Below, piece by piece: positions 1 through 64,000 of a stretch of 64,000 nucleotides of DNA (the stretch's first letter is position 1; each line of letters starts with the position of its first letter). The notes beneath the pieces were generated by a model, which did not search any database, was not told where the DNA came from, and saw only the letters and a list, made by a program, of their open reading frames with translations. The stretch covers positions 47,134 to 111,133 of the forward strand of contig UQRW01000001.1 in the NCBI GenBank assembly GCA_900543515.1, given 5' to 3'. The position numbers were made by a program, and so were the translations under genes. This DNA is from an uncultured Collinsella sp. GTDB lineage: Bacteria; Actinomycetota; Coriobacteriia; Coriobacteriales; Coriobacteriaceae.

Positions 1-3000
1 GCAACGTCGAAGCGTTCGCGCTGCTCCGGCGTCAGGCGCCACAAGCGCGCCAGTGCATCGGCACGCGCGGCGGGCAGCGCATCGGAACCCATCTCGATCA
101 GCCACTGGCAGGCGGCATGGAACGCCGAGCCCAGCGCCATGGGGTTGCCGGCGGGCTCGACAGCGGCCACGTCCGCATCCGTCATCTCGGAACCATCCGA
201 CTCCGCATCATCGCCAGCCTCGTCCATGGGCACACGCGCCTCGGCGGCACGGTCTTCTGTCTCGGCATGGAGCGCCGCGGCGATTGACGAGTAGCTATAC
301 GAGTCACGCACCGGAAATGGACAGATGCCCATGCGCACGCCCACTGCCTGGGGATACACAAGCTCAAACGAATCGGGCTTGGGGTCGGCAGGACCAGGGA
401 CGATTGTACTGGCCGAATCGTCGGCAGCATCTGCATCGGCATCGCCGCGGACAAGCCTGCCCTCGACATCCAGCGAAGCGTTGGCCTCAAACGCCTGCTC
501 GCCAAAGGTAAAGCCCGCGAGCGAGATGAGCTCGTAGTCGCCCGGCTTGGAGTTGTCGAACACCAAACGGTCGCTATCGAGCTGCGGCATGTCCAGAGCG
601 TCCGTCGGCAGAATGCGGCGCAGGACATCGTAGGTCAGATCCGTCTCGACATCGAAGGTCGGCGCCGCCACCTTGCCGCGGCTCACGCCGGCATCCATCG
701 CCAAGATCACCAGCTCGCGCGCACGCGTCATGGCGACATAGAGCAGACGAGCCCGCTCCTCGAGCGAAAGCTGCAGGTCGTCGTTGCGCAGGCGAACGAA
801 TGCCTCGGCGGGAGAACCCGTCGCGCAGACATCCTCCATGAGCTCCGGCGGTAGCCACAGCGACGTGCCCTTGCCCTTAAACGCGTGCTCAAACTGCTTT
901 TTGACGTCGTCGCCCTTCACAAAGGTTCCGTCGGTGAGCTTAACGCCGTCGAAGCGTGCCGGCAGCGCCACGACCTGCGCTCCTCCCTCGACGCGACCCA
1001 TCTGTGCCGCACCCGAGGGCTTACGCACGCCAAAGCACTCGGCGACCGCCACGACCGGATATTCCAGACCCTTAGAGGCGTGAACCGTCATGATGCGCAC
1101 CGCGCCGTCGCCCTCCTCGTTGAGGGCACCCGGGGCTTCCTTGCCCGCCAAGAAGCGGTCGAAGGCCAGCGCGATGGAACGCGGCGAGTTACCGAACTCG
1201 GCCTCCGCCTCGGCCACGGCGTCGAGCGCCTTGAGCACGTTGGCGGCAATGGCCTTGCCTTCGGGACCGCGCTGTGCCAGACGCACAAACCAGCCGGAGG
1301 CGTTGACCACGTCGCGCGCGATGGCGGCGAACGAATCGCGGCCCACGCGACGAAGCGCATACCGCAGCACCTCGCGGGCGCGCGTCACCAGCGGCAAGTC
1401 TTGCAAACCCGGCACGTCGAAATCACTCATGATGCCCGCATCGATGTTGCGGCGCGACGTCTCGCCTGTCTGCTCGTCGAGTTTGGTCGCCAGCGCCAGG
1501 AACTCCTGGGCGCCGAGCGCAAACATCGGCGAGGCGAGCAGCGGCATAAGGCCCTGCGCCGTATCGGCCGGATTGGCGAGCGCACATACCAGGGCGCGCA
1601 CCGTCTGCACCTCGGCTGCCTGGGCAAAGACCGAACCACCCGCGATGACGCAGTCGAGCCCCTGGTCGCGGAAGGCCTGGGCGTAGACGTCGGCGTTGGT
1701 CATGCGGCCCAGCAGCAGCACCATGCCGCCCTGGGGCTGGCCGGCATCGGCAAGCGCGCGGAATCGCTCGGCGATCGCACGGGCCTTGGCCTGTGTGCGT
1801 TCCTGCGTACTGCCGCCGGCAACAAAGAGGGCCTGGCGACGCGAGGCGTCTGCCACCAGCGTGTCCTTGCGGCCGTCGCTCGCCTCAAGATCCAAAAAGC
1901 CCTGCATCAGGCCGCCGTCATCGCCGTCGAAGACGCGTGCCACGTAACGCAGTACCTCGTCGTGGCTGCGGAAGTTGCGCACGAGTTTGACGAGTTCGCC
2001 GGCAGGGGCGTCGACCACGGCAGTCGCCTCGGGCGCGGCAGACGAGCCCACCTTGCGCTCCTGACGACGGAACACCTCGACCTCGGCGCCACGGAAGCGA
2101 TAGATGGACTGCTGCGCATCGCCCACGGTGCACAGCGCGCGCTCCCCCGCACCCGTCAGGTAACGGATCAGATCGACCTGCATCTGGTCGGTATCCTGAA
2201 ACTCATCGATCATGACCATCTTAAAGCGGCCCTCGTACGCAGCACGGATGGCAGGGTAATCGCGCAGGGCCTCGTAAGCCATACGCAGCAGGTCGTTATT
2301 ATCGAGGGCGGACTGGGCAGCCTTCAGCGCGCGATACTCGGCCTCCACGGAACGGGCCAGGCCCACCAACGCATCGAGCGCCGGGCCACCACAGGCAAGC
2401 ACGATATTGATAAACGCATCGGCGGCCTCGGCCTTGAGCAGCTCGACCTGCTCCTTGGGGAACGCCTTGCTCGCGCGCGGCATGGTGCACGACATCATGA
2501 GTCGCGCCGCATCGACCATGGTCTTGTCGCTCGCCTCGAACGCGTCGATGGCATCGAGCGCCGCCTGCGCCTTCTCGGTCGAGGACTTGCTTGCGCCCAG
2601 CGCCGCGCGATAGGCATCGGCGAGTGCCGAGGTATCGGCCTGGCCGCGCGCCACGCGCACGTCGTCCATACCGCCCGACAACTGGCTCGACAGCTCCAGC
2701 AGGTCGCGCACCAGGCCCTTGATGGTCGTGCCGGTGCCAAAGGAACCGCCCTCGCCCGCCATGGGATACCAGGCATAGAGGGCCTTGAGCGATGCCGCGA
2801 GCTCGGGGGCGGCATCGGGTGCCGTCGCGCGGGCCAGCACGTGCTCAACAGCCTGGTCCATAAGCTCGTCGGTATCGGTGAGCACCGTGAACTCGGGGTC
2901 GATGCCCAGCTCCAGCGCATGCGCGCGCAGGATACGCGAGCACATGCCGTGAATGGTCGAGATCCACGCGTCGTCGACGGTCAGTGCTTCCTCGTCCATG

Positions 3001-3245
3001 CCCTCGTCGATAAGCGCACGGCGCACGCGGTCACGGATCTCGGCCGCGGCGTCTTTGGTAAAGGTAATGGCGAGTACCTGGTCCAGATGCTCGACGAACG
3101 GACCGGATTCGGGCGAGAGCGCGTAGACGATGCGGCGCGTGAGGGTAAAGGTCTTGCCCGAACCGGCGCCCGCCGAGACAAACAGCGGACGGTCGAGCGT
3201 TTTGACAATCTGCAGCTGTTGCGGCATCAAAGTCGAAAGATCCAT
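1..3245 (-). CDS. addA: AddA/RexA-like UvrD-family helicase-nuclease subunit A; partial, C-terminus beyond window start
   Basis: Minus-strand frame open from the ATG at 3245 to position 1 with no stop, so it is absent from the ORF track, which needs an in-window stop. The N-terminus translates to MDLSTLMPQQLQIVKTLDRPLFVSAGAGSGKT (Walker A); later motifs look UvrD-like. It sits immediately downstream of addB in the Bacillus-type addB-addA order. The plus ORF 885..4919 is its antisense shadow. Confidence 0.7.
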   Translation of the reverse strand, partial: MDLSTLMPQQLQIVKTLDRPLFVSAGAGSGKTFTLTRRIVYALSPESGPFVEHLDQVLAITFTKDAAAEIRDRVRRALIDEGMDEEALTVDDAWISTIHGMCSRILRAHALELGIDPEFTVLTDTDELMDQAVEHVLARATAPDAAPELAASLKALYAWYPMAGEGGSFGTGTTIKGLVRDLLELSSQLSGGMDDVRVARGQADTSALADAYRAALGASKSSTEKAQAALDAIDAFEASDKTMVDAARLMMSCTMPRASKAFPKEQVELLKAEAADAFINIVLACGGPALDALVGLARSVEAEYRALKAAQSALDNNDLLRMAYEALRDYPAIRAAYEGRFKMVMIDEFQDTDQMQVDLIRYLTGAGERALCTVGDAQQSIYRFRGAEVEVFRRQERKVGSSAAPEATAVVDAPAGELVKLVRNFRSHDEVLRYVARVFDGDDGGLMQGFLDLEASDGRKDTLVADASRRQALFVAGGSTQERTQAKARAIAERFRALADAGQPQGGMVLLLGRMTNADVYAQAFRDQGLDCVIAGGSVFAQAAEVQTVRALVCALANPADTAQGLMPLLASPMFALGAQEFLALATKLDEQTGETSRRNIDAGIMSDFDVPGLQDLPLVTRAREVLRYALRRVGRDSFAAIARDVVNASGWFVRLAQRGPEGKAIAANVLKALDAVAEAEAEFGNSPRSIALAFDRFLAGKEAPGALNEEGDGAVRIMTVHASKGLEYPVVAVAECFGVRKPSGAAQMGRVEGGAQVVALPARFDGVKLTDGTFVKGDDVKKQFEHAFKGKGTSLWLPPELMEDVCATGSPAEAFVRLRNDDLQLSLEERARLLYVAMTRARELVILAMDAGVSRGKVAAPTFDVETDLTYDVLRRILPTDALDMPQLDSDRLVFDNSKPGDYELISLAGFTFGEQAFEANASLDVEGRLVRGDADADAADDSASTIVPGPADPKPDSFELVYPQAVGVRMGICPFPVRDSYSYSSIAAALHAETEDRAAEARVPMDEAGDDAESDGSEMTDADVAAVEPAGNPMALGSAFHAACQWLIEMGSDALPAARADALARLWRLTPEQRERFDV

Positions 3246-3248
3246 GGT

Positions 3249-6200
3249 CTACACGTCCCTCCTTACAAACGTTCCTTCGTGGTTATACGAGCAGCGCGCA
3301 TGCGCGGCCTGAGCCGACGTCGGGTCGACGGCGGCAACGTTGCCCGTCTCGAGCTCGCACAGGCGCTCGGCGATGCCGGCCTCAACGCGATCGAGCAGGG
3401 CGTCGAAGTCCATGCTGCCACCCTCGCCGGGGAAACCTTTCTTAAGGCCCGGGATGCGACCGTCGCCGCGCTCTTCCTCGAGCAGCTCGGCGCTCGCGGC
3501 ACCGCGCAACGCCGGCTTGCCGCCCTTGGTCGAAAAGTAGAGCGCCGCGCGGGTGTCCAAATCCAGCGCCCGGCGCATGGCCTGGGCGTAGATGAGCGTT
3601 TGGGTATGTGGTGGCAACCAGCGCGGATCGTCGATGGGCGCCGTGCCCGATTCCTCGTCGCGCACCGTAGGGTCGGCGAGCTTAAACTCCTCAACGCCAG
3701 TGCGATGCTTGTAGTCGATCACCACGGCACGATTCTCGGCGTCCACGTCCACGCGGTCGATGCGCCCGCCAAGCGGCCAACCGGCATACTCGACCTTGAG
3801 CTCGTTGAAGGCGAACTCCAGGTAGCGTGGCGCAAAGGGGGCAAGTGCCTCGGACTCGTAGGCGAGCACGCCTTCCAGCTGCGGCAGAATCTCGGCCACC
3901 TGACGTTCCTCTACCGGAGAGAGCGGCACGAGCGGACCCTCGGCACCGCGCTTGCCGGCGTGCTCGGCCAAGGTCTCGTCAAAGACCTCGCGCAGCAGCT
4001 CCTGTGCGCGCGGCAGGTTCTCGGGCGTCACGCGCTCCATGCCCTCTTGGGGCAGACGGGCATGCAGATGCTCCAGCACGTCGTGGACAAAGTTGCCCTT
4101 CTCCATGTTGCCAAAGCCCGCGTCGATAGACTGGGGCTTGACGCGATACGACACGAACCAGCACAGCGGGCACGTCGAATACGCCTCAATCTGCGAGGCG
4201 GACGTCAGACGCGGCACGAGCGGCGCGTCCTCGCCCTCGCCATCGCGACGGCGCAGGACCAGATACGGAATGGCTTCATCGCTCAGATGCTGAGGAGCTT
4301 CGCAGGTCACGCGCTCGCGCCTAAAACCTTCGCCTGCAGCGGGATCAAAGTCGGCGATGATATCGCCCTCGCCCACGCGCGTGGGCCTGGCAGCGCCAGC
4401 GGCCTCGGCATGTGCCCGCAGCTCGGTCCATACGGCTGCCGGGTAGCACTCGCGCGCCTGGCGATCGTGTGTCACGCGGGCAAGCGCGACCGGACCGCTC
4501 GTCGCCTGCATTGCACGGCCAAAGCGCACGCGCAGCAGGGCGGCGGGCTCCAAAGACACGCCGTCGCGGCGCAGCTCGGCCGTCAACGTGGCAAGCGGGC
4601 CCTCTTCATGCGAAAGCGGATAGCTGTCCAGGTCGACATCGGCAAACAGCACGGCATCGTAGCCGCCAGGACGCAAAACCGACGCATCGGCAAGCGACAC
4701 GAAGCGCACTTGCGCCCGTGGCGTGCGGTCGACCTCGTAGGTCTCGTAATCGTAAGCGGTGCTGCGCTTGTCCACCTTAGTTCGAACGCCGTCGAGAACC
4801 GGCACGGTCGCGGCCTGCGACACGTCAAGCGCGCGAGCATCGTTCATAAGGATGTCGATGGCATGGCGCAGCAGAGCCGTCTCTGCCTGGCGACGGGCCT
4901 GGCCGTCAAGGCCGCCTAGGGCGCGATCGGGCAGCGCCTCGGCAACGGCGAGCATGGCCTTGAGCGCCGTCACGGGTTTGTCGCGCCACAGCGCCTGAAA
5001 CACGTCCGAGACCACGCATGGCACGTTCTTAAACCAGTTATCTTCGCTAGCGGCCTTGCGGGCGCCCCTCACCTGGCCCTGCACGCTCTGCAGCAGGCTC
5101 TTGACGCCCGCAGTGGTTTTGTTGCGCGACAGGCGCATGTTCTTGTCGAAGCCGCGGGCGCTCGCGGCGTCGGCACCCGAAAGCGGGCTATAAATCCAGT
5201 CGGTAAGCTCTGAAGCGGGCCACCACTCGGTCTTGGAAGCGGTGCCCTCGTCGGCGGCTTTCATACGCTCGATCAGGTTGGCGAGCGCCGTAAACTGCCT
5301 GCCCGCGATGGACTGGGAAAACGCCGTGAACTCAGTCGTCTCGGCCGCAATGTGACGCGCCGCCAGACGAGAGGCGAGTTCGCCGAACAGCTGGGGTGCC
5401 CGGGCAGAAACAACGAGCACGCGCACGGGGTCGGCAGAAGCGCCGTCGACCTCGGAACCCCGGCACGTTTTTACCAGATCATCAATTGCGTCCGCATAAG
5501 CATGAGCACGGGCATGGGGGCCAGCGACCTCAATAAAGGCAGGCTGAGCGGCGGTCCCGTAAGCGGCATCAGACGCGCCGACACCCTCCCCTAGCGGCGC
5601 GATCTCAAACAACACATCGCGTGCATCAAATGCCGTGGCAAGCTCCTCGCGCATCGCCGCCTGCTCGCGGGCAAGCAGCACGACGACCTCTCCCCCATTG
5701 TTCGCCACGGCAGACAGCAGCTCGAGCAGACCGTGCGTAAACGACGTGATACCGCGCACGCATACGGCGCGAGTGCACGCCGGCAGGCTATCGGCCAGGA
5801 CACTGGTCATAATGTCAGCTGCCTCGCAGGGCTCAACCATATCTCGACGGTCCAAACCGCCCGCGTAGGCGCGCAAAAGCTCGAACACACGAGCCTCGGC
5901 ATCGCTTTTTGGCTCAGGCTGGCAGTTGTCGCCACGGCATCGTTCGGCACCCGTCCCCGCAACGCCCGGCAACACGTCGCGGGCCATGCGCGCGAGCATG
6001 CGCACTGTGCCCTGGCTGCGCGAAAGCGGCTGCAGATCGGCATCGTCGAGACGCGTGACCATGTCCGAGAACAGCATCTGGCGCTGCAGGTTGTCGACGA
6101 AACCGCGCCCGTCGCCCAAAAGCTCCCAAAGCGAGCGAAGCCACGATGTAGACGTCTTGTAGTCGATACCCAGCGAAACGCCGGCTTCCGCCGCATCATG

Positions 6201-6338
6201 ACGGCACAGGTCGAGCTCGGCAAACGTAGGTGCCAGCAACACGGCACGCCCGTGGCGGACAATAAGGTCGGCAAGCAGCGCCGACTCGGCATCGCTCAAA
6301 TCCGTGCCGGCATTGGTGGTATAGATTCGAACAGGCAT
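3249..6338 (-). CDS. addB: AddB/RexB-like helicase-nuclease subunit B with PD-(D/E)XK nuclease domain and Fe-S Cys ligands
   Basis: 1029-aa ORF with a GGAGGA RBS before the ATG at 6338. The C-terminal RecB-type nuclease motif reads GRIDRVDVD...VVIDYK. Cysteines flank the nuclease domain (CPLCW ... CSYNHEG), as in the AddB iron-sulfur cluster. The stop lies 3 nt from the addA start. Confidence 0.7.
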   Translation of the reverse strand: MPVRIYTTNAGTDLSDAESALLADLIVRHGRAVLLAPTFAELDLCRHDAAEAGVSLGIDYKTSTSWLRSLWELLGDGRGFVDNLQRQMLFSDMVTRLDDADLQPLSRSQGTVRMLARMARDVLPGVAGTGAERCRGDNCQPEPKSDAEARVFELLRAYAGGLDRRDMVEPCEAADIMTSVLADSLPACTRAVCVRGITSFTHGLLELLSAVANNGGEVVVLLAREQAAMREELATAFDARDVLFEIAPLGEGVGASDAAYGTAAQPAFIEVAGPHARAHAYADAIDDLVKTCRGSEVDGASADPVRVLVVSARAPQLFGELASRLAARHIAAETTEFTAFSQSIAGRQFTALANLIERMKAADEGTASKTEWWPASELTDWIYSPLSGADAASARGFDKNMRLSRNKTTAGVKSLLQSVQGQVRGARKAASEDNWFKNVPCVVSDVFQALWRDKPVTALKAMLAVAEALPDRALGGLDGQARRQAETALLRHAIDILMNDARALDVSQAATVPVLDGVRTKVDKRSTAYDYETYEVDRTPRAQVRFVSLADASVLRPGGYDAVLFADVDLDSYPLSHEEGPLATLTAELRRDGVSLEPAALLRVRFGRAMQATSGPVALARVTHDRQARECYPAAVWTELRAHAEAAGAARPTRVGEGDIIADFDPAAGEGFRRERVTCEAPQHLSDEAIPYLVLRRRDGEGEDAPLVPRLTSASQIEAYSTCPLCWFVSYRVKPQSIDAGFGNMEKGNFVHDVLEHLHARLPQEGMERVTPENLPRAQELLREVFDETLAEHAGKRGAEGPLVPLSPVEERQVAEILPQLEGVLAYESEALAPFAPRYLEFAFNELKVEYAGWPLGGRIDRVDVDAENRAVVIDYKHRTGVEEFKLADPTVRDEESGTAPIDDPRWLPPHTQTLIYAQAMRRALDLDTRAALYFSTKGGKPALRGAASAELLEEERGDGRIPGLKKGFPGEGGSMDFDALLDRVEAGIAERLCELETGNVAAVDPTSAQAAHARCSYNHEGTFVRRDV

Positions 6339-6470
6339 GGTCCTCCGCTCAAACTGTTCGCAATAATCAATGCATCCATCCTACCCGCCCACGCGGACAC
6401 ATTGCCACCACAGCTCCATCTTTTGGTACAAAGCAACCTGGCCCCAACGAACCAGCCGATTGCGGGCATA

Positions 6471-6500
6471 TAAAAACCGCCCCCGGAGGAGCGGTTTTGC
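6471..6500 (-). terminator. Hairpin AAAACCGC/GCGGTTTT downstream of the YerC-like gene
   Basis: 8-bp stem; on the minus strand it is followed by TTTTTAT. Confidence 0.4.
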
Positions 6501-6522
6501 ACAATTCGTTTTTGTCGCCGGC

Positions 6523-6822
6523 CTACTCGCCATCCTCCAACTTAATGAGGATCTTGCGGTAGCCACCGTACTCGCCGTTCAGCGCCTTTGAAACGCGGCT
6601 CACCGTGGTGGACGAAGCGCCGGTACGGGCCTGAACCTCAACATAAGGCTCGCCCTCGTCCAAATAGCGCGCAACCTGCAAACGCTGAGAAAGGTCGCAA
6701 ATCTCGCGCGGCGTGCAGATATCGGTCAAAAACGCTTGGATATCCTTCTCGTCGTCCAAAAGGCTAAATGCGTGGACCAGCTGCTTGACATCAGGCTTGT
6801 CAAACATGTTCTCGATATTCAT
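6523..6822 (-). CDS. YerC/YecD-family TrpR-like DNA-binding protein
   Basis: 99 aa, MNIENMFDKPDVKQLVHAFSLL...DICTPREICDLSQRLQVARYL...; typical of the YerC/YecD (Trp-repressor-like) small-protein family. Confidence 0.6.
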   Translation of the reverse strand: MNIENMFDKPDVKQLVHAFSLLDDEKDIQAFLTDICTPREICDLSQRLQVARYLDEGEPYVEVQARTGASSTTVSRVSKALNGEYGGYRKILIKLEDGE

Positions 6823-7146
6823 CGATCACCGCCAAACCCGCCAAAAGGCATCGAAGTTGATACTGACATCGGGCATCGTTCGCCCGTTCTATGCAATAGG
6901 GCAACGCCTGTGGCTTTTGCCCGTAGCAGTGTAGCACACCACCAAACTAAAGCGACAAGACTCTCTGCCAGCGGCGCGTTTTTCAGGACGAACGCCGTTT
7001 TGAAATCGAATGCGCACGTAAGCTCCACGAATATTTGCGACAATGGGCGTCCAGGCAAGGATCCGCGTTCGCGCAGCCGTCCAAGTCGCCACGGCAAGCT
7101 GCTTCACGCGTCACTAACTCTCCCCGCGCAAGAAAGGACCCCTACC

Positions 7147-7512
7147 ATGCGCTTTATGCTTAACTGGCTCTTTACTTCGATCGCCATCGCGATCGCCACG
7201 TTCCTCGTCCCCGGCATCCAACCCTTCGGTTTTGCCGAGGCCTGGGTCTGCTTTGCCTTTGTGGGACTGTTCCTCAACATCGTCGATTCGCTCGTCAAGC
7301 CGTTCCTGACGGTCATCTCACTGCCGCTCACTATTATTACGCTTGGTATTTTTCAGCTCGTAGTCAACAGCTTTATGCTCGAGCTGGCCAGCTACCTGTC
7401 GGTCAATCTGCTGGGCGCGGGTATCTCCATCGCCAGCTTCGGATCGGCCTTTATGGGCAGCATCCTGGTATCCATCATGCGCAGCATTCTGGACAGCATC
7501 GCCGAGGGCTAA
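7147..7512 (+). CDS. Phage_holin_4_2-like (mycobacterial 4-TMS holin superfamily IV) small membrane protein
   Basis: ATG at 7147 preceded by AAAGGA. The 121-aa product MRFMLNWLFTSIAIAIATFLVPGIQ...SLPLTIITLGIFQLVVNSFMLEL has four predicted TM helices and PF04020-like motifs (LVPGI, PLTI.TLGIF). Confidence 0.55.
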   Translation: MRFMLNWLFTSIAIAIATFLVPGIQPFGFAEAWVCFAFVGLFLNIVDSLVKPFLTVISLPLTIITLGIFQLVVNSFMLELASYLSVNLLGAGISIASFGSAFMGSILVSIMRSILDSIAEG

Positions 7513-7549
7513 AACTGTTCAATACGAACCGTCATATCGACCCAAAACA

Positions 7550-7587
7550 AAGGCCGCCCATCGCAAAAATGGGCGGCCTTCTTATTT
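7550..7587. terminator. Rho-independent terminator between convergent genes
   Basis: AAGGCCGCCCA-tcgcaaaaa-TGGGCGGCCTT followed by CTTATTT; it sits between the holin-like gene (+) and the Rrf2 gene (-). Confidence 0.6.
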
Positions 7588-7649
7588 GCCAAGTCTCAAA
7601 GGACGAGAGGATCTACCATTTCTACCCCGTCCCCAAATGCAGGTGTGGG

Positions 7650-8078
7650 TTAGATGACGTAGTCGTAGCCATGGTTGGGAGCGACAAGTTGATCGAGCGT
7701 CACGCCGTCGAGGTAGTCGTTGATGAGCTTGTCCAAGTTCTTCCACACGTCGAGCGTGGGGCACTCGTCCGAACGCGAACAGCCCTTGCAGTCGCCGTCC
7801 AAGCATGCGACCGGCGCCAGACTACCCTCGGTCAGGCGCAGGATCTCGCCCACCGTGTACTGCTCGGGCGGGCGCGTGAGCACGTAGCCGCCGCCCTTGC
7901 CACGCATGCCCGAGAGCATGTTGGCACGTACGAGCGTAGCCAAAATGTTCTCGAGATATTTCTCGGAAATCCCCTGTCGCGCCGCGATCTCTTTGAGCGG
8001 GATGCGACCGGCCGCCTGGTGCTCGGCCAGGTCGACCATAACGCGCAGGGCATATCTGCCCTTAGTGGAAACCAACAT
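7650..8078 (-). CDS. Rrf2-family transcriptional regulator (CymR/IscR-like) with three Cys ligands
   Basis: 142 aa with the Rrf2 N-terminal wHTH (MLVSTKGRYALRVMVDLAEHQ) and CLDGDCKGCSRSDEC. Divergently arranged with cysK, like B. subtilis cymR. Confidence 0.75.
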   Translation of the reverse strand: MLVSTKGRYALRVMVDLAEHQAAGRIPLKEIAARQGISEKYLENILATLVRANMLSGMRGKGGGYVLTRPPEQYTVGEILRLTEGSLAPVACLDGDCKGCSRSDECPTLDVWKNLDKLINDYLDGVTLDQLVAPNHGYDYVI

Positions 8079-8331
8079 GTATAGTGCTGCCTTTCGGTCA
8101 TTTAGTCCGTAGAAATTCTAGCCGAAAAATTGGTTTTGAAAATACCCATTCCCGTCAAGATGGTTAATCGACTCGTAATAATCTTCTATTTCCTATTGCG
8201 TTACTAGGCTTTAGTGTCTACTATGCTTGCCAACGGCAAAACGAACAACCTATAAGGTTTGTGGGTTTCGCTGCTACACACACCGTAAAACCACACGGTA
8301 TCCAGTCATTTGAACACTTTGGAGGTTCATC

Positions 8332-9270
8332 ATGAGCAAGGTTTACACGTCCATCGATCAGCTTATCGGCCACACCCCGCTTCTGGAGGTCACTCACTTT
8401 GAGGCCGATGAGGACCTCAAGGCCCGCGTGCTCGTCAAGCTGGAATACTTCAACCCCGCCGGCTCCGTCAAAGACCGCGTCGCCAAGAACATGATCGACG
8501 AGGCCGAGAAGGCCGGCAAGCTCGTGCGCGGCGGCGACTACACCATCATCGAGCCCACGAGCGGCAACACCGGCGTCGGCATCGCCTCGGTGGCGGCCGC
8601 CCGCGGCTACAAGGTGATCATCACCATGCCCGAGACCATGTCCGTCGAGCGCCGCAAGCTGATGCAGGCATACGGTGCGCAGCTCGTGCTCACCGACGGC
8701 TCCAAGGGCATGAAGGGCGCTATCGCCAAGGCAGAGGAACTGCAGAAGGAGACTCCCAACAGCATCATCGCCGGCCAGTTTGTGAACCCCGCCAACCCCG
8801 CCATCCACAAGGCCACGACCGGCCCCGAGATCTGGGACGACACCGACGGCAAGGTCGACATCTTCGTCGCCGGCGTCGGCACCGGTGGTACCGTGACCGG
8901 CGTGGGCGAGTTCCTCAAGGAGCAGAACCCCGAGATTAAGGTCGTCGCCGTCGAGCCCGCCACCTCCCCGGTGCTCTCCAAGGGCCAGGCCGGCCCGCAC
9001 AAGATCCAGGGTATCGGTGCCGGCTTTGTGCCCGACGTCCTCGACACCCAGGTCTACGACGAGATCATCCCCGTCGAGAACGACGACGCCTTTGCCACCG
9101 GCCGCGCCGTGGGCCACAAGGAGGGCGTGCTCGTGGGCATTTCGTCCGGCGCCGCCGTGTGGGCCGCACTGCAGCTGGCCAAGCGCCCCGAGAACGAGGG
9201 CAAGACCATCGTGGCGCTGCTCGCTGACACCGGCGAGCGCTACCTGTCCACGGCGCTTTTCCAGGACTAG
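8332..9270 (+). CDS. cysK: Cysteine synthase A (O-acetylserine sulfhydrylase)
   Basis: 312 aa; carries the PLP-lysine motif (NPAGSVKDR) and the TSGNTG and GTGGT motifs. RBS GGAGG before the ATG. Confidence 0.9.
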
Positions 9271-9383
9271 GGCCCACTGCCAAGCCGATGAGCTCAAGGC
9301 ACGCCGGTTTCTCCTCTCTTCTGGCGACCTGAGCCCATCTCGTTAGGGCGTCCCACGAAGCACCCGAACTTGTTACAATGTCT

Positions 9384-9422
9384 GCGGCGCGGAACCAGCC
9401 TCCCGCGCCGCTTTTCTTTTTT
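9384..9422 (+). terminator. Rho-independent terminator after cysK
   Basis: GCGGCGCGG-aaccagcctc-CCGCGCCGC followed by TTTTCTTTTTT. Confidence 0.65.
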
Positions 9423-9451
9423 GGCCGCATGCCACCAAGGAGAACCTCCCC

Positions 9452-10552
9452 ATGCACAACAAGCGCGTGCTCGTCGCCATGAGCGGCGGCGTCGATTCCA
9501 GCGTGACCGCGTACCTGCTCAAAAGCCAGGGCTACGAATGCGTCGGCGCCACCATGCGCCTCACCTGCCCCGCGCCCGATCCCGTCACGGGCATGAGCAA
9601 AGTCGACCGCGACATCGCCGACGCGAAGGCCGTTGCCGAGCGGCTAGGGATGCCCCACCACGTGCTCGACCTGCAGCAGACGTTCGACCGCAGCGTGATC
9701 GAGCGCTTTGTGACCGCCTACCAGGAAGGGCTAACGCCCAATCCGTGCATCATCTGCAACCGCCACATTAAGTTTGGCGCGCTGCTGGACGCTGCGCTAA
9801 ATATGGGCTGCGACTATATCGCCACGGGCCATTACGCCAAGACGAGCCAAGCGCCCGACGGCACCTGGCAGCTGCACCGCGGCGAAGATCCCAAAAAGGA
9901 CCAAAGCTACTTTTTGTATTCGCTTACGCAAGAACGCCTCACGCACACGATCTTTCCGCTGGCGGGCCTGGATAAGGAACGCGACGTGCGCCGCATTGCC
10001 GCCGAGCAGGGCTTTGCCAACGCCAAGAAGGCCGAAAGCGAGGACATCTGCTTTATTCCCGACGGCGACTACGCAGGCTATATCGAGCGCCGCTGCGGGC
10101 GCCCCGCCGCACCGGGCGACATCGTATGGCGCGACGGCAGCGTGGTTGGGCGCCACAACGGCGCGCTGCGCTATACCATCGGCCAGCGCAAGGGCCTGGG
10201 CGTCGCAATGGCACATCCCGTGTACGTGACGGGCGTCGACGCCGCCAACAACACCGTGCATCTGGGCGAAGCCGAGGACCTGACGGCCACCGCGCTCACG
10301 GCCAACGACTGGATCTGGAGCGCCCCTGCCGCGCGCATGGAGGCCGAGCTTGACGCCGGCGGCATTCGCGTGGGCGCCAAATACCGCTACCGTCAAAAGG
10401 ACCAGGCAGCAACCCTTACACGTGGCGCCGACGGGCAAATGCTGCTGACTTTTGACGAGCCGCAGCGAGCCATCGCCCCCGGCCAGGCAGTCGTTATCTA
10501 CCGCGGCGACGTCGTCTTGGGTGGCGGCACCGTTACGGCAGCTATCAAGTAG
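9452..10552 (+). CDS. mnmA: tRNA-specific 2-thiouridylase MnmA
   Basis: 366 aa; PP-loop SGGVDSS near the N-terminus and catalytic Cys residues. RBS AAGGAG. Confidence 0.9.
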   Translation: MHNKRVLVAMSGGVDSSVTAYLLKSQGYECVGATMRLTCPAPDPVTGMSKVDRDIADAKAVAERLGMPHHVLDLQQTFDRSVIERFVTAYQEGLTPNPCIICNRHIKFGALLDAALNMGCDYIATGHYAKTSQAPDGTWQLHRGEDPKKDQSYFLYSLTQERLTHTIFPLAGLDKERDVRRIAAEQGFANAKKAESEDICFIPDGDYAGYIERRCGRPAAPGDIVWRDGSVVGRHNGALRYTIGQRKGLGVAMAHPVYVTGVDAANNTVHLGEAEDLTATALTANDWIWSAPAARMEAELDAGGIRVGAKYRYRQKDQAATLTRGADGQMLLTFDEPQRAIAPGQAVVIYRGDVVLGGGTVTAAIK

Positions 10553-10560
10553 CCGCGGGT

Positions 10561-11946
10561 TTATCGCTGCACGTGTCGAAGTACCTCAACAGCGGCACCA
10601 ACCTCGATTATGCGACGCTCGAGGCCGCGGCGGATGGCCTCGAGTCGACCCTCCGCCGTGGCCCATTCGCTCTGCGAAAGAATCTCGATCGCCTCATCAA
10701 CAAATCCGTTGAGCCGCGATGAATCGAACCAATCGAGCGAGTCCGCAAGCGCCAGCTGGACGGAAGGGTCGGGCCCAAACGGCTTAGCGGAAAACCCAAA
10801 CTCCCCAGCTGCGAGCACGGCAGTTGGTACGTTGTACCACAAGCAGTTACCGCTATCGAACAGCGGAGCAGGTTTTATCTCCAGGGTGTCGACATTACGG
10901 ATGATGCCGAAGTTTCGCCAATGGCGGTCGCTGTTGGCCAAAAGGGCATCGCAGACAATCATCTGCGACATAGACCTTCTCACAGCGGCCTCATTGGCAC
11001 CATGCTTGCCAAGGTAGCGACAGTATCGATCGTATGTCGAGTTTCCCCGCTGGCTACCAAGTACGCCCTTAACGTAAACAGCCGGAACGTATTCCTCGCG
11101 GCCATCAAGAAAGTCGTCGCACAGGCACACAGGGCCATCGAACATCCGCTCAACCGTATAAGGAACAAACTCACCCTCCGACAGCAAGCGACGATGTAGA
11201 GCCGTTGCAACCGCCTCGTTAAAGGGCCGTTGGTCGTCCATGCCGCACCCCTTGACCAGAACGCGAACACCGTTGCGAATCATCCACGATTTAGGAAGCT
11301 CGCCCTCGGATGTGTTGTCGGGATTTTTAAGACCGATGCCCTCCAGCCAACCCGAACGCTCTTCGGGCGCCGATCGCTCAAATTCGTTCTCAAAGTAATT
11401 GATGTTTTGCCATTTGAGTTCGCCGCAATCGGCCGGCCGCAGCCAATAACAATCCGAAAGCGAGAGACCCAGACACCGAACCGGCACCTCAGTGTCGTTG
11501 ACAATCCCCAGCTCGCGGTAGCGCGAGATAAGCCCGGGGCGAACATCGGGTACCGACCGATGCCCCCACCACGTGTTGAGCTCCCGTTTATTCACCGTAG
11601 GAGAAGAGCTCGAGCACGTGCCAAACGGCATCCTCTGCGCATCGAGTACCTCGGCGATTTCGAAGGAAAACTCGCGCGTCGGATCAAACGAAACACGTGC
11701 AACCTCGTAATCGGCGGACATCAGCGTAAACTTGCGCCCCACATCGGCCGCAGGACGGCGTCCACGTTTGCGGACCTTTTGATAAGCGACCGCAGAATCA
11801 TACTCAACCATCTTCCGTCCGCCCACAATATCGCACGCGAGCGTTCCCGATGCGGCAAGCTGAGATATGCGGGCTTTCGTAACGCCCAACAGGCGGGCAG
11901 CATCACCCATAGACAAGTACTCAGATGTATCCATACGCCGCATCAC
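10561..11946 (-). CDS. HipA-family Ser/Thr kinase with fused N-terminal HTH (YjjJ/HipH-like), monocistronic
   Basis: 461 aa. The N-terminus has an HTH (MGDAARLLGVTKARISQLAASG). The C-terminus has the HipA_C catalytic motif CDALLANSDRHWRNFGII...PAPLFDSG (compare HipA NTDDHAKNFSL...LAPAYD). No hipB-like gene is adjacent. The gene has lower GC and an AT-rich promoter. Confidence 0.55.
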   Translation of the reverse strand: MMRRMDTSEYLSMGDAARLLGVTKARISQLAASGTLACDIVGGRKMVEYDSAVAYQKVRKRGRRPAADVGRKFTLMSADYEVARVSFDPTREFSFEIAEVLDAQRMPFGTCSSSSPTVNKRELNTWWGHRSVPDVRPGLISRYRELGIVNDTEVPVRCLGLSLSDCYWLRPADCGELKWQNINYFENEFERSAPEERSGWLEGIGLKNPDNTSEGELPKSWMIRNGVRVLVKGCGMDDQRPFNEAVATALHRRLLSEGEFVPYTVERMFDGPVCLCDDFLDGREEYVPAVYVKGVLGSQRGNSTYDRYCRYLGKHGANEAAVRRSMSQMIVCDALLANSDRHWRNFGIIRNVDTLEIKPAPLFDSGNCLWYNVPTAVLAAGEFGFSAKPFGPDPSVQLALADSLDWFDSSRLNGFVDEAIEILSQSEWATAEGRLEAIRRGLERRIIEVGAAVEVLRHVQR

Positions 11947-12012
11947 CTCGTTAAGTATTCTAAACGTAAAGTTAATTAGCTACATACAGCATAATACTAA
12001 ACAGACTGAAGC

Positions 12013-12040
12013 GAAAAAAGGCCCGAGCAATCAGGCCTTA
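12013..12040 (-). terminator. Terminator downstream of the M42 peptidase gene
   Basis: AAGGCC-cgagcaatca-GGCCTT; on the minus strand it is followed by TTTTTTCG. Confidence 0.5.
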
Positions 12041-12074
12041 GAGCAATTGGTCAACAGAGTCGCAAGCTGCTCCC

Positions 12075-13094
12075 CTAGCGCTGTACGTAGGCGCGGACGA
12101 GCTCGTAGGTGTTGCGCACGCCGTCCATGTGGCTGCGCTCGTAGTTGTGGCTCGCATACACGCCGGGGCCGATCAGGCCGTGACGGATGTCGTAGCCGGC
12201 CGAGAGCGTGGCCTCAACGTCCGAGCCGTAGTGCGGATACACATCGATGGCGTAATCGAGCTCCAGCTCGCGCGCGATGTTGGACAGCGTGGTCACCAGG
12301 TCGTAGTTGTACGGACCGCCCGAATCCTTGGCGCAAATCGAAACCATGCGCTCGGTGCAGCCCAGGTCGTCGCCCACGCAGCCCATGTCCACGCTGATCA
12401 TCTCGCGCGTGTCGGCCGGCACAAAGGCACCGCCATGGCCGACCTCCTCGTACACGGTAAAGAGCAATGACACTTTGCGCGAAAGCGTCACCTCGCCAGC
12501 GGCGACGGCGCGGGCGAGACCCAGCAGAATCGCCGCGGACAGCTTGTCATCAAGGAAGCGACTCTTGATGTAGCCGCTCTCCGTCACCGCAGTGCGCGGG
12601 TCCATAGCGATGATGTCGCCGGTCTGAATACCCAGCTCGAGCACATCGTCCTTGCTGTCAACGTTCTCGTCGAGCAGGATTTCCATGTTCTTCTCGATGG
12701 TCTTGACCGGCTCGTCGGCCACATGCGCCGAAGGCTCGGTATTGAGGACCACGCCCGTGTACACATTGCCGTCGCGCGTGTAGACGGTGCAGTTCTCGCC
12801 ATCGGCCGTAGACCACTGGTGCCCACCAAGCGTCGTGGGACGCAGGCGGCCATTGTCCTTAATGGAGCGCACCATGGCGCCCAGGGTGTCGACATGGCTC
12901 GCCAACACAAGCGGCTCGCCCTCGCCGCCAAGCTCAACGAGCACGTTACCCTTATTAGAACGCTCAGGCCCAAACCCCATATCGCGCAGGGTCTCCATCA
13001 GATAATCAGTCGCCGCACGGGTATAGCCCGTCGGCGAAGCAATAGAAGTCAGCGCCTTCAGCTGGTCAGTAATATAGGAGAGCGTAGAATCCAT
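12075..13094 (-). CDS. M42-family metallo-aminopeptidase (FrvX/PepA/YsdC-like)
   Basis: The ORF starts at 13160, but the M42 family aligns from MDSTLSYITDQLKALT (ATG at 13094). Conserved HVDTLG and EEVGHGGA motifs. Confidence 0.75.
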   Translation of the reverse strand: MDSTLSYITDQLKALTSIASPTGYTRAATDYLMETLRDMGFGPERSNKGNVLVELGGEGEPLVLASHVDTLGAMVRSIKDNGRLRPTTLGGHQWSTADGENCTVYTRDGNVYTGVVLNTEPSAHVADEPVKTIEKNMEILLDENVDSKDDVLELGIQTGDIIAMDPRTAVTESGYIKSRFLDDKLSAAILLGLARAVAAGEVTLSRKVSLLFTVYEEVGHGGAFVPADTREMISVDMGCVGDDLGCTERMVSICAKDSGGPYNYDLVTTLSNIARELELDYAIDVYPHYGSDVEATLSAGYDIRHGLIGPGVYASHNYERSHMDGVRNTYELVRAYVQR

Positions 13095-13222
13095 CTTGGA
13101 CACCAAAGTCACCCTTTCATATCGAATTAAACCCACAGCAACAATACCACCGCGAACCATCTTTTTACTTAGCGAGATAACCCATTGAGCTCCTCAGAAC
13201 TGCGCCCGCCACGATAACGAGC

Positions 13223-13353
13223 CGGCGGGCCCCTGCCCGTTAGCCCCACAATCTTCCCGCAGGACGGAGGAAGCCCCCGCCGCACGAAGTGCGCAGCGGG
13301 GGCTTCCGACATGTCCGAGGACGATTGTGGGGCTAACGGGCAGGGGCCCGCCG
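13223..13353. repeat. 131-bp nested perfect palindrome (31-bp arms enclosing a 12-bp-stem hairpin)
   Basis: CGGCGGGCCCCTGCCCGTTAGCCCCACAATC at 13223-13253 is the exact reverse complement of 13323-13353. The inner GGAAGCCCCCGC/GCGGGGGCTTCC stem has the loop cgcacgaagtgcgca. It contains the GGACGGAGGAAG motif and lies between the ADH stop and the peptidase start. Confidence 0.8.
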
Positions 13354-13360
13354 AACCAAG

Positions 13361-14527
13361 TTAGGCAGCCGGGCAGATCTTCTTGAAGAGCTCGATGACG
13401 TCGTCGAGCGTTGCCTCGCGCGGGTTACCCGGGAAGCAGGCGTCAGCCATGGCGTCCTTGGCCAGGACCTCGATCTCGTCGGCCTTCATGGCCTCGCAGA
13501 CGTGCGGGATGTTCACGTCGGCGGAAAGCTGCTTGACGGCGGCGATAGCGGCGTCGGCAGCCTCGTCGGTGCTCATGCCCGTGGTGTCAACGCCCATGGC
13601 GACGGCGACCTTGGCCAGGCGCTCAGCGCAAACCGGCTTGTTGAACTCCATGGCGATCGGCAGCAGCATGGCGCAAGCGACGCCGTGCGGGGTGTCGTAG
13701 TGAGCAGACAGGGTGTGAGCCATGGCGTGATCGATGCCCAGGCCGACATTGGAGAAGCCCATGCCAGCGACATACTGACCAAGAGCCATGCCCTCGCGGC
13801 CGGAGCCGGGCTGACCGGACTTGGCCTCGGCAACGGAGTCGCGCAGGTTCTCGCTAATCAGCTTAATGGCCTCAAAGTGGAACATGTCGGAGAGCTCCCA
13901 AGCGCCCTTGGTGGTGTAGCCCTCGATGGCGTGGGTCAGAGCGTCCATGCCGGTGGAAGCGGTCAGGCCGGCGGGCATGGAAGCCATCATGTCGGGGTCG
14001 ACGACAGCGACCTCGGGGGCGTCGTTGGTGTCGACGCACACGAACTTGCGGACCTTCTCGGGGTCGGTGATGACGTAGTTGATGGTCACCTCGGCGGCAG
14101 TACCGGCGGTCGTCGGCACGGCGATGGTGAACACGGCGTGGTTCTTAGTGGGAGCAACGCCCTCGAGGCTGCGGACATCGGCGAACTCGGGGTTGTTGAT
14201 GATAATGCCGATGGCCTTAGCGGTGTCCATGGAGGAGCCGCCACCGATGGTCACGATAGCGTCAGCCTCGGCGGCCTTAAAGGCCTCGACGCCGTCCTTG
14301 ACGTTCTGGATAGTGGGGTTAGGCTTGATCTCGGAGTAGAGGCTCCAGGCGATGCCGGCGGCGTCGAGCTCGTCGGTCACCTTAGCGGTAACGCCAAACT
14401 TGACCAGATCGGGGTCGGAGCAGACGAAGATCTTCTTGTAGCCGCGACGCTGAAGCTCGCCGGGAATCTCCTTGATGGCGCCGGAACCATGATAAGAGAT
14501 GGTATTGAGAACGAAACGATTAGCCAT
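13361..14527 (-). CDS. Iron-containing alcohol dehydrogenase (lactaldehyde reductase / 1,3-propanediol dehydrogenase-like)
   Basis: Family starts at MANRFVLN (ATG 14527, RBS GGGAGG). Carries GGGSSMDTAK (NAD-binding) and metal-ligand His motifs (HAMAHTL, HG). The plus-strand G/D-rich ORF 13502..14530 is its shadow. Confidence 0.8.
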   Translation of the reverse strand: MANRFVLNTISYHGSGAIKEIPGELQRRGYKKIFVCSDPDLVKFGVTAKVTDELDAAGIAWSLYSEIKPNPTIQNVKDGVEAFKAAEADAIVTIGGGSSMDTAKAIGIIINNPEFADVRSLEGVAPTKNHAVFTIAVPTTAGTAAEVTINYVITDPEKVRKFVCVDTNDAPEVAVVDPDMMASMPAGLTASTGMDALTHAIEGYTTKGAWELSDMFHFEAIKLISENLRDSVAEAKSGQPGSGREGMALGQYVAGMGFSNVGLGIDHAMAHTLSAHYDTPHGVACAMLLPIAMEFNKPVCAERLAKVAVAMGVDTTGMSTDEAADAAIAAVKQLSADVNIPHVCEAMKADEIEVLAKDAMADACFPGNPREATLDDVIELFKKICPAA

Positions 14528-14939
14528 TGATAGCCTCCCATCGTGTGCAGGGCACCCATTACGCCCCACGCTATGAGTCCCATCCTAACGCTTTTGAAAC
14601 GAAAAACGCGTGAGAACGTCAAAATTGTTAAAGCGTTTCAACAGAATAACGGAGCCCTAGTCCTTCCCTCCCGACAGCAGCGAAGGCTAGATTATAGGAG
14701 CAATCGCCCAAAGAATACGACCGACTCAGTCTATAAATTGTTTCTGTTTTAGCAATATATGTTTGACAATACGTTTATAAAAAGATACTTTGTAGTGAAT
14801 AACATGCATGCAGCAAATAACGTCATTCATTTTGTTAGAAATTGCCCATGCGGTTATTGCAGCTGCATCTACTGCAACGTACGGCGTAATTCTCCGCACG
14901 AAGCAGAAGACGGTTCCAATTCGATCGAGGCGATGACAC

Positions 14940-15479
14940 ATGGTGGCTAGTGGTCCTAAATCGAGCAAGACGGCTACAAACGAATATCGAATCTCAATTG
15001 AAGGTAACCCTTATCCGCATACTCTGGCTCTCATCAACCCAGCGGGAGACAGCCTCAACATCAAAAAACATGGGTTCACGGGTCCACTAGGACAGCTATT
15101 GAGTCTTAAATATACCGTTTATGACGATGCAAATGAAAAACTCTTCACTGTCGTCGACGGTGGTTTTAGCAACATGCCCAGGGTTGCGCTCATCATCGAA
15201 CACGAGGAAGTTGCGGTGTTTGATTATGGCCTAAACAGACTTGAGATGAAGTGCATAACGAACATACCGAATTACACAATAAAAGGTAACTTCCTATTTG
15301 GAGATTACGATATATTCAGCCAACGGGAAGTGAAACTATCTTCAGTTATCGTCCTTCAATGTGATAAACAATCGTGCTTTAGCATACAGGTTTTGGATAA
15401 AGCCGAATTGGCCGCCGCAATTGGAATACCTACAGCCATTGCCCTTCTTAGGGCTCGGATTGAAGAGCATCTCGAATAA
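14940..15479 (+). CDS. DUF567 / LURP-one-related (tubby C-terminal-like, YxjI-like) protein in a low-GC islet
   Basis: 179 aa; the C-terminal half resembles B. subtilis YxjI (NYTIKGNFLFGDYDIF ... SIQVLDKAELAAAIGIPTAIALL). The surrounding ~1.3 kb has much lower GC than the rest of the window. Confidence 0.45.
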   Translation: MVASGPKSSKTATNEYRISIEGNPYPHTLALINPAGDSLNIKKHGFTGPLGQLLSLKYTVYDDANEKLFTVVDGGFSNMPRVALIIEHEEVAVFDYGLNRLEMKCITNIPNYTIKGNFLFGDYDIFSQREVKLSSVIVLQCDKQSCFSIQVLDKAELAAAIGIPTAIALLRARIEEHLE

Positions 15480-15926
15480 ATCGCAAAAAGCAGTTCGTAA
15501 CAACATTCAGGAGCTAGATAGTTTTTTTCCTGGCTCCTGGAACCGTATTACATAGTCTGCAAATTGTTCAAAACCATGTCCATGATCCGCAATAATGGCG
15601 GCATGCTTTTTCATCTCCTGCGTAAACGCTACTTTCAAAAAGGATATCGAAACACTATCTAAATTGTTGCAAGACTCATCCAGACTAATAATAGAATAGC
15701 TGCTCAGAAAGGCTCTACAAAGCAATAAAGAGGACAGTTCTCCGCCTTGATTATCAACTTGATTACTGTCGTCTTATTTTGAATAAAAAGCTCTGACATA
15801 TGTCCATCCCCTTAACTAATAATCATAGCTGGAAAGATGACATTTTTATTCTATAGCCTCAAGCAACACGCTTTGCTGACGTCAAATCTTGTCATTACAA
15901 ACATGCACCTTAGCGCTTAAGACTCC

Positions 15927-16002
15927 AAAAAAAGGGGCGGCCGAGATGGCCGTCCCCTCCCCAATATTGATCAGTGCGGCAAAGGGACAGCCCCTTTGCC
16001 GC
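15927..16002 (-). terminator. Two tandem hairpins downstream of the DUF1275 gene
   Basis: GGGGCGGCC-gagat-GGCCGTCCCC preceded by a plus-strand A7 run, so a T-run follows on the minus strand; then GCGGCAAAGGG-acagc-CCCTTTGCCGC directly after the stop. Confidence 0.5.
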
Positions 16003-16008
16003 ATTCGG

Positions 16009-16725
16009 TTACTTTCGGCAGCCCTCTTTCCAAGCCTCGGCCGCAACCTTCCAGCGTAAGCGCAAGTCGCGCTCGCGGTCGATGAACATGATGGCAAACG
16101 CGACAAACAGCAGCAAGCTCGCCACGACGATGGCGTGCAGGCCCATGCGCTCAATACACCAGTTGCCCAACACGGCGCCAAACACAAAGGTAAAGATCAC
16201 GCCAAAGTACAGCAGGCCGTTTTCCAAAAAGCCGCGCCTGTGGGTGATGATGTAATCGTCCACGTTTTGCAGCGCGTTGCGCAAGTTGCCGATGCACATG
16301 GTCGTAGCGATGCCGTGACCGTGGATCTTGCGGAAGCTCTCGACCTGCATGCCGCAGGCAAACGAGGTGAGGCAGTTGGCGAGCAGGTTGTAACCGCCAC
16401 CGGGGATAAAGCTCACGCCCAGCAAGATGACGGCTTCAAAGAACACCGTCACCTGACGCCAGTGAATCACGCTGCCAAACCGCTCGTGCACCAGGTCGGC
16501 AAGCATAATGCCCACAGCAAACGACACCACAGGGAAGAAGTAGCGCCCCGCAAGTACCCAATTGCCCTCCGAGATGCTCACGCCCACCAGCAAGATGTTG
16601 CCCGTCTGCGCGTTGGCGAAAACATGATCGCGCCCAATGTACGAATACACGTCCATAAAGCCACCGGCGAGCGCCAAGATGATGCCCAGCTCAATAGACT
16701 CCGATATCTGTTTGGCACGCTGCAT
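16009..16725 (-). CDS. DUF1275 (YoaK-like, UPF0700) membrane protein
   Basis: Family-length start MQRAKQISESIELGIILALAGGFMDVYSY at ATG 16725 with AAGGAGG upstream; multi-TM. Confidence 0.7.
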   Translation of the reverse strand: MQRAKQISESIELGIILALAGGFMDVYSYIGRDHVFANAQTGNILLVGVSISEGNWVLAGRYFFPVVSFAVGIMLADLVHERFGSVIHWRQVTVFFEAVILLGVSFIPGGGYNLLANCLTSFACGMQVESFRKIHGHGIATTMCIGNLRNALQNVDDYIITHRRGFLENGLLYFGVIFTFVFGAVLGNWCIERMGLHAIVVASLLLFVAFAIMFIDRERDLRLRWKVAAEAWKEGCRK

Positions 16726-16897
16726 CGTCGTGCATCCTCCTTGTTGACGACTCTCTCGTGCGTTGGCGGAAACATAGCCGCCGTTCATACTGTAACCCAT
16801 TGACAACATGGCGTGCGCGCGAGACGACCCCTTCGACACAGGGATACACAGTCTGGAAACAAACGACACCCGCATCGACACGCCGATCCGCTAGCTC

Positions 16898-19111
16898 ATG
16901 TACTCCACCAGTCTTTTTAGCCCCGTCCCAAAAAGACTGGTTACAATTACGTGCAGCATACAAACACCGGGAGGGATCGTGGCAAAAAAGCCTCAGCACG
17001 CTCAGAACAACCAGCGCAGTCAGCAGGGCAAACAGGGCCAGCAGCAAAAGCGCGGCGGTAAGGCGCAGGGTGGGCACACCACGCATACCCCAGCAGCGCT
17101 CACACGCCCCTGGCGCCCGGGCCGCGATAAGTTCCTCCCCGTCAGCCGCGCCGACATGGATGCGCGCGGCTGGGACCAGTGCGACTTTGTCTACATCTGC
17201 GGCGACGCCTACGTGGACCACCCCAGCTTTGGTATGGCCATCATCAGCCGCGTCCTCGACGCGCACGGCTACAAAGTGGGCATCATCTGCCAGCCCGACT
17301 GGACCGACCCCGCCAGCATCACGGTGCTCGGTGAGCCGCGCCTGGGCTTTTTGGTCAGCGCCGGCAACATGGACTCCATGGTCAACCACTATTCGGTGAC
17401 CAAGCACCGTCGCCATACCGACGCCTATACCCCCGGTGGCGAGGAGGGGCACCGCCCCAATCGTGCCGTCACGGTCTACGGCAACCTCATCCGTCAGACG
17501 TTCAAGGACGCTCCCATCATCATCGGCGGCATCGAGGCAAGCCTGCGCCGCCTGGCTCACTACGACTACTGGCAGGACAAGCTCAAGCGCTCGGTACTGC
17601 TCGACTCGGGCGCCGACATCCTCATCTACGGCATGGGCGAGCACGCGATTGTCGAGATCGCCGACGCGCTCGACGCGGGACTGCCCGTCGATCAGATCAC
17701 CTATATCAACGGCACCGTCTACCGCACGGGTTCGCTCGACGAGGTCTACGACTACGACCTGCTGCCCAGCTGGGACGACCTTACCGCCGACAAGCTCAAC
17801 TACGCACGCAGCTTCAATGTGCAGCAGCAGAATATGGACCCCATCACCGGACACCGCCTGGTAGAGCCCTACCCCAACAGCGTCTATGTGGTGCAGAACC
17901 CGCCATCGGCGACGCTCACCACCGATGAGATGGACGAGGTGGCCGAGCTCCCCTACGCACGCGATTGGCATCCCGACTACGACGCGGCAGGCGGCGTGCC
18001 GGCCTTTGCCGAGATCAAGTTTTCCATTAGCTCCAACCGTGGCTGTTTTGGCGAGTGCTCGTTTTGCGCCCTCACCTTCCACCAGGGGCGCGTGCTGCAG
18101 ATGCGCAGCCACGATTCGATCATGCGCGAGGCCGAGCTGCTCACGCGCGATCCCGAGTTTAAGGGCTACATCAACGACGTGGGCGGACCGACGGCAAACT
18201 TTAGCCGCCCTGCCTGCGACAAGCAGCTCAAGCACGGCGTGTGCAAGAACAAACGCTGCCTGTGGCCGAGCGTATGCAAGAACATGGTGGTCGACGAGAG
18301 CGGCTACACGCAGTTGCTGCGCGACCTGCGCCAGCTGCCGGGCGTCAAGAAGGTCTTCGTCCGCAGCGGCATCCGTTTTGACTACACCATGGCCGATGCC
18401 TCGGACGAGTTTTTGCGCGAGCTGCTGGAGCATCACGTTTCGGGCCAGCTGCGCGTAGCGCCCGAGCATGTGAGCGACGCGGTGCTGTCCGTGATGGGCA
18501 AGCCGAGCCGCGCCGTCTACGACGCGTTCTGCCGTAAATTTGAACGCCTGAACCGCGAATACGGACTCAAGCAGTACGTGGTGCCGTATCTGATATCGAG
18601 CCACCCGGGCTCAACCATGAAGGAAGCCGTGGACCTTGCCGAAGCCGTGCGCGACATGGGCTACATGCCCGAGCAGGTGCAGGACTTCTACCCCACGCCG
18701 TCCACCATGTCGACCTGTATGTACTACACCGGCGTGGATCCGCGCACCATGGAGCCGATCTATGTGGCGCGCGACCCGCACGAGAAGGCCATGCAACGTG
18801 CGCTCATCCAGTATCGCAAGCCCGAGAACTACAAGCTCGTGCGCGAGGCGCTGGAAAAAGCCGGCCGCCGCGATCTGATTGGCTACACCAAGCATTGCCT
18901 GATTCGTCCCGTGCCGCCGCGCCCGGGCGAGACATCTGCCAACGGCGGGCATGGAACCGGCAAGAAGGGCGGCAAGCCGCACGGTGGCGCCGGCAAGGGG
19001 CCCAAGGGTAGCAAGGGGCACAGCGGCATGTCGCGCGCACAGAACACCGCCGGTCGCAATCGCGCGGCCCAGGGGCGTCAGGGCGCCAACGGAGGCGGAC
19101 GCCGCAACTAG
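16898..19111 (+). CDS. ygiQ: YgiQ-family (UPF0313) radical SAM protein
   Basis: Aligns along its whole length with E. coli YgiQ (FLPVSRADMDARGWDQCDFVYICGDAYVDHPSFGMAI..., radical-SAM Cys triad CFGECSFC, basic Gly/Lys tail). The start is uncertain; GTG at ~16981 with GGGAGGG is an alternative. Confidence 0.85.
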   Translation: MYSTSLFSPVPKRLVTITCSIQTPGGIVAKKPQHAQNNQRSQQGKQGQQQKRGGKAQGGHTTHTPAALTRPWRPGRDKFLPVSRADMDARGWDQCDFVYICGDAYVDHPSFGMAIISRVLDAHGYKVGIICQPDWTDPASITVLGEPRLGFLVSAGNMDSMVNHYSVTKHRRHTDAYTPGGEEGHRPNRAVTVYGNLIRQTFKDAPIIIGGIEASLRRLAHYDYWQDKLKRSVLLDSGADILIYGMGEHAIVEIADALDAGLPVDQITYINGTVYRTGSLDEVYDYDLLPSWDDLTADKLNYARSFNVQQQNMDPITGHRLVEPYPNSVYVVQNPPSATLTTDEMDEVAELPYARDWHPDYDAAGGVPAFAEIKFSISSNRGCFGECSFCALTFHQGRVLQMRSHDSIMREAELLTRDPEFKGYINDVGGPTANFSRPACDKQLKHGVCKNKRCLWPSVCKNMVVDESGYTQLLRDLRQLPGVKKVFVRSGIRFDYTMADASDEFLRELLEHHVSGQLRVAPEHVSDAVLSVMGKPSRAVYDAFCRKFERLNREYGLKQYVVPYLISSHPGSTMKEAVDLAEAVRDMGYMPEQVQDFYPTPSTMSTCMYYTGVDPRTMEPIYVARDPHEKAMQRALIQYRKPENYKLVREALEKAGRRDLIGYTKHCLIRPVPPRPGETSANGGHGTGKKGGKPHGGAGKGPKGSKGHSGMSRAQNTAGRNRAAQGRQGANGGGRRN

Positions 19112-20019
19112 GGCAGCGGTGCGTTCGCTGCATCCACCCCACACGCGTGGCGCAGCGAACGCATTGCCTCAACGAGGATGACGCCGGCGATAGCGACCGT
19201 AATTGCCACATCGAGCGGCGTGTTCACAAACCAGAGCAACGTCATGAGATACGACCCGGCATTAAAGGCAAAGTGCAGCAGGATCGTGTAGCGGAGCTTT
19301 CCGGTCGTCACGAGCACCCAACCAAAGATGAGGCCGGCGGCACCCGCGTAGCAACCCTGCACCCAATTCATGTGCATAAAACCGAAGATTGCCGCCTGCA
19401 GCACAATCGCCGCGGCAATACCCCACGTACTTGGGGCCGCCCAGGGCACCATGGCGCCGTCCTGCGCGCTCGCACGACGCCGGCGCTTCCAAAGTGGGCG
19501 GCACTGCGGATTAAACGCTCGGAGCGAAAACTCAAAAATAATGCCGCGCACCAGCAGCTCTTCACAAAATGGGGCGCCGAGCACCGTAGTCAGGACGGCG
19601 AGATAGCTGGTGTCGCCCATGCCTGTTTCCTCGACAAGCTCGCTGTAGTCGGCCGCGGCCTCGGGCAACAGCGACAGCGCGGCGTCGGTCACGTAACCAA
19701 CGACCACCTGCAGGGCAAGGCCAATCACGATAACGCAGGCGATGCGTTTCCACGCCCCACGCGCTCCCCCGCCGAGCGGGTGCTCGCTTTGCCGGCGTGC
19801 CATAAACGAACGCGGCCACAGATAACGCCACCACAGCAGCGCCATCAAAAATGACGCCGTCTGAGCGGCAGCCTGGAACCATTGGATATCGAGATTGTCG
19901 ATCGGATAGCCCGTCAGCACCGACACGGCATCGAGAACTGAAAACAGAACCACGCTCAGGGCTATATCGGCAGCGACAACGCCAAAACAGGCAAGCGCCC
20001 ACGCCATCGCATTGAGCAT
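19108..20019 (-). CDS. CPBP-family (CAAX/Abi) intramembrane metalloprotease
   Basis: Motifs EELLVRGIIF, FGFMH and HFAFN. ATG at 20019 with a GAGGAGG RBS. Overlaps ygiQ convergently by 4 nt. Confidence 0.7.
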   Translation of the reverse strand: MLNAMAWALACFGVVAADIALSVVLFSVLDAVSVLTGYPIDNLDIQWFQAAAQTASFLMALLWWRYLWPRSFMARRQSEHPLGGGARGAWKRIACVIVIGLALQVVVGYVTDAALSLLPEAAADYSELVEETGMGDTSYLAVLTTVLGAPFCEELLVRGIIFEFSLRAFNPQCRPLWKRRRRASAQDGAMVPWAAPSTWGIAAAIVLQAAIFGFMHMNWVQGCYAGAAGLIFGWVLVTTGKLRYTILLHFAFNAGSYLMTLLWFVNTPLDVAITVAIAGVILVEAMRSLRHACGVDAANAPLP

Positions 20020-20107
20020 GCCAACCTCCTCAAAACCCGGCACTTAGGGACGTTCCTTAACTGCCGGCAGAAAAAGAACGTCCCCAAGTGCCGGCAGTTT
20101 GGAACAG

Positions 20108-20311
20108 TCATTGTTGATGAGAATCGGGCGCAGCGCCAAAGGCCCCGTTGGGCGAAATGTCGAACGGGAAGGTGCCACAGCGATTGAAAGCGGCGATGAA
20201 CATGCGGATGGCGTTGGACGGCGTGGTGCCCACGAGCTGGGTTGCCGCCGCGAAGGCCGCCTTTTCCTCGGGCAAAACCTTCGCGACAACCGGGGTCATG
20301 TGTTCTGCCAT
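20108..20311 (-). CDS. RelB/DinJ-family antitoxin-like protein (no adjacent toxin gene)
   Basis: 67 aa from ATG 20311 (RBS AAGGAAG): MAEHMTPVVAKVLPEEKAAFAAATQLVGTTPSNAIRMFIAAFNRCGTFPFDISPN, matching the DinJ pattern (...LTKVAREKALPFDL...). No RelE/YafQ ORF fits downstream. Confidence 0.55.
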   Translation of the reverse strand: MAEHMTPVVAKVLPEEKAAFAAATQLVGTTPSNAIRMFIAAFNRCGTFPFDISPNGAFGAAPDSHQQ

Positions 20312-20424
20312 GGCGCTTCCTTCTTGAAACGACGGTGGTGCGGATGGATGCGGGCCACGCGGCTGGGCGACGGGCTGTGAAGGCAACCCGATTGGCCCGC
20401 ATCTGGAGTTTGTTCTACGGCGTT

Positions 20425-20474
20425 GGTATTACTTGGTATTCCTAAGTATTACCCCGTAGATAGAATACCATACC
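20425..20474. promoter_or_regulatory. Cluster of GGTATT(A/C)C direct and inverted repeats upstream of the DinJ-like gene
   Basis: GGTATTAC..GGTATTCC..AGTATTACC..GAATACCATACC, 115-160 nt upstream of the start; RelB/DinJ proteins typically autoregulate through such repeats. Confidence 0.3.
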
Positions 20475-20526
20475 CGACCCCATGGGGACGGAGAAAAAAC
20501 GGATCAATTTGTTGCTGAGTAAGTCT

Positions 20527-21906
20527 TTAGAGCGTGATGATGTCCAAGATATTGAGGGCCCGAGCGTCAGCGGAATCGTGCGTGGCAAGCAACAGCATAC
20601 GGCCGTCGAGCAAGTCGAGCACGACCTCGGTGCATGCGTCGCGCGCAGCGATGTCTAGACCGGTAAAGGGCTCGTCCAGAATCACTGCGCCGCCCGGACA
20701 CAGCAGGGCTCGGGCAATCTCGACACGACGGCGCTGCCCGCCCGAGAGCTCGGCCACGCGGGCATGCACATCGATCCCCGGTACCAGCAGGCGCAACAAG
20801 GCAGCGGCACTCGAGGTATTCACGCGTGCATCGGCGCACACCAGCACGTTATCCAAAGCAGAGGCGTCCTCGACCAGGCGTACATCCTGAAACACCATGG
20901 AGCATGGCGCGCACTCCCCCGCCGCAAGGGCAAGGAGCGTCGACTTACCCGCACCCGAGGCGCCCATCACGCAGGTACGCCCACCGGCGGGCACGCGAAG
21001 TACCAGTCCGTCGAGCGCCGGCGCCCAGGGCGCCCGATCGCCCACGGCAAGCGCAAGCTCCGCCGCAGCGCCGGCGCCAGCAGGGTCGCCCGAACGCCCG
21101 CGAGTACCACGCCCATGCGCCCGCACGGCAACACGCCATGCCACGGGCCCCGAAACCCGCAGCGACCACACCAGCACGCGCTCACACGCCCACGAGGCGG
21201 CAACGACCAGCACGGTCCACGCCAGCAGATCAGCCGTCTCGATCAACAGCTTTGCCTGATAGATGCGCTCACCCACGGTGCCCGCCGCCATGCCGATCAG
21301 CTCCGCCGCCACACCGGCCTTCCAGCTCATGCCAATCACGGCGCGGGCGCACGAAAGCACAAACGGCAGGACCTCGCGCCAGGTGTGGGCGCAAAACAGT
21401 CGCCAGCCCCGCACGCCATGCAGGCGAAACATCTGCTCCAGTGGCTTATCCGCTTGCGCCAAACCCTCAACCAGCGAGAAATACACGCCCGGCAGCGCCA
21501 TCAAAAAGACGGCGGCGATGCTCACGCGCGCCGACCCCAGCCAAATGAGCAGCAAGACCACCACGCAGGCAACCGGCGTCGCCTTAATAAATGAAAGCAC
21601 CGGCGCCACCAGGCGGGCAGCCAGGCGCGAGCGCACCGAGACTCCCGCCATCACGCCGCCGCACACCGCGGCAAGCGCCAGCCCGCCCAAGATCCGTGCG
21701 CCTGAACCCACCAGAATCGCCCACGTCCCGGCATCACATGCCAGCCGCAGCAACGCCACCACGACAGCGACCGGCCCCGGCAAAATCAATGGTTGCGCCA
21801 CGAGACCCGCCACCAGCACCCACACGGCAAGCCAAAAGGCGGCAACGGCACCTGCTGCCGCCACCGCCTTCACACGCACTGTCATTTGTCGAGCAAACAC
21901 ACGCAC
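20527..21906 (-). CDS. ABC transporter, fused permease-ATPase (NitT/TauT-type)
   Basis: N-terminal TM permease domain; C-terminal Walker A GASGAGKST, signature LSGGQRRRV, Walker B ILDEP. Confidence 0.75.
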   Translation of the reverse strand: MRVFARQMTVRVKAVAAAGAVAAFWLAVWVLVAGLVAQPLILPGPVAVVVALLRLACDAGTWAILVGSGARILGGLALAAVCGGVMAGVSVRSRLAARLVAPVLSFIKATPVACVVVLLLIWLGSARVSIAAVFLMALPGVYFSLVEGLAQADKPLEQMFRLHGVRGWRLFCAHTWREVLPFVLSCARAVIGMSWKAGVAAELIGMAAGTVGERIYQAKLLIETADLLAWTVLVVAASWACERVLVWSLRVSGPVAWRVAVRAHGRGTRGRSGDPAGAGAAAELALAVGDRAPWAPALDGLVLRVPAGGRTCVMGASGAGKSTLLALAAGECAPCSMVFQDVRLVEDASALDNVLVCADARVNTSSAAALLRLLVPGIDVHARVAELSGGQRRRVEIARALLCPGGAVILDEPFTGLDIAARDACTEVVLDLLDGRMLLLATHDSADARALNILDIITL

Positions 21907-21909
21907 GGG

Positions 21910-22971
21910 CTACTCCATGTAGTAGAAATCATCGGCCGGGAGCTTGCCGCCCACGGCGCTCGCGTCCGCATCAGCCAGCACCTGCAGATACCCGTCGAGC
22001 GCCGCCTTCATATCCTTCCCCGTCTGGCACACGAGCATGCACCCGGGAATCGCCTTTTCGGCAATCGCGGCGTTATCGACGATGCCCGCATCGACCACGG
22101 CCTGAGCCCAGTCTGCCGGCGCCGCGTTCACGGCCTCAACGCTCGCCGCATGGCAGCTCAAGAATTCCGCCACGGCCTCGGGATGTTCCTTGGCAAAGGC
22201 CCGGCGCACCACGGTCACGCCCGTCAGCAAACGGGAGCCCGTGTCACCCGCCAGCTCATCCCACACATCGGTCAGACTTACCGGCGCCGACAGCTTGCCT
22301 TCGCTCTTGGCGATGGCCGCCGTCTTGAACGGCTCCGGCAGCACGCCCACGGCGGACGGGTCGACAAGCAACGCCGACAGCACCTCGGTGGGCTCGCTCT
22401 TAAACTCAAGCGCCACCTGGCCGGTCAGGCCCGCGCGCTCCAGCAAGTAGTTCATGACGTACTCCGGCGTGGTGCCCTTGCCCGTCATATAGACGGTATG
22501 GCCCGCCAGATCGCCAAACGAGGCCACATTCGCGTCGCCCGTCACAACGTTCAGCACGCCCAGCGTGTTGATGTCGATGACCTGCACCGCGCCCTCGTTC
22601 TTGTTGTAGAGCACGCTCGCCACGTTGGCGGGTACCAGGGCGATATCGATATCGCCCTGAATGACCTTGGGCACAATCTCGTCGCCGGCAGTGTTGATCG
22701 CAAAGTCGAACTTATTGTCCGTCTCGCCATCGGCAGCCTGGTCCATAAACTGCACCAGGCCAATCGAGGTCGGCCCCTTGAGCGAGGCGACGTGCACCTC
22801 GACGGGCTCCGCGGCGGTCGCCGCACCACCGGCAGCCGAGCCCGCGGCAGACCCGGCACCGGCAGCCCCGCCGCCACAGCCCGCGAGCGCAAGCGACAGG
22901 GCGCCCGCGGCGAGCGCCGAGGCAAACCCCCGGCGCGACATCTCAAAATCAAACGCGCGCATCGCTAGCAC
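21910..22971 (-). CDS. ABC transporter substrate-binding lipoprotein (NMT1/THI5-like)
   Basis: Signal peptide with lipobox LAGCGG and a Gly/Ala-rich linker, then an SBP fold; operonic with the permease-ATPase gene. Confidence 0.7.
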   Translation of the reverse strand: MLAMRAFDFEMSRRGFASALAAGALSLALAGCGGGAAGAGSAAGSAAGGAATAAEPVEVHVASLKGPTSIGLVQFMDQAADGETDNKFDFAINTAGDEIVPKVIQGDIDIALVPANVASVLYNKNEGAVQVIDINTLGVLNVVTGDANVASFGDLAGHTVYMTGKGTTPEYVMNYLLERAGLTGQVALEFKSEPTEVLSALLVDPSAVGVLPEPFKTAAIAKSEGKLSAPVSLTDVWDELAGDTGSRLLTGVTVVRRAFAKEHPEAVAEFLSCHAASVEAVNAAPADWAQAVVDAGIVDNAAIAEKAIPGCMLVCQTGKDMKAALDGYLQVLADADASAVGGKLPADDFYYME

Positions 22972-24719
22972 GTCCCCTCGTTAGGCATCGACCAGGCATG
23001 ATGGTCGGTATGCAGCAACTCCTCGGCCAGCGGCGAGAGCGGCGCGCCCAAAAACTCGCGATAGCACGCCTGGACATCGGGATTCTCGTGCGAGAAGCGA
23101 ATCTCGGCGTTCGCATCGAGGCCCCAGAGCACCTGGCCACGCTCGGCAGCCAGCTCGCAACCGTCGTGGATGGGCTGACCGCCGCCACCGACGCAGCCGC
23201 CCGGGCACGCCATGACCTCGACGAAGTCATAGCTCGCACGGCCGTCGCGAATCGCATCGAGCAGGCGGGCAGCGTTGCCCAGCCCGTGCGCCACGGCGAC
23301 GCGCACCCTGGTGCCATCGATATCGGCCACGGCCTCCTTCCAGCCATTCAGGCCACGCACGTCGGTAAAGAAATCCGCATCGGGGTTCTTGCCCGTCACC
23401 AGGTAATAGGCCGAGCGCACGGCAGCCTCCATCACGCCTCCCGTGGCGCCAAAGATCACGCCCGCGCCCGTGCCGAAGCCCAGCGGCGTATCGAGCGGCT
23501 CCTCGGTAAGCGTGTCGACGCTCACGTGGCTCGCGCGAATCATGCGTACCATCTCGCGCACCGTCAGCGCAACGTCCACATCGGGCGCGCCGCCCTCGCC
23601 CACCATGCTCGGCAGCGCACACTCGGCCTTCTTGGCCGTGCACGGCATCACGGACACCACAAACAGGCGCTCGGGCTCCACGCCCAGCACCTTGGCGTAG
23701 TAGGTCTTGGCGATGGCGCCGAACATCTGCTGCGGCGACTTGGACGTGGACAGGCTGTCGACAAACTCGGGGTAACGCGCCTTCACAAAGCGTACCCAGC
23801 CCGGGCAGCAGCTCGTGAACATGGGCCAGCTGCGGCTGTCGCCCTCGCCCTTGGCGGCCTTACCCAGGCGCTCGAGCAGCTCGGAGCCCTCCTCCATAAT
23901 GGTGAGATCGGCCGAGAAATCGGTGTCGAACACGTACTCAAAGCCCACGCGGCGCAGCGCACAGGCCAGGCGCTCGACGGTGGCCTCATCGCGCGGAATA
24001 CCGAGCTCCTCGCCCCAGGCGCTACGCACGGCCGGCGCAATCTGCACCAGCACGATCTTGTCGGGATCGGCGATGGCATCGAACACGGTCTCGGTATCGT
24101 CGCGCTCGCGCAGCGCACCCGTCGGACAATGCGTGATGCACTGACCACACGCGACGCAATCGGTCTTGCCGATCGGCGCGCGCCCGCGGGTACCCACGGT
24201 GGTATGCGTGGCGCGGTTGGTCAGGTCCCAAATCCCTAGGCCCTGCACGCTCTCGCACACCTTGATGCAGCGCATGCATTTAATGCACTTGTCGTTATCG
24301 CGGATGATGGGGAAATCGAAGTCCCAGCCCTCGCGCGCCAGGTGCTGCTCGTACGGCAGATAGAAGATGCCCAGGTCGTTGGCGATGGTCTGCAGGTTGC
24401 AGTTACCACTGCGCACGCAGCTCGTACAGCGCGAGTCGTGTTGGGACAGTAGCAGCTGCACGTTGGTGCGACGCGCCTCGCGGGCCTTGGGGCTGTTGGT
24501 GTGGACCACCATGCCGTAGAGCACGTAGTTGTTGCAGGCGGCAACCAGCTGGTCGCAGCCCTCAACCTCGACCACGCACACGCGGCAGCCGCCGATCTCG
24601 TTTAGATCGCGCAGGTAGCACAGGGTGGGAATCTGGATACCGACGGACTTGGCCGCGTCCAGAATCGTGGTGTGCTCGGGTACCACGACCTCGCAATTAT
24701 CGATAGTGAGCTTGACCAT
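22965..24719 (-). CDS. hydA: [FeFe]-hydrogenase catalytic subunit (group A, multi-cluster HydA)
   Basis: Start MVKLTIDNCEVVV (2Fe-2S N-terminal domain), two 4Fe-4S ferredoxin motifs, and H-cluster signatures TSCCPGW, MPCTAKK and EVMACPGGCVGGGG. Confidence 0.85.
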   Translation of the reverse strand: MVKLTIDNCEVVVPEHTTILDAAKSVGIQIPTLCYLRDLNEIGGCRVCVVEVEGCDQLVAACNNYVLYGMVVHTNSPKAREARRTNVQLLLSQHDSRCTSCVRSGNCNLQTIANDLGIFYLPYEQHLAREGWDFDFPIIRDNDKCIKCMRCIKVCESVQGLGIWDLTNRATHTTVGTRGRAPIGKTDCVACGQCITHCPTGALRERDDTETVFDAIADPDKIVLVQIAPAVRSAWGEELGIPRDEATVERLACALRRVGFEYVFDTDFSADLTIMEEGSELLERLGKAAKGEGDSRSWPMFTSCCPGWVRFVKARYPEFVDSLSTSKSPQQMFGAIAKTYYAKVLGVEPERLFVVSVMPCTAKKAECALPSMVGEGGAPDVDVALTVREMVRMIRASHVSVDTLTEEPLDTPLGFGTGAGVIFGATGGVMEAAVRSAYYLVTGKNPDADFFTDVRGLNGWKEAVADIDGTRVRVAVAHGLGNAARLLDAIRDGRASYDFVEVMACPGGCVGGGGQPIHDGCELAAERGQVLWGLDANAEIRFSHENPDVQACYREFLGAPLSPLAEELLHTDHHAWSMPNEGTC

Positions 24720-24769
24720 ATTGAGTGCTCCGCTTTCGGTGTTATCGCTGACAGTGGGGTTGTTGAGCT

Positions 24770-26602
24770 CTACCATTCCAGGTTCCTCCCTCCGCGGAAC
24801 GCGCCAAAGCCAAAGTGGTCGCAACGCAGGCAGCGACTCGCCTCTTGGCGTGCCTCCTCCTCGGTAAGGCCCTGTTCGACCAGACTCCAATCGTGAATGC
24901 GCTCGCCGGCCTCGCGCTCGCCCAGCTCGCAGCGGCCGCACTCGTGCTTGCCCTTAAACTGAACGGTCGGCAGTTCCACGTCGAGCTTGATCTTGTGGTC
25001 GAAGCCCAGATAGCGGTCGATGTTTGCCGAAGCCACGCGGCCGGCGTTGATGGCACGGATGACGGTGGCGGGACCGGTCTGGCAGTCGCCGCCGCTAAAG
25101 AGGCCATCAAAGTTGGGCACGGCGCCGTCCGAATCGGTGACGACGCGACCCCACTTGCAGGCGATGCCCATATCCTCAAACGGCTTGGAATCGATGTCCT
25201 GGCCAATGGCAACAAACACGCGCTCGCAGGGGATGACGCGCTCGGGCGTGGCGGCGGCACGCGGGGCCGGACGACCGCGACGGGGCTCGCCGATAATCTG
25301 CGGTTGCACGCGCAGGCCGCTCACACGACCATCTTCGCCCGTCTCGATGGCGAGCGGCGCCGTGAGCTCCAGAACCTCGCAACCCTCAGCCTGGGCGCCG
25401 GCAATCTCGGCGTCCTGAGCCGTCATATCGCAGATGCGACGACGGTAGACGCTGCTCACCTTTTCGGCACCGCAGCGCACGGCAGAGCGTGCCACGTCCA
25501 TGGCCACGTTGCCGCCGCCGATGACGCACACGCGCTGGCCACTCAGGTCGGGCAGCTCGTCGTCACCGATGGCGCGCAGCATCTTGACGGCCGATTCCAC
25601 GCCGGGCGCCTCTTCGCCCGGAAGGCCGAGCTTCTTGTCGCTGTGGGCACCGATGGCCAGGTAGACGGCATCGGACTCGTCGCGCAGACGGGCGAGCTCC
25701 TCACCGTTCACGGAGTGGTCGAGCTCCACGTCGATGCCGGCGCTCAAGATCCAGTCGATCTCGGCCTGAAGACGCTCGCGCGGCAGACGATAGCTGGGGA
25801 TGCCGTAGCGCAGCATGCCGCCCAAGTGGTGGCGCTGCTCAAAAATGGTCACCTTGTGGCCCATCACGGCCAGGTAGTAGGCACAGGAAAGGCCGGCCGG
25901 GCCGCCGCCGATCACGGCGACGCGCTTACCGGTGTCGTCCACTACATGCGGCTTGTGGTCGTTGAGGTCACTGTGCTCAACGGCAAAACGCTTGAGGGCG
26001 AGGATGTTCATGGGGTCGTCGACCATGCCACGGCGGCAATGCATCTCGCAGGGATGCTCGCACACCAGGCCGCAAACGAGCGGCAGCGGGTTATTCTTGC
26101 GGATGACCTTGACGGCATCGGCATAGCGGCCGGCCTCGACGAGCGAAATGTAACCAGGAATGTCGACGTGCGCCGGACAGCCCGAGACACACGGGACGCG
26201 GGCCTCACGATCAAAGCCGCAGGAGTGCTCGCGAATGTGATGCTCAAAATCGTCGCGGAAGCCGCGAATGGCCGTGAGCGCCATGGCGCCGGCCTCGTAG
26301 CCGATGGCGCAGTCGCTCGAAAGATAGATGGTACGGGCGGTGCGCTCGATCAGGTTGAGCGTGGATTCATCAGCGCGGCCCTCGAGCACATCGGCGAGCA
26401 GATCACTCAGCGCGCTCAGGCCCACGCGGCAGGGCGTACACTTGCCGCAGCTCTGTGTCGAGCACAGGTTGACGAGCGCCGCCGTAAACTCGACGGGACA
26501 CGGGGCGAGCGAACTCACCGCCAGACGACGTCCGAGCGCATCGTGCAGGTCGTCCATGACGGCCTGAGCGTGGCTGCGTTCCATTACATGCAGTCGTGCC
26601 AT
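24770..26602 (-). CDS. NuoF-type 4Fe-4S domain fused to a GltD-like NAD(P)H oxidoreductase; partner of group A2 [FeFe]-hydrogenase
   Basis: QSCGKCTPCRVG (NuoF C-terminal cluster), then the GltD Fe-S region (VPCVSGCPAHVDIPGYI...CGLVCEHPCEMHCRRG) and two dinucleotide-binding folds (VAVIGGGPAGLSCA, VCVIGGGNVAMD). Its stop is 50 nt upstream of the hydA start. Confidence 0.75.
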   Translation of the reverse strand: MARLHVMERSHAQAVMDDLHDALGRRLAVSSLAPCPVEFTAALVNLCSTQSCGKCTPCRVGLSALSDLLADVLEGRADESTLNLIERTARTIYLSSDCAIGYEAGAMALTAIRGFRDDFEHHIREHSCGFDREARVPCVSGCPAHVDIPGYISLVEAGRYADAVKVIRKNNPLPLVCGLVCEHPCEMHCRRGMVDDPMNILALKRFAVEHSDLNDHKPHVVDDTGKRVAVIGGGPAGLSCAYYLAVMGHKVTIFEQRHHLGGMLRYGIPSYRLPRERLQAEIDWILSAGIDVELDHSVNGEELARLRDESDAVYLAIGAHSDKKLGLPGEEAPGVESAVKMLRAIGDDELPDLSGQRVCVIGGGNVAMDVARSAVRCGAEKVSSVYRRRICDMTAQDAEIAGAQAEGCEVLELTAPLAIETGEDGRVSGLRVQPQIIGEPRRGRPAPRAAATPERVIPCERVFVAIGQDIDSKPFEDMGIACKWGRVVTDSDGAVPNFDGLFSGGDCQTGPATVIRAINAGRVASANIDRYLGFDHKIKLDVELPTVQFKGKHECGRCELGEREAGERIHDWSLVEQGLTEEEARQEASRCLRCDHFGFGAFRGGRNLEW

Positions 26603-26832
26603 AAGATCCCCTCTCATGTGGCAACCCGGAGGCGAGGCCGGGCGAAGTTGCTACACGCACAACACTGACCTAAAAATGTGTTAGGTCTAAACACAGTTCG
26701 GCAGGCGGTATAAAATGTCACCCTCAGCGGTGAAAAAGAACATTACCGCAGATAAATGCCATATTTGATAAAACGCATTACCAAATTGCAATATTCAATG
26801 TGAAAAAGAGCGCCTTACTATTTTTCCTTTTT

Positions 26833-26894
26833 GATCCGTTTTCCTCCGTCTCCTTCGGATCACATGATCCCTTGGGAACGGAGGAAAACGGATC
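26833..26894. repeat. Perfect 17-bp inverted repeat with 28-nt spacer, followed by a second TGGTGCAAA/TTTGCACCA hairpin
   Basis: GATCCGTTTTCCTCCGT at 26833-26849 and ACGGAGGAAAACGGATC at 26878-26894, then GTTTTTGG. It lies between the flavodoxin-ferredoxin stop and the AT-rich hydrogenase promoter region and contains the recurring GGGAACGGAGGAAAACGGATC motif. Confidence 0.8.
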
Positions 26895-26942
26895 GTTTTT
26901 GGTGCAAAAGGGCCAGGTTTGTTTGCACCAATCTCACTTGCG

Positions 26943-27704
26943 CTAGATGAAGAGCTCGCATTCCTTCCGCGCGACGCAAACCTTGCTCAGCATCTGGGAA
27001 ACAGCGGATAGTTTGTTGGAATCAAGCTTGCGAGCACCTCGCGGACATACGGCGATGCAGCGCATGCAGGAGATGCACGCCTCGCCAGCTGCTCGTTTGG
27101 GGTCACTCTTGTCGATAGCGCAAACGGGGCACGCCGCGGCGCATGCACCGCAGGAGACACAATCCTCTGTTGCCTCGGGTGCCATGCGGTGACCTCCGGC
27201 TTGTTTATAAGGACGATTGCCGGGGATAGAGGGCTCGGACGCATCCTCAGCCAACAGCTTTTGCTGAATTTGCTGAGCAAACTCAGCAAGCTGCGCCGCA
27301 TCCTGCGCATCCGGACGACCGGCAGCAAACTGTCGCGCAATGGAATGTTCTGCAATGGCCGCAACTGCCGCGATCACCCGGAATCCCGCATGCTTCGCAA
27401 CGTCCTCCAGCTCTACGAGCGTGTCCTCAAACGCGCGGTTTCCGTATACACAAACCAAAACTGCCCGAGCCCCGTTGCCTCGCACCATGCCCAACCGGTC
27501 AGCCACCACAGCCGGGATTCTACCGGCATACGCCGGCACAGAGATTACGGCCACGTCGTCCTCAGTCATCGAGACAGCGCTGAAATCTAGCCCGCTATCG
27601 GCCAGATCGACGGTAACGGTATTCTTGCCCAGTGCCCCGGCCACAAGGCCAGACACCTTCCGCGTTCCACCCGTCGGACTAAACACAATTTCGAATACGC
27701 TCAT
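26943..27704 (-). CDS. Flavodoxin-like domain fused to a 2x[4Fe-4S] ferredoxin domain (EFR1-family)
   Basis: MSVFEIVFSPTGGT (flavodoxin-fold N-terminus; ATG 27704 with GGGGAGGG RBS). The C-terminal ferredoxin motifs are CVSCGACAAACP and CISCMRCIAVCP. Confidence 0.65.
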   Translation of the reverse strand: MSVFEIVFSPTGGTRKVSGLVAGALGKNTVTVDLADSGLDFSAVSMTEDDVAVISVPAYAGRIPAVVADRLGMVRGNGARAVLVCVYGNRAFEDTLVELEDVAKHAGFRVIAAVAAIAEHSIARQFAAGRPDAQDAAQLAEFAQQIQQKLLAEDASEPSIPGNRPYKQAGGHRMAPEATEDCVSCGACAAACPVCAIDKSDPKRAAGEACISCMRCIAVCPRGARKLDSNKLSAVSQMLSKVCVARKECELFI

Positions 27705-28251
27705 CGAGGCACCCTCCCCTACGCCTGGCAACGCGTCAAGCCGCTTTCACATCCAGCCAGAGTATACGGCGCATGGGATCCCCGTTTTGGTGCACCAAGC
27801 ACCCCAATGCACCCACCCTACGCTGTCTGCCTCTTCGTTTTGTATAAATTACGGTACAGATTGTATATATTTACGGGATACCGCCGTGTTCTCCCGAGGT
27901 ACCACATCCTGGCCCGTGCAAAAAACGGAGTATTCTGCAACGTGACCGCGCCAGCAATACCCCGAGCGGGCAAACCTTTAGGGCGCTGCGTCATTTTGGG
28001 TTCCGACATGGCGAGAATGACGCGCCCCTGCTCCGGAAAACGACGAAATCTGACTCAGAACGCTCGCTAGGGATATCCGAAAGCCACCGTTGGCGACGTC
28101 AAATCATATGCAGACAACTCGAACTGCAGAATACTCCAAAAAATGCACGGCGCACCCCATGGGACCCATTGCCGCATGGTAGGAAACAGGCCCACGGCAT
28201 CCTCTAGATGCATTCCCGAGGAAATCACATTTGAACTAGCGATCGGATACG

Positions 28252-28290
28252 GCAAACAAAAAGGGCCCCGAGCGTAGTTGCTCGGGGCCC
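28252..28290 (-). terminator. Rho-independent terminator downstream of the DEAD-box helicase gene
   Basis: GGGCCCCGAGC-gtagtt-GCTCGGGGCCC with a T-run on the minus strand (plus-strand caaacaaaaa). Confidence 0.6.
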
Positions 28291-28324
28291 TTGGTTCACC
28301 TCGCTCTAGCGGGCGATGCGTATG

Positions 28325-30583
28325 TTACTTGCGCTTGCCGCCGCCGTCACCGGGGCGACGGGAGCTGCCGCCGCGCTTGCCGCCACGACTATTGCCATAG
28401 CTACCACGATTATCGCGACCACCGGCACGGCCGCCGCGGGAGCCGGCCTGGTTGCCGCCACGCCCGCCACGATAGCCGCCACGACGCTCCTCGCGGGTAT
28501 CGTCGTAGTTGCGCCAGTCATCGCGACGATCGCGGCTGGCACGCGGATCGCGGCGATCGCGCGACTCGTTAGAGCGGCCAGCACCGCTGCGGCTGCCATT
28601 GCCACGAGTGCCCTCGCGATGCTCGCCGCCACGGCCACCGCGCTCATCAAAGCGCTTGCCGCCACGGGACTCGCCGCCGCGAGTACCACGCTCGCCACGC
28701 GAACCGCGGCCCTCGCCGCCACGGCGCTCATCACGGCCGCCGCGCTCGCCATCGCGACCGGAACGCCGGCGGTCGCCCGCACCGCGCTTGCCACCGCGCG
28801 AACCGCGGCCCTCGTCCTCGCGCTCGACACGACGACGACCGCCGCGGTCCTCGTCCTCACGACGACGGCGGTGTGCCTCGCCCTGGAACTGCTTGGCACG
28901 ACGCTCGGCACGGTTGCCGCGCGCAGGCTGCTCAGCGGCACCAGCACCGCCGCGCTCCTCGGCAGCTACCTCGCGAGCCACGCTCTCAACAGCCTCGTCC
29001 ACGCGAGCCTGAACGCCCTCGCGCACGCGGGTCTTGCCGCCGCGCTTGGGACGGCTCGGACGCTCGCCGTCGCCGCGGCGCTCGTCGCGACCGCGGTTGG
29101 AACGACCGGCAACATCGCCGTAATCGTCGCCGTTGCGCTTGCCGTCGCGACGCGCCTGCTCAAGCTTCTTCTTGCTCTTGGACTTGCCGCGCTTAGTCTT
29201 CTTCTTCACCTTAAAGGCCGCAGGGTCGCGCTCGGGATCAACCGCAGGCGGGTTGGGACCCACATGCAGGTCGCCGGCTTCGTAAATATCGGCCGTCTTG
29301 TCCATGAGCTTCTCGATCTCGTAGAACTCATCGACGTCCTGCTCGGTCACAAACGTAATGGCCCAGCCCAGCTCGCCGGCGCGGCCCGTACGGCCAATGC
29401 GGTGGATATAGTCGGTCGGCTCGGCCGGCACGTCAAAGTTCACGACGTAGCGCACGTCGCTAATGTCGATGCCGCGGGCGAGAACATCGGTTGCCACCAG
29501 CACGTCGACGGTGCCGTCGCGGAAGGCCGAAAGGGCACGCTCGCGCTGGGCCTGGCTGCGGTTGCCGTGAATCGCGGCGGCCTTGATGCCCTTACGCTCC
29601 AGACGACGGCAGCAGCTGTCGGCGCGGTGCTTGGTGCGCATGAAGACGATAGTGCGCTCCGGGCCCTCCTTCTTGAGGAACTCGGGCAGCAGGTTGTTCT
29701 TGGCCTCGATGGACACCGGGAATACAAACTGGTCGACGGTGTCGGCGGTCGACGTAGCGGGCGCGATCTCCACGCGGGCCGGGTCGCTCACTAGATCGGT
29801 GATCTCGCCCACGGCCTCCTCGTCGAGGGTCGCCGAGAACAGCAGCGTCTGGCGCTCGGCCGGCGTCTCGCGCACAATGCGGCGGACGGCGGGCAAAAAG
29901 CCCATATCGAGCATGCGGTCGGCCTCGTCGAGTACCAGCACTTTGACCTCGCCCAGGTGGCAGGCACCCTGCTCGATCAGATCGACCAGACGGCCCGGCG
30001 TTGCGACCAGGATGTCGCAGCCGTACTTAAGTGCCGCGGTCTGCGGCTTGTAGCTCACGCCGCCCACGACGGTCACGGCAACATGGCCGGTGACGTCGGC
30101 GATTTTGCTTGCGACCTCGTCGATCTGCTGGGCAAGCTCGCGCGTGGGGGTGATGACGAGCATCACGGGGCCACGGCCGTTGCCCTCGGGCTTTTTAACA
30201 CCGCGACGGCGGTTGCGGCCGCCGCGCTCGCGCACGGGTTTGGGAGGAGCGATGTGCTCCAGATTGTTCATGGTCGGCAGCAAAAAGGCAGCCGTCTTGC
30301 CGGTGCCGGTCTGAGCGGCGGCAAGCAGGTCACGGCCCTCGAGCACCACAGGGATGGAGCCGGCCTGAACAGGCGTTGGCGCCGTGTAGCCCAGGTTCTC
30401 GATAGCACGAAGCATCTCGTCGGAAAGCCCCAGCTCGTCAAAGGCGGGCAGGCTCTCGGTAGCGGACTCGACGGCCTGGGCAGCATTTGCCTCGTCGGCG
30501 GCATCGAAGGCAGCCTGGGTCATGGCCTCGCGGGTCTCGTCCAGAATCTCGGCGTCCGTGACGTCGGATACAGAATTACGCAT
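28325..30583 (-). CDS. DEAD-box ATP-dependent RNA helicase with ~300-aa Arg/Gly/Asp/Glu-rich disordered C-terminal tail
   Basis: Q-motif, AQTGTGKT, DEAD, SAT and HRIGRTGRAG present. The likely start is ATG 30583 (RBS AAGGAA); the ORF track starts at GTG 30634. The tail consists of RGG/RGGE/RDE repeats. Confidence 0.85.
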   Translation of the reverse strand: MRNSVSDVTDAEILDETREAMTQAAFDAADEANAAQAVESATESLPAFDELGLSDEMLRAIENLGYTAPTPVQAGSIPVVLEGRDLLAAAQTGTGKTAAFLLPTMNNLEHIAPPKPVRERGGRNRRRGVKKPEGNGRGPVMLVITPTRELAQQIDEVASKIADVTGHVAVTVVGGVSYKPQTAALKYGCDILVATPGRLVDLIEQGACHLGEVKVLVLDEADRMLDMGFLPAVRRIVRETPAERQTLLFSATLDEEAVGEITDLVSDPARVEIAPATSTADTVDQFVFPVSIEAKNNLLPEFLKKEGPERTIVFMRTKHRADSCCRRLERKGIKAAAIHGNRSQAQRERALSAFRDGTVDVLVATDVLARGIDISDVRYVVNFDVPAEPTDYIHRIGRTGRAGELGWAITFVTEQDVDEFYEIEKLMDKTADIYEAGDLHVGPNPPAVDPERDPAAFKVKKKTKRGKSKSKKKLEQARRDGKRNGDDYGDVAGRSNRGRDERRGDGERPSRPKRGGKTRVREGVQARVDEAVESVAREVAAEERGGAGAAEQPARGNRAERRAKQFQGEAHRRRREDEDRGGRRRVEREDEGRGSRGGKRGAGDRRRSGRDGERGGRDERRGGEGRGSRGERGTRGGESRGGKRFDERGGRGGEHREGTRGNGSRSGAGRSNESRDRRDPRASRDRRDDWRNYDDTREERRGGYRGGRGGNQAGSRGGRAGGRDNRGSYGNSRGGKRGGSSRRPGDGGGKRK

Positions 30584-30854
30584 ATGTCGTTGTTCCTTAT
30601 CTGCACGCGTTATGGGCACGGCATGCGGCCGCACGGGCGTGCTTGGTAGTGCGCTAATACATACAAAAACGGGTGCGCACAGAGAGGACGTTGCTCAGCA
30701 CGCTGGCGATCGCTTTGGCAGCTCTATCACGCGCCGTCCAGACGCAGCAGCTCTAAGCGATGGAGCAGATTCGCCGCCGGTTAGTATACCCGTGCTTCGC
30801 ATGCCCCCACGTAAACCACAGATGACGAGGTGGACGAGGTGGGCCCGGCTGATT

Positions 30855-30912
30855 GTCTCAATCTGTAACAGCTGCGGGACAAAACCGGGTCCTAATTGTT
30901 ATAGATCAAGAC
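30855..30912. repeat. Palindromic repeat unit H (GTCTCAATCTGTAACAG ... TGTTATAGATCAAGAC)
   Basis: Member of the eight-unit family; lies in the 508-nt region between the DEAD-box helicase and FHA genes. Confidence 0.75.
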
Positions 30913-31091
30913 AGAGGGGGATTTCCGTCCAGTCCAAACCAAATCTCTCAGTCTTCCTGCAATTTCGAACATGTGGCCTATAATGTTGCTTTGGTTACGC
31001 TATATATTGCGCAGCCATTTAATACGTCGCCCACCGGGGGCCATTAATTCCTATCGCCATATTGGCTAGGAAGCAATCAAAGGAGGTATCC

Positions 31092-32054
31092 GTGGCAGCA
31101 GAGACGCCTTGCTCGGTCCTCTATAACGATATTCGCTCGTTCGGCGGTCTTAAACATCTCGAGATCGCCCGAATGCTCATCAATGGAAACTCTTATCTCG
31201 GCAGTACCCTGCTCGAGAAATGCTCTTCCAACCGCTCGTATCTCACCCGTTACATCGTCCATCGCAAGCCTGACCAGTGCGCGCCCTCCATCTACAGCGA
31301 CTTTACCGTCACCACGCTCAACCTTTCCTCGGCAATCTGCAGCAAGCTCGGCGGCGGCGAGTCCGCCTATCGGGCAATCGCTGAGCACTATCGCGGTCCG
31401 GCCGCCAACGAAATGATGTCGGCTCTCGCCAGCTACAAGCTGGACAGCCGCCTATATGCAAATGCCCTCAATCGCATCGACAACTTTGACGGCAATGCCG
31501 TGCGTGAGAAAAGCACGCTTTACCTTATGCTCTTTGTGGCAACGGGGGCGCTCGCCGATCCCGTTCAGGGCGTGGCCACCGTCGAGCGCTTTTGCGACAG
31601 CAAGACGGGCGGGCATTTTGGCACCACCGAGACCACCGTCGGTCGTAGTTTTTTGAGCAGCTTGGATCAACCGCGCGCCGTCGCTCCCAACCTCGGCTTG
31701 CTTAGGACGCACGCCGGAAACAGCGTTGACATGCAAATCCATCCCCTCACACGCGATCCGCGCGGCACCGTGATTGGTTCTTTGCCCAAAACCTCGCCCA
31801 GCATCACCGATGTGGGCGCCGACGCATCGCGCGAGCATCTTCGCATTTGGCTTGAGGGTGAGCACTGGTACGCCCAGGGCCTTGGATCGACCAACGGCAC
31901 GGTACTCGAATCGGGTGCAGGCGACGGCGATATTGTGATTGAGCCGCCGCGCGACCAACGCGAGCCTGGCAAGATCTATCCCCCGGTGGAAATAGCCAAC
32001 AGCGACAGGATCCATCTGGGTCTCTACACGACATTTCTCGTCATTGTGGACTAG
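31092..32054 (+). CDS. FHA-domain protein with unknown N-terminal domain
   Basis: GTG at 31092 preceded by AAGGAGG. The C-terminal FHA core is REHLRIWLEGEHWYAQGLGSTNGTVLESG...IHLG. Confidence 0.65.
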   Translation: MAAETPCSVLYNDIRSFGGLKHLEIARMLINGNSYLGSTLLEKCSSNRSYLTRYIVHRKPDQCAPSIYSDFTVTTLNLSSAICSKLGGGESAYRAIAEHYRGPAANEMMSALASYKLDSRLYANALNRIDNFDGNAVREKSTLYLMLFVATGALADPVQGVATVERFCDSKTGGHFGTTETTVGRSFLSSLDQPRAVAPNLGLLRTHAGNSVDMQIHPLTRDPRGTVIGSLPKTSPSITDVGADASREHLRIWLEGEHWYAQGLGSTNGTVLESGAGDGDIVIEPPRDQREPGKIYPPVEIANSDRIHLGLYTTFLVIVD

Positions 32055-32224
32055 CGCGGACGGCGATCGAAAGACGGCCGCGTCCGTCTTTCGTCTTCTA
32101 CCTTCTGCGTCGTAAACGACAATACTCAGCAGTATACGTGGGCAGTGCGGCTATCATGGTACTTTACCGATATCCGCACTGCTCACGTATACGCGCGGCA
32201 ACCCATGCCAGACAAAGGAACGCC

Positions 32225-34309
32225 ATGGATACTACCGATAGCGCCTATGGCGACAAACTCATCCGTCTTGACACGTTCGATACCGCCGTGGCGGTCGACC
32301 CCAGCGCCGAGGACGACGCCAAGCGTCGGTTTATGACGCTTATTCTCCAAACGGCCCACCGCAACAACGGCAACATCGGGCACGTGCTGCGCGCGACCAA
32401 CACGAGCGGCGAGGTCTTTGCCGTCAAGCTACTCAAGGACAACGCCATCCTTTCCGGCCAAGCCCCCGACCGCTCCGCCGAGCAATCGGCAGCGCACCTG
32501 GCCAACACCGCCGCGTTGTTCGAGGAGTACCGTCATCTGTGTACCGTCTCGCACCTGCGCGGATTTCCGCGCGTCTACGGCTACGGATCGTGCGAGGATG
32601 ACCCGCTCATCCTCATGGAGTGGGTCGAGGGCACCTCACTCAAGCAGGCGCTGCCCCTGCTTCCTCACGACGCCTCGGGCGGGCTGACCACCCAGATGGT
32701 CGCCGCCGTCGGAAACGCCGTGCTTCGTGCGCTCTTGATGACCCAAGGCCTTGTGAATCCGGTCGTCCATCGCGACCTTTCGCCTGCCAATATCATGTTC
32801 CGCACCACCAGCCGAACGCTCGAGCAGCAGATTGCTGATTGTTCCTTTGACCCCTGCCTCATCGACATGGGCTCCGCGACCATGGCTCTCGGCGACGACA
32901 CGATCACCCGGCGCGCCGACATCTGGCGCTTTGCCACGCCCGCATACGCCGCGCCCGAGATGCTCACGCAGGATATCGAAGGCATCGCGGCCCTTCGCCG
33001 TTCGCCGGCAATCGACGTCTATGCGCTTTCGAGCATTTTGTACCAGCTCTACAGCGGTCGCAAACCGTTTGACTTTGAGTCGACGGACGCCGCTGCAACC
33101 GGCTCGTTCTATCTCGTAAAGACCAAGACCAAGCCGGCACCGCTCGAGCCGCGCTGCGAGGGCGATGAAGCGCTCGTCCAAATCATCATGAAGGGTCTCT
33201 CAGTCGAGCAGTGCGATCGTCCCACCGAGCAGCAGATGCTCGAGGTGCTCTCGGCATACCTCACCGATGCCGAATCCGAGGGCCGCGAAAGCACAGGAGA
33301 CGAGGCCGCAATTGATATCGATTCTGGCACGCACCTTAAGGTCGACGTCGCCGGCGAGCGCGCACGAGAGATCCTGAATCAGGCCCGGCACGATGCCATG
33401 ACCCGCCGCCGCTTTATTATCGGCGGCGCTATCGCAGCCGTTGCGGGGCTCAGCGTCATTGGGGCGGCGACCCATGGCTTTGGCATCCCCGACTACCTGG
33501 ACGGCATCCGCGGTTCGCTTGACGACTACACTTGGGATCAGCTGCAGGAGATCTCGCTCAAGATTAAGGCCGCCGAGACCCGTAGCGAGGCACGCGAGAT
33601 TGCCAAGCGCTATCATCTGCTCGATGCCGATGGGCATATCCCCTATCCGTGTACCAAGCGTGTCACGCTCACCAACGGGCTGCAGGTTGGCGCGCAGCTT
33701 GTGGGCATCCGCCACGATGAGCTTCTGGACGGGACGGGCAAGGCCGGACTGACGTTTATGTTCGATGCGGGTATTGCCGAGCGCAACGCTGCGGCTGAAC
33801 CGCCGAGCGCCGGCTGGGCAGATTGCGAGCTGCGGGAATGGCTCAACGGCGACGGCCTTAAGCTGCTGCCCAACGAGTTGCGCGCACTCATTAAAGGGGT
33901 CAAGAAGGTCTCGAACAATGTGGGCGCCGCCAACAGCGCATCGTGTCTGAGCGAGTTGCCCGCAACCCTTTGGCTGCCCGCCATGGTCGAGCTGTGCGGT
34001 ACGCAACCGCCCGATTCGTTTACCGAGGGCTATCACTACCTGGCAGACATCTACAACGGCGAGGGCAAGGAGTATAAGCTCTTCCGCGAGCTCAAGGTGA
34101 GCCCGTATTCCACGAACGAGACGATGGTCCGCCAGTGGAAGGGCAAGGACACCTGTTGGTGGGAGCGCACGGTGAGCCCCGACACATCGGAGAGCGAAGG
34201 CACGCTCTATATGAACCGCGTGGGGCACGACGGCGACGTCTTTACGTACGCAACGCCTGCGGAAAAGCCAAACAAGCTAACCTGTGTGATCCCCGGGTTC
34301 TGTATCTAG
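32225..34309 (+). CDS. Transmembrane Ser/Thr protein kinase with ~290-aa extracytoplasmic C-terminal domain of unknown family
   Basis: ATG 32225 (RBS AAAGGAA). Kinase motifs VAVK-like (EVFAVKLLK), HRDLSPANIM, DMG and APE. Single TM segment RRRFIIGGAIAAVAGLSVIG. Cys-containing C-terminal domain. Confidence 0.7.
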   Translation: MDTTDSAYGDKLIRLDTFDTAVAVDPSAEDDAKRRFMTLILQTAHRNNGNIGHVLRATNTSGEVFAVKLLKDNAILSGQAPDRSAEQSAAHLANTAALFEEYRHLCTVSHLRGFPRVYGYGSCEDDPLILMEWVEGTSLKQALPLLPHDASGGLTTQMVAAVGNAVLRALLMTQGLVNPVVHRDLSPANIMFRTTSRTLEQQIADCSFDPCLIDMGSATMALGDDTITRRADIWRFATPAYAAPEMLTQDIEGIAALRRSPAIDVYALSSILYQLYSGRKPFDFESTDAAATGSFYLVKTKTKPAPLEPRCEGDEALVQIIMKGLSVEQCDRPTEQQMLEVLSAYLTDAESEGRESTGDEAAIDIDSGTHLKVDVAGERAREILNQARHDAMTRRRFIIGGAIAAVAGLSVIGAATHGFGIPDYLDGIRGSLDDYTWDQLQEISLKIKAAETRSEAREIAKRYHLLDADGHIPYPCTKRVTLTNGLQVGAQLVGIRHDELLDGTGKAGLTFMFDAGIAERNAAAEPPSAGWADCELREWLNGDGLKLLPNELRALIKGVKKVSNNVGAANSASCLSELPATLWLPAMVELCGTQPPDSFTEGYHYLADIYNGEGKEYKLFRELKVSPYSTNETMVRQWKGKDTCWWERTVSPDTSESEGTLYMNRVGHDGDVFTYATPAEKPNKLTCVIPGFCI

Positions 34310-34351
34310 GCGGCGGGCGTCTTGCCGTGACGGGACCCCTCCCCGTCAATT

Positions 34352-34408
34352 GTCTTGATCTGTAACACTAGCTCGGCAGATACAGGTCTAGATGTTACAG
34401 AACGAGAC
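34352..34408. repeat. Palindromic repeat unit A (GTCTTGATCTGTAACA ... TGTTACAGAACGAGAC)
   Basis: 16-bp inverted arms with a ~25-nt variable centre. Confidence 0.8.
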
Positions 34409-34431
34409 GTTAAGTTGTGACTCGATGTAAT

Positions 34432-34488
34432 GTCTAGATCTGTAACAGTTACTCGACAAAAACGGGTCTAGTTGTTACAGATTGAGAT
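34432..34488. repeat. Palindromic repeat unit B (GTCTAGATCTGTAACAG ... TGTTACAGATTGAGAT), plus a partial arm at ~34527-34545
   Basis: Same family, in tandem with unit A between the kinase gene and the copA promoter. Confidence 0.8.
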
Positions 34489-34563
34489 GATTGGTTGGGA
34501 CGGTCCATCGGCCAACCATCCATCCTCATCTGTAACGAAATCTCATATATTATTTCTGTACTG

Positions 34564-34582
34564 AACACCCCCAGGGGGTATG
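34564..34582 (+). promoter_or_regulatory. Candidate CsoR operator upstream of copA
   Basis: AACACCCCCAGGGGGTAT is a GC-rich pseudo-palindrome of the CsoR-box type (ATACCC..GGGGTAT). It is followed by a TATAGT -10-like hexamer ~45 nt upstream of the copA ATG. Confidence 0.5.
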
Positions 34583-34639
34583 GGTGTATAGTATCGGCGG
34601 GTTAACAATTCCAACACCGAACTACAGAAAGGAGAAGCC

Positions 34640-36979
34640 ATGGCTCAAGATAAATTCGATGTGGAAGGCATGACGTGCGCCGCCTGTCAGGCGCACGTGG
34701 ACCGTGCCGTGAGCAAGCTCGACGGCGTCGAGAGCGTCGCGGTCAATCTGCTCGCCGGTTCCATGCTGGTGAACTATGACCCCGCGCAGGTCACCCCCGA
34801 CGACATCTGCACCGCCGTCGATCGCGCTGGCTACTCGGCCTCGCCCGTCAGCACGGGCACCGACGCTGTCCAAAGCGGAAGTGCGCAAGCCAGGTCCGGC
34901 GCCGCCCATATGGAGTCGCCCACCAAAAAGTTGGAGGCCGCCGCCTCTGCCATGCGCACCCGCCTCATCGTCTCGATCGTCTTCCTCATCCCACTGTTCT
35001 ACATAGGCATGGGGCACATGCTCGGCTGGCCGCTGCCCGGCATCTTCACCGACCACACCCACAGCATGACGCTCGCTCTCACCGAGCTCGCCCTGCTCAT
35101 CCCCATCGTCTACATCAACGACGCGTACTTTATCAACGGGTTTAAATCGCTCGCGCACGGCGCACCCACCATGGACGCCCTTATTGCCGTGGGCGCCACC
35201 GCCTCCATCGCCTGGTCGCTCTACGCCATGTTCATCATGGCCGACCAACTAGCCGCGGGTCAGGTCCACGAGGCCATGATGACGAGCATGGACAATCTGT
35301 ATTTTGAAAGCGCCGGCACGATTTTGTCGCTCGTCACCGTGGGCAAATACCTCGAGACGCGCAGCAAGTCCAAAACCGGCGGCGCCATCGAGGCGCTCAT
35401 TGACCTGGCGCCAAAGACCGCGACCGTCGTGGCCGAGGACGGTACCGAGGCCACCGTCGACGTCGATGCTATTCTGCCCGGCCAGGTGCTGCGTGTGCGC
35501 CCCGGCGAGTCCATCCCCGTCGATGGCGTGGTGCTCAAGGGCAGCTCGGCCGTGGACGAGAGCGCGCTCACCGGCGAGTCCATCCCCGTGGAAAAGACCG
35601 CCGGCGACACCGTCAACGCCGCCACGGTCAACCGCACCGGCTCGTTTACCTTCCGTGCCACACGCGTGGGCGCCGACACGTCGCTCGCCAAGATTATCCA
35701 GCTCGTCGAGGACGCCAATGCCACCAAGGCGCCCATCGCCCGCCTGGCCGACAAGGTCGCCGGCATCTTCGTGCCCGTGGTGTTTGCGATCTCGGCCGTG
35801 ACCTTTGTGGCGTGGATGGCGCTGACCGGCAGCGTGAACGAGGCGCTCACCTCCGCCGTAGCCGTGTTGGTGATCAGCTGCCCGTGCGCACTCGGCCTGG
35901 CCACGCCCGTCGCCATCATGGTGGGCACCGGCAAGGGCGCCGAAATGGGCATCCTGTTTAAGAGCGCCGAGGCGCTGGAGAATCTGCGCAACGTGGGCAC
36001 CGTGGTGCTCGATAAGACCGGCACCGTCACCCGCGGCAAACCCGCCGTGACCGATATTGTGGTTGCTGCGCGCGCCGACGGCTCGCCCGCTATGAGCGAA
36101 AAGGCGCTGCTCAAGTTGGCCGCCGCGTTGGAGCGCTCGAGCGAGCACCCGCTGGCCGAGGCGATTATGGCCGAGTGCGAGACACGCGGGATCGTCGCGC
36201 GCATGGTCGAGGACTTTGCTGCCGTGCCCGGGCGAGGCGTTACGGCGCGCGAGGGGCAAAACGCCATTGCAGCCGGCAACGTACGCCTGATGGACGAACT
36301 GGGCGTTACCGTGCCCGCGGGTCTTGCCGAACAATTTGCCGCCGAGGGCAAGACGCCGCTGTTCTTTGCCAAGAACGGCGAGCTTGCCGGCACCATTGCC
36401 GTGGCTGACGAGGTCAAGGAGACGAGCGCCGGGGCCATCGCCGCACTGCGCTCGCTTGGCGTCGACGTGCGCATGCTCACCGGCGACAACCGCGTGACGG
36501 CCGAGGCCATCGCCCGCCGCGTGGGACTGACCAGCAAGCAGGTCATCGCCGACGTGCTTCCCGCCGACAAGGAGCGCCACGTGCGCGAGCTGCAGGATGC
36601 GGGCAGTAAGGTCGCCATGGTGGGCGACGGCATCAACGACTCCCCCGCCCTGGCGCGCGCCGACGTGGGCCTTGCCATCGGCACCGGCGCCGACATCGCC
36701 AAAGAAGGGGCAGATGTGGTTCTCATACGCAGCGACCTCATGGACGTCGCCCGCGCCATCGAGCTTTCGCGCGCCACGATTCGCAACATCAAGCAGGACT
36801 TGTTCTGGGCGCTGTTCTACAACGGCATCGGCATTCCGCTCGCCGCGGGCGTGTTCTTCCCCCTCACCGGTTGGCAACTCTCACCGATGTTCGGCGCCGC
36901 GGCCATGAGCCTGTCGAGCGTATGCGTCGTGTCCAATGCGCTGCGCTTAAAATCCTTTATGCCTAAAGTGGCAAAATAG
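34640..36979 (+). CDS. copA: Copper-translocating P1B-type ATPase
   Basis: N-terminal HMA domain [16 protein letters not shown] motif ([11 protein letters not shown]), [16 protein letters not shown]-terminal MSLSS. RBS AGGAG. Confidence 0.9.
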
Positions 36980-37126
36980 GATCACTATTACGTTCATTTA
37001 GAACGGGTTTTCCAGGTGCCCGAGATTGGCCTGAAAGAGGAGCGACGCGTACTTTGGTACGCGAGCGACGGCTTGAAGGTCAAGGTCGGGCACCTGGGAA
37101 AGCCGACACAACAGAGAGGAATACCC

Positions 37127-37348
37127 ATGCGTTACACGATCAAGACTTCCGGTCTCATGTGCGGTCACTGCGACGCTACTGTCGAGACGGCACTGCTCAA
37201 CGTTGCCGGCGTGACCGACGCCGACGCCGATCACGAGACCCAGACCGTCCAGGTGGAGTGCGCCGACACCGTGACCGCTGAGCAGCTCGCTGCCGCCGTC
37301 GAGGGCGCCGGCGAGAAGTTCCACGCCCTGTCCGTAACCGCCGCGTAA
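37127..37348 (+). CDS. copZ: Copper chaperone CopZ (HMA domain)
   Basis: 73 aa from ATG 37127: MRYTIKTSGLMCGHCDATVETAL... (MxCxxC). Confidence 0.8.
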   Translation: MRYTIKTSGLMCGHCDATVETALLNVAGVTDADADHETQTVQVECADTVTAEQLAAAVEGAGEKFHALSVTAA

Positions 37349-37386
37349 CGACCCACGCGCACCCCGACCAGAAACGAGGACCCGCC

Positions 37387-37659
37387 ATGATGGCAGACCA
37401 CAAATCGGTGACCCGCATGCTCAAGACGGCACGCGGCCAGATCGACGGCATCTTGCGGATGGTCGATGAGGACCGCTATTGCGTCGATATTTCCACACAG
37501 CTCATGGCCACACAGGCGCTCCTCGCGCGCATTAACGCCGACGTGCTCAAGGCGCATATCGAGGGCTGCGTGACTTCGGCAATCGAATCGGGCGACGAAG
37601 ACCTCAAAGCCGCCAAACTCGCCGAAATCGAACGCGTCGTCGACAAACTCTCCAAGTAA
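37387..37659 (+). CDS. csoR: CsoR/RcnR-family copper-sensing repressor
   Basis: 90 aa; RLKTARGQIDGILRMVDEDRYCVDISTQL...HIEGC carries the conserved Cys-His-Cys ligand set of CsoR. Confidence 0.85.
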   Translation: MMADHKSVTRMLKTARGQIDGILRMVDEDRYCVDISTQLMATQALLARINADVLKAHIEGCVTSAIESGDEDLKAAKLAEIERVVDKLSK

Positions 37660-37669
37660 TTGGGGCATT

Positions 37670-37716
37670 GGGGACAGGTACGTTTGCACCACATTGGTGC
37701 AGATTAACCTGTCCCC
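37670..37716 (+). terminator. Nested hairpin after csoR (outer GGGGACAGGT/ACCTGTCCCC; inner perfect palindrome TGCACCA-CAT-TGGTGCA)
   Basis: 10-bp outer stem and a 7-bp inner palindrome at 37685-37701. The downstream T-run is weak, so it may be an operator rather than a terminator. Confidence 0.45.
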
Positions 37717-37771
37717 CTTGCTCTAAATCGGGTATAAAGGCGTGCGGCATATCGAATGAAAGGCAATTTGC

Positions 37772-38245
37772 ATGAATGACTTTATGAAGGGCCGCAATGG
37801 CGCTGACGAACTCACCATCGTGATGGGTTTTGCCGGCATCGTCATCGCGATGATCGGATCGATAGCCCGCATCCAGTGGCTCAGCTGGATTGCCATCGCC
37901 GTAATCGTGATTGGCGTGCTGCGCGGCCTGTCCAAAAATATCGATGCACGTCGCAAGGAGAACGAGGCCTTTGTCGCCACGACCGCCAATGTTCCCGGCT
38001 TGGGCAAGTTCGTCGCCAGCTTGGGCGGCGGCGCTGCAGCGGCCAGCACCTCACGCGCGGCCGGCACCAGTAAGGAAGACTTTGAGCGTGCCAAGCGCAC
38101 GGCCAAGAAGATGTGGAAGGGTCGCAAGACCACGGCATACCTCAAGTGCCCCAACTGCGGCCAGATGCTCTCCGTCCCCAAGGGCAAGGGCAAGATCCGC
38201 GTCACCTGCCCAAAGTGCCACGCCAAGATGGAGACGCGCTCCTAG
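37772..38245 (+). CDS. Membrane protein with C-terminal zinc-ribbon (CPNCG...CPKCH)
   Basis: 157 aa with N-terminal TM helices, a Gly/Ala linker and two CxxC pairs. Confidence 0.5.
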   Translation: MNDFMKGRNGADELTIVMGFAGIVIAMIGSIARIQWLSWIAIAVIVIGVLRGLSKNIDARRKENEAFVATTANVPGLGKFVASLGGGAAAASTSRAAGTSKEDFERAKRTAKKMWKGRKTTAYLKCPNCGQMLSVPKGKGKIRVTCPKCHAKMETRS

Positions 38246-38266
38246 CCGCCATACCATGGGACAAAT

Positions 38267-38303
38267 AAAAGCCGAGGTCTCGCACTGGGACCTCGGCTTT
38301 TTC
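38267..38303. terminator. Bidirectional rho-independent terminator
   Basis: AAAA-GCCGAGGTC-tcgcactgg-GACCTCGGC-TTTTTCT between convergent genes. Confidence 0.65.
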
Positions 38304-38353
38304 TAATTTAAGACAAAAGGATTGCCCCCTTGTCGCATCGCCATATCGCGCGC

Positions 38354-39724
38354 TTACGCCACGCCGTCGCGGGCAAGCTCCTCGGCCAACGCCTCGGCAG
38401 GCATGGCCATAATCGTGTCGAGCTCGGCATCCACCTCGGGAATACGCTTCACCTTGAGTTTGCGCACCAGATCACCACGGCACATCACGTGCATCGGCTC
38501 ACGCAGTGCGCACAGGTCATCGAGCGGATTCTTGCGCGTCACCAGGATATCGGCGGCCTTGCCGCACTCGATCGTGCCGGTCTCGCCGCCCAGCCCCAGT
38601 AGCTCAGCATTGACCTGCGTGGCCGTGTGCAGCGCGAAGGCGTTGCTCACGCCGACATACTTGGCAAAATAGGCCACCTCACGCCACATGTCGTACTGCG
38701 TCACGAACGGGCAGCTCGAGTCCGTGCCAAGGCCCACCTTAACGCCAGCTTCCAGTGCGGCACGGGCGCTCTCGATGATGCCCGAGCACACGATGTCGCC
38801 GTTCTTCTTTTGCGTATCGGTCGAATGGGTCTTTTCCGGGTCGAGCAATACAAACGGCAGCGCCGGGCTGATAGTGCAGGTCACACTCGGCGCACGCCCC
38901 TCGAGCTGTGTGCCCGCGGCGCCACGGTACAGCTCCAAGATTTCGGGTGTCAACGGAGCGCCGTGCTCAATCGTGTCAACGCCGGCCTCAAGCGCGGCCT
39001 TCACGCCCTCGGTACTCTCGACATGGGCCATAACCGGAAGGCCCATATCGTGCGCCGCCTTGCATGCCGCCGCGGCAACCTCCACCGGCATACGCAGCAC
39101 GCCCGGCTCGCCCACCTCGGTCGCATCGAACACGCCGCCCGTTACGAATAGCTTAATGACGTCGGCACCGCGCGCATACAGGTCTCGCACCTGCTCGGAT
39201 GCCTCGACGGGGCTGTTGGCCACCTGGGCGAACAAGCCCGCGCCATGGCCGCCCGGCACCGTAACGCCCGTTCCCGGCGCCACCAGACGCGGACCCTGAT
39301 ACTTGCCGGCATCGATGGCATCGCGCACGGCAATATCGGCAAACAACGGGTCGCCCGCGCCGCGCACCGTGGTCACGCCGCTTGCCAGCTGCTGTTGGGC
39401 GCTGCCTCTGAGGATGTGGCGGACGATGGTGCGGCCCACGGGATTGTCGAGCTTCTTCATCAGCGCGCCCGCATCGCCCGCCGAAACCGGCTTGCCCGAA
39501 CCGCACAGATGCACGTGCATATTGATGAGACCGGGCATGAGATACGCACCACCCAGGTCGACAACCTCGGCACCCGCGGGTGCCTGCGCCACAGCACTCG
39601 GCCCCATCCAGGTGATGACGCCGCGCTCAACAGTCACGGCCATATCGGGTTGCGGCTCCATATGCTCCGAACCATCCAGAATGGTCGCATTGATAAACAA
39701 CGTAGAACGATCAGCAGACGCCAT
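38354..39724 (-). CDS. Metal-dependent amidohydrolase-family protein
   Basis: ATG 39724 (RBS GGGAGGAG). Carries the HVHL metal-binding motif and is amidohydrolase-like (PF01979) over its length. Confidence 0.7.
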   Translation of the reverse strand: MASADRSTLFINATILDGSEHMEPQPDMAVTVERGVITWMGPSAVAQAPAGAEVVDLGGAYLMPGLINMHVHLCGSGKPVSAGDAGALMKKLDNPVGRTIVRHILRGSAQQQLASGVTTVRGAGDPLFADIAVRDAIDAGKYQGPRLVAPGTGVTVPGGHGAGLFAQVANSPVEASEQVRDLYARGADVIKLFVTGGVFDATEVGEPGVLRMPVEVAAAACKAAHDMGLPVMAHVESTEGVKAALEAGVDTIEHGAPLTPEILELYRGAAGTQLEGRAPSVTCTISPALPFVLLDPEKTHSTDTQKKNGDIVCSGIIESARAALEAGVKVGLGTDSSCPFVTQYDMWREVAYFAKYVGVSNAFALHTATQVNAELLGLGGETGTIECGKAADILVTRKNPLDDLCALREPMHVMCRGDLVRKLKVKRIPEVDAELDTIMAMPAEALAEELARDGVA

Positions 39725-39873
39725 ATCGAGCTCCTCCCTCACGATTAACATGAACATTTGTCCATTATCACCTAATGCAGCGACCTAAAGTCGAACATAT
39801 CGGTTAACGGAGGGAAGAGGGGATGTGGGGGACGGAATACGTTGCAGCCTCACCCCAGCGAAACCAAGGAAAT

Positions 39874-39930
39874 GTCTCAATCTGTAACAGGTACTGGGTT
39901 ATTGGGCCCCCTGATGTTACAGATCGAGAC
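39874..39930. repeat. Palindromic repeat unit C (GTCTCAATCTGTAACAG ... TGTTACAGATCGAGAC)
   Basis: Lies immediately downstream of the stop of the AbiEi/DUF559 gene. Confidence 0.8.
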
Positions 39931-39938
39931 AAAACCTC

Positions 39939-41033
39939 TCAGCGCCCATACCACTGGCGTCTCCATTCCTCAGCCAGATCGGCCCGCTGTTGAATTCCCG
40001 CCAGTCTCATCTTTTCAGCCAGCTTCCCCGGGTTCTTGAGTTCATCAAACCTAAACCGAAGCACCTTGTGCCCGAGCATCGTCAGATGAGACTCTCGCTG
40101 ACGTTCTGCCACGAATGGGTCGACCGACCCCCGATCCCCACCATCCTGCAGGGTATACTTTCCCTTCCCGTCGAGCTCGCCGATGACACATGTCCCATCC
40201 TCGAGCCTCCAGAAATAATCAACCCGAAACACCTGGCTCGAATCGAGCGGATCGCGAAACTCCACCTGCAGCTCCGGAACCGGAAAGCCGTACGCAATAA
40301 AGAACGCTCGGAACCGAGACTCGCCGCCGTTTTCGGACAGCCCGTCCGCATACGACGCAATCACCTGTGCCCTGCGATGCCCTCGCCTGCCCTCGCAATC
40401 GGCGCGGAGGCGCTCGCACAAATCCCAACGTGATACGCCTTTCGCCCGCAGTGCAGAATCGGCAATCGCCAACCCGTACGAAAACGGCGCACGCAGCAAG
40501 CAATCCTCCACCGTGTGCCAAAACGACGTCACCCGCACGCCATCAACACGCTCGAGCGCGCCCGCCATCTGCGGACGCAACAACCTGCACCCACTGCTCA
40601 ACGTCACCGAACAACCCGTCTTAACAAGAAAACGCGGCCCGAGCAGGTCATTCGGCACCTCCAGACCCCACAAAAGTGCCGCGTCATAACCCCAAAACGC
40701 CCAATCGGGATGAAACACCGCAAGCCCTTTGATAGTCCTCAGCGCTCGCTCCGCCGGCGTCAATGCATCCCAATCATGCTGAAAACAGAACAGGTACGGC
40801 TCGGGCTCCGCGATATCGTCGGTTCCAACATGGCGTCGCAGCCACATGAGCTCGGTATTGTCATGCGTTGCGAGCAGCGCACCTTGCTTGGCCGTCTCCG
40901 TGAGCCGCGCGAGCATCCTATTCCGCGCCAACGTGTTGCGAGTCGTATGCTTGTGTTTGAGAACGGTATTAGACACTTCCATCACCACCACATCGGACAA
41001 ATGGACCATCGCCGCTGTTGCCTCCGCTGACAA
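39939..41033 (-). CDS. AbiEi_4-like N-terminal domain plus C-terminal DUF559 (Vsr-like PD-(D/E)XK) endonuclease-domain protein
   Basis: C-terminus ESRFRAFFIAYGFPVPELQVEF...RVDYFWR...GELDGKGKY...LRFRFDEL matches DUF559. The N-terminal wHTH is AbiEi-like. The start is uncertain (TTG 41033 or ATG 41009). Confidence 0.55.
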   Translation of the reverse strand: MSAEATAAMVHLSDVVVMEVSNTVLKHKHTTRNTLARNRMLARLTETAKQGALLATHDNTELMWLRRHVGTDDIAEPEPYLFCFQHDWDALTPAERALRTIKGLAVFHPDWAFWGYDAALLWGLEVPNDLLGPRFLVKTGCSVTLSSGCRLLRPQMAGALERVDGVRVTSFWHTVEDCLLRAPFSYGLAIADSALRAKGVSRWDLCERLRADCEGRRGHRRAQVIASYADGLSENGGESRFRAFFIAYGFPVPELQVEFRDPLDSSQVFRVDYFWRLEDGTCVIGELDGKGKYTLQDGGDRGSVDPFVAERQRESHLTMLGHKVLRFRFDELKNPGKLAEKMRLAGIQQRADLAEEWRRQWYGR

Positions 41034-41035
41034 AT

Positions 41036-41093
41036 GTCTTGATCTGTAACAGGAAGACAGTCTTTGAACCTCTAGTTGTTACAGAACAAGATC
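41036..41093. repeat. Palindromic repeat unit D (GTCTTGATCTGTAACAG ... TGTTACAGAACAAGATC)
   Basis: Starts 2-3 nt upstream of the ORF-track start of the DUF559 gene. Confidence 0.8.
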
Positions 41094-41115
41094 TTTCGGC
41101 AGCCGCCAACCTTCC

Positions 41116-41172
41116 GTCTCGATCTGTAACAGGTAGACCGGTTTTTTGTCCCTAAACGTTACAGATCGAGAC
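41116..41172. repeat. Palindromic repeat unit E (GTCTCGATCTGTAACAG ... GTTACAGATCGAGAC)
   Basis: Tandem with unit D, between the DUF559 gene and the unknown 235-aa gene. Confidence 0.8.
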
Positions 41173-41212
41173 ATAAAGGCAGAGGGCAAGGCAGGCGACA
41201 ACCGCCCATCCC

Positions 41213-41920
41213 CTACTCCCATTCCTGCTCGTAAATATTGAGCGACTTCACGTAGCGCCCCTGGGCGCCCATGATGTCGCGGACCAGGCGCAAAAAGAAG
41301 CTGACGCACGAGGTGTCGAAACCGTCCTCTAGGTCCTCGGGATGCACCGCGCCCGGCCCGTCGACCGCCGTGTCGCTCAGGCGCGCGATGTCATACAGGT
41401 AGAGCTGCCCCGCCGTCAGCCAGACATCGTCGACGCACGCGAGTCGCACCGCAATCGCACCATCGTTCCAGTGCTCCTTTTGCACGATATGTGGGTCGTA
41501 GACGTCAAAGCGACGGTCGGTGCGCGTATCCTTCAGCACGACCATGCCGGTCGCGGGATCCTTGTCCAAAATGCCAAAGCGCGAGAAATACTGCGTGTCA
41601 CGCACCTGCTTAAGACGCCCGAGCGAAGCAGGAGAAATTGACGCTGGCGGCTCGTCCACATACAGTTCCAACAGCGTCTTGCCGTGGTAATAGGGGCGCT
41701 CAAACAGCAGCCAATCGGTAAACGCCATGTTGTAGGCCATGATTTCGTTTTGAGAAGGTTCCTCGCAATAGCTGAGCCACGGATCGACGATAATCTCGAA
41801 CTGCTCGCGCGCCGGCTCCAGGAATTGAAACTTCCGCAGCATCCAAAAGTGGGCCATGTCGGCAATATCGTTGCCAACGGCTTCGGCCAGCTCTGCTCGG
41901 TTAAAAACTTGGTCAGTCAT
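41213..41920 (-). CDS. Hypothetical protein (235 aa), no family recognised
   Basis: Clean ORF, MTDQVFNRAELAEAVGNDIADMAHFWMLRKF...; no motif I can place. Confidence 0.4.
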   Translation of the reverse strand: MTDQVFNRAELAEAVGNDIADMAHFWMLRKFQFLEPAREQFEIIVDPWLSYCEEPSQNEIMAYNMAFTDWLLFERPYYHGKTLLELYVDEPPASISPASLGRLKQVRDTQYFSRFGILDKDPATGMVVLKDTRTDRRFDVYDPHIVQKEHWNDGAIAVRLACVDDVWLTAGQLYLYDIARLSDTAVDGPGAVHPEDLEDGFDTSCVSFFLRLVRDIMGAQGRYVKSLNIYEQEWE

Positions 41921-42231
41921 GGCATCCTCCTCAAACTGATGGGCCTCAATTTGAGCTTACGAGGAGGGCGGGCAACCGAGGCAAGCGCGGGCAAAATAGG
42001 CCTTCGACTGCAAACCAGATGCTAACCAAACACTTGACGGGACACTTGACCGAATGAGCACACCGCAAAGAAACCGCAGGTAGACATAGACAGCCAACCC
42101 GCCCTTTTGAGCCAGATGCCCGCAGCCACCACAGAAAGAGCAGAGTAGCACAGGCGCAAACGTCGACGAATGAACACTTGTACGTCGACAAACGAACAGG
42201 CGCCCCGCGAAGAGTGTCCCCAACGACTAGA

Positions 42232-42272
42232 CAAAAAAGAACGTCCCCAATGGCTAGTCATGGGGGACGTTC
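42232..42272 (-). terminator. Rho-independent terminator of the gltBD operon
   Basis: GAACGTCCCCA-atggctagtca-TGGGGGACGTTC with plus-strand A7 upstream, giving a T-run on the minus strand. The stem is related to the hairpin at 20048-20084. Confidence 0.65.
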
Positions 42273-42285
42273 TTAAATGACTACC

Positions 42286-43767
<1,482 letters not shown>

Positions 43768-43772
43768 GGCAC

Positions 43773-46700
43773 TTACGCCTCCTTCTTGGTCGAAGCAACA
43801 GAGCTGGCAGCCACGGACGCAGTGTCCGCAGCGCCGCCCGCGACATCAAAGCGAGCGACATCCGCGGCACTCGCGCGGCCGGTCACGATGTCAAACGCCA
43901 ACTCCTCGGCCTGCGCATGCGTCTTGCCCACGGCCTCGCCCGCGGCGACAATCGCCAGCACGCGCTCGTACTCGGTCGGAATGACCTTCACAAAGTGCTT
44001 GCTCATCGTCTCAAAGCTGTAGAGCAGCTTGATGCCGCGTGGGCTCTGCGTCGCGTCCACGTGCTCCTGGATGAGCTCGCGAACCTGCGCCAGCTCGCCG
44101 GCCGTCGGGGCCTTGAGCTCCACGCTCTCATGGTTCACGCGGGCACTGAGCGTGCCGTACTGGTCAAAGACGTAGGCCACACCACCCGTCATGCCGGCGG
44201 CAAAATTCTGCCCGACCTCGCCCAGGATGAGCGCCAGACCGCCCGTCATGTACTCGCAGCCATGGTTGCCGCAGCCCTCGACCACCACGGTGGCACCGGA
44301 GTTGCGCACGGCAAAACGCTGGCCGGCAAGACCGTTAATGAAGCCGCGGCCGCTCGTGGCACCAAAGAACGCAACGTTGCCCACGATGATGTTCTCGTCG
44401 AACTTGTAGGTCGCATGCGGGTTGGGGCGCACCGACACCTCACCGCCCGAAAGGCCCTTGCCAAAGTAGTCGTTGGCGTCGCCGCACACGTTGAGCGTAA
44501 TGCCGCGCGGCAGGAAGGCACCAAAGCTCTGACCGGCCGAACCATCGCAATCGATGGTGATGGAGCCGGCGGGCAGGCCCTCGGGATGCGCCTTGGTCAC
44601 CGCGTTGCCCAAGATAGTGCCCACGCAGCGGTTGACGTTGGCGATATCGGCGCGGAAGCGAATCGGACGCAGGTGCGCACGGGCATCGGCCGTATAGGGC
44701 ACAAACAACGTGGAATCAAGCGTCTTGTCGAGCTCGCTGTCCGCGGCCATCTGCGGAAGGAAGTGGCGACCGTCGGCGCCCGGAATATGGGCACCGAACT
44801 CACAGGTCGCGCTCGCCAGCACGGGAGACAGATCGAGCTGGTTGGCCTTGCGGTTGCCCGGCACCTCGATCTGGCGCAGGCACTCGGGATGGCCGACCAT
44901 CTCGTCGACGGTGCGGAAGCCCAGGCTCGCCATGACCTCGCGCAGCTGCTCGGCAACAAAGAGCATAAAGTGCTCAACGTGCTCGGGCTTGCCGCGGAAG
45001 CCGCGACGCAGGCGGCAGTTTTGCGTAGCGATGCCGGCCGGGCAGGTGTCCTGCTGGCAGTCGCGCTGCATGAGGCAGCCCATGGAGATGAGCGGCATGG
45101 TCGCAAAGCCAAACTCCTCGGCGCCCAGCAGGCAGGCGACGGCAACATCGGTGCCGTCCATGAGCTTGCCGTCGGCCTCGAGCACCACGCGCGAGCGCAG
45201 GCCGTTTTGCAGCAGCGTCTGCTGGGCCTCGGCAAGGCCGAGCTCCAGCGGCAGGCCAGCGTGCCAAATGGAATCGCGCGCCGCGGCACCCGAGCCGCCG
45301 TTATGGCCGCTGATCAAAATCTTGTCGGCGGCACCCTTGGCCACGCCGGTGGCAATGGTGCCGACGCCGGCCTCGCTGACCAGCTTGACCGACACGCGCG
45401 CACCGGGGTTGGCGTTCTTAAGATCGAAGATAAGCTCCGCCAGGTCCTCGATGGAGTAGATGTCGTGATGCGGCGGAGGCGAGATCAGGCCGATGCCGGG
45501 CGTGGACTGACGGACCTCGGCGATCCAGGGGTAGACCTTCTTGCCGGGCAGGTGGCCACCCTCGCCGGGCTTGGCGCCCTGGGCCATCTTGATCTGAATC
45601 TCGAAGGCGCTGCACAGGTAGCGGCTCGTCACGCCAAAGCGCGCGCTTGCCACCTGCTTGATGGCGGAGTTCTTGGAGTCACCGTTGGCCAGCGGGGTCT
45701 CGCGACGCGGATCCTCGCCGCCCTCGCCGGAGTTGGAACGGCCGTGCAGGCGGTTCATGGCGATGGCCATGCACTCGTGTGCTTCCTTGCTGATGGAGCC
45801 GTACGACATGGCGCCGGTGTTAAAGCGGCGGACGATGTTGAGCGCGGGCTCGACCTCGTCGAGTGCCACCGGGGTGCGGCCGCTGGCATCAAAGTCCAGC
45901 AAGTCGCGCAGGCGCACGGCACGGCCGGTGCGGTGCAGGCGGGCGCTGTACTCCTTAAAGGCGTCGTAGCTGTCCTCATGGCAGGCGGTCTGCAGCAAGT
46001 AGACAGTCTGCGGATCGATCAGGTGATCCTCGCCGCCGAGCGGGCGCCACTTGGTCAGGCCCAGCGTGGGCAGCTGATCGGGAGCTGGGCTCTTAAGGAT
46101 AGCGAGCGCAGCGTCGTAGCGCTCGTTTTGCTCACGCTCGACGTCCTCGACACCCATACCGCCCACACGGCTCACCGTGCCGGCGAAGTACGCGTTGACG
46201 AACTCCGGCGTAAAGCCCACGGCCTCGAAGATCTGCGCCGAATGGTAGCTCTGCACCGTAGAGATGCCCATCTTGGACATGATGGAGACGATGCCGGCGG
46301 TCGCAGCCTTGTTGTAGTTGGCGATGCCCTGCTCGGCCGTCACGTCCAGGTCGCCGCGCGCCGCCAGATCGCGGATGCACGCGTGTGCGTTGTACGGATA
46401 GATGCCGCTCGCGGAGTAGCCCACCAGTGCTGCAAAGTCGTGCGGGGACACGGCGTCGCCGCACTCCACCACGATGTCGGCAAAGGTACGCACGCCGGCG
46501 CGGATCAGGTGGTTGTGCACGCAGCCCACGGCGAGCAGCGACGGCACGGGCACCTCACCCGCAGCGGCACGATCGCTCAACACCACGATGTTCACGCCGT
46601 CGCGGACCGCAGCCTCAACGTCCTCTGCAAGCTGCTTGAGCGTAGCCTGCAGCGCGCCCTCGCCGGCATCGCGGCGGTACACGGCACGGAAACGGCAGGT

Positions 46701-48470
46701 CTTAAAGCCCACGCGGTCGATGGCGCAGATACGCTCGAACTCCTCCTCGTTGAGCAACGGGCGCTCCAAGCGAACCAGCTGGCAGGCCGTGCGGGAGTCC
46801 TCGAGCAGGTTGCCGTGGTTGCCCAGATAGAGCGTGGTCGAGGTGACCATGTGCTCGCGCAGGGCATCGATCGGCGGATTCGTGACCTGGGCGAACAGCT
46901 GATAGAAATAATCGTAGAAGGATCGTGTCTTCTTGGACAGGCAGGCCAGCGGCGCATCGATGCCCATCGAGGCGAGCGGGGCCTTGCCCTGCTGGGCCAT
47001 GGGACGCACGACCTCATCGACGTCATCCCAGTGATACCCGAGCTTAGCCATACGCACGGCGGCGGGCACCTCGGCGTCCTCGACCGGCGTCGCCGTGGCA
47101 GGCCTATCGAGCGCGTCGACGGTCAGCGTCTCCTCGGCAATCCAATCACGGTAGGGCTTTTCCTTGGCGTAACGGGCGCGCAGCTCTTCGTTGTAGATGA
47201 CACGCCCGCGGGCAAAGTCGACCTCGAGCATCTGACCCGGTCCCAGACAGCCGCTCGTCAGGATGTTCTCGGGGCTCACCTCGATGGTGCCCACCTCGCT
47301 TGCCAGCATAAAGCGACCGTCGCGCGTCACATAGTAGCGGGCGGGACGCAGGCCGTTACGGTCGAGGGCGGCGCCCAGGGTGCGCCCGTCGGTAAAGGCG
47401 ATGGCCGCCGGGCCATCCCACGGCTCCATGAGCATGGACTGGTAAGCGTCGTAGGCGCGGCGCTCCTCACTCAGGCTGTCGTTGTGGTCCCACGGCTCGG
47501 GCAGCAACATGGACGCGGCACGCGTGAGCGGACGACCGTTCATGACCAGGAACTCAAGCACATTGTCCAGAATCGCGGAGTCGGAACCCTCGCGGTTGAT
47601 GATGGGCATCACGCGCTCAAGATCGTGCTGCAGCACGGGGCTGTACAGGTTGGGCTCGCGGGCGCGGATCCAGTTGACGTTGCCCTTGAGGGTGTTGATC
47701 TCGCCGTTGTGGATGATAAAGCGGTTGGGGTGCGCGCGCTCCCAGCTGGGCGTGGTGTTGGTGGAGTAGCGCGAATGGACGAGCGCCACGGCCGTCTTAA
47801 CGGCCGCGTCGTTGAGGTCGATGAAGAAGCGGCGCATCTGCGTGGCGACCAGCATGCCCTTGTACACGATAGTGCGCGAGCTCATAGAGCACACGTAGAA
47901 GATCTTGTCACGCAGGGCAAACTCGGCGTCAGCCTTCTTTTCGATGGTGCGGCGGCACACGTACAGGCGACGCTCAAAGGCATCTCCGGCGGGCGTGTCG
48001 TCCGGACGGCCCAGGAAGGCCTGCAGGATGGTAGGCATGCAGGCGCGGGCCGTCTCGCCCAGGTCGTGCGGGTCGACGGGCACCTCGCGCCAAAAGAGCA
48101 GCGGCACGCCGGCCTCGGCGCAGCCCTCCTCAAACACGCGACGGGCATCCTCTACGCCCTTGTCATCCTGCGGGAAGAACAGCATGGCCACGCCATAGTC
48201 GCCCTCCGCCGGCAGAATCTGGCCGCACTTTTGGGCCTCTTTACGGAAAAAGTGATGCGGAACCTGGAACAGGATGCCAGCGCCGTCGCCGGTGTTCTTC
48301 TCGAGTCCCGTGCCGCCGCGGTGCTCCAAGTTGACCAGAATGGACAGTGCATCGTCCAGAATCTGGTGATGGCGCTCACCGTTGATATCGGCAAGCGCGC
48401 CGATGCCACATGCATCGTGGTCGAATTCGGGGCGACAAAGGCCCTGCTGCTGAGCGGAATCTGCCTGCAT
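43773..48470 (-). CDS. gltB: Glutamate synthase large subunit
   Basis: 1565 aa; N-terminal Ntn amidotransferase Cys (CGIGA), FMN domain, 3Fe-4S Cys and GXXDG-rich C-terminal domain. The plus ORF 43917..48494 is its shadow. Confidence 0.9.
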   Translation of the reverse strand: MQADSAQQQGLCRPEFDHDACGIGALADINGERHHQILDDALSILVNLEHRGGTGLEKNTGDGAGILFQVPHHFFRKEAQKCGQILPAEGDYGVAMLFFPQDDKGVEDARRVFEEGCAEAGVPLLFWREVPVDPHDLGETARACMPTILQAFLGRPDDTPAGDAFERRLYVCRRTIEKKADAEFALRDKIFYVCSMSSRTIVYKGMLVATQMRRFFIDLNDAAVKTAVALVHSRYSTNTTPSWERAHPNRFIIHNGEINTLKGNVNWIRAREPNLYSPVLQHDLERVMPIINREGSDSAILDNVLEFLVMNGRPLTRAASMLLPEPWDHNDSLSEERRAYDAYQSMLMEPWDGPAAIAFTDGRTLGAALDRNGLRPARYYVTRDGRFMLASEVGTIEVSPENILTSGCLGPGQMLEVDFARGRVIYNEELRARYAKEKPYRDWIAEETLTVDALDRPATATPVEDAEVPAAVRMAKLGYHWDDVDEVVRPMAQQGKAPLASMGIDAPLACLSKKTRSFYDYFYQLFAQVTNPPIDALREHMVTSTTLYLGNHGNLLEDSRTACQLVRLERPLLNEEEFERICAIDRVGFKTCRFRAVYRRDAGEGALQATLKQLAEDVEAAVRDGVNIVVLSDRAAAGEVPVPSLLAVGCVHNHLIRAGVRTFADIVVECGDAVSPHDFAALVGYSASGIYPYNAHACIRDLAARGDLDVTAEQGIANYNKAATAGIVSIMSKMGISTVQSYHSAQIFEAVGFTPEFVNAYFAGTVSRVGGMGVEDVEREQNERYDAALAILKSPAPDQLPTLGLTKWRPLGGEDHLIDPQTVYLLQTACHEDSYDAFKEYSARLHRTGRAVRLRDLLDFDASGRTPVALDEVEPALNIVRRFNTGAMSYGSISKEAHECMAIAMNRLHGRSNSGEGGEDPRRETPLANGDSKNSAIKQVASARFGVTSRYLCSAFEIQIKMAQGAKPGEGGHLPGKKVYPWIAEVRQSTPGIGLISPPPHHDIYSIEDLAELIFDLKNANPGARVSVKLVSEAGVGTIATGVAKGAADKILISGHNGGSGAAARDSIWHAGLPLELGLAEAQQTLLQNGLRSRVVLEADGKLMDGTDVAVACLLGAEEFGFATMPLISMGCLMQRDCQQDTCPAGIATQNCRLRRGFRGKPEHVEHFMLFVAEQLREVMASLGFRTVDEMVGHPECLRQIEVPGNRKANQLDLSPVLASATCEFGAHIPGADGRHFLPQMAADSELDKTLDSTLFVPYTADARAHLRPIRFRADIANVNRCVGTILGNAVTKAHPEGLPAGSITIDCDGSAGQSFGAFLPRGITLNVCGDANDYFGKGLSGGEVSVRPNPHATYKFDENIIVGNVAFFGATSGRGFINGLAGQRFAVRNSGATVVVEGCGNHGCEYMTGGLALILGEVGQNFAAGMTGGVAYVFDQYGTLSARVNHESVELKAPTAGELAQVRELIQEHVDATQSPRGIKLLYSFETMSKHFVKVIPTEYERVLAIVAAGEAVGKTHAQAEELAFDIVTGRASAADVARFDVAGGAADTASVAASSVASTKKEA

Positions 48471-48605
48471 CGCGATCCTCTCCTAGATATTTAGACAGTC
48501 AGTTGAACAGGCATACTAGGAGCATCGCCGGCCCGTTGTGTTTCCCGCCCGTTTCGAAACAATCGCGTAACGCGCGCGGGACATCTACGTCTTGCCATCA
48601 AACGC

Positions 48606-48658
48606 GTACATCAGCCTCCAAACATGTCAAAAAACGACATCTTTGGAGGCTGACGTAC
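48606..48658. promoter_or_regulatory. 53-bp palindrome in the divergent gltB/gpmA intergenic region
   Basis: Arms GTACATCAGCCTCCAAA / TTTGGAGGCTGACGTAC (16 of 17 match) enclose CATGTC-aaaaaac-GACATC, itself ATGTC-N7-GACAT. It lies ~140 nt upstream of the gltB start. Confidence 0.45.
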
Positions 48659-48813
48659 ACCTTTTGGAGCAGAACAGCATGTCCCCAATGCACCAACCCA
48701 TCCCCGCTGGACCAATATTTTGTTAGTCGTGGTTAACTTTTTAGCCTAAAACGGGTATCCTTTGCGGCGTCAAACAAACGGCACGCGTCCCGTGCCACAT
48801 TAAGGAGGCCCCT

Positions 48814-49587
48814 ATGGCAAACCAGGCAGACCGGCAGACGATGCAACTCGTCCTTATCCGTCACGGAGAATCCGAGTGGAACAAGCTCAACCTGTTCACC
48901 GGCTGGACCGATGTCGAGCTCACCGACACGGGCCGCGAAGAGGCGGCGGCAGGCGGCCGCGCCCTCAAGGAAGCGGGCTTCGACTTTGACATCTGCTACA
49001 CCTCGCGCCTCAAGCGCGCGATCCACACCCTCAACATCGTGCTCGGCCAGATGGACCACGAATGGCTGCCCGTCATCAAATCCTGGAAGCTCAACGAGCG
49101 CCACTACGGCGCGCTGCAGGGTCTCAACAAGGCCGATGCCGCGGCGGAGCACGGCGACGAGCAGGTGCTCATCTGGCGCCGTTCCTTCGATGTCTGCCCG
49201 CCGGCGCTCGAGCCGGGCGACGGTCGCGACCCTCACACACAGGAGCAATACCGTGATGTCGCACCCGACCAGCTGCCCTATACCGAATGCCTCAAGGACA
49301 CGATAGCCCGCGCCTGGCCTTATTTCGAAGACGAGATTCGCCCCCAGATGCTCGCCGGCAAGCGCGTGCTCATCGCCGCACACGGCAACTCCCTGCGCTC
49401 ACTCGTCATGAAGCTCGAGCACCTCACGCCCGAGGAGATCCTCAAGGTCAACATCCCCACCGGCGTGCCGCTTGTCTACACCTTCGACACCGATTTCAAC
49501 GTCCTCGACAAGCGCTACATCGGCGACCCAGTGACCATCGCCGCCAAGATTGACGCCGTGGCCAATCAGGGCAAAGCGCACAAGTAG
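48814..49587 (+). CDS. gpmA: 2,3-bisphosphoglycerate-dependent phosphoglycerate mutase
   Basis: RHGESEWN catalytic His motif and the full-length dPGM family; RBS AAGGAGG. Confidence 0.9.
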   Translation: MANQADRQTMQLVLIRHGESEWNKLNLFTGWTDVELTDTGREEAAAGGRALKEAGFDFDICYTSRLKRAIHTLNIVLGQMDHEWLPVIKSWKLNERHYGALQGLNKADAAAEHGDEQVLIWRRSFDVCPPALEPGDGRDPHTQEQYRDVAPDQLPYTECLKDTIARAWPYFEDEIRPQMLAGKRVLIAAHGNSLRSLVMKLEHLTPEEILKVNIPTGVPLVYTFDTDFNVLDKRYIGDPVTIAAKIDAVANQGKAHK

Positions 49588-49662
49588 CCCCAACCCAAAT
49601 CCGACGCGTGGCGCCGCACGGCCCAGATGCGACGTCACGCCGCCCATACGCAGGAGCGCACC

Positions 49663-50919
49663 ATGCTCAACCATCTCAAACAACACTTTGGCTCCCGACG
49701 CACCGGTGGTCACGGAGGCCTAGACATTGCGCGGCACATCGGCCCCGGGCTGCTCGTAACCGTCGGCTTTATCGACCCGGGCAACTGGGCCTCCAATATG
49801 GCAGCGGGCTCGCAGTTTGGCTACACGCTGCTGTGGATCGTCACGCTGTCCACGATTATGCTCATTGTGCTGCAGCACAACGCGGCGCACCTGGGCATCG
49901 CCACGGGCGCCTGTCTTGCCGAGGCCACGACACGTTACCTCCCCCGCCTCGTCGGGCGTGCGATACTCGGCAGCGCATATCTAGCCACGATCGCCACCGC
50001 CATGGCCGAGGTCCTGGGTGGTGCGATTGCCCTTCAAATGCTCTTTGGGCTGCCCGTGCGTGCGGGCTGCGCCATCGTGGCGGCAGTATCGATGGCGATG
50101 CTCATGACGAACTCCTACAAGCGCGCCGAGCGATGGATCATCGCCTTCGTAGGCGTGGTAGGACTCTCGTTTTTGGCCGAGCTTGCGCTGGTCAAGGTCG
50201 ACTGGCCGCAGGCCGCCGCAAGCTGGATCACACCCAGTATGCCCACCGGCTCGGCCGCGATTATCGTAAGTGTCCTAGGCGCGGTCGTTATGCCCCACAA
50301 CCTCTTCCTGCACTCTGAGGTCATCCAATCCATGCACTTCGAAGGCCAAGGCGAGCAAGTTATCGAAGAACGCCTGCGCTACGAGCTCTTCGACACGCTC
50401 TTTTCGATGGGCGTGGGCTGGGCAATCAACTCGGCCATGGTCATCCTGGCCGCAACGACCTTCTTTGCGCACGGTATGGTCGTAGACGACCTCGCCGTCG
50501 CAGCGGCCACGCTCTCCCCCATCTTAGGCCCGGCGAGCTCGACCATCTTTGCGGTGGCGCTGCTGTTTGCGGGCATATCGAGTAGTGTGACGGCGGGCAT
50601 GGCGGCGGGCACCATCACCGCGGGCATGTTCGACGAGGAATACGACATCCACGACCGGCACTCATCGATTGGAGTGGCGGCCTGTTTCGTCGGCGCAGTG
50701 GCGGCGTGCCTGATCGTCCCGAATCCTTTTGAGGGTCTCATCTGGAGTCAGGCGCTGTTGTCGCTTCAGTTGCCGATTACGGTCTTTGTGCTCATACGAC
50801 TCACCAGTTCGCCCCGCGTTATGGGCAAATACGCCAACTCGCGCCCGCTCAACGCGCTGCTCGTAGGGATCGGCGTCATCGTGACGATTCTCGACATCGT
50901 GCTGCTAACGGGGATGTGA
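49663..50919 (+). CDS. mntH: Nramp-family divalent metal (Mn2+/Fe2+) transporter
   Basis: GPGLLVTVGFIDPGNWASNMAAG and MPHNLFLHS Nramp motifs; 11-12 TM helices; ATG 49663. Confidence 0.85.
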   Translation: MLNHLKQHFGSRRTGGHGGLDIARHIGPGLLVTVGFIDPGNWASNMAAGSQFGYTLLWIVTLSTIMLIVLQHNAAHLGIATGACLAEATTRYLPRLVGRAILGSAYLATIATAMAEVLGGAIALQMLFGLPVRAGCAIVAAVSMAMLMTNSYKRAERWIIAFVGVVGLSFLAELALVKVDWPQAAASWITPSMPTGSAAIIVSVLGAVVMPHNLFLHSEVIQSMHFEGQGEQVIEERLRYELFDTLFSMGVGWAINSAMVILAATTFFAHGMVVDDLAVAAATLSPILGPASSTIFAVALLFAGISSSVTAGMAAGTITAGMFDEEYDIHDRHSSIGVAACFVGAVAACLIVPNPFEGLIWSQALLSLQLPITVFVLIRLTSSPRVMGKYANSRPLNALLVGIGVIVTILDIVLLTGM

Positions 50920-50946
50920 TGGGACGGGGCGCCCACCCAGGCAAAC

Positions 50947-51004
50947 GTCTCGATCTGTAACATCTAGACCCGCTTTTGATGTTTATCTGTTACAGATTGA
51001 GATC
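50947..51004. repeat. Palindromic repeat unit F (GTCTCGATCTGTAACA ... TGTTACAGATTGAGATC)
   Basis: Lies 28 nt after the mntH stop. Confidence 0.8.
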
Positions 51005-51026
51005 TTTCCGAGGGACAGCTCCGTTT

Positions 51027-51083
51027 GTCTCAATCTGTAACACGTAGACCCCGTTTCCACTGCTAGATGTTACAGATTGAGAC
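51027..51083. repeat. Palindromic repeat unit G (GTCTCAATCTGTAACA ... TGTTACAGATTGAGAC)
   Basis: Tandem with unit F; followed by the GATCCCTTGGGGACGGAGGAAAAGGGCC motif at 51133-51160. Confidence 0.8.
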
Positions 51084-51227
51084 AAACGGTCGGCCGGACT
51101 CACGACGGACAGGATCGGCTAACAGCAGCCGTGATCCCTTGGGGACGGAGGAAAAGGGCCCCGGCCGGGATGACCGACCGGAGCCCTTGGACAGAGCTAT
51201 GTTCGGCTTTCGCCGTGTGCCTGCGAG

Positions 51228-51371
51228 CTACTCCTCGACGAGCTCAAACTGATCGGGACCGACGCCGCACACCGGGCACACATAATCCTCGGGCAGCTCG
51301 GGCGTATCGACCTCAACCTCGTAACCGCAAACGACGCACACAAACTTATACGTCTTCTTCTCCTCAGCCAT
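51228..51371 (-). CDS. Rubredoxin (47 aa; below the ORF-track length cutoff)
   Basis: Minus-strand translation gives [47 protein letters not shown], with CxxCG and CPxCG pairs. RBS GAGGAGAA 5 nt before the ATG at 51371. Confidence 0.7.
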
Positions 51372-51460
51372 GATGTTCTCCTCTCGAACGCGACTGGTGA
51401 TGTACTTCGCTTATTAGTATATGTTCTCAATAAAATAATGCAAGTGATTTTACAACAATT

Positions 51461-51964
51461 CTAGCCTTGATAGGACGAGGCCTTCGGAGGCGTCTTGCCC
51501 TTCAGAACCTTGTGGTAGTAGTCGTAGGTGAGCGGTGTCTCGTCGCTCAGGCGCTCGGCATCCTCGACCTCGCCGATAAACAGCAGATGCGTGCCCACAT
51601 CCACAGTGTCGATCAAACGGCAGCTAAACAGGGCCGCCGCGTGCTCGGGCACATAGGGCATGCCCAGTGCCGTCTCGCGGGTCTCGTATTTGGCAAACTT
51701 GTCATAATCGCTGCTGGTGCGGAACCCAAAGTTGCCGATGTAGGGCATATCGGCCGTCTGGTCGATTACAGTCAGTGCAAACGCTTTGGCCGATGCGATG
51801 ACGCCCGAGGTGACGTTGTCCTTGTTCACAGCAACCGAAATGCGCGGCGGCATGGACGTCACCTGCACCGCCGTATTGATGACGCAGCCGGCGCGCAGCC
51901 CGTCTGCCGCAGCGCTCACCACGTACAGACCACTCGGCATGGTAAAGAACGCAGTTTTGTCCAT
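51461..51964 (-). CDS. Flavin reductase-like (FMN-binding split-barrel) protein, likely rubredoxin partner
   Basis: ATG 51964 (RBS GGGGAG). MDKTAFFTMPSGLYVVSAAADGLRAGCVINTAVQVTS is typical of the flavin reductase-like domain. Its stop is 90 nt upstream of the rubredoxin start. Confidence 0.65.
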   Translation of the reverse strand: MDKTAFFTMPSGLYVVSAAADGLRAGCVINTAVQVTSMPPRISVAVNKDNVTSGVIASAKAFALTVIDQTADMPYIGNFGFRTSSDYDKFAKYETRETALGMPYVPEHAAALFSCRLIDTVDVGTHLLFIGEVEDAERLSDETPLTYDYYHKVLKGKTPPKASSYQG

Positions 51965-52173
51965 AACGATCACTCCCCTAACCCGGGTTGGTACCTTATG
52001 GATGTATGTACCCACAAAAAAGGCGGCGCCCATAACGGACGCCGCCCCATACACATATGTGCCAAGATTGCAGGTCAGCCAAGTCCCTCCACCAAGTTGC
52101 GGTGAAATAGTTCCTGCTTGTCGGGTATTTGGCCTCAAACAGGAACTATTCCACCGCAACTTGTACAGAGCGT

Positions 52174-52644
52174 CTAGCGGTTACGCTCCTTGAGGGCGCG
52201 GTCAATCTCGCGCTGGACATCGCGCTTGGCCATATCCTCGCGCTTGTCGTAAAGCTTTTTGCCGCGGCCTAGGCCCAGCAGCAGCTTTACGCGGCCGTCA
52301 GTATTAAAGTAGAGTTCCAGCGGCACCAGTGCATAGCCGCGATTACGTAGCTTACCGTCGAGAAAGTCAATCTCCTTGCGGTGCAACAGCAGACGACGGC
52401 GGCGATCAGGGTCGCGATTCCACACGCCACCATGGCTATAAGGGTGAATATGCAGGCCCACGAGCCAGCACTCGCCGCCACGAATCAGTGCAAAGGTGTC
52501 GGTGATCTGGCACGCGCGCTCGCGAATCGACTTGACCTCGGTACCGCTCAGCTCAATGCCGCACTCAAAGGTCTCATCGATAAAATACTCGTGGTGTGCC
52601 GAGCGATTCTTGGAGATGGGCTTACGCTCGCGCTTACTGGGCAT
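52174..52644 (-). CDS. smpB: SsrA-binding protein
   Basis: Family start MPSKRERKPISKNRSAHHEYFIDETFECGIELSGTEVKSIRE at ATG 52644. Confidence 0.85.
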   Translation of the reverse strand: MPSKRERKPISKNRSAHHEYFIDETFECGIELSGTEVKSIRERACQITDTFALIRGGECWLVGLHIHPYSHGGVWNRDPDRRRRLLLHRKEIDFLDGKLRNRGYALVPLELYFNTDGRVKLLLGLGRGKKLYDKREDMAKRDVQREIDRALKERNR

Positions 52645-53551
52645 CGCCGGCCTCCTTGGCTCCATCGGCGTTTGAGCCCGCGGCGTGGCGCTTTGCCTTG
52701 CGCTCAGCATTGAGCTCAGCGTCGCTCTCGCGCACCAGTTTGATAATCGCCGCGCAGGCCTCCTCGCCCACCAAGTCGCGAGCACGCACCGTCAGGCGCG
52801 TGGCCTCCTGCTTGTCGCCGTCGCTTGCAGCATCTGTCGCGCACATAATCAGGCAGATGGCAATCTCGGCCGAAGGCGAGGTCGGCACGCCTTGCAGGGC
52901 CAGTTCACCCATCACGTGCTCGTCGCTCTCCTCGGCGGCATCCGGATAGGTGGTATGAATCTTGTTGAGCAGGCGCGTCGTGTGTGCATCGTTGGGCGCT
53001 AAGCGCAGTGCCAGACGCGCGCAACCCACGGCGGCCGAGACATTCTCGGTCTCGGGCTCCAAGAAGTACTGGCCCAGGTTGGAATAGGCGCGGGCGGCGC
53101 ACTTGCCATCGCTTGCACGCTCCAGCACCGAGAACGAGAGCGATGCCCATTCTTGCTTGTCCTCGAGTGCGCGGAACAGCTCGGCCAAGTCCAAGCGATA
53201 GTTGCAGTTCATGGGGTCCCAACGCACGGCCCGCATCAGGGCATTACGAGCGCTCACATAATCCTGCTGGCGAATGTAGGCAAACGCCATGTCAGAGTAC
53301 AGGCGGTCAAACGGCACCTCGACCTGCACGAGCTCGCGCGGATCCTTCTCCACGCGGCGATAGGCCAAGCGCTCAAACTTGCTATCGAAGCTAAAGTATT
53401 GGCGCTTCTCCTCCGTCTTGCACTCGGCGTCGATATACTCCTCGGCGAGCTCCACCAGGCGCTCCAGCAGCGGTGTCGCCGTAGCCAGGTCGCCCTGCGC
53501 CAGATAGTTCTCGGCATACGTGATGTCTTGCAAGCTGATGGGCAGATCCAT
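52634..53551 (-). CDS. Hypothetical TPR-like helical protein
   Basis: ATG 53551 with GAGGAG RBS. The ORF-track N-terminal extension to 53638 overlaps a terminator hairpin and is unlikely to be real. Overlaps the smpB start by 11 nt. Confidence 0.5.
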   Translation of the reverse strand: MDLPISLQDITYAENYLAQGDLATATPLLERLVELAEEYIDAECKTEEKRQYFSFDSKFERLAYRRVEKDPRELVQVEVPFDRLYSDMAFAYIRQQDYVSARNALMRAVRWDPMNCNYRLDLAELFRALEDKQEWASLSFSVLERASDGKCAARAYSNLGQYFLEPETENVSAAVGCARLALRLAPNDAHTTRLLNKIHTTYPDAAEESDEHVMGELALQGVPTSPSAEIAICLIMCATDAASDGDKQEATRLTVRARDLVGEEACAAIIKLVRESDAELNAERKAKRHAAGSNADGAKEAGDAQ

Positions 53552-53611
53552 GGCTACTCCTCGATCTGAGCGAAACACGGCAGGCGCCGCATATACGGTC
53601 GATACACAAAA

Positions 53612-53635
53612 CCCGGGTCTCTTACGAGGCCCGGG
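53612..53635 (-). terminator. Hairpin downstream of the tRNA pair
   Basis: CCCGGGTCTC-ttac-GAGGCCCGGG with TTTTGTG following on the minus strand. Confidence 0.5.
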
Positions 53636-53649
53636 CATTCATTTGTGGG

Positions 53650-53723
53650 TAGCCCGTACCAGATTCGAACTGGTGATCTCCGCCTTGAGAGGGCGGCGTC
53701 CTAAACCGCTAGACGAACGGGCC
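53650..53723 (-). tRNA. tRNA-Glu (anticodon CTC)
   Basis: Reverse complement reads GGCCCGTTCGTCTAGCGGTTTAGGACGCCGCCCTCTCAAGGCGGAGATCACCAGTTCGAATCTGGTACGGGCTA. Cloverleaf with anticodon loop CTCTCAA, T-loop TTCGAAT and a G1-U72 end pair; CCA not cleanly encoded. Ends are +/-2 nt. Confidence 0.75.
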
Positions 53724-53740
53724 ATATGTAGCAAATGCAA

Positions 53741-53814
53741 TGGCTGGGATGGAGGGAGTCGAACCCCCATTGACGGAACCAGAATCCGCTGTCCTGCCAT
53801 TAGACGACATCCCA
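53741..53814 (-). tRNA. tRNA-Gln (anticodon CTG)
   Basis: Reverse complement reads TGGGATGTCGTCTAATGGCAGGACAGCGGATTCTGGTTCCGTCAATGGGGGTTCGACTCCCTCCATCCCAGCCA; U1-A72, anticodon loop TTCTGGT, encoded CCA. Confidence 0.8.
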
Positions 53815-54058
53815 ATGACTGCATCGCTGCGCTCGGCTGTGCCTTTGCGCAAGAAAGAAATATACGGGAAGTCTCGCCATGACGCAAGCCCCAATTTTGA
53901 CTTTTTTGAAATTCAGTCAAATACGGCCAACACGTGAAGGACCTGTGAAGCACCAGCGACACCTACGGCGTCAAAGCCCGTAAAACATCCCACATCTACC
54001 GCTGGTAGATTACAACAATGCAGCACTCACGGCTGATGGCACAATCGAACCGTCATCA

Positions 54059-54490
54059 TTGCACGGATATCGAGGCGCCATGGACGAAGAGCTTGATTAC
54101 CTATGGGAGACCCTGGGCCTCGAGATCACTGCTGACCTTTGGCCCGAACGGGACAAAATCCATCCCACACTGCGCCCCGCCATCACGGTGATGCAGGCAA
54201 AATACCGCCGTGCATCCTTTTTGATCATGCGGATGTCATGGCACGCGGGACTCCCCGACCTTAAGCGAATCCAGGCAAGCCTCGTCGAGTTGTCCGGTAT
54301 GCCGACCGTCATATCCGAGGCGCACCTGGAGCAGCGCCAGCGCGAGCGACTGCAACAGCAGCGGATTCCCTTTATCTGCCCCGGCGTTCAGGCATATCTG
54401 CCCTTTATGGACGAGGAGTACTGGAGCGGCAAGCCCAACAAGCACGTAAAGGTCTACGATCCGCACGAATGGGCGCGGCTTGAGGATTAG
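54059..54490 (+). CDS. Hypothetical protein (start possibly ATG 54080)
   Basis: 143-aa ORF with no recognisable family; first gene of the accessory island. Confidence 0.35.
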   Translation: MHGYRGAMDEELDYLWETLGLEITADLWPERDKIHPTLRPAITVMQAKYRRASFLIMRMSWHAGLPDLKRIQASLVELSGMPTVISEAHLEQRQRERLQQQRIPFICPGVQAYLPFMDEEYWSGKPNKHVKVYDPHEWARLED

Positions 54491-54533
54491 CGCATATGCC
54501 CGCCAGCCGGGATAGTGCGCATGCCCGCCAACC

Positions 54534-54704
54534 GGAAAGCTCATCCCGGAATTTACGTCCAGAACGGGACGCGCTTTCCCCTAGAGGCCCCAAACGGAAA
54601 CCGTATCCCAGATTTCGCGCTCAAACTGGGATACGATTTCCGCTAGCCCCTTCAACCGGAAACTGCGTCCCGGAATCCGAGCTCAAAACGGGACGCACTT
54701 TCCG
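54534..54704. repeat. Three tandem ~48-nt imperfect hairpin repeats (CGGAAA..CGTCCCG / CGGGACG..TTTCCG)
   Basis: Hairpins at ~54534-54579, 54595-54642 and 54657-54704, preceded by a 21-nt direct repeat GCGCAT(A)TGCCCGCCA(G/A)CCGG x2. They lie between the hypothetical gene and the ArsC/Spx-like gene. Confidence 0.75.
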
Positions 54705-54710
54705 CAACCA

Positions 54711-55070
54711 CTACAGCAGCACCTCGGTCCAGGTCGCTTCCTTAAACCCAGGAATCGCAAAGTCGTCGCCCACCAGCAGCGGACGCTTGACCAGCATGCC
54801 GTCGGTCGCCAGCAGCTCGTAGCATTCCCGATCCGTCATGCCCGCATCCAGACGCGCCTTCAGGCCCAGCTCTCGATATTTCATGCCCGACGAATTAAAG
54901 AAGCGCCGCACCGGCAGCCCCGAACGAGCAATCCAGGTCGCAAGCTCATCAGCCGTGGGATTGTCCAAAACGATATCGCGATCGATATACTCTACCCCAT
55001 GTTCGTCCAGCCATGCCTTGGCCTTCTTACAGGTCGAACACTTGGGATATTCAACAAACAATACCGCCAT
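54711..55070 (-). CDS. ArsC/Spx-family thioredoxin-fold protein with CxxC
   Basis: ATG 55070 (RBS AAAGGAAA). MAVLFVEYPKCSTCKKAKAWLDEHGVEYIDRD... is Spx/ArsC-like with an N-terminal CSTC motif. Confidence 0.6.
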   Translation of the reverse strand: MAVLFVEYPKCSTCKKAKAWLDEHGVEYIDRDIVLDNPTADELATWIARSGLPVRRFFNSSGMKYRELGLKARLDAGMTDRECYELLATDGMLVKRPLLVGDDFAIPGFKEATWTEVLL

Positions 55071-55192
55071 GGGATTTCCTTTCTTAGAGAAAACAGGTGT
55101 CTGGAAAACTGCACATCGACGACCACTCGCGATTGCAGCCGTTATTGTAGTCAATGTCGAAGCATAGGCAGTCGCGATGTCTCGTCTTAAGG

Positions 55193-55774
55193 CTAGCGCC
55201 TCGCATGGGCGCCGATCGGCCGAGTCGCATGGCGCACCAACGCCGCTGCCAGCAATACCAACAGCATGGCGGTGACATAGCCCGCAGCATCGAATCCTAA
55301 ATCGATAACGTCGAAATGCCTGCCGGGAACAAAGATCTTATGTACCTGATCGCCAACGGAGCAGGCGGCGCAAAAGAGCAATACGGGCACGCAACGGGAG
55401 TATACGCTCCACGGACGCCTGGAAAAGCAAACCACGACCACCGAGGCGAACAATCCGACGAAGAAAAACTCTACGGTATGGGCAACGCGACGGACGTTCG
55501 TGCCCACCCACATGCGAATGGAAGCAAGTCGGCCAGACCGGATATTCGAGGCAGCCGAATCGGTGCCCCCGGTCATTCCGTTCTCCGTCTGGGCTTCACC
55601 CGTGGCATCGGCAGCCTGAACGCCCGTAGCCTGACCCTCCACCACACGCGCGGTGGACTCGCTCAGCAACGACGTCTCCACCGCATTTTGCTCCGTCAGC
55701 ACCCAGATGCCCACCAGCGTTGCAGCGAACAGAACGATCGCGGTCCATCCGATTATTTGTTTTACGCGCGCCAA
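55193..55774 (-). CDS. VanZ-family membrane protein
   Basis: TTG start with AAGGAGG RBS. VanZ signature AHTVEFFFVGLF...SVGDQVHKIFVPGRHFDVIDLGFDAAGYV. Confidence 0.6.
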   Translation of the reverse strand: MARVKQIIGWTAIVLFAATLVGIWVLTEQNAVETSLLSESTARVVEGQATGVQAADATGEAQTENGMTGGTDSAASNIRSGRLASIRMWVGTNVRRVAHTVEFFFVGLFASVVVVCFSRRPWSVYSRCVPVLLFCAACSVGDQVHKIFVPGRHFDVIDLGFDAAGYVTAMLLVLLAAALVRHATRPIGAHARR

Positions 55775-55879
55775 GGGCCAACCTCCTTTTTTTGAATATC
55801 AGCGAGTGTAGCCCCAAATGACATCGTCACCGTATCAAAAGTTGAATCGCAACAGGAAGCGACAAAGCGACGCAAACCC

Positions 55880-56485
55880 CTACCCCGCCTCGCGCATCCA
55901 GCGATCGAACGTCCCCACGCACACGCCCAGGCACTTTGCTGCCTGGCTGCGGGTAATATCGCCCGCCTCATAGCTATCGCGCACCAGCTCAAACTGAGGA
56001 GGGCACGGCTTGCGAGGTCGACCGAAACGGACCCCTCGCGCCCGCGCCGCTGCAATTCCCTCCGCCTGGCGCCGATGGATATTCTCGCGCTCCACCTGCG
56101 CCACGTAGCTCAGCAGTTGCAGCACAATATCGGCAATCAGGGTGTTGGTCACATCCGGCGCGCCGCTGGCCCTGACGCGCGTGTCAAGCAATGGCATGTC
56201 CAACACCACAATGGCAACCCCGAGCTCCTTGGTAATGCGTCGCCATTCCTCAAGAATCTCGGAGTAATTACGACCAAGTCGGTCGATAGAAAGCACCACC
56301 AGTACGTCCCCGTCTCCCAGGACGTGCAGCAGCTCGCGATAACGCGGTCGATCGAAGTCCTTGCCGCTCGCATGGTCGGCATAAATATTCGCCGAGCCCA
56401 CGCCATAGGCGCCCAGCGCATCCAGCTGCCGATTAAGGTTCTGATCGCGCGAACTCACCCGCGCATAACCGTACACCGTCGCCAT
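55880..56485 (-). CDS. Small serine recombinase (resolvase/invertase family) with C-terminal HTH
   Basis: MATVYGYARVSSRDQNLNRQ...DRLGRN catalytic domain and a C-terminal HTH (RSQAAKCLGVCVGTFDRWM). Several AGGTTT/AAACCT inverted repeats lie upstream (56490-56560). Confidence 0.75.
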   Translation of the reverse strand: MATVYGYARVSSRDQNLNRQLDALGAYGVGSANIYADHASGKDFDRPRYRELLHVLGDGDVLVVLSIDRLGRNYSEILEEWRRITKELGVAIVVLDMPLLDTRVRASGAPDVTNTLIADIVLQLLSYVAQVERENIHRRQAEGIAAARARGVRFGRPRKPCPPQFELVRDSYEAGDITRSQAAKCLGVCVGTFDRWMREAG

Positions 56486-56662
56486 CTCATCCCCGCTTTC
56501 TTGTAAACCTGCCAAAAAGGGACAGGTTTATTTTGGTAGGTTTTACCTCTCAAATAGCAGGTAAGCGGGCGGCCGAGCAGACGGCAAGGTAGCCACGATT
56601 CAAATGCGGAGGGCGGTCCCGAAAGGCCGCCCTCCGCTCCCCCACCATCAGTCGGGATTTGG

Positions 56663-58810
56663 CTAATGGATAAGCTTGAAGTCCAAGTGCCCACGCGTGG
56701 TATTGACGCGCGAGACCTCGATGATCACGCGCTGCCCCAGCTCGTAACGGGTGCCCGTGTCGGCACCCGTGAGCGTTAGCGCGTCCTCGTCGAACTCGAA
56801 CCACTCGTTGCCCAGACTCTTGATCGAAACCAAGCCTTCGACCTGCGTTAGGTCCAAGCGCACAAAGAGGCCCATGCTGCTAACCCACGAGACGGTTCCG
56901 GCATAGCGCTCGCCCAGACGGTCCTCATAGTACTGGGCAATCTTGATCTTTTGCGTCGCATGGCTGGCGGCATCTGCCGCGCGCTCGGCATCGCTGCATG
57001 CGCGGCAGATCTGCGGCAGAATGCGCGGCAGTGACTCGCGCCCCTTGCCGATCAGGCGCGGCGTACGGACCAGGGCGTCCTTGCCGCCCAGCTGCTCATA
57101 GGCCAACTGCAGCTTGAGTACGCGGTGCACCACCAGATCGGGGTAGCGACGGATGGGACTCGTAAAGTGACAGTAGCACGGCGCGGCGAGCGCAAAGTGG
57201 CCCTCGTTGCGCGGCTTGTACAGCGCGCGCTGCATGCTGCGCAGAAGCAGCGTGTTGACGAGCGGTGCGTTGGCCGTACCGGCGGCAGCATCAACTGCAG
57301 CCTGCAGCTCATCGGGGCTCCCCAGGGCAATACCGGCAGCACGGCGATCGTCGATGATGCCTAGCTGCGCCAGCGCAACGGCAGCACCGTGCAGGCTATC
57401 GGGGCTCGGATCCTCATGCACACGATAGCAGGCCTCGATATCACGGTCTGCCAGCCACTCTGCAACGCACTCGTTGGCGAGCAGCATGGCTTCCTCGATA
57501 AGCGACGTGGCACACGAACGCTCACGCGCCACAATCTGCACGGGCACTCCGTCCTCATCCAATAGAGCGCGAATCTCGGCTGTGTCAAAATCGACTGAGC
57601 CGCGGGCGCGACGAATACGACGGCGAAGTTCGGCGAGTTCGTTAGCGGAGACAAGGAAATCGCCGAGGTCGATGTTGTAGCCGCGGGCGGTCTCCTCGCA
57701 CGCAAGACCGCGCTCAAGCGCTTCCTCGCGCGAGATCTCGGCAGCCGCAACATCCTCGGCCGCACCCTCCAGCACCGAATACTCAACCGCGCCGGCACGC
57801 ACCAGCAGCGCCTCGGCGCCGTCATAGTCCATACGCACACGCGAGCGAATCACGCTGGGGTACGGATCGTAATGCCGCACACGACCCTGCGCATCGAGCT
57901 CAATGTCAACGGTAAACGCAAGACGGTCCTCGTCAGGGCGAAGCGAGCACAGGTCACAGGACAGGCGTTCGGGCAGCATGGGAAGCACGCGATCGGCCAG
58001 ATACACCGATGTCGTGCGATGGCGAGCCTCAAGATCGATATGCCCGTCCCAAGCCACATAGTGTGAAACGTCGGCGATATGCACACCCAGCTTGTAGCCA
58101 CCCTCGGGCGTACGCTCCAGCGAAATGGCATCGTCAAAGTCGCGCGCGTCGACAGGGTCGATCGTGATGACAAAGCGGTCGCGCAGATCGCGGCGGAGCG
58201 GGTCCTTAAGCGCCGCGGACACATCGAGCGAAAGCTCCTCGGCCTCGTCCAGCGCGGCCTCGGGATAGCTATCGGTATAGCCGTAGCGCGCCATCACATA
58301 TTGAACGCCCAAATCGGGCGCGTCATCTCCGCCAATGCGGCGTTCGATCGTCACAGCGCCCGATTCCAGGCGCGTCGGGTAGGTCAAAATGCGCGCGACA
58401 ACAGCATCACCCGGGTGAACGCCCAGACGATCCGCCGAGGTATCCTCAGGCAGAATGAAGAAGTCAGCCTTCAGACGCGAATCGAGCGGCTCGATCACAC
58501 CGAGCGGACCAGCGGTCTGGTACGTACCCACCACGCTTATGGCTGCGCGCTCAACCACGCCTTCGATCACGGCGCGCCGCTCACCGTGCGGGCTGTTCTT
58601 AATGCTCACGGCAACGGTATCGCCATCCATAATCTCGCGCTTGCCACGGCCCATGACCTTGTAGTCGCCATTCTCGGTTATGACATAGGCACTGTGCTCA
58701 TGGAGCTGCACGCGCCCGGTCAGGCTCGGACGGCGTTCGCTGCGCACCGGCCCGCGCTTATTGCGAGCTCCACGCTTATGCTTGTTATTGCGCCCCATGG
58801 CGCCTCCCAA
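56663..58810 (-). CDS. rnr: Ribonuclease R
   Basis: Basic N-terminus, cold-shock/OB domains, RNB catalytic core (DPVDARDFDDAISL) and C-terminal S1 domain. Confidence 0.85.
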   Translation of the reverse strand: MGGAMGRNNKHKRGARNKRGPVRSERRPSLTGRVQLHEHSAYVITENGDYKVMGRGKREIMDGDTVAVSIKNSPHGERRAVIEGVVERAAISVVGTYQTAGPLGVIEPLDSRLKADFFILPEDTSADRLGVHPGDAVVARILTYPTRLESGAVTIERRIGGDDAPDLGVQYVMARYGYTDSYPEAALDEAEELSLDVSAALKDPLRRDLRDRFVITIDPVDARDFDDAISLERTPEGGYKLGVHIADVSHYVAWDGHIDLEARHRTTSVYLADRVLPMLPERLSCDLCSLRPDEDRLAFTVDIELDAQGRVRHYDPYPSVIRSRVRMDYDGAEALLVRAGAVEYSVLEGAAEDVAAAEISREEALERGLACEETARGYNIDLGDFLVSANELAELRRRIRRARGSVDFDTAEIRALLDEDGVPVQIVARERSCATSLIEEAMLLANECVAEWLADRDIEACYRVHEDPSPDSLHGAAVALAQLGIIDDRRAAGIALGSPDELQAAVDAAAGTANAPLVNTLLLRSMQRALYKPRNEGHFALAAPCYCHFTSPIRRYPDLVVHRVLKLQLAYEQLGGKDALVRTPRLIGKGRESLPRILPQICRACSDAERAADAASHATQKIKIAQYYEDRLGERYAGTVSWVSSMGLFVRLDLTQVEGLVSIKSLGNEWFEFDEDALTLTGADTGTRYELGQRVIIEVSRVNTTRGHLDFKLIH

Positions 58811-58933
58811 CTATCGATTGCGAACTCCAAAGAGTCTACCCAAATGATTCGCTTTCCTGCCGTCCCCTAGGGATCAAAAAACGGGCCGCCCCATAAGAGA
58901 CGACCCGTTGGAAGGGATGAATTCCAGGCATGC

Positions 58934-59854
58934 CTACACGCGCAGGTAGCGGCGCATGGCAATGGCAGAACCAAAGAGACCGATAATCACGCCGACCAGA
59001 ATCAGCGCAGCATAGGTCACCAGGTAGTACTGCATCGGCAGGGCAAACGACATCCAGCCGATGCTCTCCTGCAGACGCGGAATCATCAGATTGCGCAGCA
59101 GCTCCAGAACGCCGATGGAAAGCAGCGAGCCCAAAATGGCCTGCAGCACGCCCTCGGTGATAAACGGGCCGCGAATGAAGCCGTTGCTGGCGCCGACCAG
59201 ACGCATAATCGCAATCTCACGACGACGCGCCGTAATGGACAGGCGAATCGTGTTGTTGATAAAGATGAACGCGATAAAAGTCAGCAGGCCAACAAGCACC
59301 ACGGCGGCGATGCGGATGTAGTTGGTCACCTGGAACAGGCGGCTCACTTCCTCCTGGCCGTACAGCACGCTCGCGTTGACGTCGCCGTCATCCGCGATCT
59401 TCTGGAAATCGGCATCCTTCTTGAGCTTCTTTGCCGTGCTCTCGACCTTGGACGGATCGTCCATCTCAATAGCGAAGGAAGCCGGCAGCGGGTTCTGGCC
59501 ATCGAGCGCGCTCATGGTGGCGTCGGCGTTGCCCGACATCTTGCTCGTATACTCGGCCAGCGCGTCGTCCTTGTCCTTATAGGTCACGGACTTGACGTTA
59601 TTCCACGTCTTAAGCTCGGCCTCAAAAGCCTGAACATCAGCCTGATCGGCGTCATCGCTAATGAACGCGTTGATGACAACCTGATCCTCGACGGTGCCGA
59701 TCACGGAGTTCAGCATCGCAGAGCCCATGATGAACAGGCCGATGATAAACAGCGAAAGGAAGATCGTGATGACGGCGCCGAGCGAGGTAGTCCAGTTACG
59801 GAAGAAGTGGCTGATTGCCTCTTTGAAGGAGTAGCCCACGTTAGTTGGTGCCAT
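58934..59854 (-). CDS. ftsX: Cell-division ABC transporter permease FtsX
   Basis: 306 aa with four TM segments and a large periplasmic loop; overlaps the ftsE stop. Confidence 0.85.
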   Translation of the reverse strand: MAPTNVGYSFKEAISHFFRNWTTSLGAVITIFLSLFIIGLFIMGSAMLNSVIGTVEDQVVINAFISDDADQADVQAFEAELKTWNNVKSVTYKDKDDALAEYTSKMSGNADATMSALDGQNPLPASFAIEMDDPSKVESTAKKLKKDADFQKIADDGDVNASVLYGQEEVSRLFQVTNYIRIAAVVLVGLLTFIAFIFINNTIRLSITARRREIAIMRLVGASNGFIRGPFITEGVLQAILGSLLSIGVLELLRNLMIPRLQESIGWMSFALPMQYYLVTYAALILVGVIIGLFGSAIAMRRYLRV

Positions 59855-61061
59855 AGTTGCCGTAACCTCCCCTCTCCTGGTCGCGAATAACGTGGCCGCC
59901 CTCGAGGGCGATCACGCGACGGTGCATGCTATCGACCATCTCGCGGTCGTGCGTGGCGACGATCACGGTGGTGCCGGTGCGGTTAATACGCTCGAGCAGC
60001 TTCATGATGCCCAGCGAGATAGCCGGGTCGAGGTTGCCCGTGGGCTCGTCGCAGATCAGCAGCGGCGGACGGTTGACCATAGCACGGGCGACGGCAACGC
60101 GCTGCTGCTCGCCACCGGAAAGCTGGTCGGGCAGCGAGTCCATCTGATCGGCCAGACCAACCAGACGCAGCACCTCGGGCACCTGGCTGCGAATGACGCC
60201 CTTGGGCTTGCCGATGCACTGCAGGGCAAACGCCACGTTTTCGTAGGCGGTCTTTTGCGGCAGAAGCTTAAAGTCCTGGAACACGGCGCCAATCTGGCGG
60301 CGCAGGAACGGAACCTTGCGGTTCTTGATCTTCATGAGGTCCTGACCGGCAACCAGGATGCGGCCGCTCGTCGGCTTGACGTCGCGGTTGAGCGTCGACA
60401 GCAGCGTGGTCTTACCCGAACCGGAGTGACCGACCAGGAAGACGAACTCGCCCGGATAGATCTCGATGTTGATGTCGTCGAGTGCGGGCTTGTTGGGCTG
60501 TGCCGGATAGATCTTGGTGACATGCTCCATAAGGATGACGGGCTCGACACCGGCCTGCTTGGCCATCTTCTTGCGGCTGGCCTGCGGATCGATGGGCGCA
60601 AACACCGACGTAAAATCGGGGTTGTTGAGCGCGTTATCGAGGCTTGCGACCTCGGCGGCCTGATCGCTCTCGACCACCGGGGCAGCAGGCTGCGTGGGGT
60701 CGGGAATAGCGGCAAAGAGACCGGACTGCGCAGGCTGAGGAGCCGGCGTCGCAGGGGCCAAGGGGTCGGGAATGCCGGCCATGGTAGGCTGCGGCGTGGC
60801 GGCACCAGTCTGAGGCTGCTCCACGCGAGCGGTCACGGCCTGAACGGACTCAAAACCCGCCGCGCCGGAAAGCGCAACATCGCTGGTGGGATTGTAGGCA
60901 AAGGGATCGGATGCCGGCTGTGCCTGATCTGCCGGCTGAGCGGGGGCCTGAGCAACAGGCTGGCCCTCTGAATCCGGAGTGGCGAAACGACTGCCCTGGA
61001 CGCCTGCCTGCGTCTTGGGGGCATCATCGCCCGCACCGGAGGTACGGAAGTGGTTACCCAC
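59841..61061 (-). CDS. ftsE: Cell-division ATP-binding protein FtsE with ~170-aa Pro/Ala/Gln-rich N-terminal extension
   Basis: GHSGSGKTT, LSGGEQQRVAVARA and ICDEPTGNLD motifs. GTG start at 61061 preceded by a strong AAGGAG RBS 6 nt upstream. Confidence 0.8.
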   Translation of the reverse strand: MGNHFRTSGAGDDAPKTQAGVQGSRFATPDSEGQPVAQAPAQPADQAQPASDPFAYNPTSDVALSGAAGFESVQAVTARVEQPQTGAATPQPTMAGIPDPLAPATPAPQPAQSGLFAAIPDPTQPAAPVVESDQAAEVASLDNALNNPDFTSVFAPIDPQASRKKMAKQAGVEPVILMEHVTKIYPAQPNKPALDDINIEIYPGEFVFLVGHSGSGKTTLLSTLNRDVKPTSGRILVAGQDLMKIKNRKVPFLRRQIGAVFQDFKLLPQKTAYENVAFALQCIGKPKGVIRSQVPEVLRLVGLADQMDSLPDQLSGGEQQRVAVARAMVNRPPLLICDEPTGNLDPAISLGIMKLLERINRTGTTVIVATHDREMVDSMHRRVIALEGGHVIRDQERGGYGNYGTN

Positions 61062-61507
61062 TGGTGCTCCTTATCGTCGTGCGTTTAAACTACATGAGCG
61101 CTTTGTATTTTAGCAGCATTAGCTTTACTGCACATAAGAAGCATGGCGTGCTTAGGGATCCCGTCGGCCGGGCGCAGGGCTACTCTCCAAATCGTCCTCG
61201 GACATGTCGGAGCCCCCGCTGCGCGCTTCGCGCGGCGGGGGCTCCTCCGTCCTGCGGAAAGATTTGGAGAGTAGCCCTGTGCCCGGCCTGCGGCTACTAA
61301 GGAGTCGCCGTGTTTCTATTAGGTGCAGCAAATGCATGCTTAGGAGGGTCTGAATTGCACTTTGTTGGAATGGGCCCGTTTCCCCATGGGAACTTTGCTT
61401 GGCAGGGCTCTAATTTAAATTCAACAAAAACAGGGGCGCTCTCTTTGAGGACGCCCCTGTTCTGGCTTGCATGTGGTTGTTGAGGCGATACTTTGCCTCG
61501 TCTTGTC

Positions 61508-62449
61508 CTAGGCCAAGAACTCCTTGGTGGTTGCCACGATGTTGGCGGCGTCCAGGCCGTACTTGTGCAGGAGCTCGGCGCCCGGGCCGGACTCGCCGAA
61601 GGTGTCGTTGACGCCAATCTTCTTGAGCGGCGTCGGGCACTGCTCGCACAGGACGTCGGCAACGGCGCTGCCCAGGCCACCGATCACGGAGTGCTCCTCG
61701 ACGGTCACGACGTGGCCGGTCTTGGTGGCGCTCTTGACGATCAGGTCGGCATCGATGGGCTTGATGGTGTGCATGTTGATGACCTCGGCGTCGATGCCCT
61801 CGGCAGCAAGCTGCTCGGCGGCCTCGAGAGCCTCACCGACCATCAGGCCGCAGGCAATGATGGTCACATCGGCTCCCTCGCGCATGACAATGCCCTTGCC
61901 CAACTCGAACTTGTAGGTCTCGGGGTCGTTGATAACCGGCGAGGCCAAACGGGCGAAGCGCATGTACACGGGGCCATCGCACTCGTAGGCGGCGCGCGTC
62001 ACGGCACGGGCCTCCACATCGTCGGCGGGAACGATAACGGTCATGCCGGGGATGACGCGCATGAGGGCGATATCCTCGCAGCACTGGTGCGTGGCACCAT
62101 CCTCGCCCACCGAGATGCCGGCGTGCGTGGCACCGATCTTAACGTTAAGGTGCGGATAGCCGATGGAGTTACGAACCTGCTCAAAGGCGCGGCCGGCGGC
62201 AAACATGGCAAAGCTGCTCGCGAAGGCGACGCGGCCGGTGGTCGCGATACCGGCGGCAACACCCATCAGGTTGCTCTCGGCGATGCCCACATCGAAGAAG
62301 CGGTCGGGGCAAGCGGCCTTAAACTTACCGGTCTGCGTGGCGGCGGCCAGGTCGGCGTCGAGGACCACAAAGTCATCGTGCTCGTTGGCGAGCTCGACGA
62401 GGGCCTCGCCGTAGCTTACACGCGTGGCGATTTTCTTGACGTCTGCCAT
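61508..62449 (-). CDS. Transketolase, C-terminal (pyrimidine-binding) subunit
   Basis: MADVKKIATRVSYGEAL start (RBS GGAGAGGAG); split-transketolase TktB-like. Confidence 0.8.
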   Translation of the reverse strand: MADVKKIATRVSYGEALVELANEHDDFVVLDADLAAATQTGKFKAACPDRFFDVGIAESNLMGVAAGIATTGRVAFASSFAMFAAGRAFEQVRNSIGYPHLNVKIGATHAGISVGEDGATHQCCEDIALMRVIPGMTVIVPADDVEARAVTRAAYECDGPVYMRFARLASPVINDPETYKFELGKGIVMREGADVTIIACGLMVGEALEAAEQLAAEGIDAEVINMHTIKPIDADLIVKSATKTGHVVTVEEHSVIGGLGSAVADVLCEQCPTPLKKIGVNDTFGESGPGAELLHKYGLDAANIVATTKEFLA

Positions 62450-62450
62450 C

Positions 62451-63281
62451 CTAGAGCTCCTCTCCGGCGGCCGTGAGCTCTGCCATGGCCTGCTCAAACT
62501 GTTCATCGTTGGGGGCCTTGCCGTGCCAACCAACCTGGTTCTCCATAAAGGAAACGCCCTTGCCCTTCATGGTCTCGGCGATGATGGCGGTCGGCTGACC
62601 CTTGGTGGCGCGGGCCTCGGCAAAGGCGGCGCGGATCTGATCGAAATCGTTGCCGTCGGCAAGCTCCACCACGTGGAACTTAAAGGCGCGGAACTTGTCG
62701 GCGAGCGGCATGGGGTCGTTGACCTCCTCGACGGGGCCGTCGATCTGCAGGCCGTTGTGGTCGACGATCACGCAGAGGTTATCGAGCTGCTGGTTGCCGG
62801 CAAACATGGCTGCCTCCCAGACCTGGCCCTCCTCGCTCTCGCCATCACCCAGCAGGGCGTACGTGCGGTAAGTATCGCCCCAGTGCTTGGCGGCAACCGC
62901 CATGCCCACGGCGGCGGAGATGCCCTGGCCGAGCGAGCCGGTGGACATATCGACGCCCGGGGTGTCGTTCATGTTGGGATGACCTTGCAGGTGGCTGCCG
63001 ATATGGCGCAGCGTCTCGAGATCCTCCTTGGGGAAGAACCCACGCTCGGCGAGCACGGCGTACAGGCCCGGAGCGCAATGGCCCTTGGAGAGCACAAAAC
63101 GGTCGCGATCGGCCTTGCGGGGATCGGCCGGGTCGACGTTCATTTCCTCAAAGTACAGATAGGTCATGATGTCGGCAGCGCCGAGCGAACCGCCCGGATG
63201 GCCGGACTTGGCAGCGTGCACGCCGGTGACGATGCCCTTCCTTACCTCGTTGGCAACCTTTTTGAGCTCTTCGTCGCTCAT
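62451..63281 (-). CDS. Transketolase, N-terminal (thiamine-diphosphate-binding) subunit
   Basis: GHPGGSLGAADI and GDGESEEG ThDP motifs; RBS AAGGAAGG. Confidence 0.8.
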   Translation of the reverse strand: MSDEELKKVANEVRKGIVTGVHAAKSGHPGGSLGAADIMTYLYFEEMNVDPADPRKADRDRFVLSKGHCAPGLYAVLAERGFFPKEDLETLRHIGSHLQGHPNMNDTPGVDMSTGSLGQGISAAVGMAVAAKHWGDTYRTYALLGDGESEEGQVWEAAMFAGNQQLDNLCVIVDHNGLQIDGPVEEVNDPMPLADKFRAFKFHVVELADGNDFDQIRAAFAEARATKGQPTAIIAETMKGKGVSFMENQVGWHGKAPNDEQFEQAMAELTAAGEEL

Positions 63282-63488
63282 TGTGCCTTCCTTTCATCCT
63301 CTTTAGACAAAATGCGCACGGCACAGAAGGTCGTCCCAACCCAGCCGCGATGCACGTACGCCATTCATTATGCTGGAAACTGGAAGCTTTACCAGAGTAT
63401 TTATCATTATTTGAGCAATTGAGCAGGCAGAACCGCTGATGAAACGGTTTACCAATGTGAACGTCTTTTGGATGGAACGCAGTCGACC

Positions 63489-64000
63489 CTACGCGTTAAT
63501 GTCCTTGAAGCCCTCGCCGAAGGTTTCCGTGACGTCGGCCACGGTCACGATGGCGCGCGGGTCGCGCTCGCGCACGATCGTCTTGAGCGTGTTGAGCTCG
63601 CGACGACTCACGATTACCATGATCACCGGCTTCTCGGCACCCGAGTACATGCCGGTCGCCTTAAACTTGGTGCAGCCGCGACCCAGGCCATACATGATGT
63701 CGGCCGCGATATCGGGAAACTTGTCCGAGATGATGAGTACCATACGGCGCCTGTTGCCGCCGTCGACCACGGCATCGATCACGTAGCCGCTAATGACCAT
63801 CGAAAGGCCCGCATACAGCGCGTTTTCGACCGAGAAGACCGGGGCCGACAGCGCGCACACGGCAACGTCGATCGCCATGACGGTCGAGCCAACCGGCAGC
63901 GATGTGTTGCGCGAGATAATCTGACCGATAGTGTCAGAGCCGCCAGTGTTGGCACCGGCGCGCAGCACCATGCCGTAGCCGATACCCGTGATAATGCCGC
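63489..64000 (-). CDS. YitT-family (DUF161/DUF2179) membrane protein; partial, N-terminus beyond window end
   Basis: The frame stays open to position 64000. ...GMVLRAGANTGGSDTIGQII...ENALYAGLSMVISGYVID matches the YitT core. Confidence 0.6.
   Translation of the reverse strand, partial: GIITGIGYGMVLRAGANTGGSDTIGQIISRNTSLPVGSTVMAIDVAVCALSAPVFSVENALYAGLSMVISGYVIDAVVDGGNRRRMVLIISDKFPDIAADIMYGLGRGCTKFKATGMYSGAEKPVIMVIVSRRELNTLKTIVRERDPRAIVTVADVTETFGEGFKDINA

Follow-up and report, generated by a model that had tools for sequence, protein, structure and literature searches.

A phased family of palindromic repeats in Collinsella intergenic DNA and its pairing with a nuclease-like gene

A family of palindromic repeats was found on both sides of a gene for a nuclease-like protein in a 64-kb window of Collinsella DNA (the window being the whole stretch of 64,000 nucleotides that was analysed), and homologues of this gene were found beside palindromic units of their own. 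We assign a probability of about 0.55 to the reading, drawn from sequence comparison, that the bracketed protein has its cognate binding or target sites in the units, the gene and its repeats being a REPtron-like module from which the repeats have spread through the chromosome. This partnership of gene and repeats appears to be undescribed so far, and literature searches on the arm sequence, on Collinsella repeats, and on DUF559 or AbiEi together with repeats found nothing relevant.

Position and anatomy of the units

The first-pass annotation had listed eight palindromic units of ~57 bp confined to intergenic DNA, and all eight were recovered in place, 8/8 being intergenic. A search of the window with GTCTYRATCTGTAACAG, allowing up to 2 mismatches, gave 15 arm matches versus 0 in 100 shuffles, and all 15 lay within the eight units. 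The search with a 10-mer core gave 18 matches versus 1.1 expected, adding a sixteenth arm (the right arm of unit D, 41077-41093) and a partial arm. With a profile HMM trained on 337 units, all from other genomes, the 64-kb window yielded precisely the eight units (E 1e-12 to 1e-18) and no further match at E ≤ 10.

Unit H (30855-30912, 58 bp), detected by both the arm search and the profile HMM, stands singly between divergent DEAD-box helicase and FHA genes, and the orthologous site carries 1-2 units in other genomes. Units A (34352-34408) and B (34432-34488) make up an array with a 23-bp linker (34352-34488) between a Ser/Thr kinase gene and copA; other genomes have 3-10 arms here, with the unit content shuffled. 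The partial arm, which is degenerate and solitary, lies on the plus strand 33 bp past unit B (34522-34538, core ATCTGTAACG at 34528-37). Unit C (39874-39930; 2-8 arms at the orthologous site) is located 8 bp 3' of the stop codon of the AbiEi-like/Vsr-like gene discussed below. On the other side of that gene, units D (41036-41093) and E (41116-41172) form an array with a 22-bp linker (41036-41172; 4-10 arms at the orthologous site). Because this array begins 2 bp upstream of the longest ORF, it covers the likely promoter and 5' region of the gene. Units F (50947-51004) and G (51027-51083), also with a 22-bp linker, form the array at 50947-51083 between the convergent mntH (Nramp) and flavin reductase genes, where 4-8 arms are found at the orthologous site. 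Arrays are clustered regionally, with 5-6 sites in about 20 kb here.

The units had been described as tandem pairs, a description that has to be corrected: they form phased arrays in which the 17-bp arms switch orientation (+/-) every 40 bp, giving an array period of 80/81 bp. Within a unit the distance between arm starts is exactly 40 bp (304 of 307 cases), and from one unit to the next it is 40 or 41 bp, with 2-16 arms per array and up to 8 units. Each arm, first described as 16-17 bp, in fact reaches about 24 bp (tttGTCTCgATCTGTAACA-nn-TAG), and the centres are not free-form: the middle is A/T-rich, and the segments between arms have a common consensus. The outer end of each arm reads tttGTCT; the unit flanks are ttt...aaa, an inverted arrangement and not a direct duplication. 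On their inner side the arms carry nTAG, whose first position is G in a minority only, and GTTAC/GTAAC boxes sit at the inner arm ends. Unit polarity was considered and rejected, since position 17/41 and the TAGAC motif imply conflicting orientations and the unit is thus effectively symmetric.

Variation and base-specific conservation of the arrays

Copies beyond the window had been called for as a check on whether this is a family at all, and they were abundant: the family spans Collinsella with at least 47 distinct intergenic sites, and was seen only in this genus (120/120 scan matches). A 900-kb C. aerofaciens record held units in 18 places. About 1/3 of the sites lie between convergent genes and 1/4 between divergent genes, and several units, set within runs of same-strand genes, would be transcribed. 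At one locus, L046, an ATPase gene is bracketed by arrays; the PADLOC defence-system models gave no match for it.

Arrays were present at every orthologous site compared, and at each of these the number of units varied in 80-bp steps. One-unit alleles were clear recombinants of three-unit alleles, units were shuffled and replaced between strains, and adjacent arrays shared identical units; the number of units changes by recombination. Array presence varied at the site upstream of gltB. The array-less allele at this site, which is that of the window and the only one seen, is a segmental replacement, and it was therefore rejected as evidence of a target-site duplication or empty site.

In 101 orthologous array pairs, divergence was 2.6% in the arm core, versus 10.2% in adjacent flanks, 15.1% in centres and 15.4% in linkers, so that arm core bases change 4-6 times slower than their surroundings; arm positions 1, 5, 6 and 17 diverged by 14.7% in the same pairs. 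Inside one 17-bp arm, the values ranged from 0.2-0.9% at positions 3, 4, 9 and 13-15 to 11-19% at positions 5, 6 and 17. The two arms varied independently, as pair 6-52 was GC in 72 cases, GT in 63, AT in 61 and AC in 52, and pair 5-53 had zero compensated pairs. The self-complementarity of the centres was no greater than that of chimeric controls, and there was no RNA-strand bias, the sense-strand G-U and A-C mismatches being balanced (68 versus 56). With neither arm covariation nor RNA-strand bias, it is the base sequence that is conserved and not a hairpin; the constraint is on base identity, not on pairing. This pattern points to duplex DNA being read, rather than folded single strands.

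Pairing of the repeats with a nuclease-like gene

The gene (39939-41033, minus strand), flanked by unit C and array D-E, is proposed to encode the cognate protein of the repeats. The first-pass annotation had noted a gene with AbiEi-like and DUF559-like parts between units, and this bracketing is borne out. On the evidence of the predicted structure, the 364-aa product would comprise an N-terminal AbiEi-like DNA-binding region and a Vsr/DUF559-like nuclease domain of the PD-(D/E)xK type, with conserved acidic and lysine residues and the catalytic motif ExD..K; the Pfam AbiEi and DUF559 models scored below threshold on this protein, and PADLOC gave no match for the gene. The protein family comprises 348 full-length-scale cluster representatives at E ≤ 1e-30. 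Upstream in the syntenic locus lies a gene for a 235-aa protein (41213-41920, minus strand), whose function was not assigned by domain models (no Pfam, NCBIfam or PADLOC match). It overlaps or abuts the nuclease-like gene in the relatives L155, L159 and L162, and its product is a possible partner of the nuclease-like protein, though not a general one.

All 16 Collinsella copies of the gene had family-1 arms on both sides. A Collinsella paralogue, 35% identical, had a different palindrome family (GAGCGTGGATAATCTCCC) on both sides in 3/3 complete copies, and no crossovers between the two paralogues' repeat families were seen among the 16 + 3 copies. Eleven further homologues (33-58% identity; Enorma and relatives) had palindromic units of their own by the gene, mostly on both sides. 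The pairing is thus recurrent and paralogue-specific: in 13/13 loci of the protein family, all from Coriobacteriaceae or close relatives, the gene lies beside its own lineage-specific palindromic units. Long palindromes were enriched near gene ends (13/34 versus 10% expected, P = 1.2e-5). Regional clustering of arrays raises the chance of coincidental two-sided flanking, but not of the paralogue-specific pattern.

Arrays with an 80-82-bp period were found in five lineages, and the period returns in other lineages with unrelated arm sequences (exactly 81 bp in L154, 81-82 in L153, 82 in L160 and 80-81 in L162). The L154 arrays were recovered by motif spacing, the palindrome finder having missed them because the two arm types are asymmetric. 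In L154 era and recO, neighbours in C. aerofaciens, have the entire array-gene-array module between them; a metagenome scan with the L154 arm pair gave zero matches. The association runs in one direction. Repeats were present at every family gene, but a general association of arrays with the gene was rejected, as a family gene was near only 2/47 array sites. With about 45/47 array sites far from family genes, a purely autoregulatory role cannot explain the family.

Alternative explanations and the proposed module

The first-pass annotation had offered MITE/REP-like elements or sites for a dimeric protein. The former part was not supported, as no target-site duplication, no GTAG or CGTC tag and, in the 1.44 Mb searched, no arm-flanked RAYT gene was found, and the latter is favoured by the base constraint, the spacing and the pairing. 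Were the units REP/BIME- or MITE-type non-autonomous elements, moved in trans by a transposase elsewhere (RAYT-like or other), the nuclease-like gene would be a passenger or would favour repeat-rich DNA. We consider this unlikely, although the copies are dispersed in intergenic DNA, adjacent arrays hold identical units, presence varies upstream of gltB, and the regular arm spacing and alternating orientation match BIMEs as outlined in PMC2817692. The defining feature of REP sequences is a GTAG or CGTC tetranucleotide at one palindrome end (PMC3733652), and neither was conserved at the palindrome ends of the units. No RAYT gene (IS200-like Y1/HUH transposase) flanked by repeats was found in the 1.44 Mb of Collinsella DNA searched, the flanked gene being of PD-(D/E)xK type; tblastn with the Collinsella IS200 TnpA returned one ordinary IS200 only, which has unrelated ends and is not arm-flanked. 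A RAYT/IS200 link was rejected, since this IS200 had inserted at AAATCA^AAAGGG next to a half unit that was already there, and L097 has the half unit without the IS. MITEs share terminal inverted repeats with an autonomous IS, are bordered by a target-site duplication and leave clean empty versus filled sites. Arms matching the ends of a known IS would have made the family ordinary repeat content, but the IS256, IS3, IS21, IS110 and IS200 copies of the C. aerofaciens record had no arm-like ends, and with the inverted ttt...aaa flanks and the segmental replacement at gltB a MITE origin was not supported. Also against movement in trans are the presence of arrays at all orthologous sites compared and the constraint on arms after insertion, and it leaves the paralogue-specific pairing unexplained. 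The 80-bp steps, the recombinant one-unit alleles and the strain-to-strain shuffling would suit a neutral dispersed minisatellite (MIRU/VNTR-like), its arms kept alike by gene conversion and unequal crossing-over with no reader protein. This too seems quite improbable: conversion tracts would homogenise whole arms, yet the divergence within 17 bp is base-specific, the spacing is strict though centres differ at about half their positions, and the period recurs in other lineages with unrelated arms.

REP and BOX elements have been proposed to act on mRNA as transcribed RNA hairpins, for instance as small RNAs, terminators, stabilisers or RNase III sites. Such a role would account for the strong predicted folding of each unit (-21 to -29 kcal/mol, z -3.7 to -8.6) and for the units in same-strand gene strings. 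The absence of covariation in arms and centres and the balance of sense-strand mismatches, however, together with the lack of an Rfam match (the gathering scan of the window found two tRNAs only) and the quarter of sites between divergent genes, make this explanation very unlikely. Intrinsic terminators were rejected, since on both strands a T-run precedes and an A-run follows the hairpin, placing the T-run on its wrong side. Least probable by far, in our judgement, are sites of site-specific recombination or integration (attC-like, phage att, invertase or resolvase). Imperfect palindromes of 57 bp are similar in size to short attC sites, one gene is bracketed in the manner of a cassette, and in L125 an array and a prophage integrase are 120 bp apart. 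The attC sites have R''/L''...L'/R' boxes with RYYYAAC and GTTRRRY at their outer ends, and one-orientation cassettes served by the IntI integrase. In the units, CTGTAAC/GTTACAG match at 5/7 positions and lie at the inner arm ends, no integron integrase was seen nearby, and head-to-tail units stand beside housekeeping genes; an attC reading was not supported. Seven provirus calls shared one array adjoining an integrase, but homology between lysogen and empty site runs 75 bp past the array, which is therefore not a phage att site; a phage database search gave no match. CRISPR loci have direct repeats of 23-55 bp with unique spacers, usually near cas genes. The exclusion of CRISPR in the first-pass annotation was upheld, as the 17-bp repeats switch orientation, the intervals share a consensus, and no cas domains were seen among neighbouring genes.

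The reading of the units as cognate sites of the bracketed protein was compared with known systems. As in REPtrons and BIMEs (REP or REPIN with RAYT; E. coli, Pseudomonas), a nucleic-acid enzyme is encoded by a single-copy gene whose flanks carry members of a dispersed family of short extragenic palindromic repeats in many copies, which form regularly spaced, alternating, length-variable arrays and are lineage-specific and vertically inherited. Unlike in REPtrons, the enzyme is a PD-(D/E)xK (Vsr/DUF559-like) protein with an AbiEi-like region and not an HUH/Y1 transposase, the Collinsella units are without a GTAG or CGTC tag, a single Collinsella arm is not a stable hairpin, the copy number is lower (the 18 places in 900 kb), and the host is an actinobacterium, a phylum absent from the 2013 REP survey. 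In the AbiE type IV toxin-antitoxin system, the adjacent gene encodes a DUF1814 nucleotidyltransferase toxin (AbiEii); no DUF1814 domain was present in the neighbouring genes here. The paired ~23-bp inverted repeats beside an AbiEi-fold gene recall AbiEi and Rv2827c, which bind 23-bp inverted repeats in tandem pairs beside their own genes (PMC7319586). Unlike those autoregulatory operators, the DNA-binding region here is fused to a putative nuclease domain, the arrays lie on both sides of the gene with up to 8 units, and in Collinsella dozens of unrelated loci have such sites as well. I-Bth0305I is a Vsr-fold homodimer with a footprint of about 60 bp on pseudopalindromic DNA (PMC3239194). Unlike this and the EDxHD/Vsr-like homing endonucleases, the Collinsella gene is outside an intron or intein, its putative target is present in many copies on the host chromosome, it is flanked by whole palindromes and not by target half-sites, and its motif is ExD..K, not EDxHD. 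The NIME/dRS3 (Neisseria), pneumococcal BOX and mycobacterial MIRU-VNTR repeats are intergenic mosaics in which short conserved repeats separate variable segments and, as here, strains differ in the number of units at fixed loci and modules are shuffled by recombination; we know of no cognate flanked gene, strict 40/80-bp phasing or fixed-gap inverted half-site pairs in any of them.

In the proposed module, each ~24-bp arm would bind one subunit as double-stranded DNA, and two inverted arms, 40 bp apart around the A/T-rich centre, would bind a protein dimer. Units would stack every 80/81 bp into higher-order arrays, and the gene with its flanking arrays would form a REPtron-like module from which the Collinsella repeat family may have spread to the other intergenic sites. 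Array length and content would then be altered as units recombine homologously, a process that the nuclease may stimulate. That the bracketed protein binds the arms and cuts at the units is inferred, as is any route by which the repeats may reach new intergenic sites. Cutting at >100 genomic sites would demand tight control, and a transcriptional role at convergent-gene sites is unlikely. More tentatively, and on balance doubtfully, the gene and arrays may be a selfish or domesticated Coriobacteriia element. Its sequence-specific nuclease, of AbiEi-wHTH/Vsr-fold type, would cut or nick the palindromes that belong to it, and repair templated by other copies would lead to array expansion, unit shuffling, homing of the gene into repeats as it is copied from unit to unit and, with time, phased arrays genome-wide. 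If true, this would make the module a protein-guided analogue of REP-RAYT that works on double-strand DNA.

To our knowledge, dispersed palindromic repeats are common in bacteria and very few of their families have a known partner protein, chiefly REP with RAYT. Comparative evidence here ties a repeat family of an abundant human-gut genus to one uncharacterised nuclease-like protein family. The arrays are natural VNTR-like markers for strain typing in Collinsella and probably cause breaks in the assembly of metagenomic bins. Should the link prove right, it would yield a protein-DNA pair open to direct testing, for which the two paralogues and two repeat families within one genus already serve as specificity controls. 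The hypervariability of intergenic arrays would gain a possible mechanism, and AbiEi-nuclease fusions now annotated as hypothetical would gain a suggested function.

Repeat units in the window and across Collinsella

The arm consensus GTCTYRATCTGTAACAG gave 15 matches in the window at ≤2 mismatches, compared to 0 in 100 shuffles, and every match fell within the eight ~57-bp palindromic units (A to H) proposed in the first-pass annotation. A 10-bp core gave 18 matches against 1.1 expected, and so also picked up unit D's degenerate right arm and a partial arm at 34528-37. A profile HMM built from 337 units, all from other genomes, recovered exactly these eight (E 1e-12 to 1e-18), with no others in the 64 kb. 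The units and their positions are thus confirmed. All units in the window were intergenic, as had been claimed. Adjacent units do occur, but the "tandem pairs" described earlier are really phased arrays of up to 8 units with an 80/81-bp period, because arm starts in the window and 120 related loci were spaced 40 bp apart within units (304 of 307 cases) and, from one unit to the next, by 40 bp in 105 cases and 41 bp in 73. The conserved arm is longer than 17 bp and reaches tttGTCTCgATCTGTAACA-nn-TAG. Unit centres were A/T-rich in their middle, the 'ttt' of the arm was also found outside the terminal arms, and units had no reliable polarity.

Scanning a single genome for each species yielded at least 120 loci; the 120 listed all came from Collinsella or from unlabelled or mislabelled bins. 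The 132 arrays with usable flanks resolved into at least 47 orthologous sites. A 900-kb C. aerofaciens record held repeats at 18 places, six of them clustered in 21 kb matching window positions 30-51 kb; no such places were seen in 250 kb of other sequence inspected. This record, NZ_OY725717.1 (C. aerofaciens TSDC17.2-1.1; 899,693 bp), is filed as a plasmid ('plasmid 6' in PLSDB), but it is chromosomal sequence, since it bears ribosomal protein operons, recA, ftsK, dnaE and secA and is syntenic with the window. Sites lay between convergent (13), divergent (9) and co-directional (14) genes. Most arrays were distant from the nuclease-like gene bracketed by units C and D/E (39939-41033, minus strand), and many sites were away from promoters.

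Other repeats were observed in the window. Three tandem palindromes of ~62 bp (54524-54703; arms CCGGAAAnnnnnTCCCGG / CGGGAnnnnnTTTCC) form a second, unrelated family within a segment, 54474-55191, for which the syntenic C. aerofaciens record has no counterpart. A possible third small family consists of two long palindromes of nested structure, each ~131 bp (13223-13353 and 61161-61293); their outer arms differ, but both contain a TCCTCGGACATGTCGGA segment and the same GC-rich hairpin on the inside (AGCCCCCGC...GCGGGGGCT). Three copies of a 27-bp motif, TGATCCCTTGGGGACGGAGGAAAA, were 74-93% identical (20475-20501, 26865-26891 and 51132-51158), one of them 50 bp past unit G. Between array A-B and copA lies the palindrome ACACCCCCAGGGGGTAT (~34565-34590), which resembles CsoR-type copper operators. 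In the related loci L153, L155 and L159 copA is followed by a Trns_repr_metal (CsoR-family) gene, and L147 (part of NZ_OY725717.1) has the same kind of gene annotated as 'metal-sensing transcriptional repressor'. This palindrome, and not the repeat units, is therefore probably the operator of copA.

The bracketed gene and its flanking palindromes

Against Pfam, the 364-aa product of the bracketed gene matched DUF559 alone, and that below threshold; NCBIfam and PADLOC gave no match. From a predicted structure it is putatively assigned an AbiEi-like DNA-binding region and a Vsr/DUF559-like nuclease domain. Its family is large and unannotated: an exhaustive search found 348 cluster representatives at E ≤ 1e-30, rising to 4361 when the threshold was relaxed to 1e-3, and none of the 27 members scanned gave a Pfam match. 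The 17 invariant columns, including D272, E286, D288 and K292, all fell within residues 192-326. AbiEi-family proteins bind 23-bp inverted repeats beside their own gene, in pairs or tandem pairs (PMC7319586), and the homodimer I-Bth0305I has a footprint of ~60 bp on pseudopalindromic DNA (PMC3239194).

All 16 Collinsella gene copies examined had arms of the window's repeat family (family 1) on both sides, with 2-8 arms each. A 35%-identical paralogue was flanked on both sides by different palindromes (family 2; arms GAGCGTGGATAATCTCCC, 46 bp apart) in 3 of 3 complete copies, and no crossovers between the two repeat families were found among these 16 and 3 copies. The paralogue's flanks are direct copies of a 132-bp segment (L027 1450-1581 and 2851-2982; also L047 and L052), in each of which a 64-bp family-2 palindrome accompanies tandem repeats of 22 bp (GACGAGCGTGGATTTTCGGACG). 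A few family-2 units were away from any family gene (L094, L096, L108).

Eleven further homologues (33-58% identity), several of which cluster with Enorma massiliensis proteins, were compared; all homologue loci came from one bacterial family. Each gene adjoined its own palindromic units. Both-side arrays had spacings of exactly 81 bp in L154 (six units per side), 81-82 bp in L153 and 82 bp in L160, and in L162 arrays of family-1-like arms at 80-81 bp flanked a two-gene operon on both sides. A 67-bp unit was repeated on both sides in L156 (90% identical), and related palindromes were on both sides in L157, L161 and L163. In L155 and L159 palindromes were on the downstream side only, because an overlapping gene occupies the upstream side; L164 had an upstream palindrome on a contig that stops 70 bp past the gene. 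Long palindromes were over-represented in the 400 bp next to the ends of the gene (13 of 34 versus 10% expected, P = 1.2e-5). In L153 the arrays fill the intergenic positions that units C and D/E hold in the window, but their arms have diverged (TTTGTC-nnnn-ATGCGCACG). In L154 the array-gene-array module separates era from recO, two genes that are direct neighbours in C. aerofaciens, and so the module moved as a unit.

In the syntenic locus a protein of 235-256 aa, which matched no family, is encoded directly upstream of the nuclease-like gene (window 41213-41920; L153 1019-1765; L155 3282-4004; L159 3234-4004; L162 1562-2275). Its gene overlaps the nuclease-like gene start in the Enorma-like relatives and is missing beside other paralogues. 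The genome of homologue P0144 has a further palindromic array (L156 6640-6781, arms AGTCAGATGTTAACGG), whose placement on the upstream side of a DEAD-box helicase gene is comparable to that of unit H.

Constraint, turnover and alternative explanations

Divergence, measured on 101 orthologous array pairs of equal size, was 2.6% at arm core positions, compared to 10.2% in adjacent flanks, 7.6% in more distant flanks, 15.1% in centres, 15.4% in linkers and 14.7% at arm positions 1, 5, 6 and 17. Inside one arm the per-position rate ranged from 0.2% to 19%. Strong single-strand folding was predicted for the units, as RNA hairpins would have it; against hairpins, the variable positions of the two arms changed independently, no compensated pairs were found at pair 5-53, sense-strand G-U and A-C mismatches were balanced (68 versus 56), and Rfam gave no match to the units. 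The self-complementarity of centres was below that of chimeric controls. An intrinsic terminator was ruled out, the T-run being on the wrong side of the hairpin. Judged from these alignments, the constraint is on base identity and spacing and not on pairing, which points to sequence-specific reading of the arms as duplex DNA.

At the orthologous sites compared, an array was never missing; arm counts ranged between 2 and 10, in increments of two, and unit content was reshuffled between strains despite ~95% identical flanks. Upstream of gltB, one-unit alleles were recombinants of units 1 and 3 of three-unit alleles, with crossovers falling either in an arm or in a common centre segment, and neighbouring arrays had identical centres or linkers. 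Unit-to-unit recombination thus changes the arrays, and the nuclease may stimulate it. A neutral minisatellite kept similar by gene conversion could yield neither base-specific conservation within a 17-bp arm nor an equal period with unrelated arms. Mobilisation as RAYT/REP or MITE elements is opposed by the lack of any tag or duplication, by constraint on the arms that persists after insertion, and by the lack, in 1.44 Mb of Collinsella DNA searched, of a Y1 transposase except one unrelated IS200. This IS200/IS605 element with tnpA follows the Nramp gene in TSDC17.2-1.1 (L147 32699-33500; NZ_OY725717.1 422.7-423.5 kb) and adjoins a single half unit at the counterpart of units F-G; its insertion is independent of the repeat, since in L097 that half unit occurs with no IS beside it. 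Homology to the empty site extends 75 bp past the array, which speaks against att or attC sites.

Several side observations concern these sites. The window itself has no array upstream of gltB; in its place is a 138-bp segment (48578-48715) that contains a separate hairpin (CAGCCTCCAAA...TTTGGAGGCTG). Other strains have an array of 1-3 units at this position, and L029 has both. A histidine-phosphatase gene between gltB and mntH (48814-49587) is missing in TSDC17.2-1.1. A second array-enclosed gene, encoding a 375-aa ATPase-like protein of low GC3 (L046 2359-3911; L037 4671-6230), has family-1 arrays on both sides with an identical unit on each. A prophage (L125 2160-3408; integrase, KilA-N, RusA, RecT) is integrated downstream of a gene for a GDSL lipase, ~75 bp past an array of three units, the empty site being in L042 and L104; the IMG/VR provirus calls were L122, L124, L125, L128, L132, L142 and L144.

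A proposed gene-array module

The simplest account of the sequence comparisons is that the arms would be recognition sites of the bracketed-gene protein. One subunit would bind each arm and a dimer each unit, and higher-order assembly would set the conserved 80-82-bp period. The architecture is like that of bacterial interspersed mosaic elements (BIMEs), and the logic is like that of REPtrons (REP repeats with the RAYT transposase gene that they flank) and AbiEi operators; the Collinsella system differs from all three in enzyme class, duplex-type conservation, strict phasing and paralogue-specific pairing. Full-text literature searches on the arm sequence, on Collinsella repeats, and on repeats linked to DUF559 or AbiEi turned up nothing of relevance, and a 2013 survey of REP families included no actinobacteria (PMC3733652). 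The gene and its arrays would constitute a REPtron-like module, whose repeats would have colonised many intergenic regions in Collinsella.
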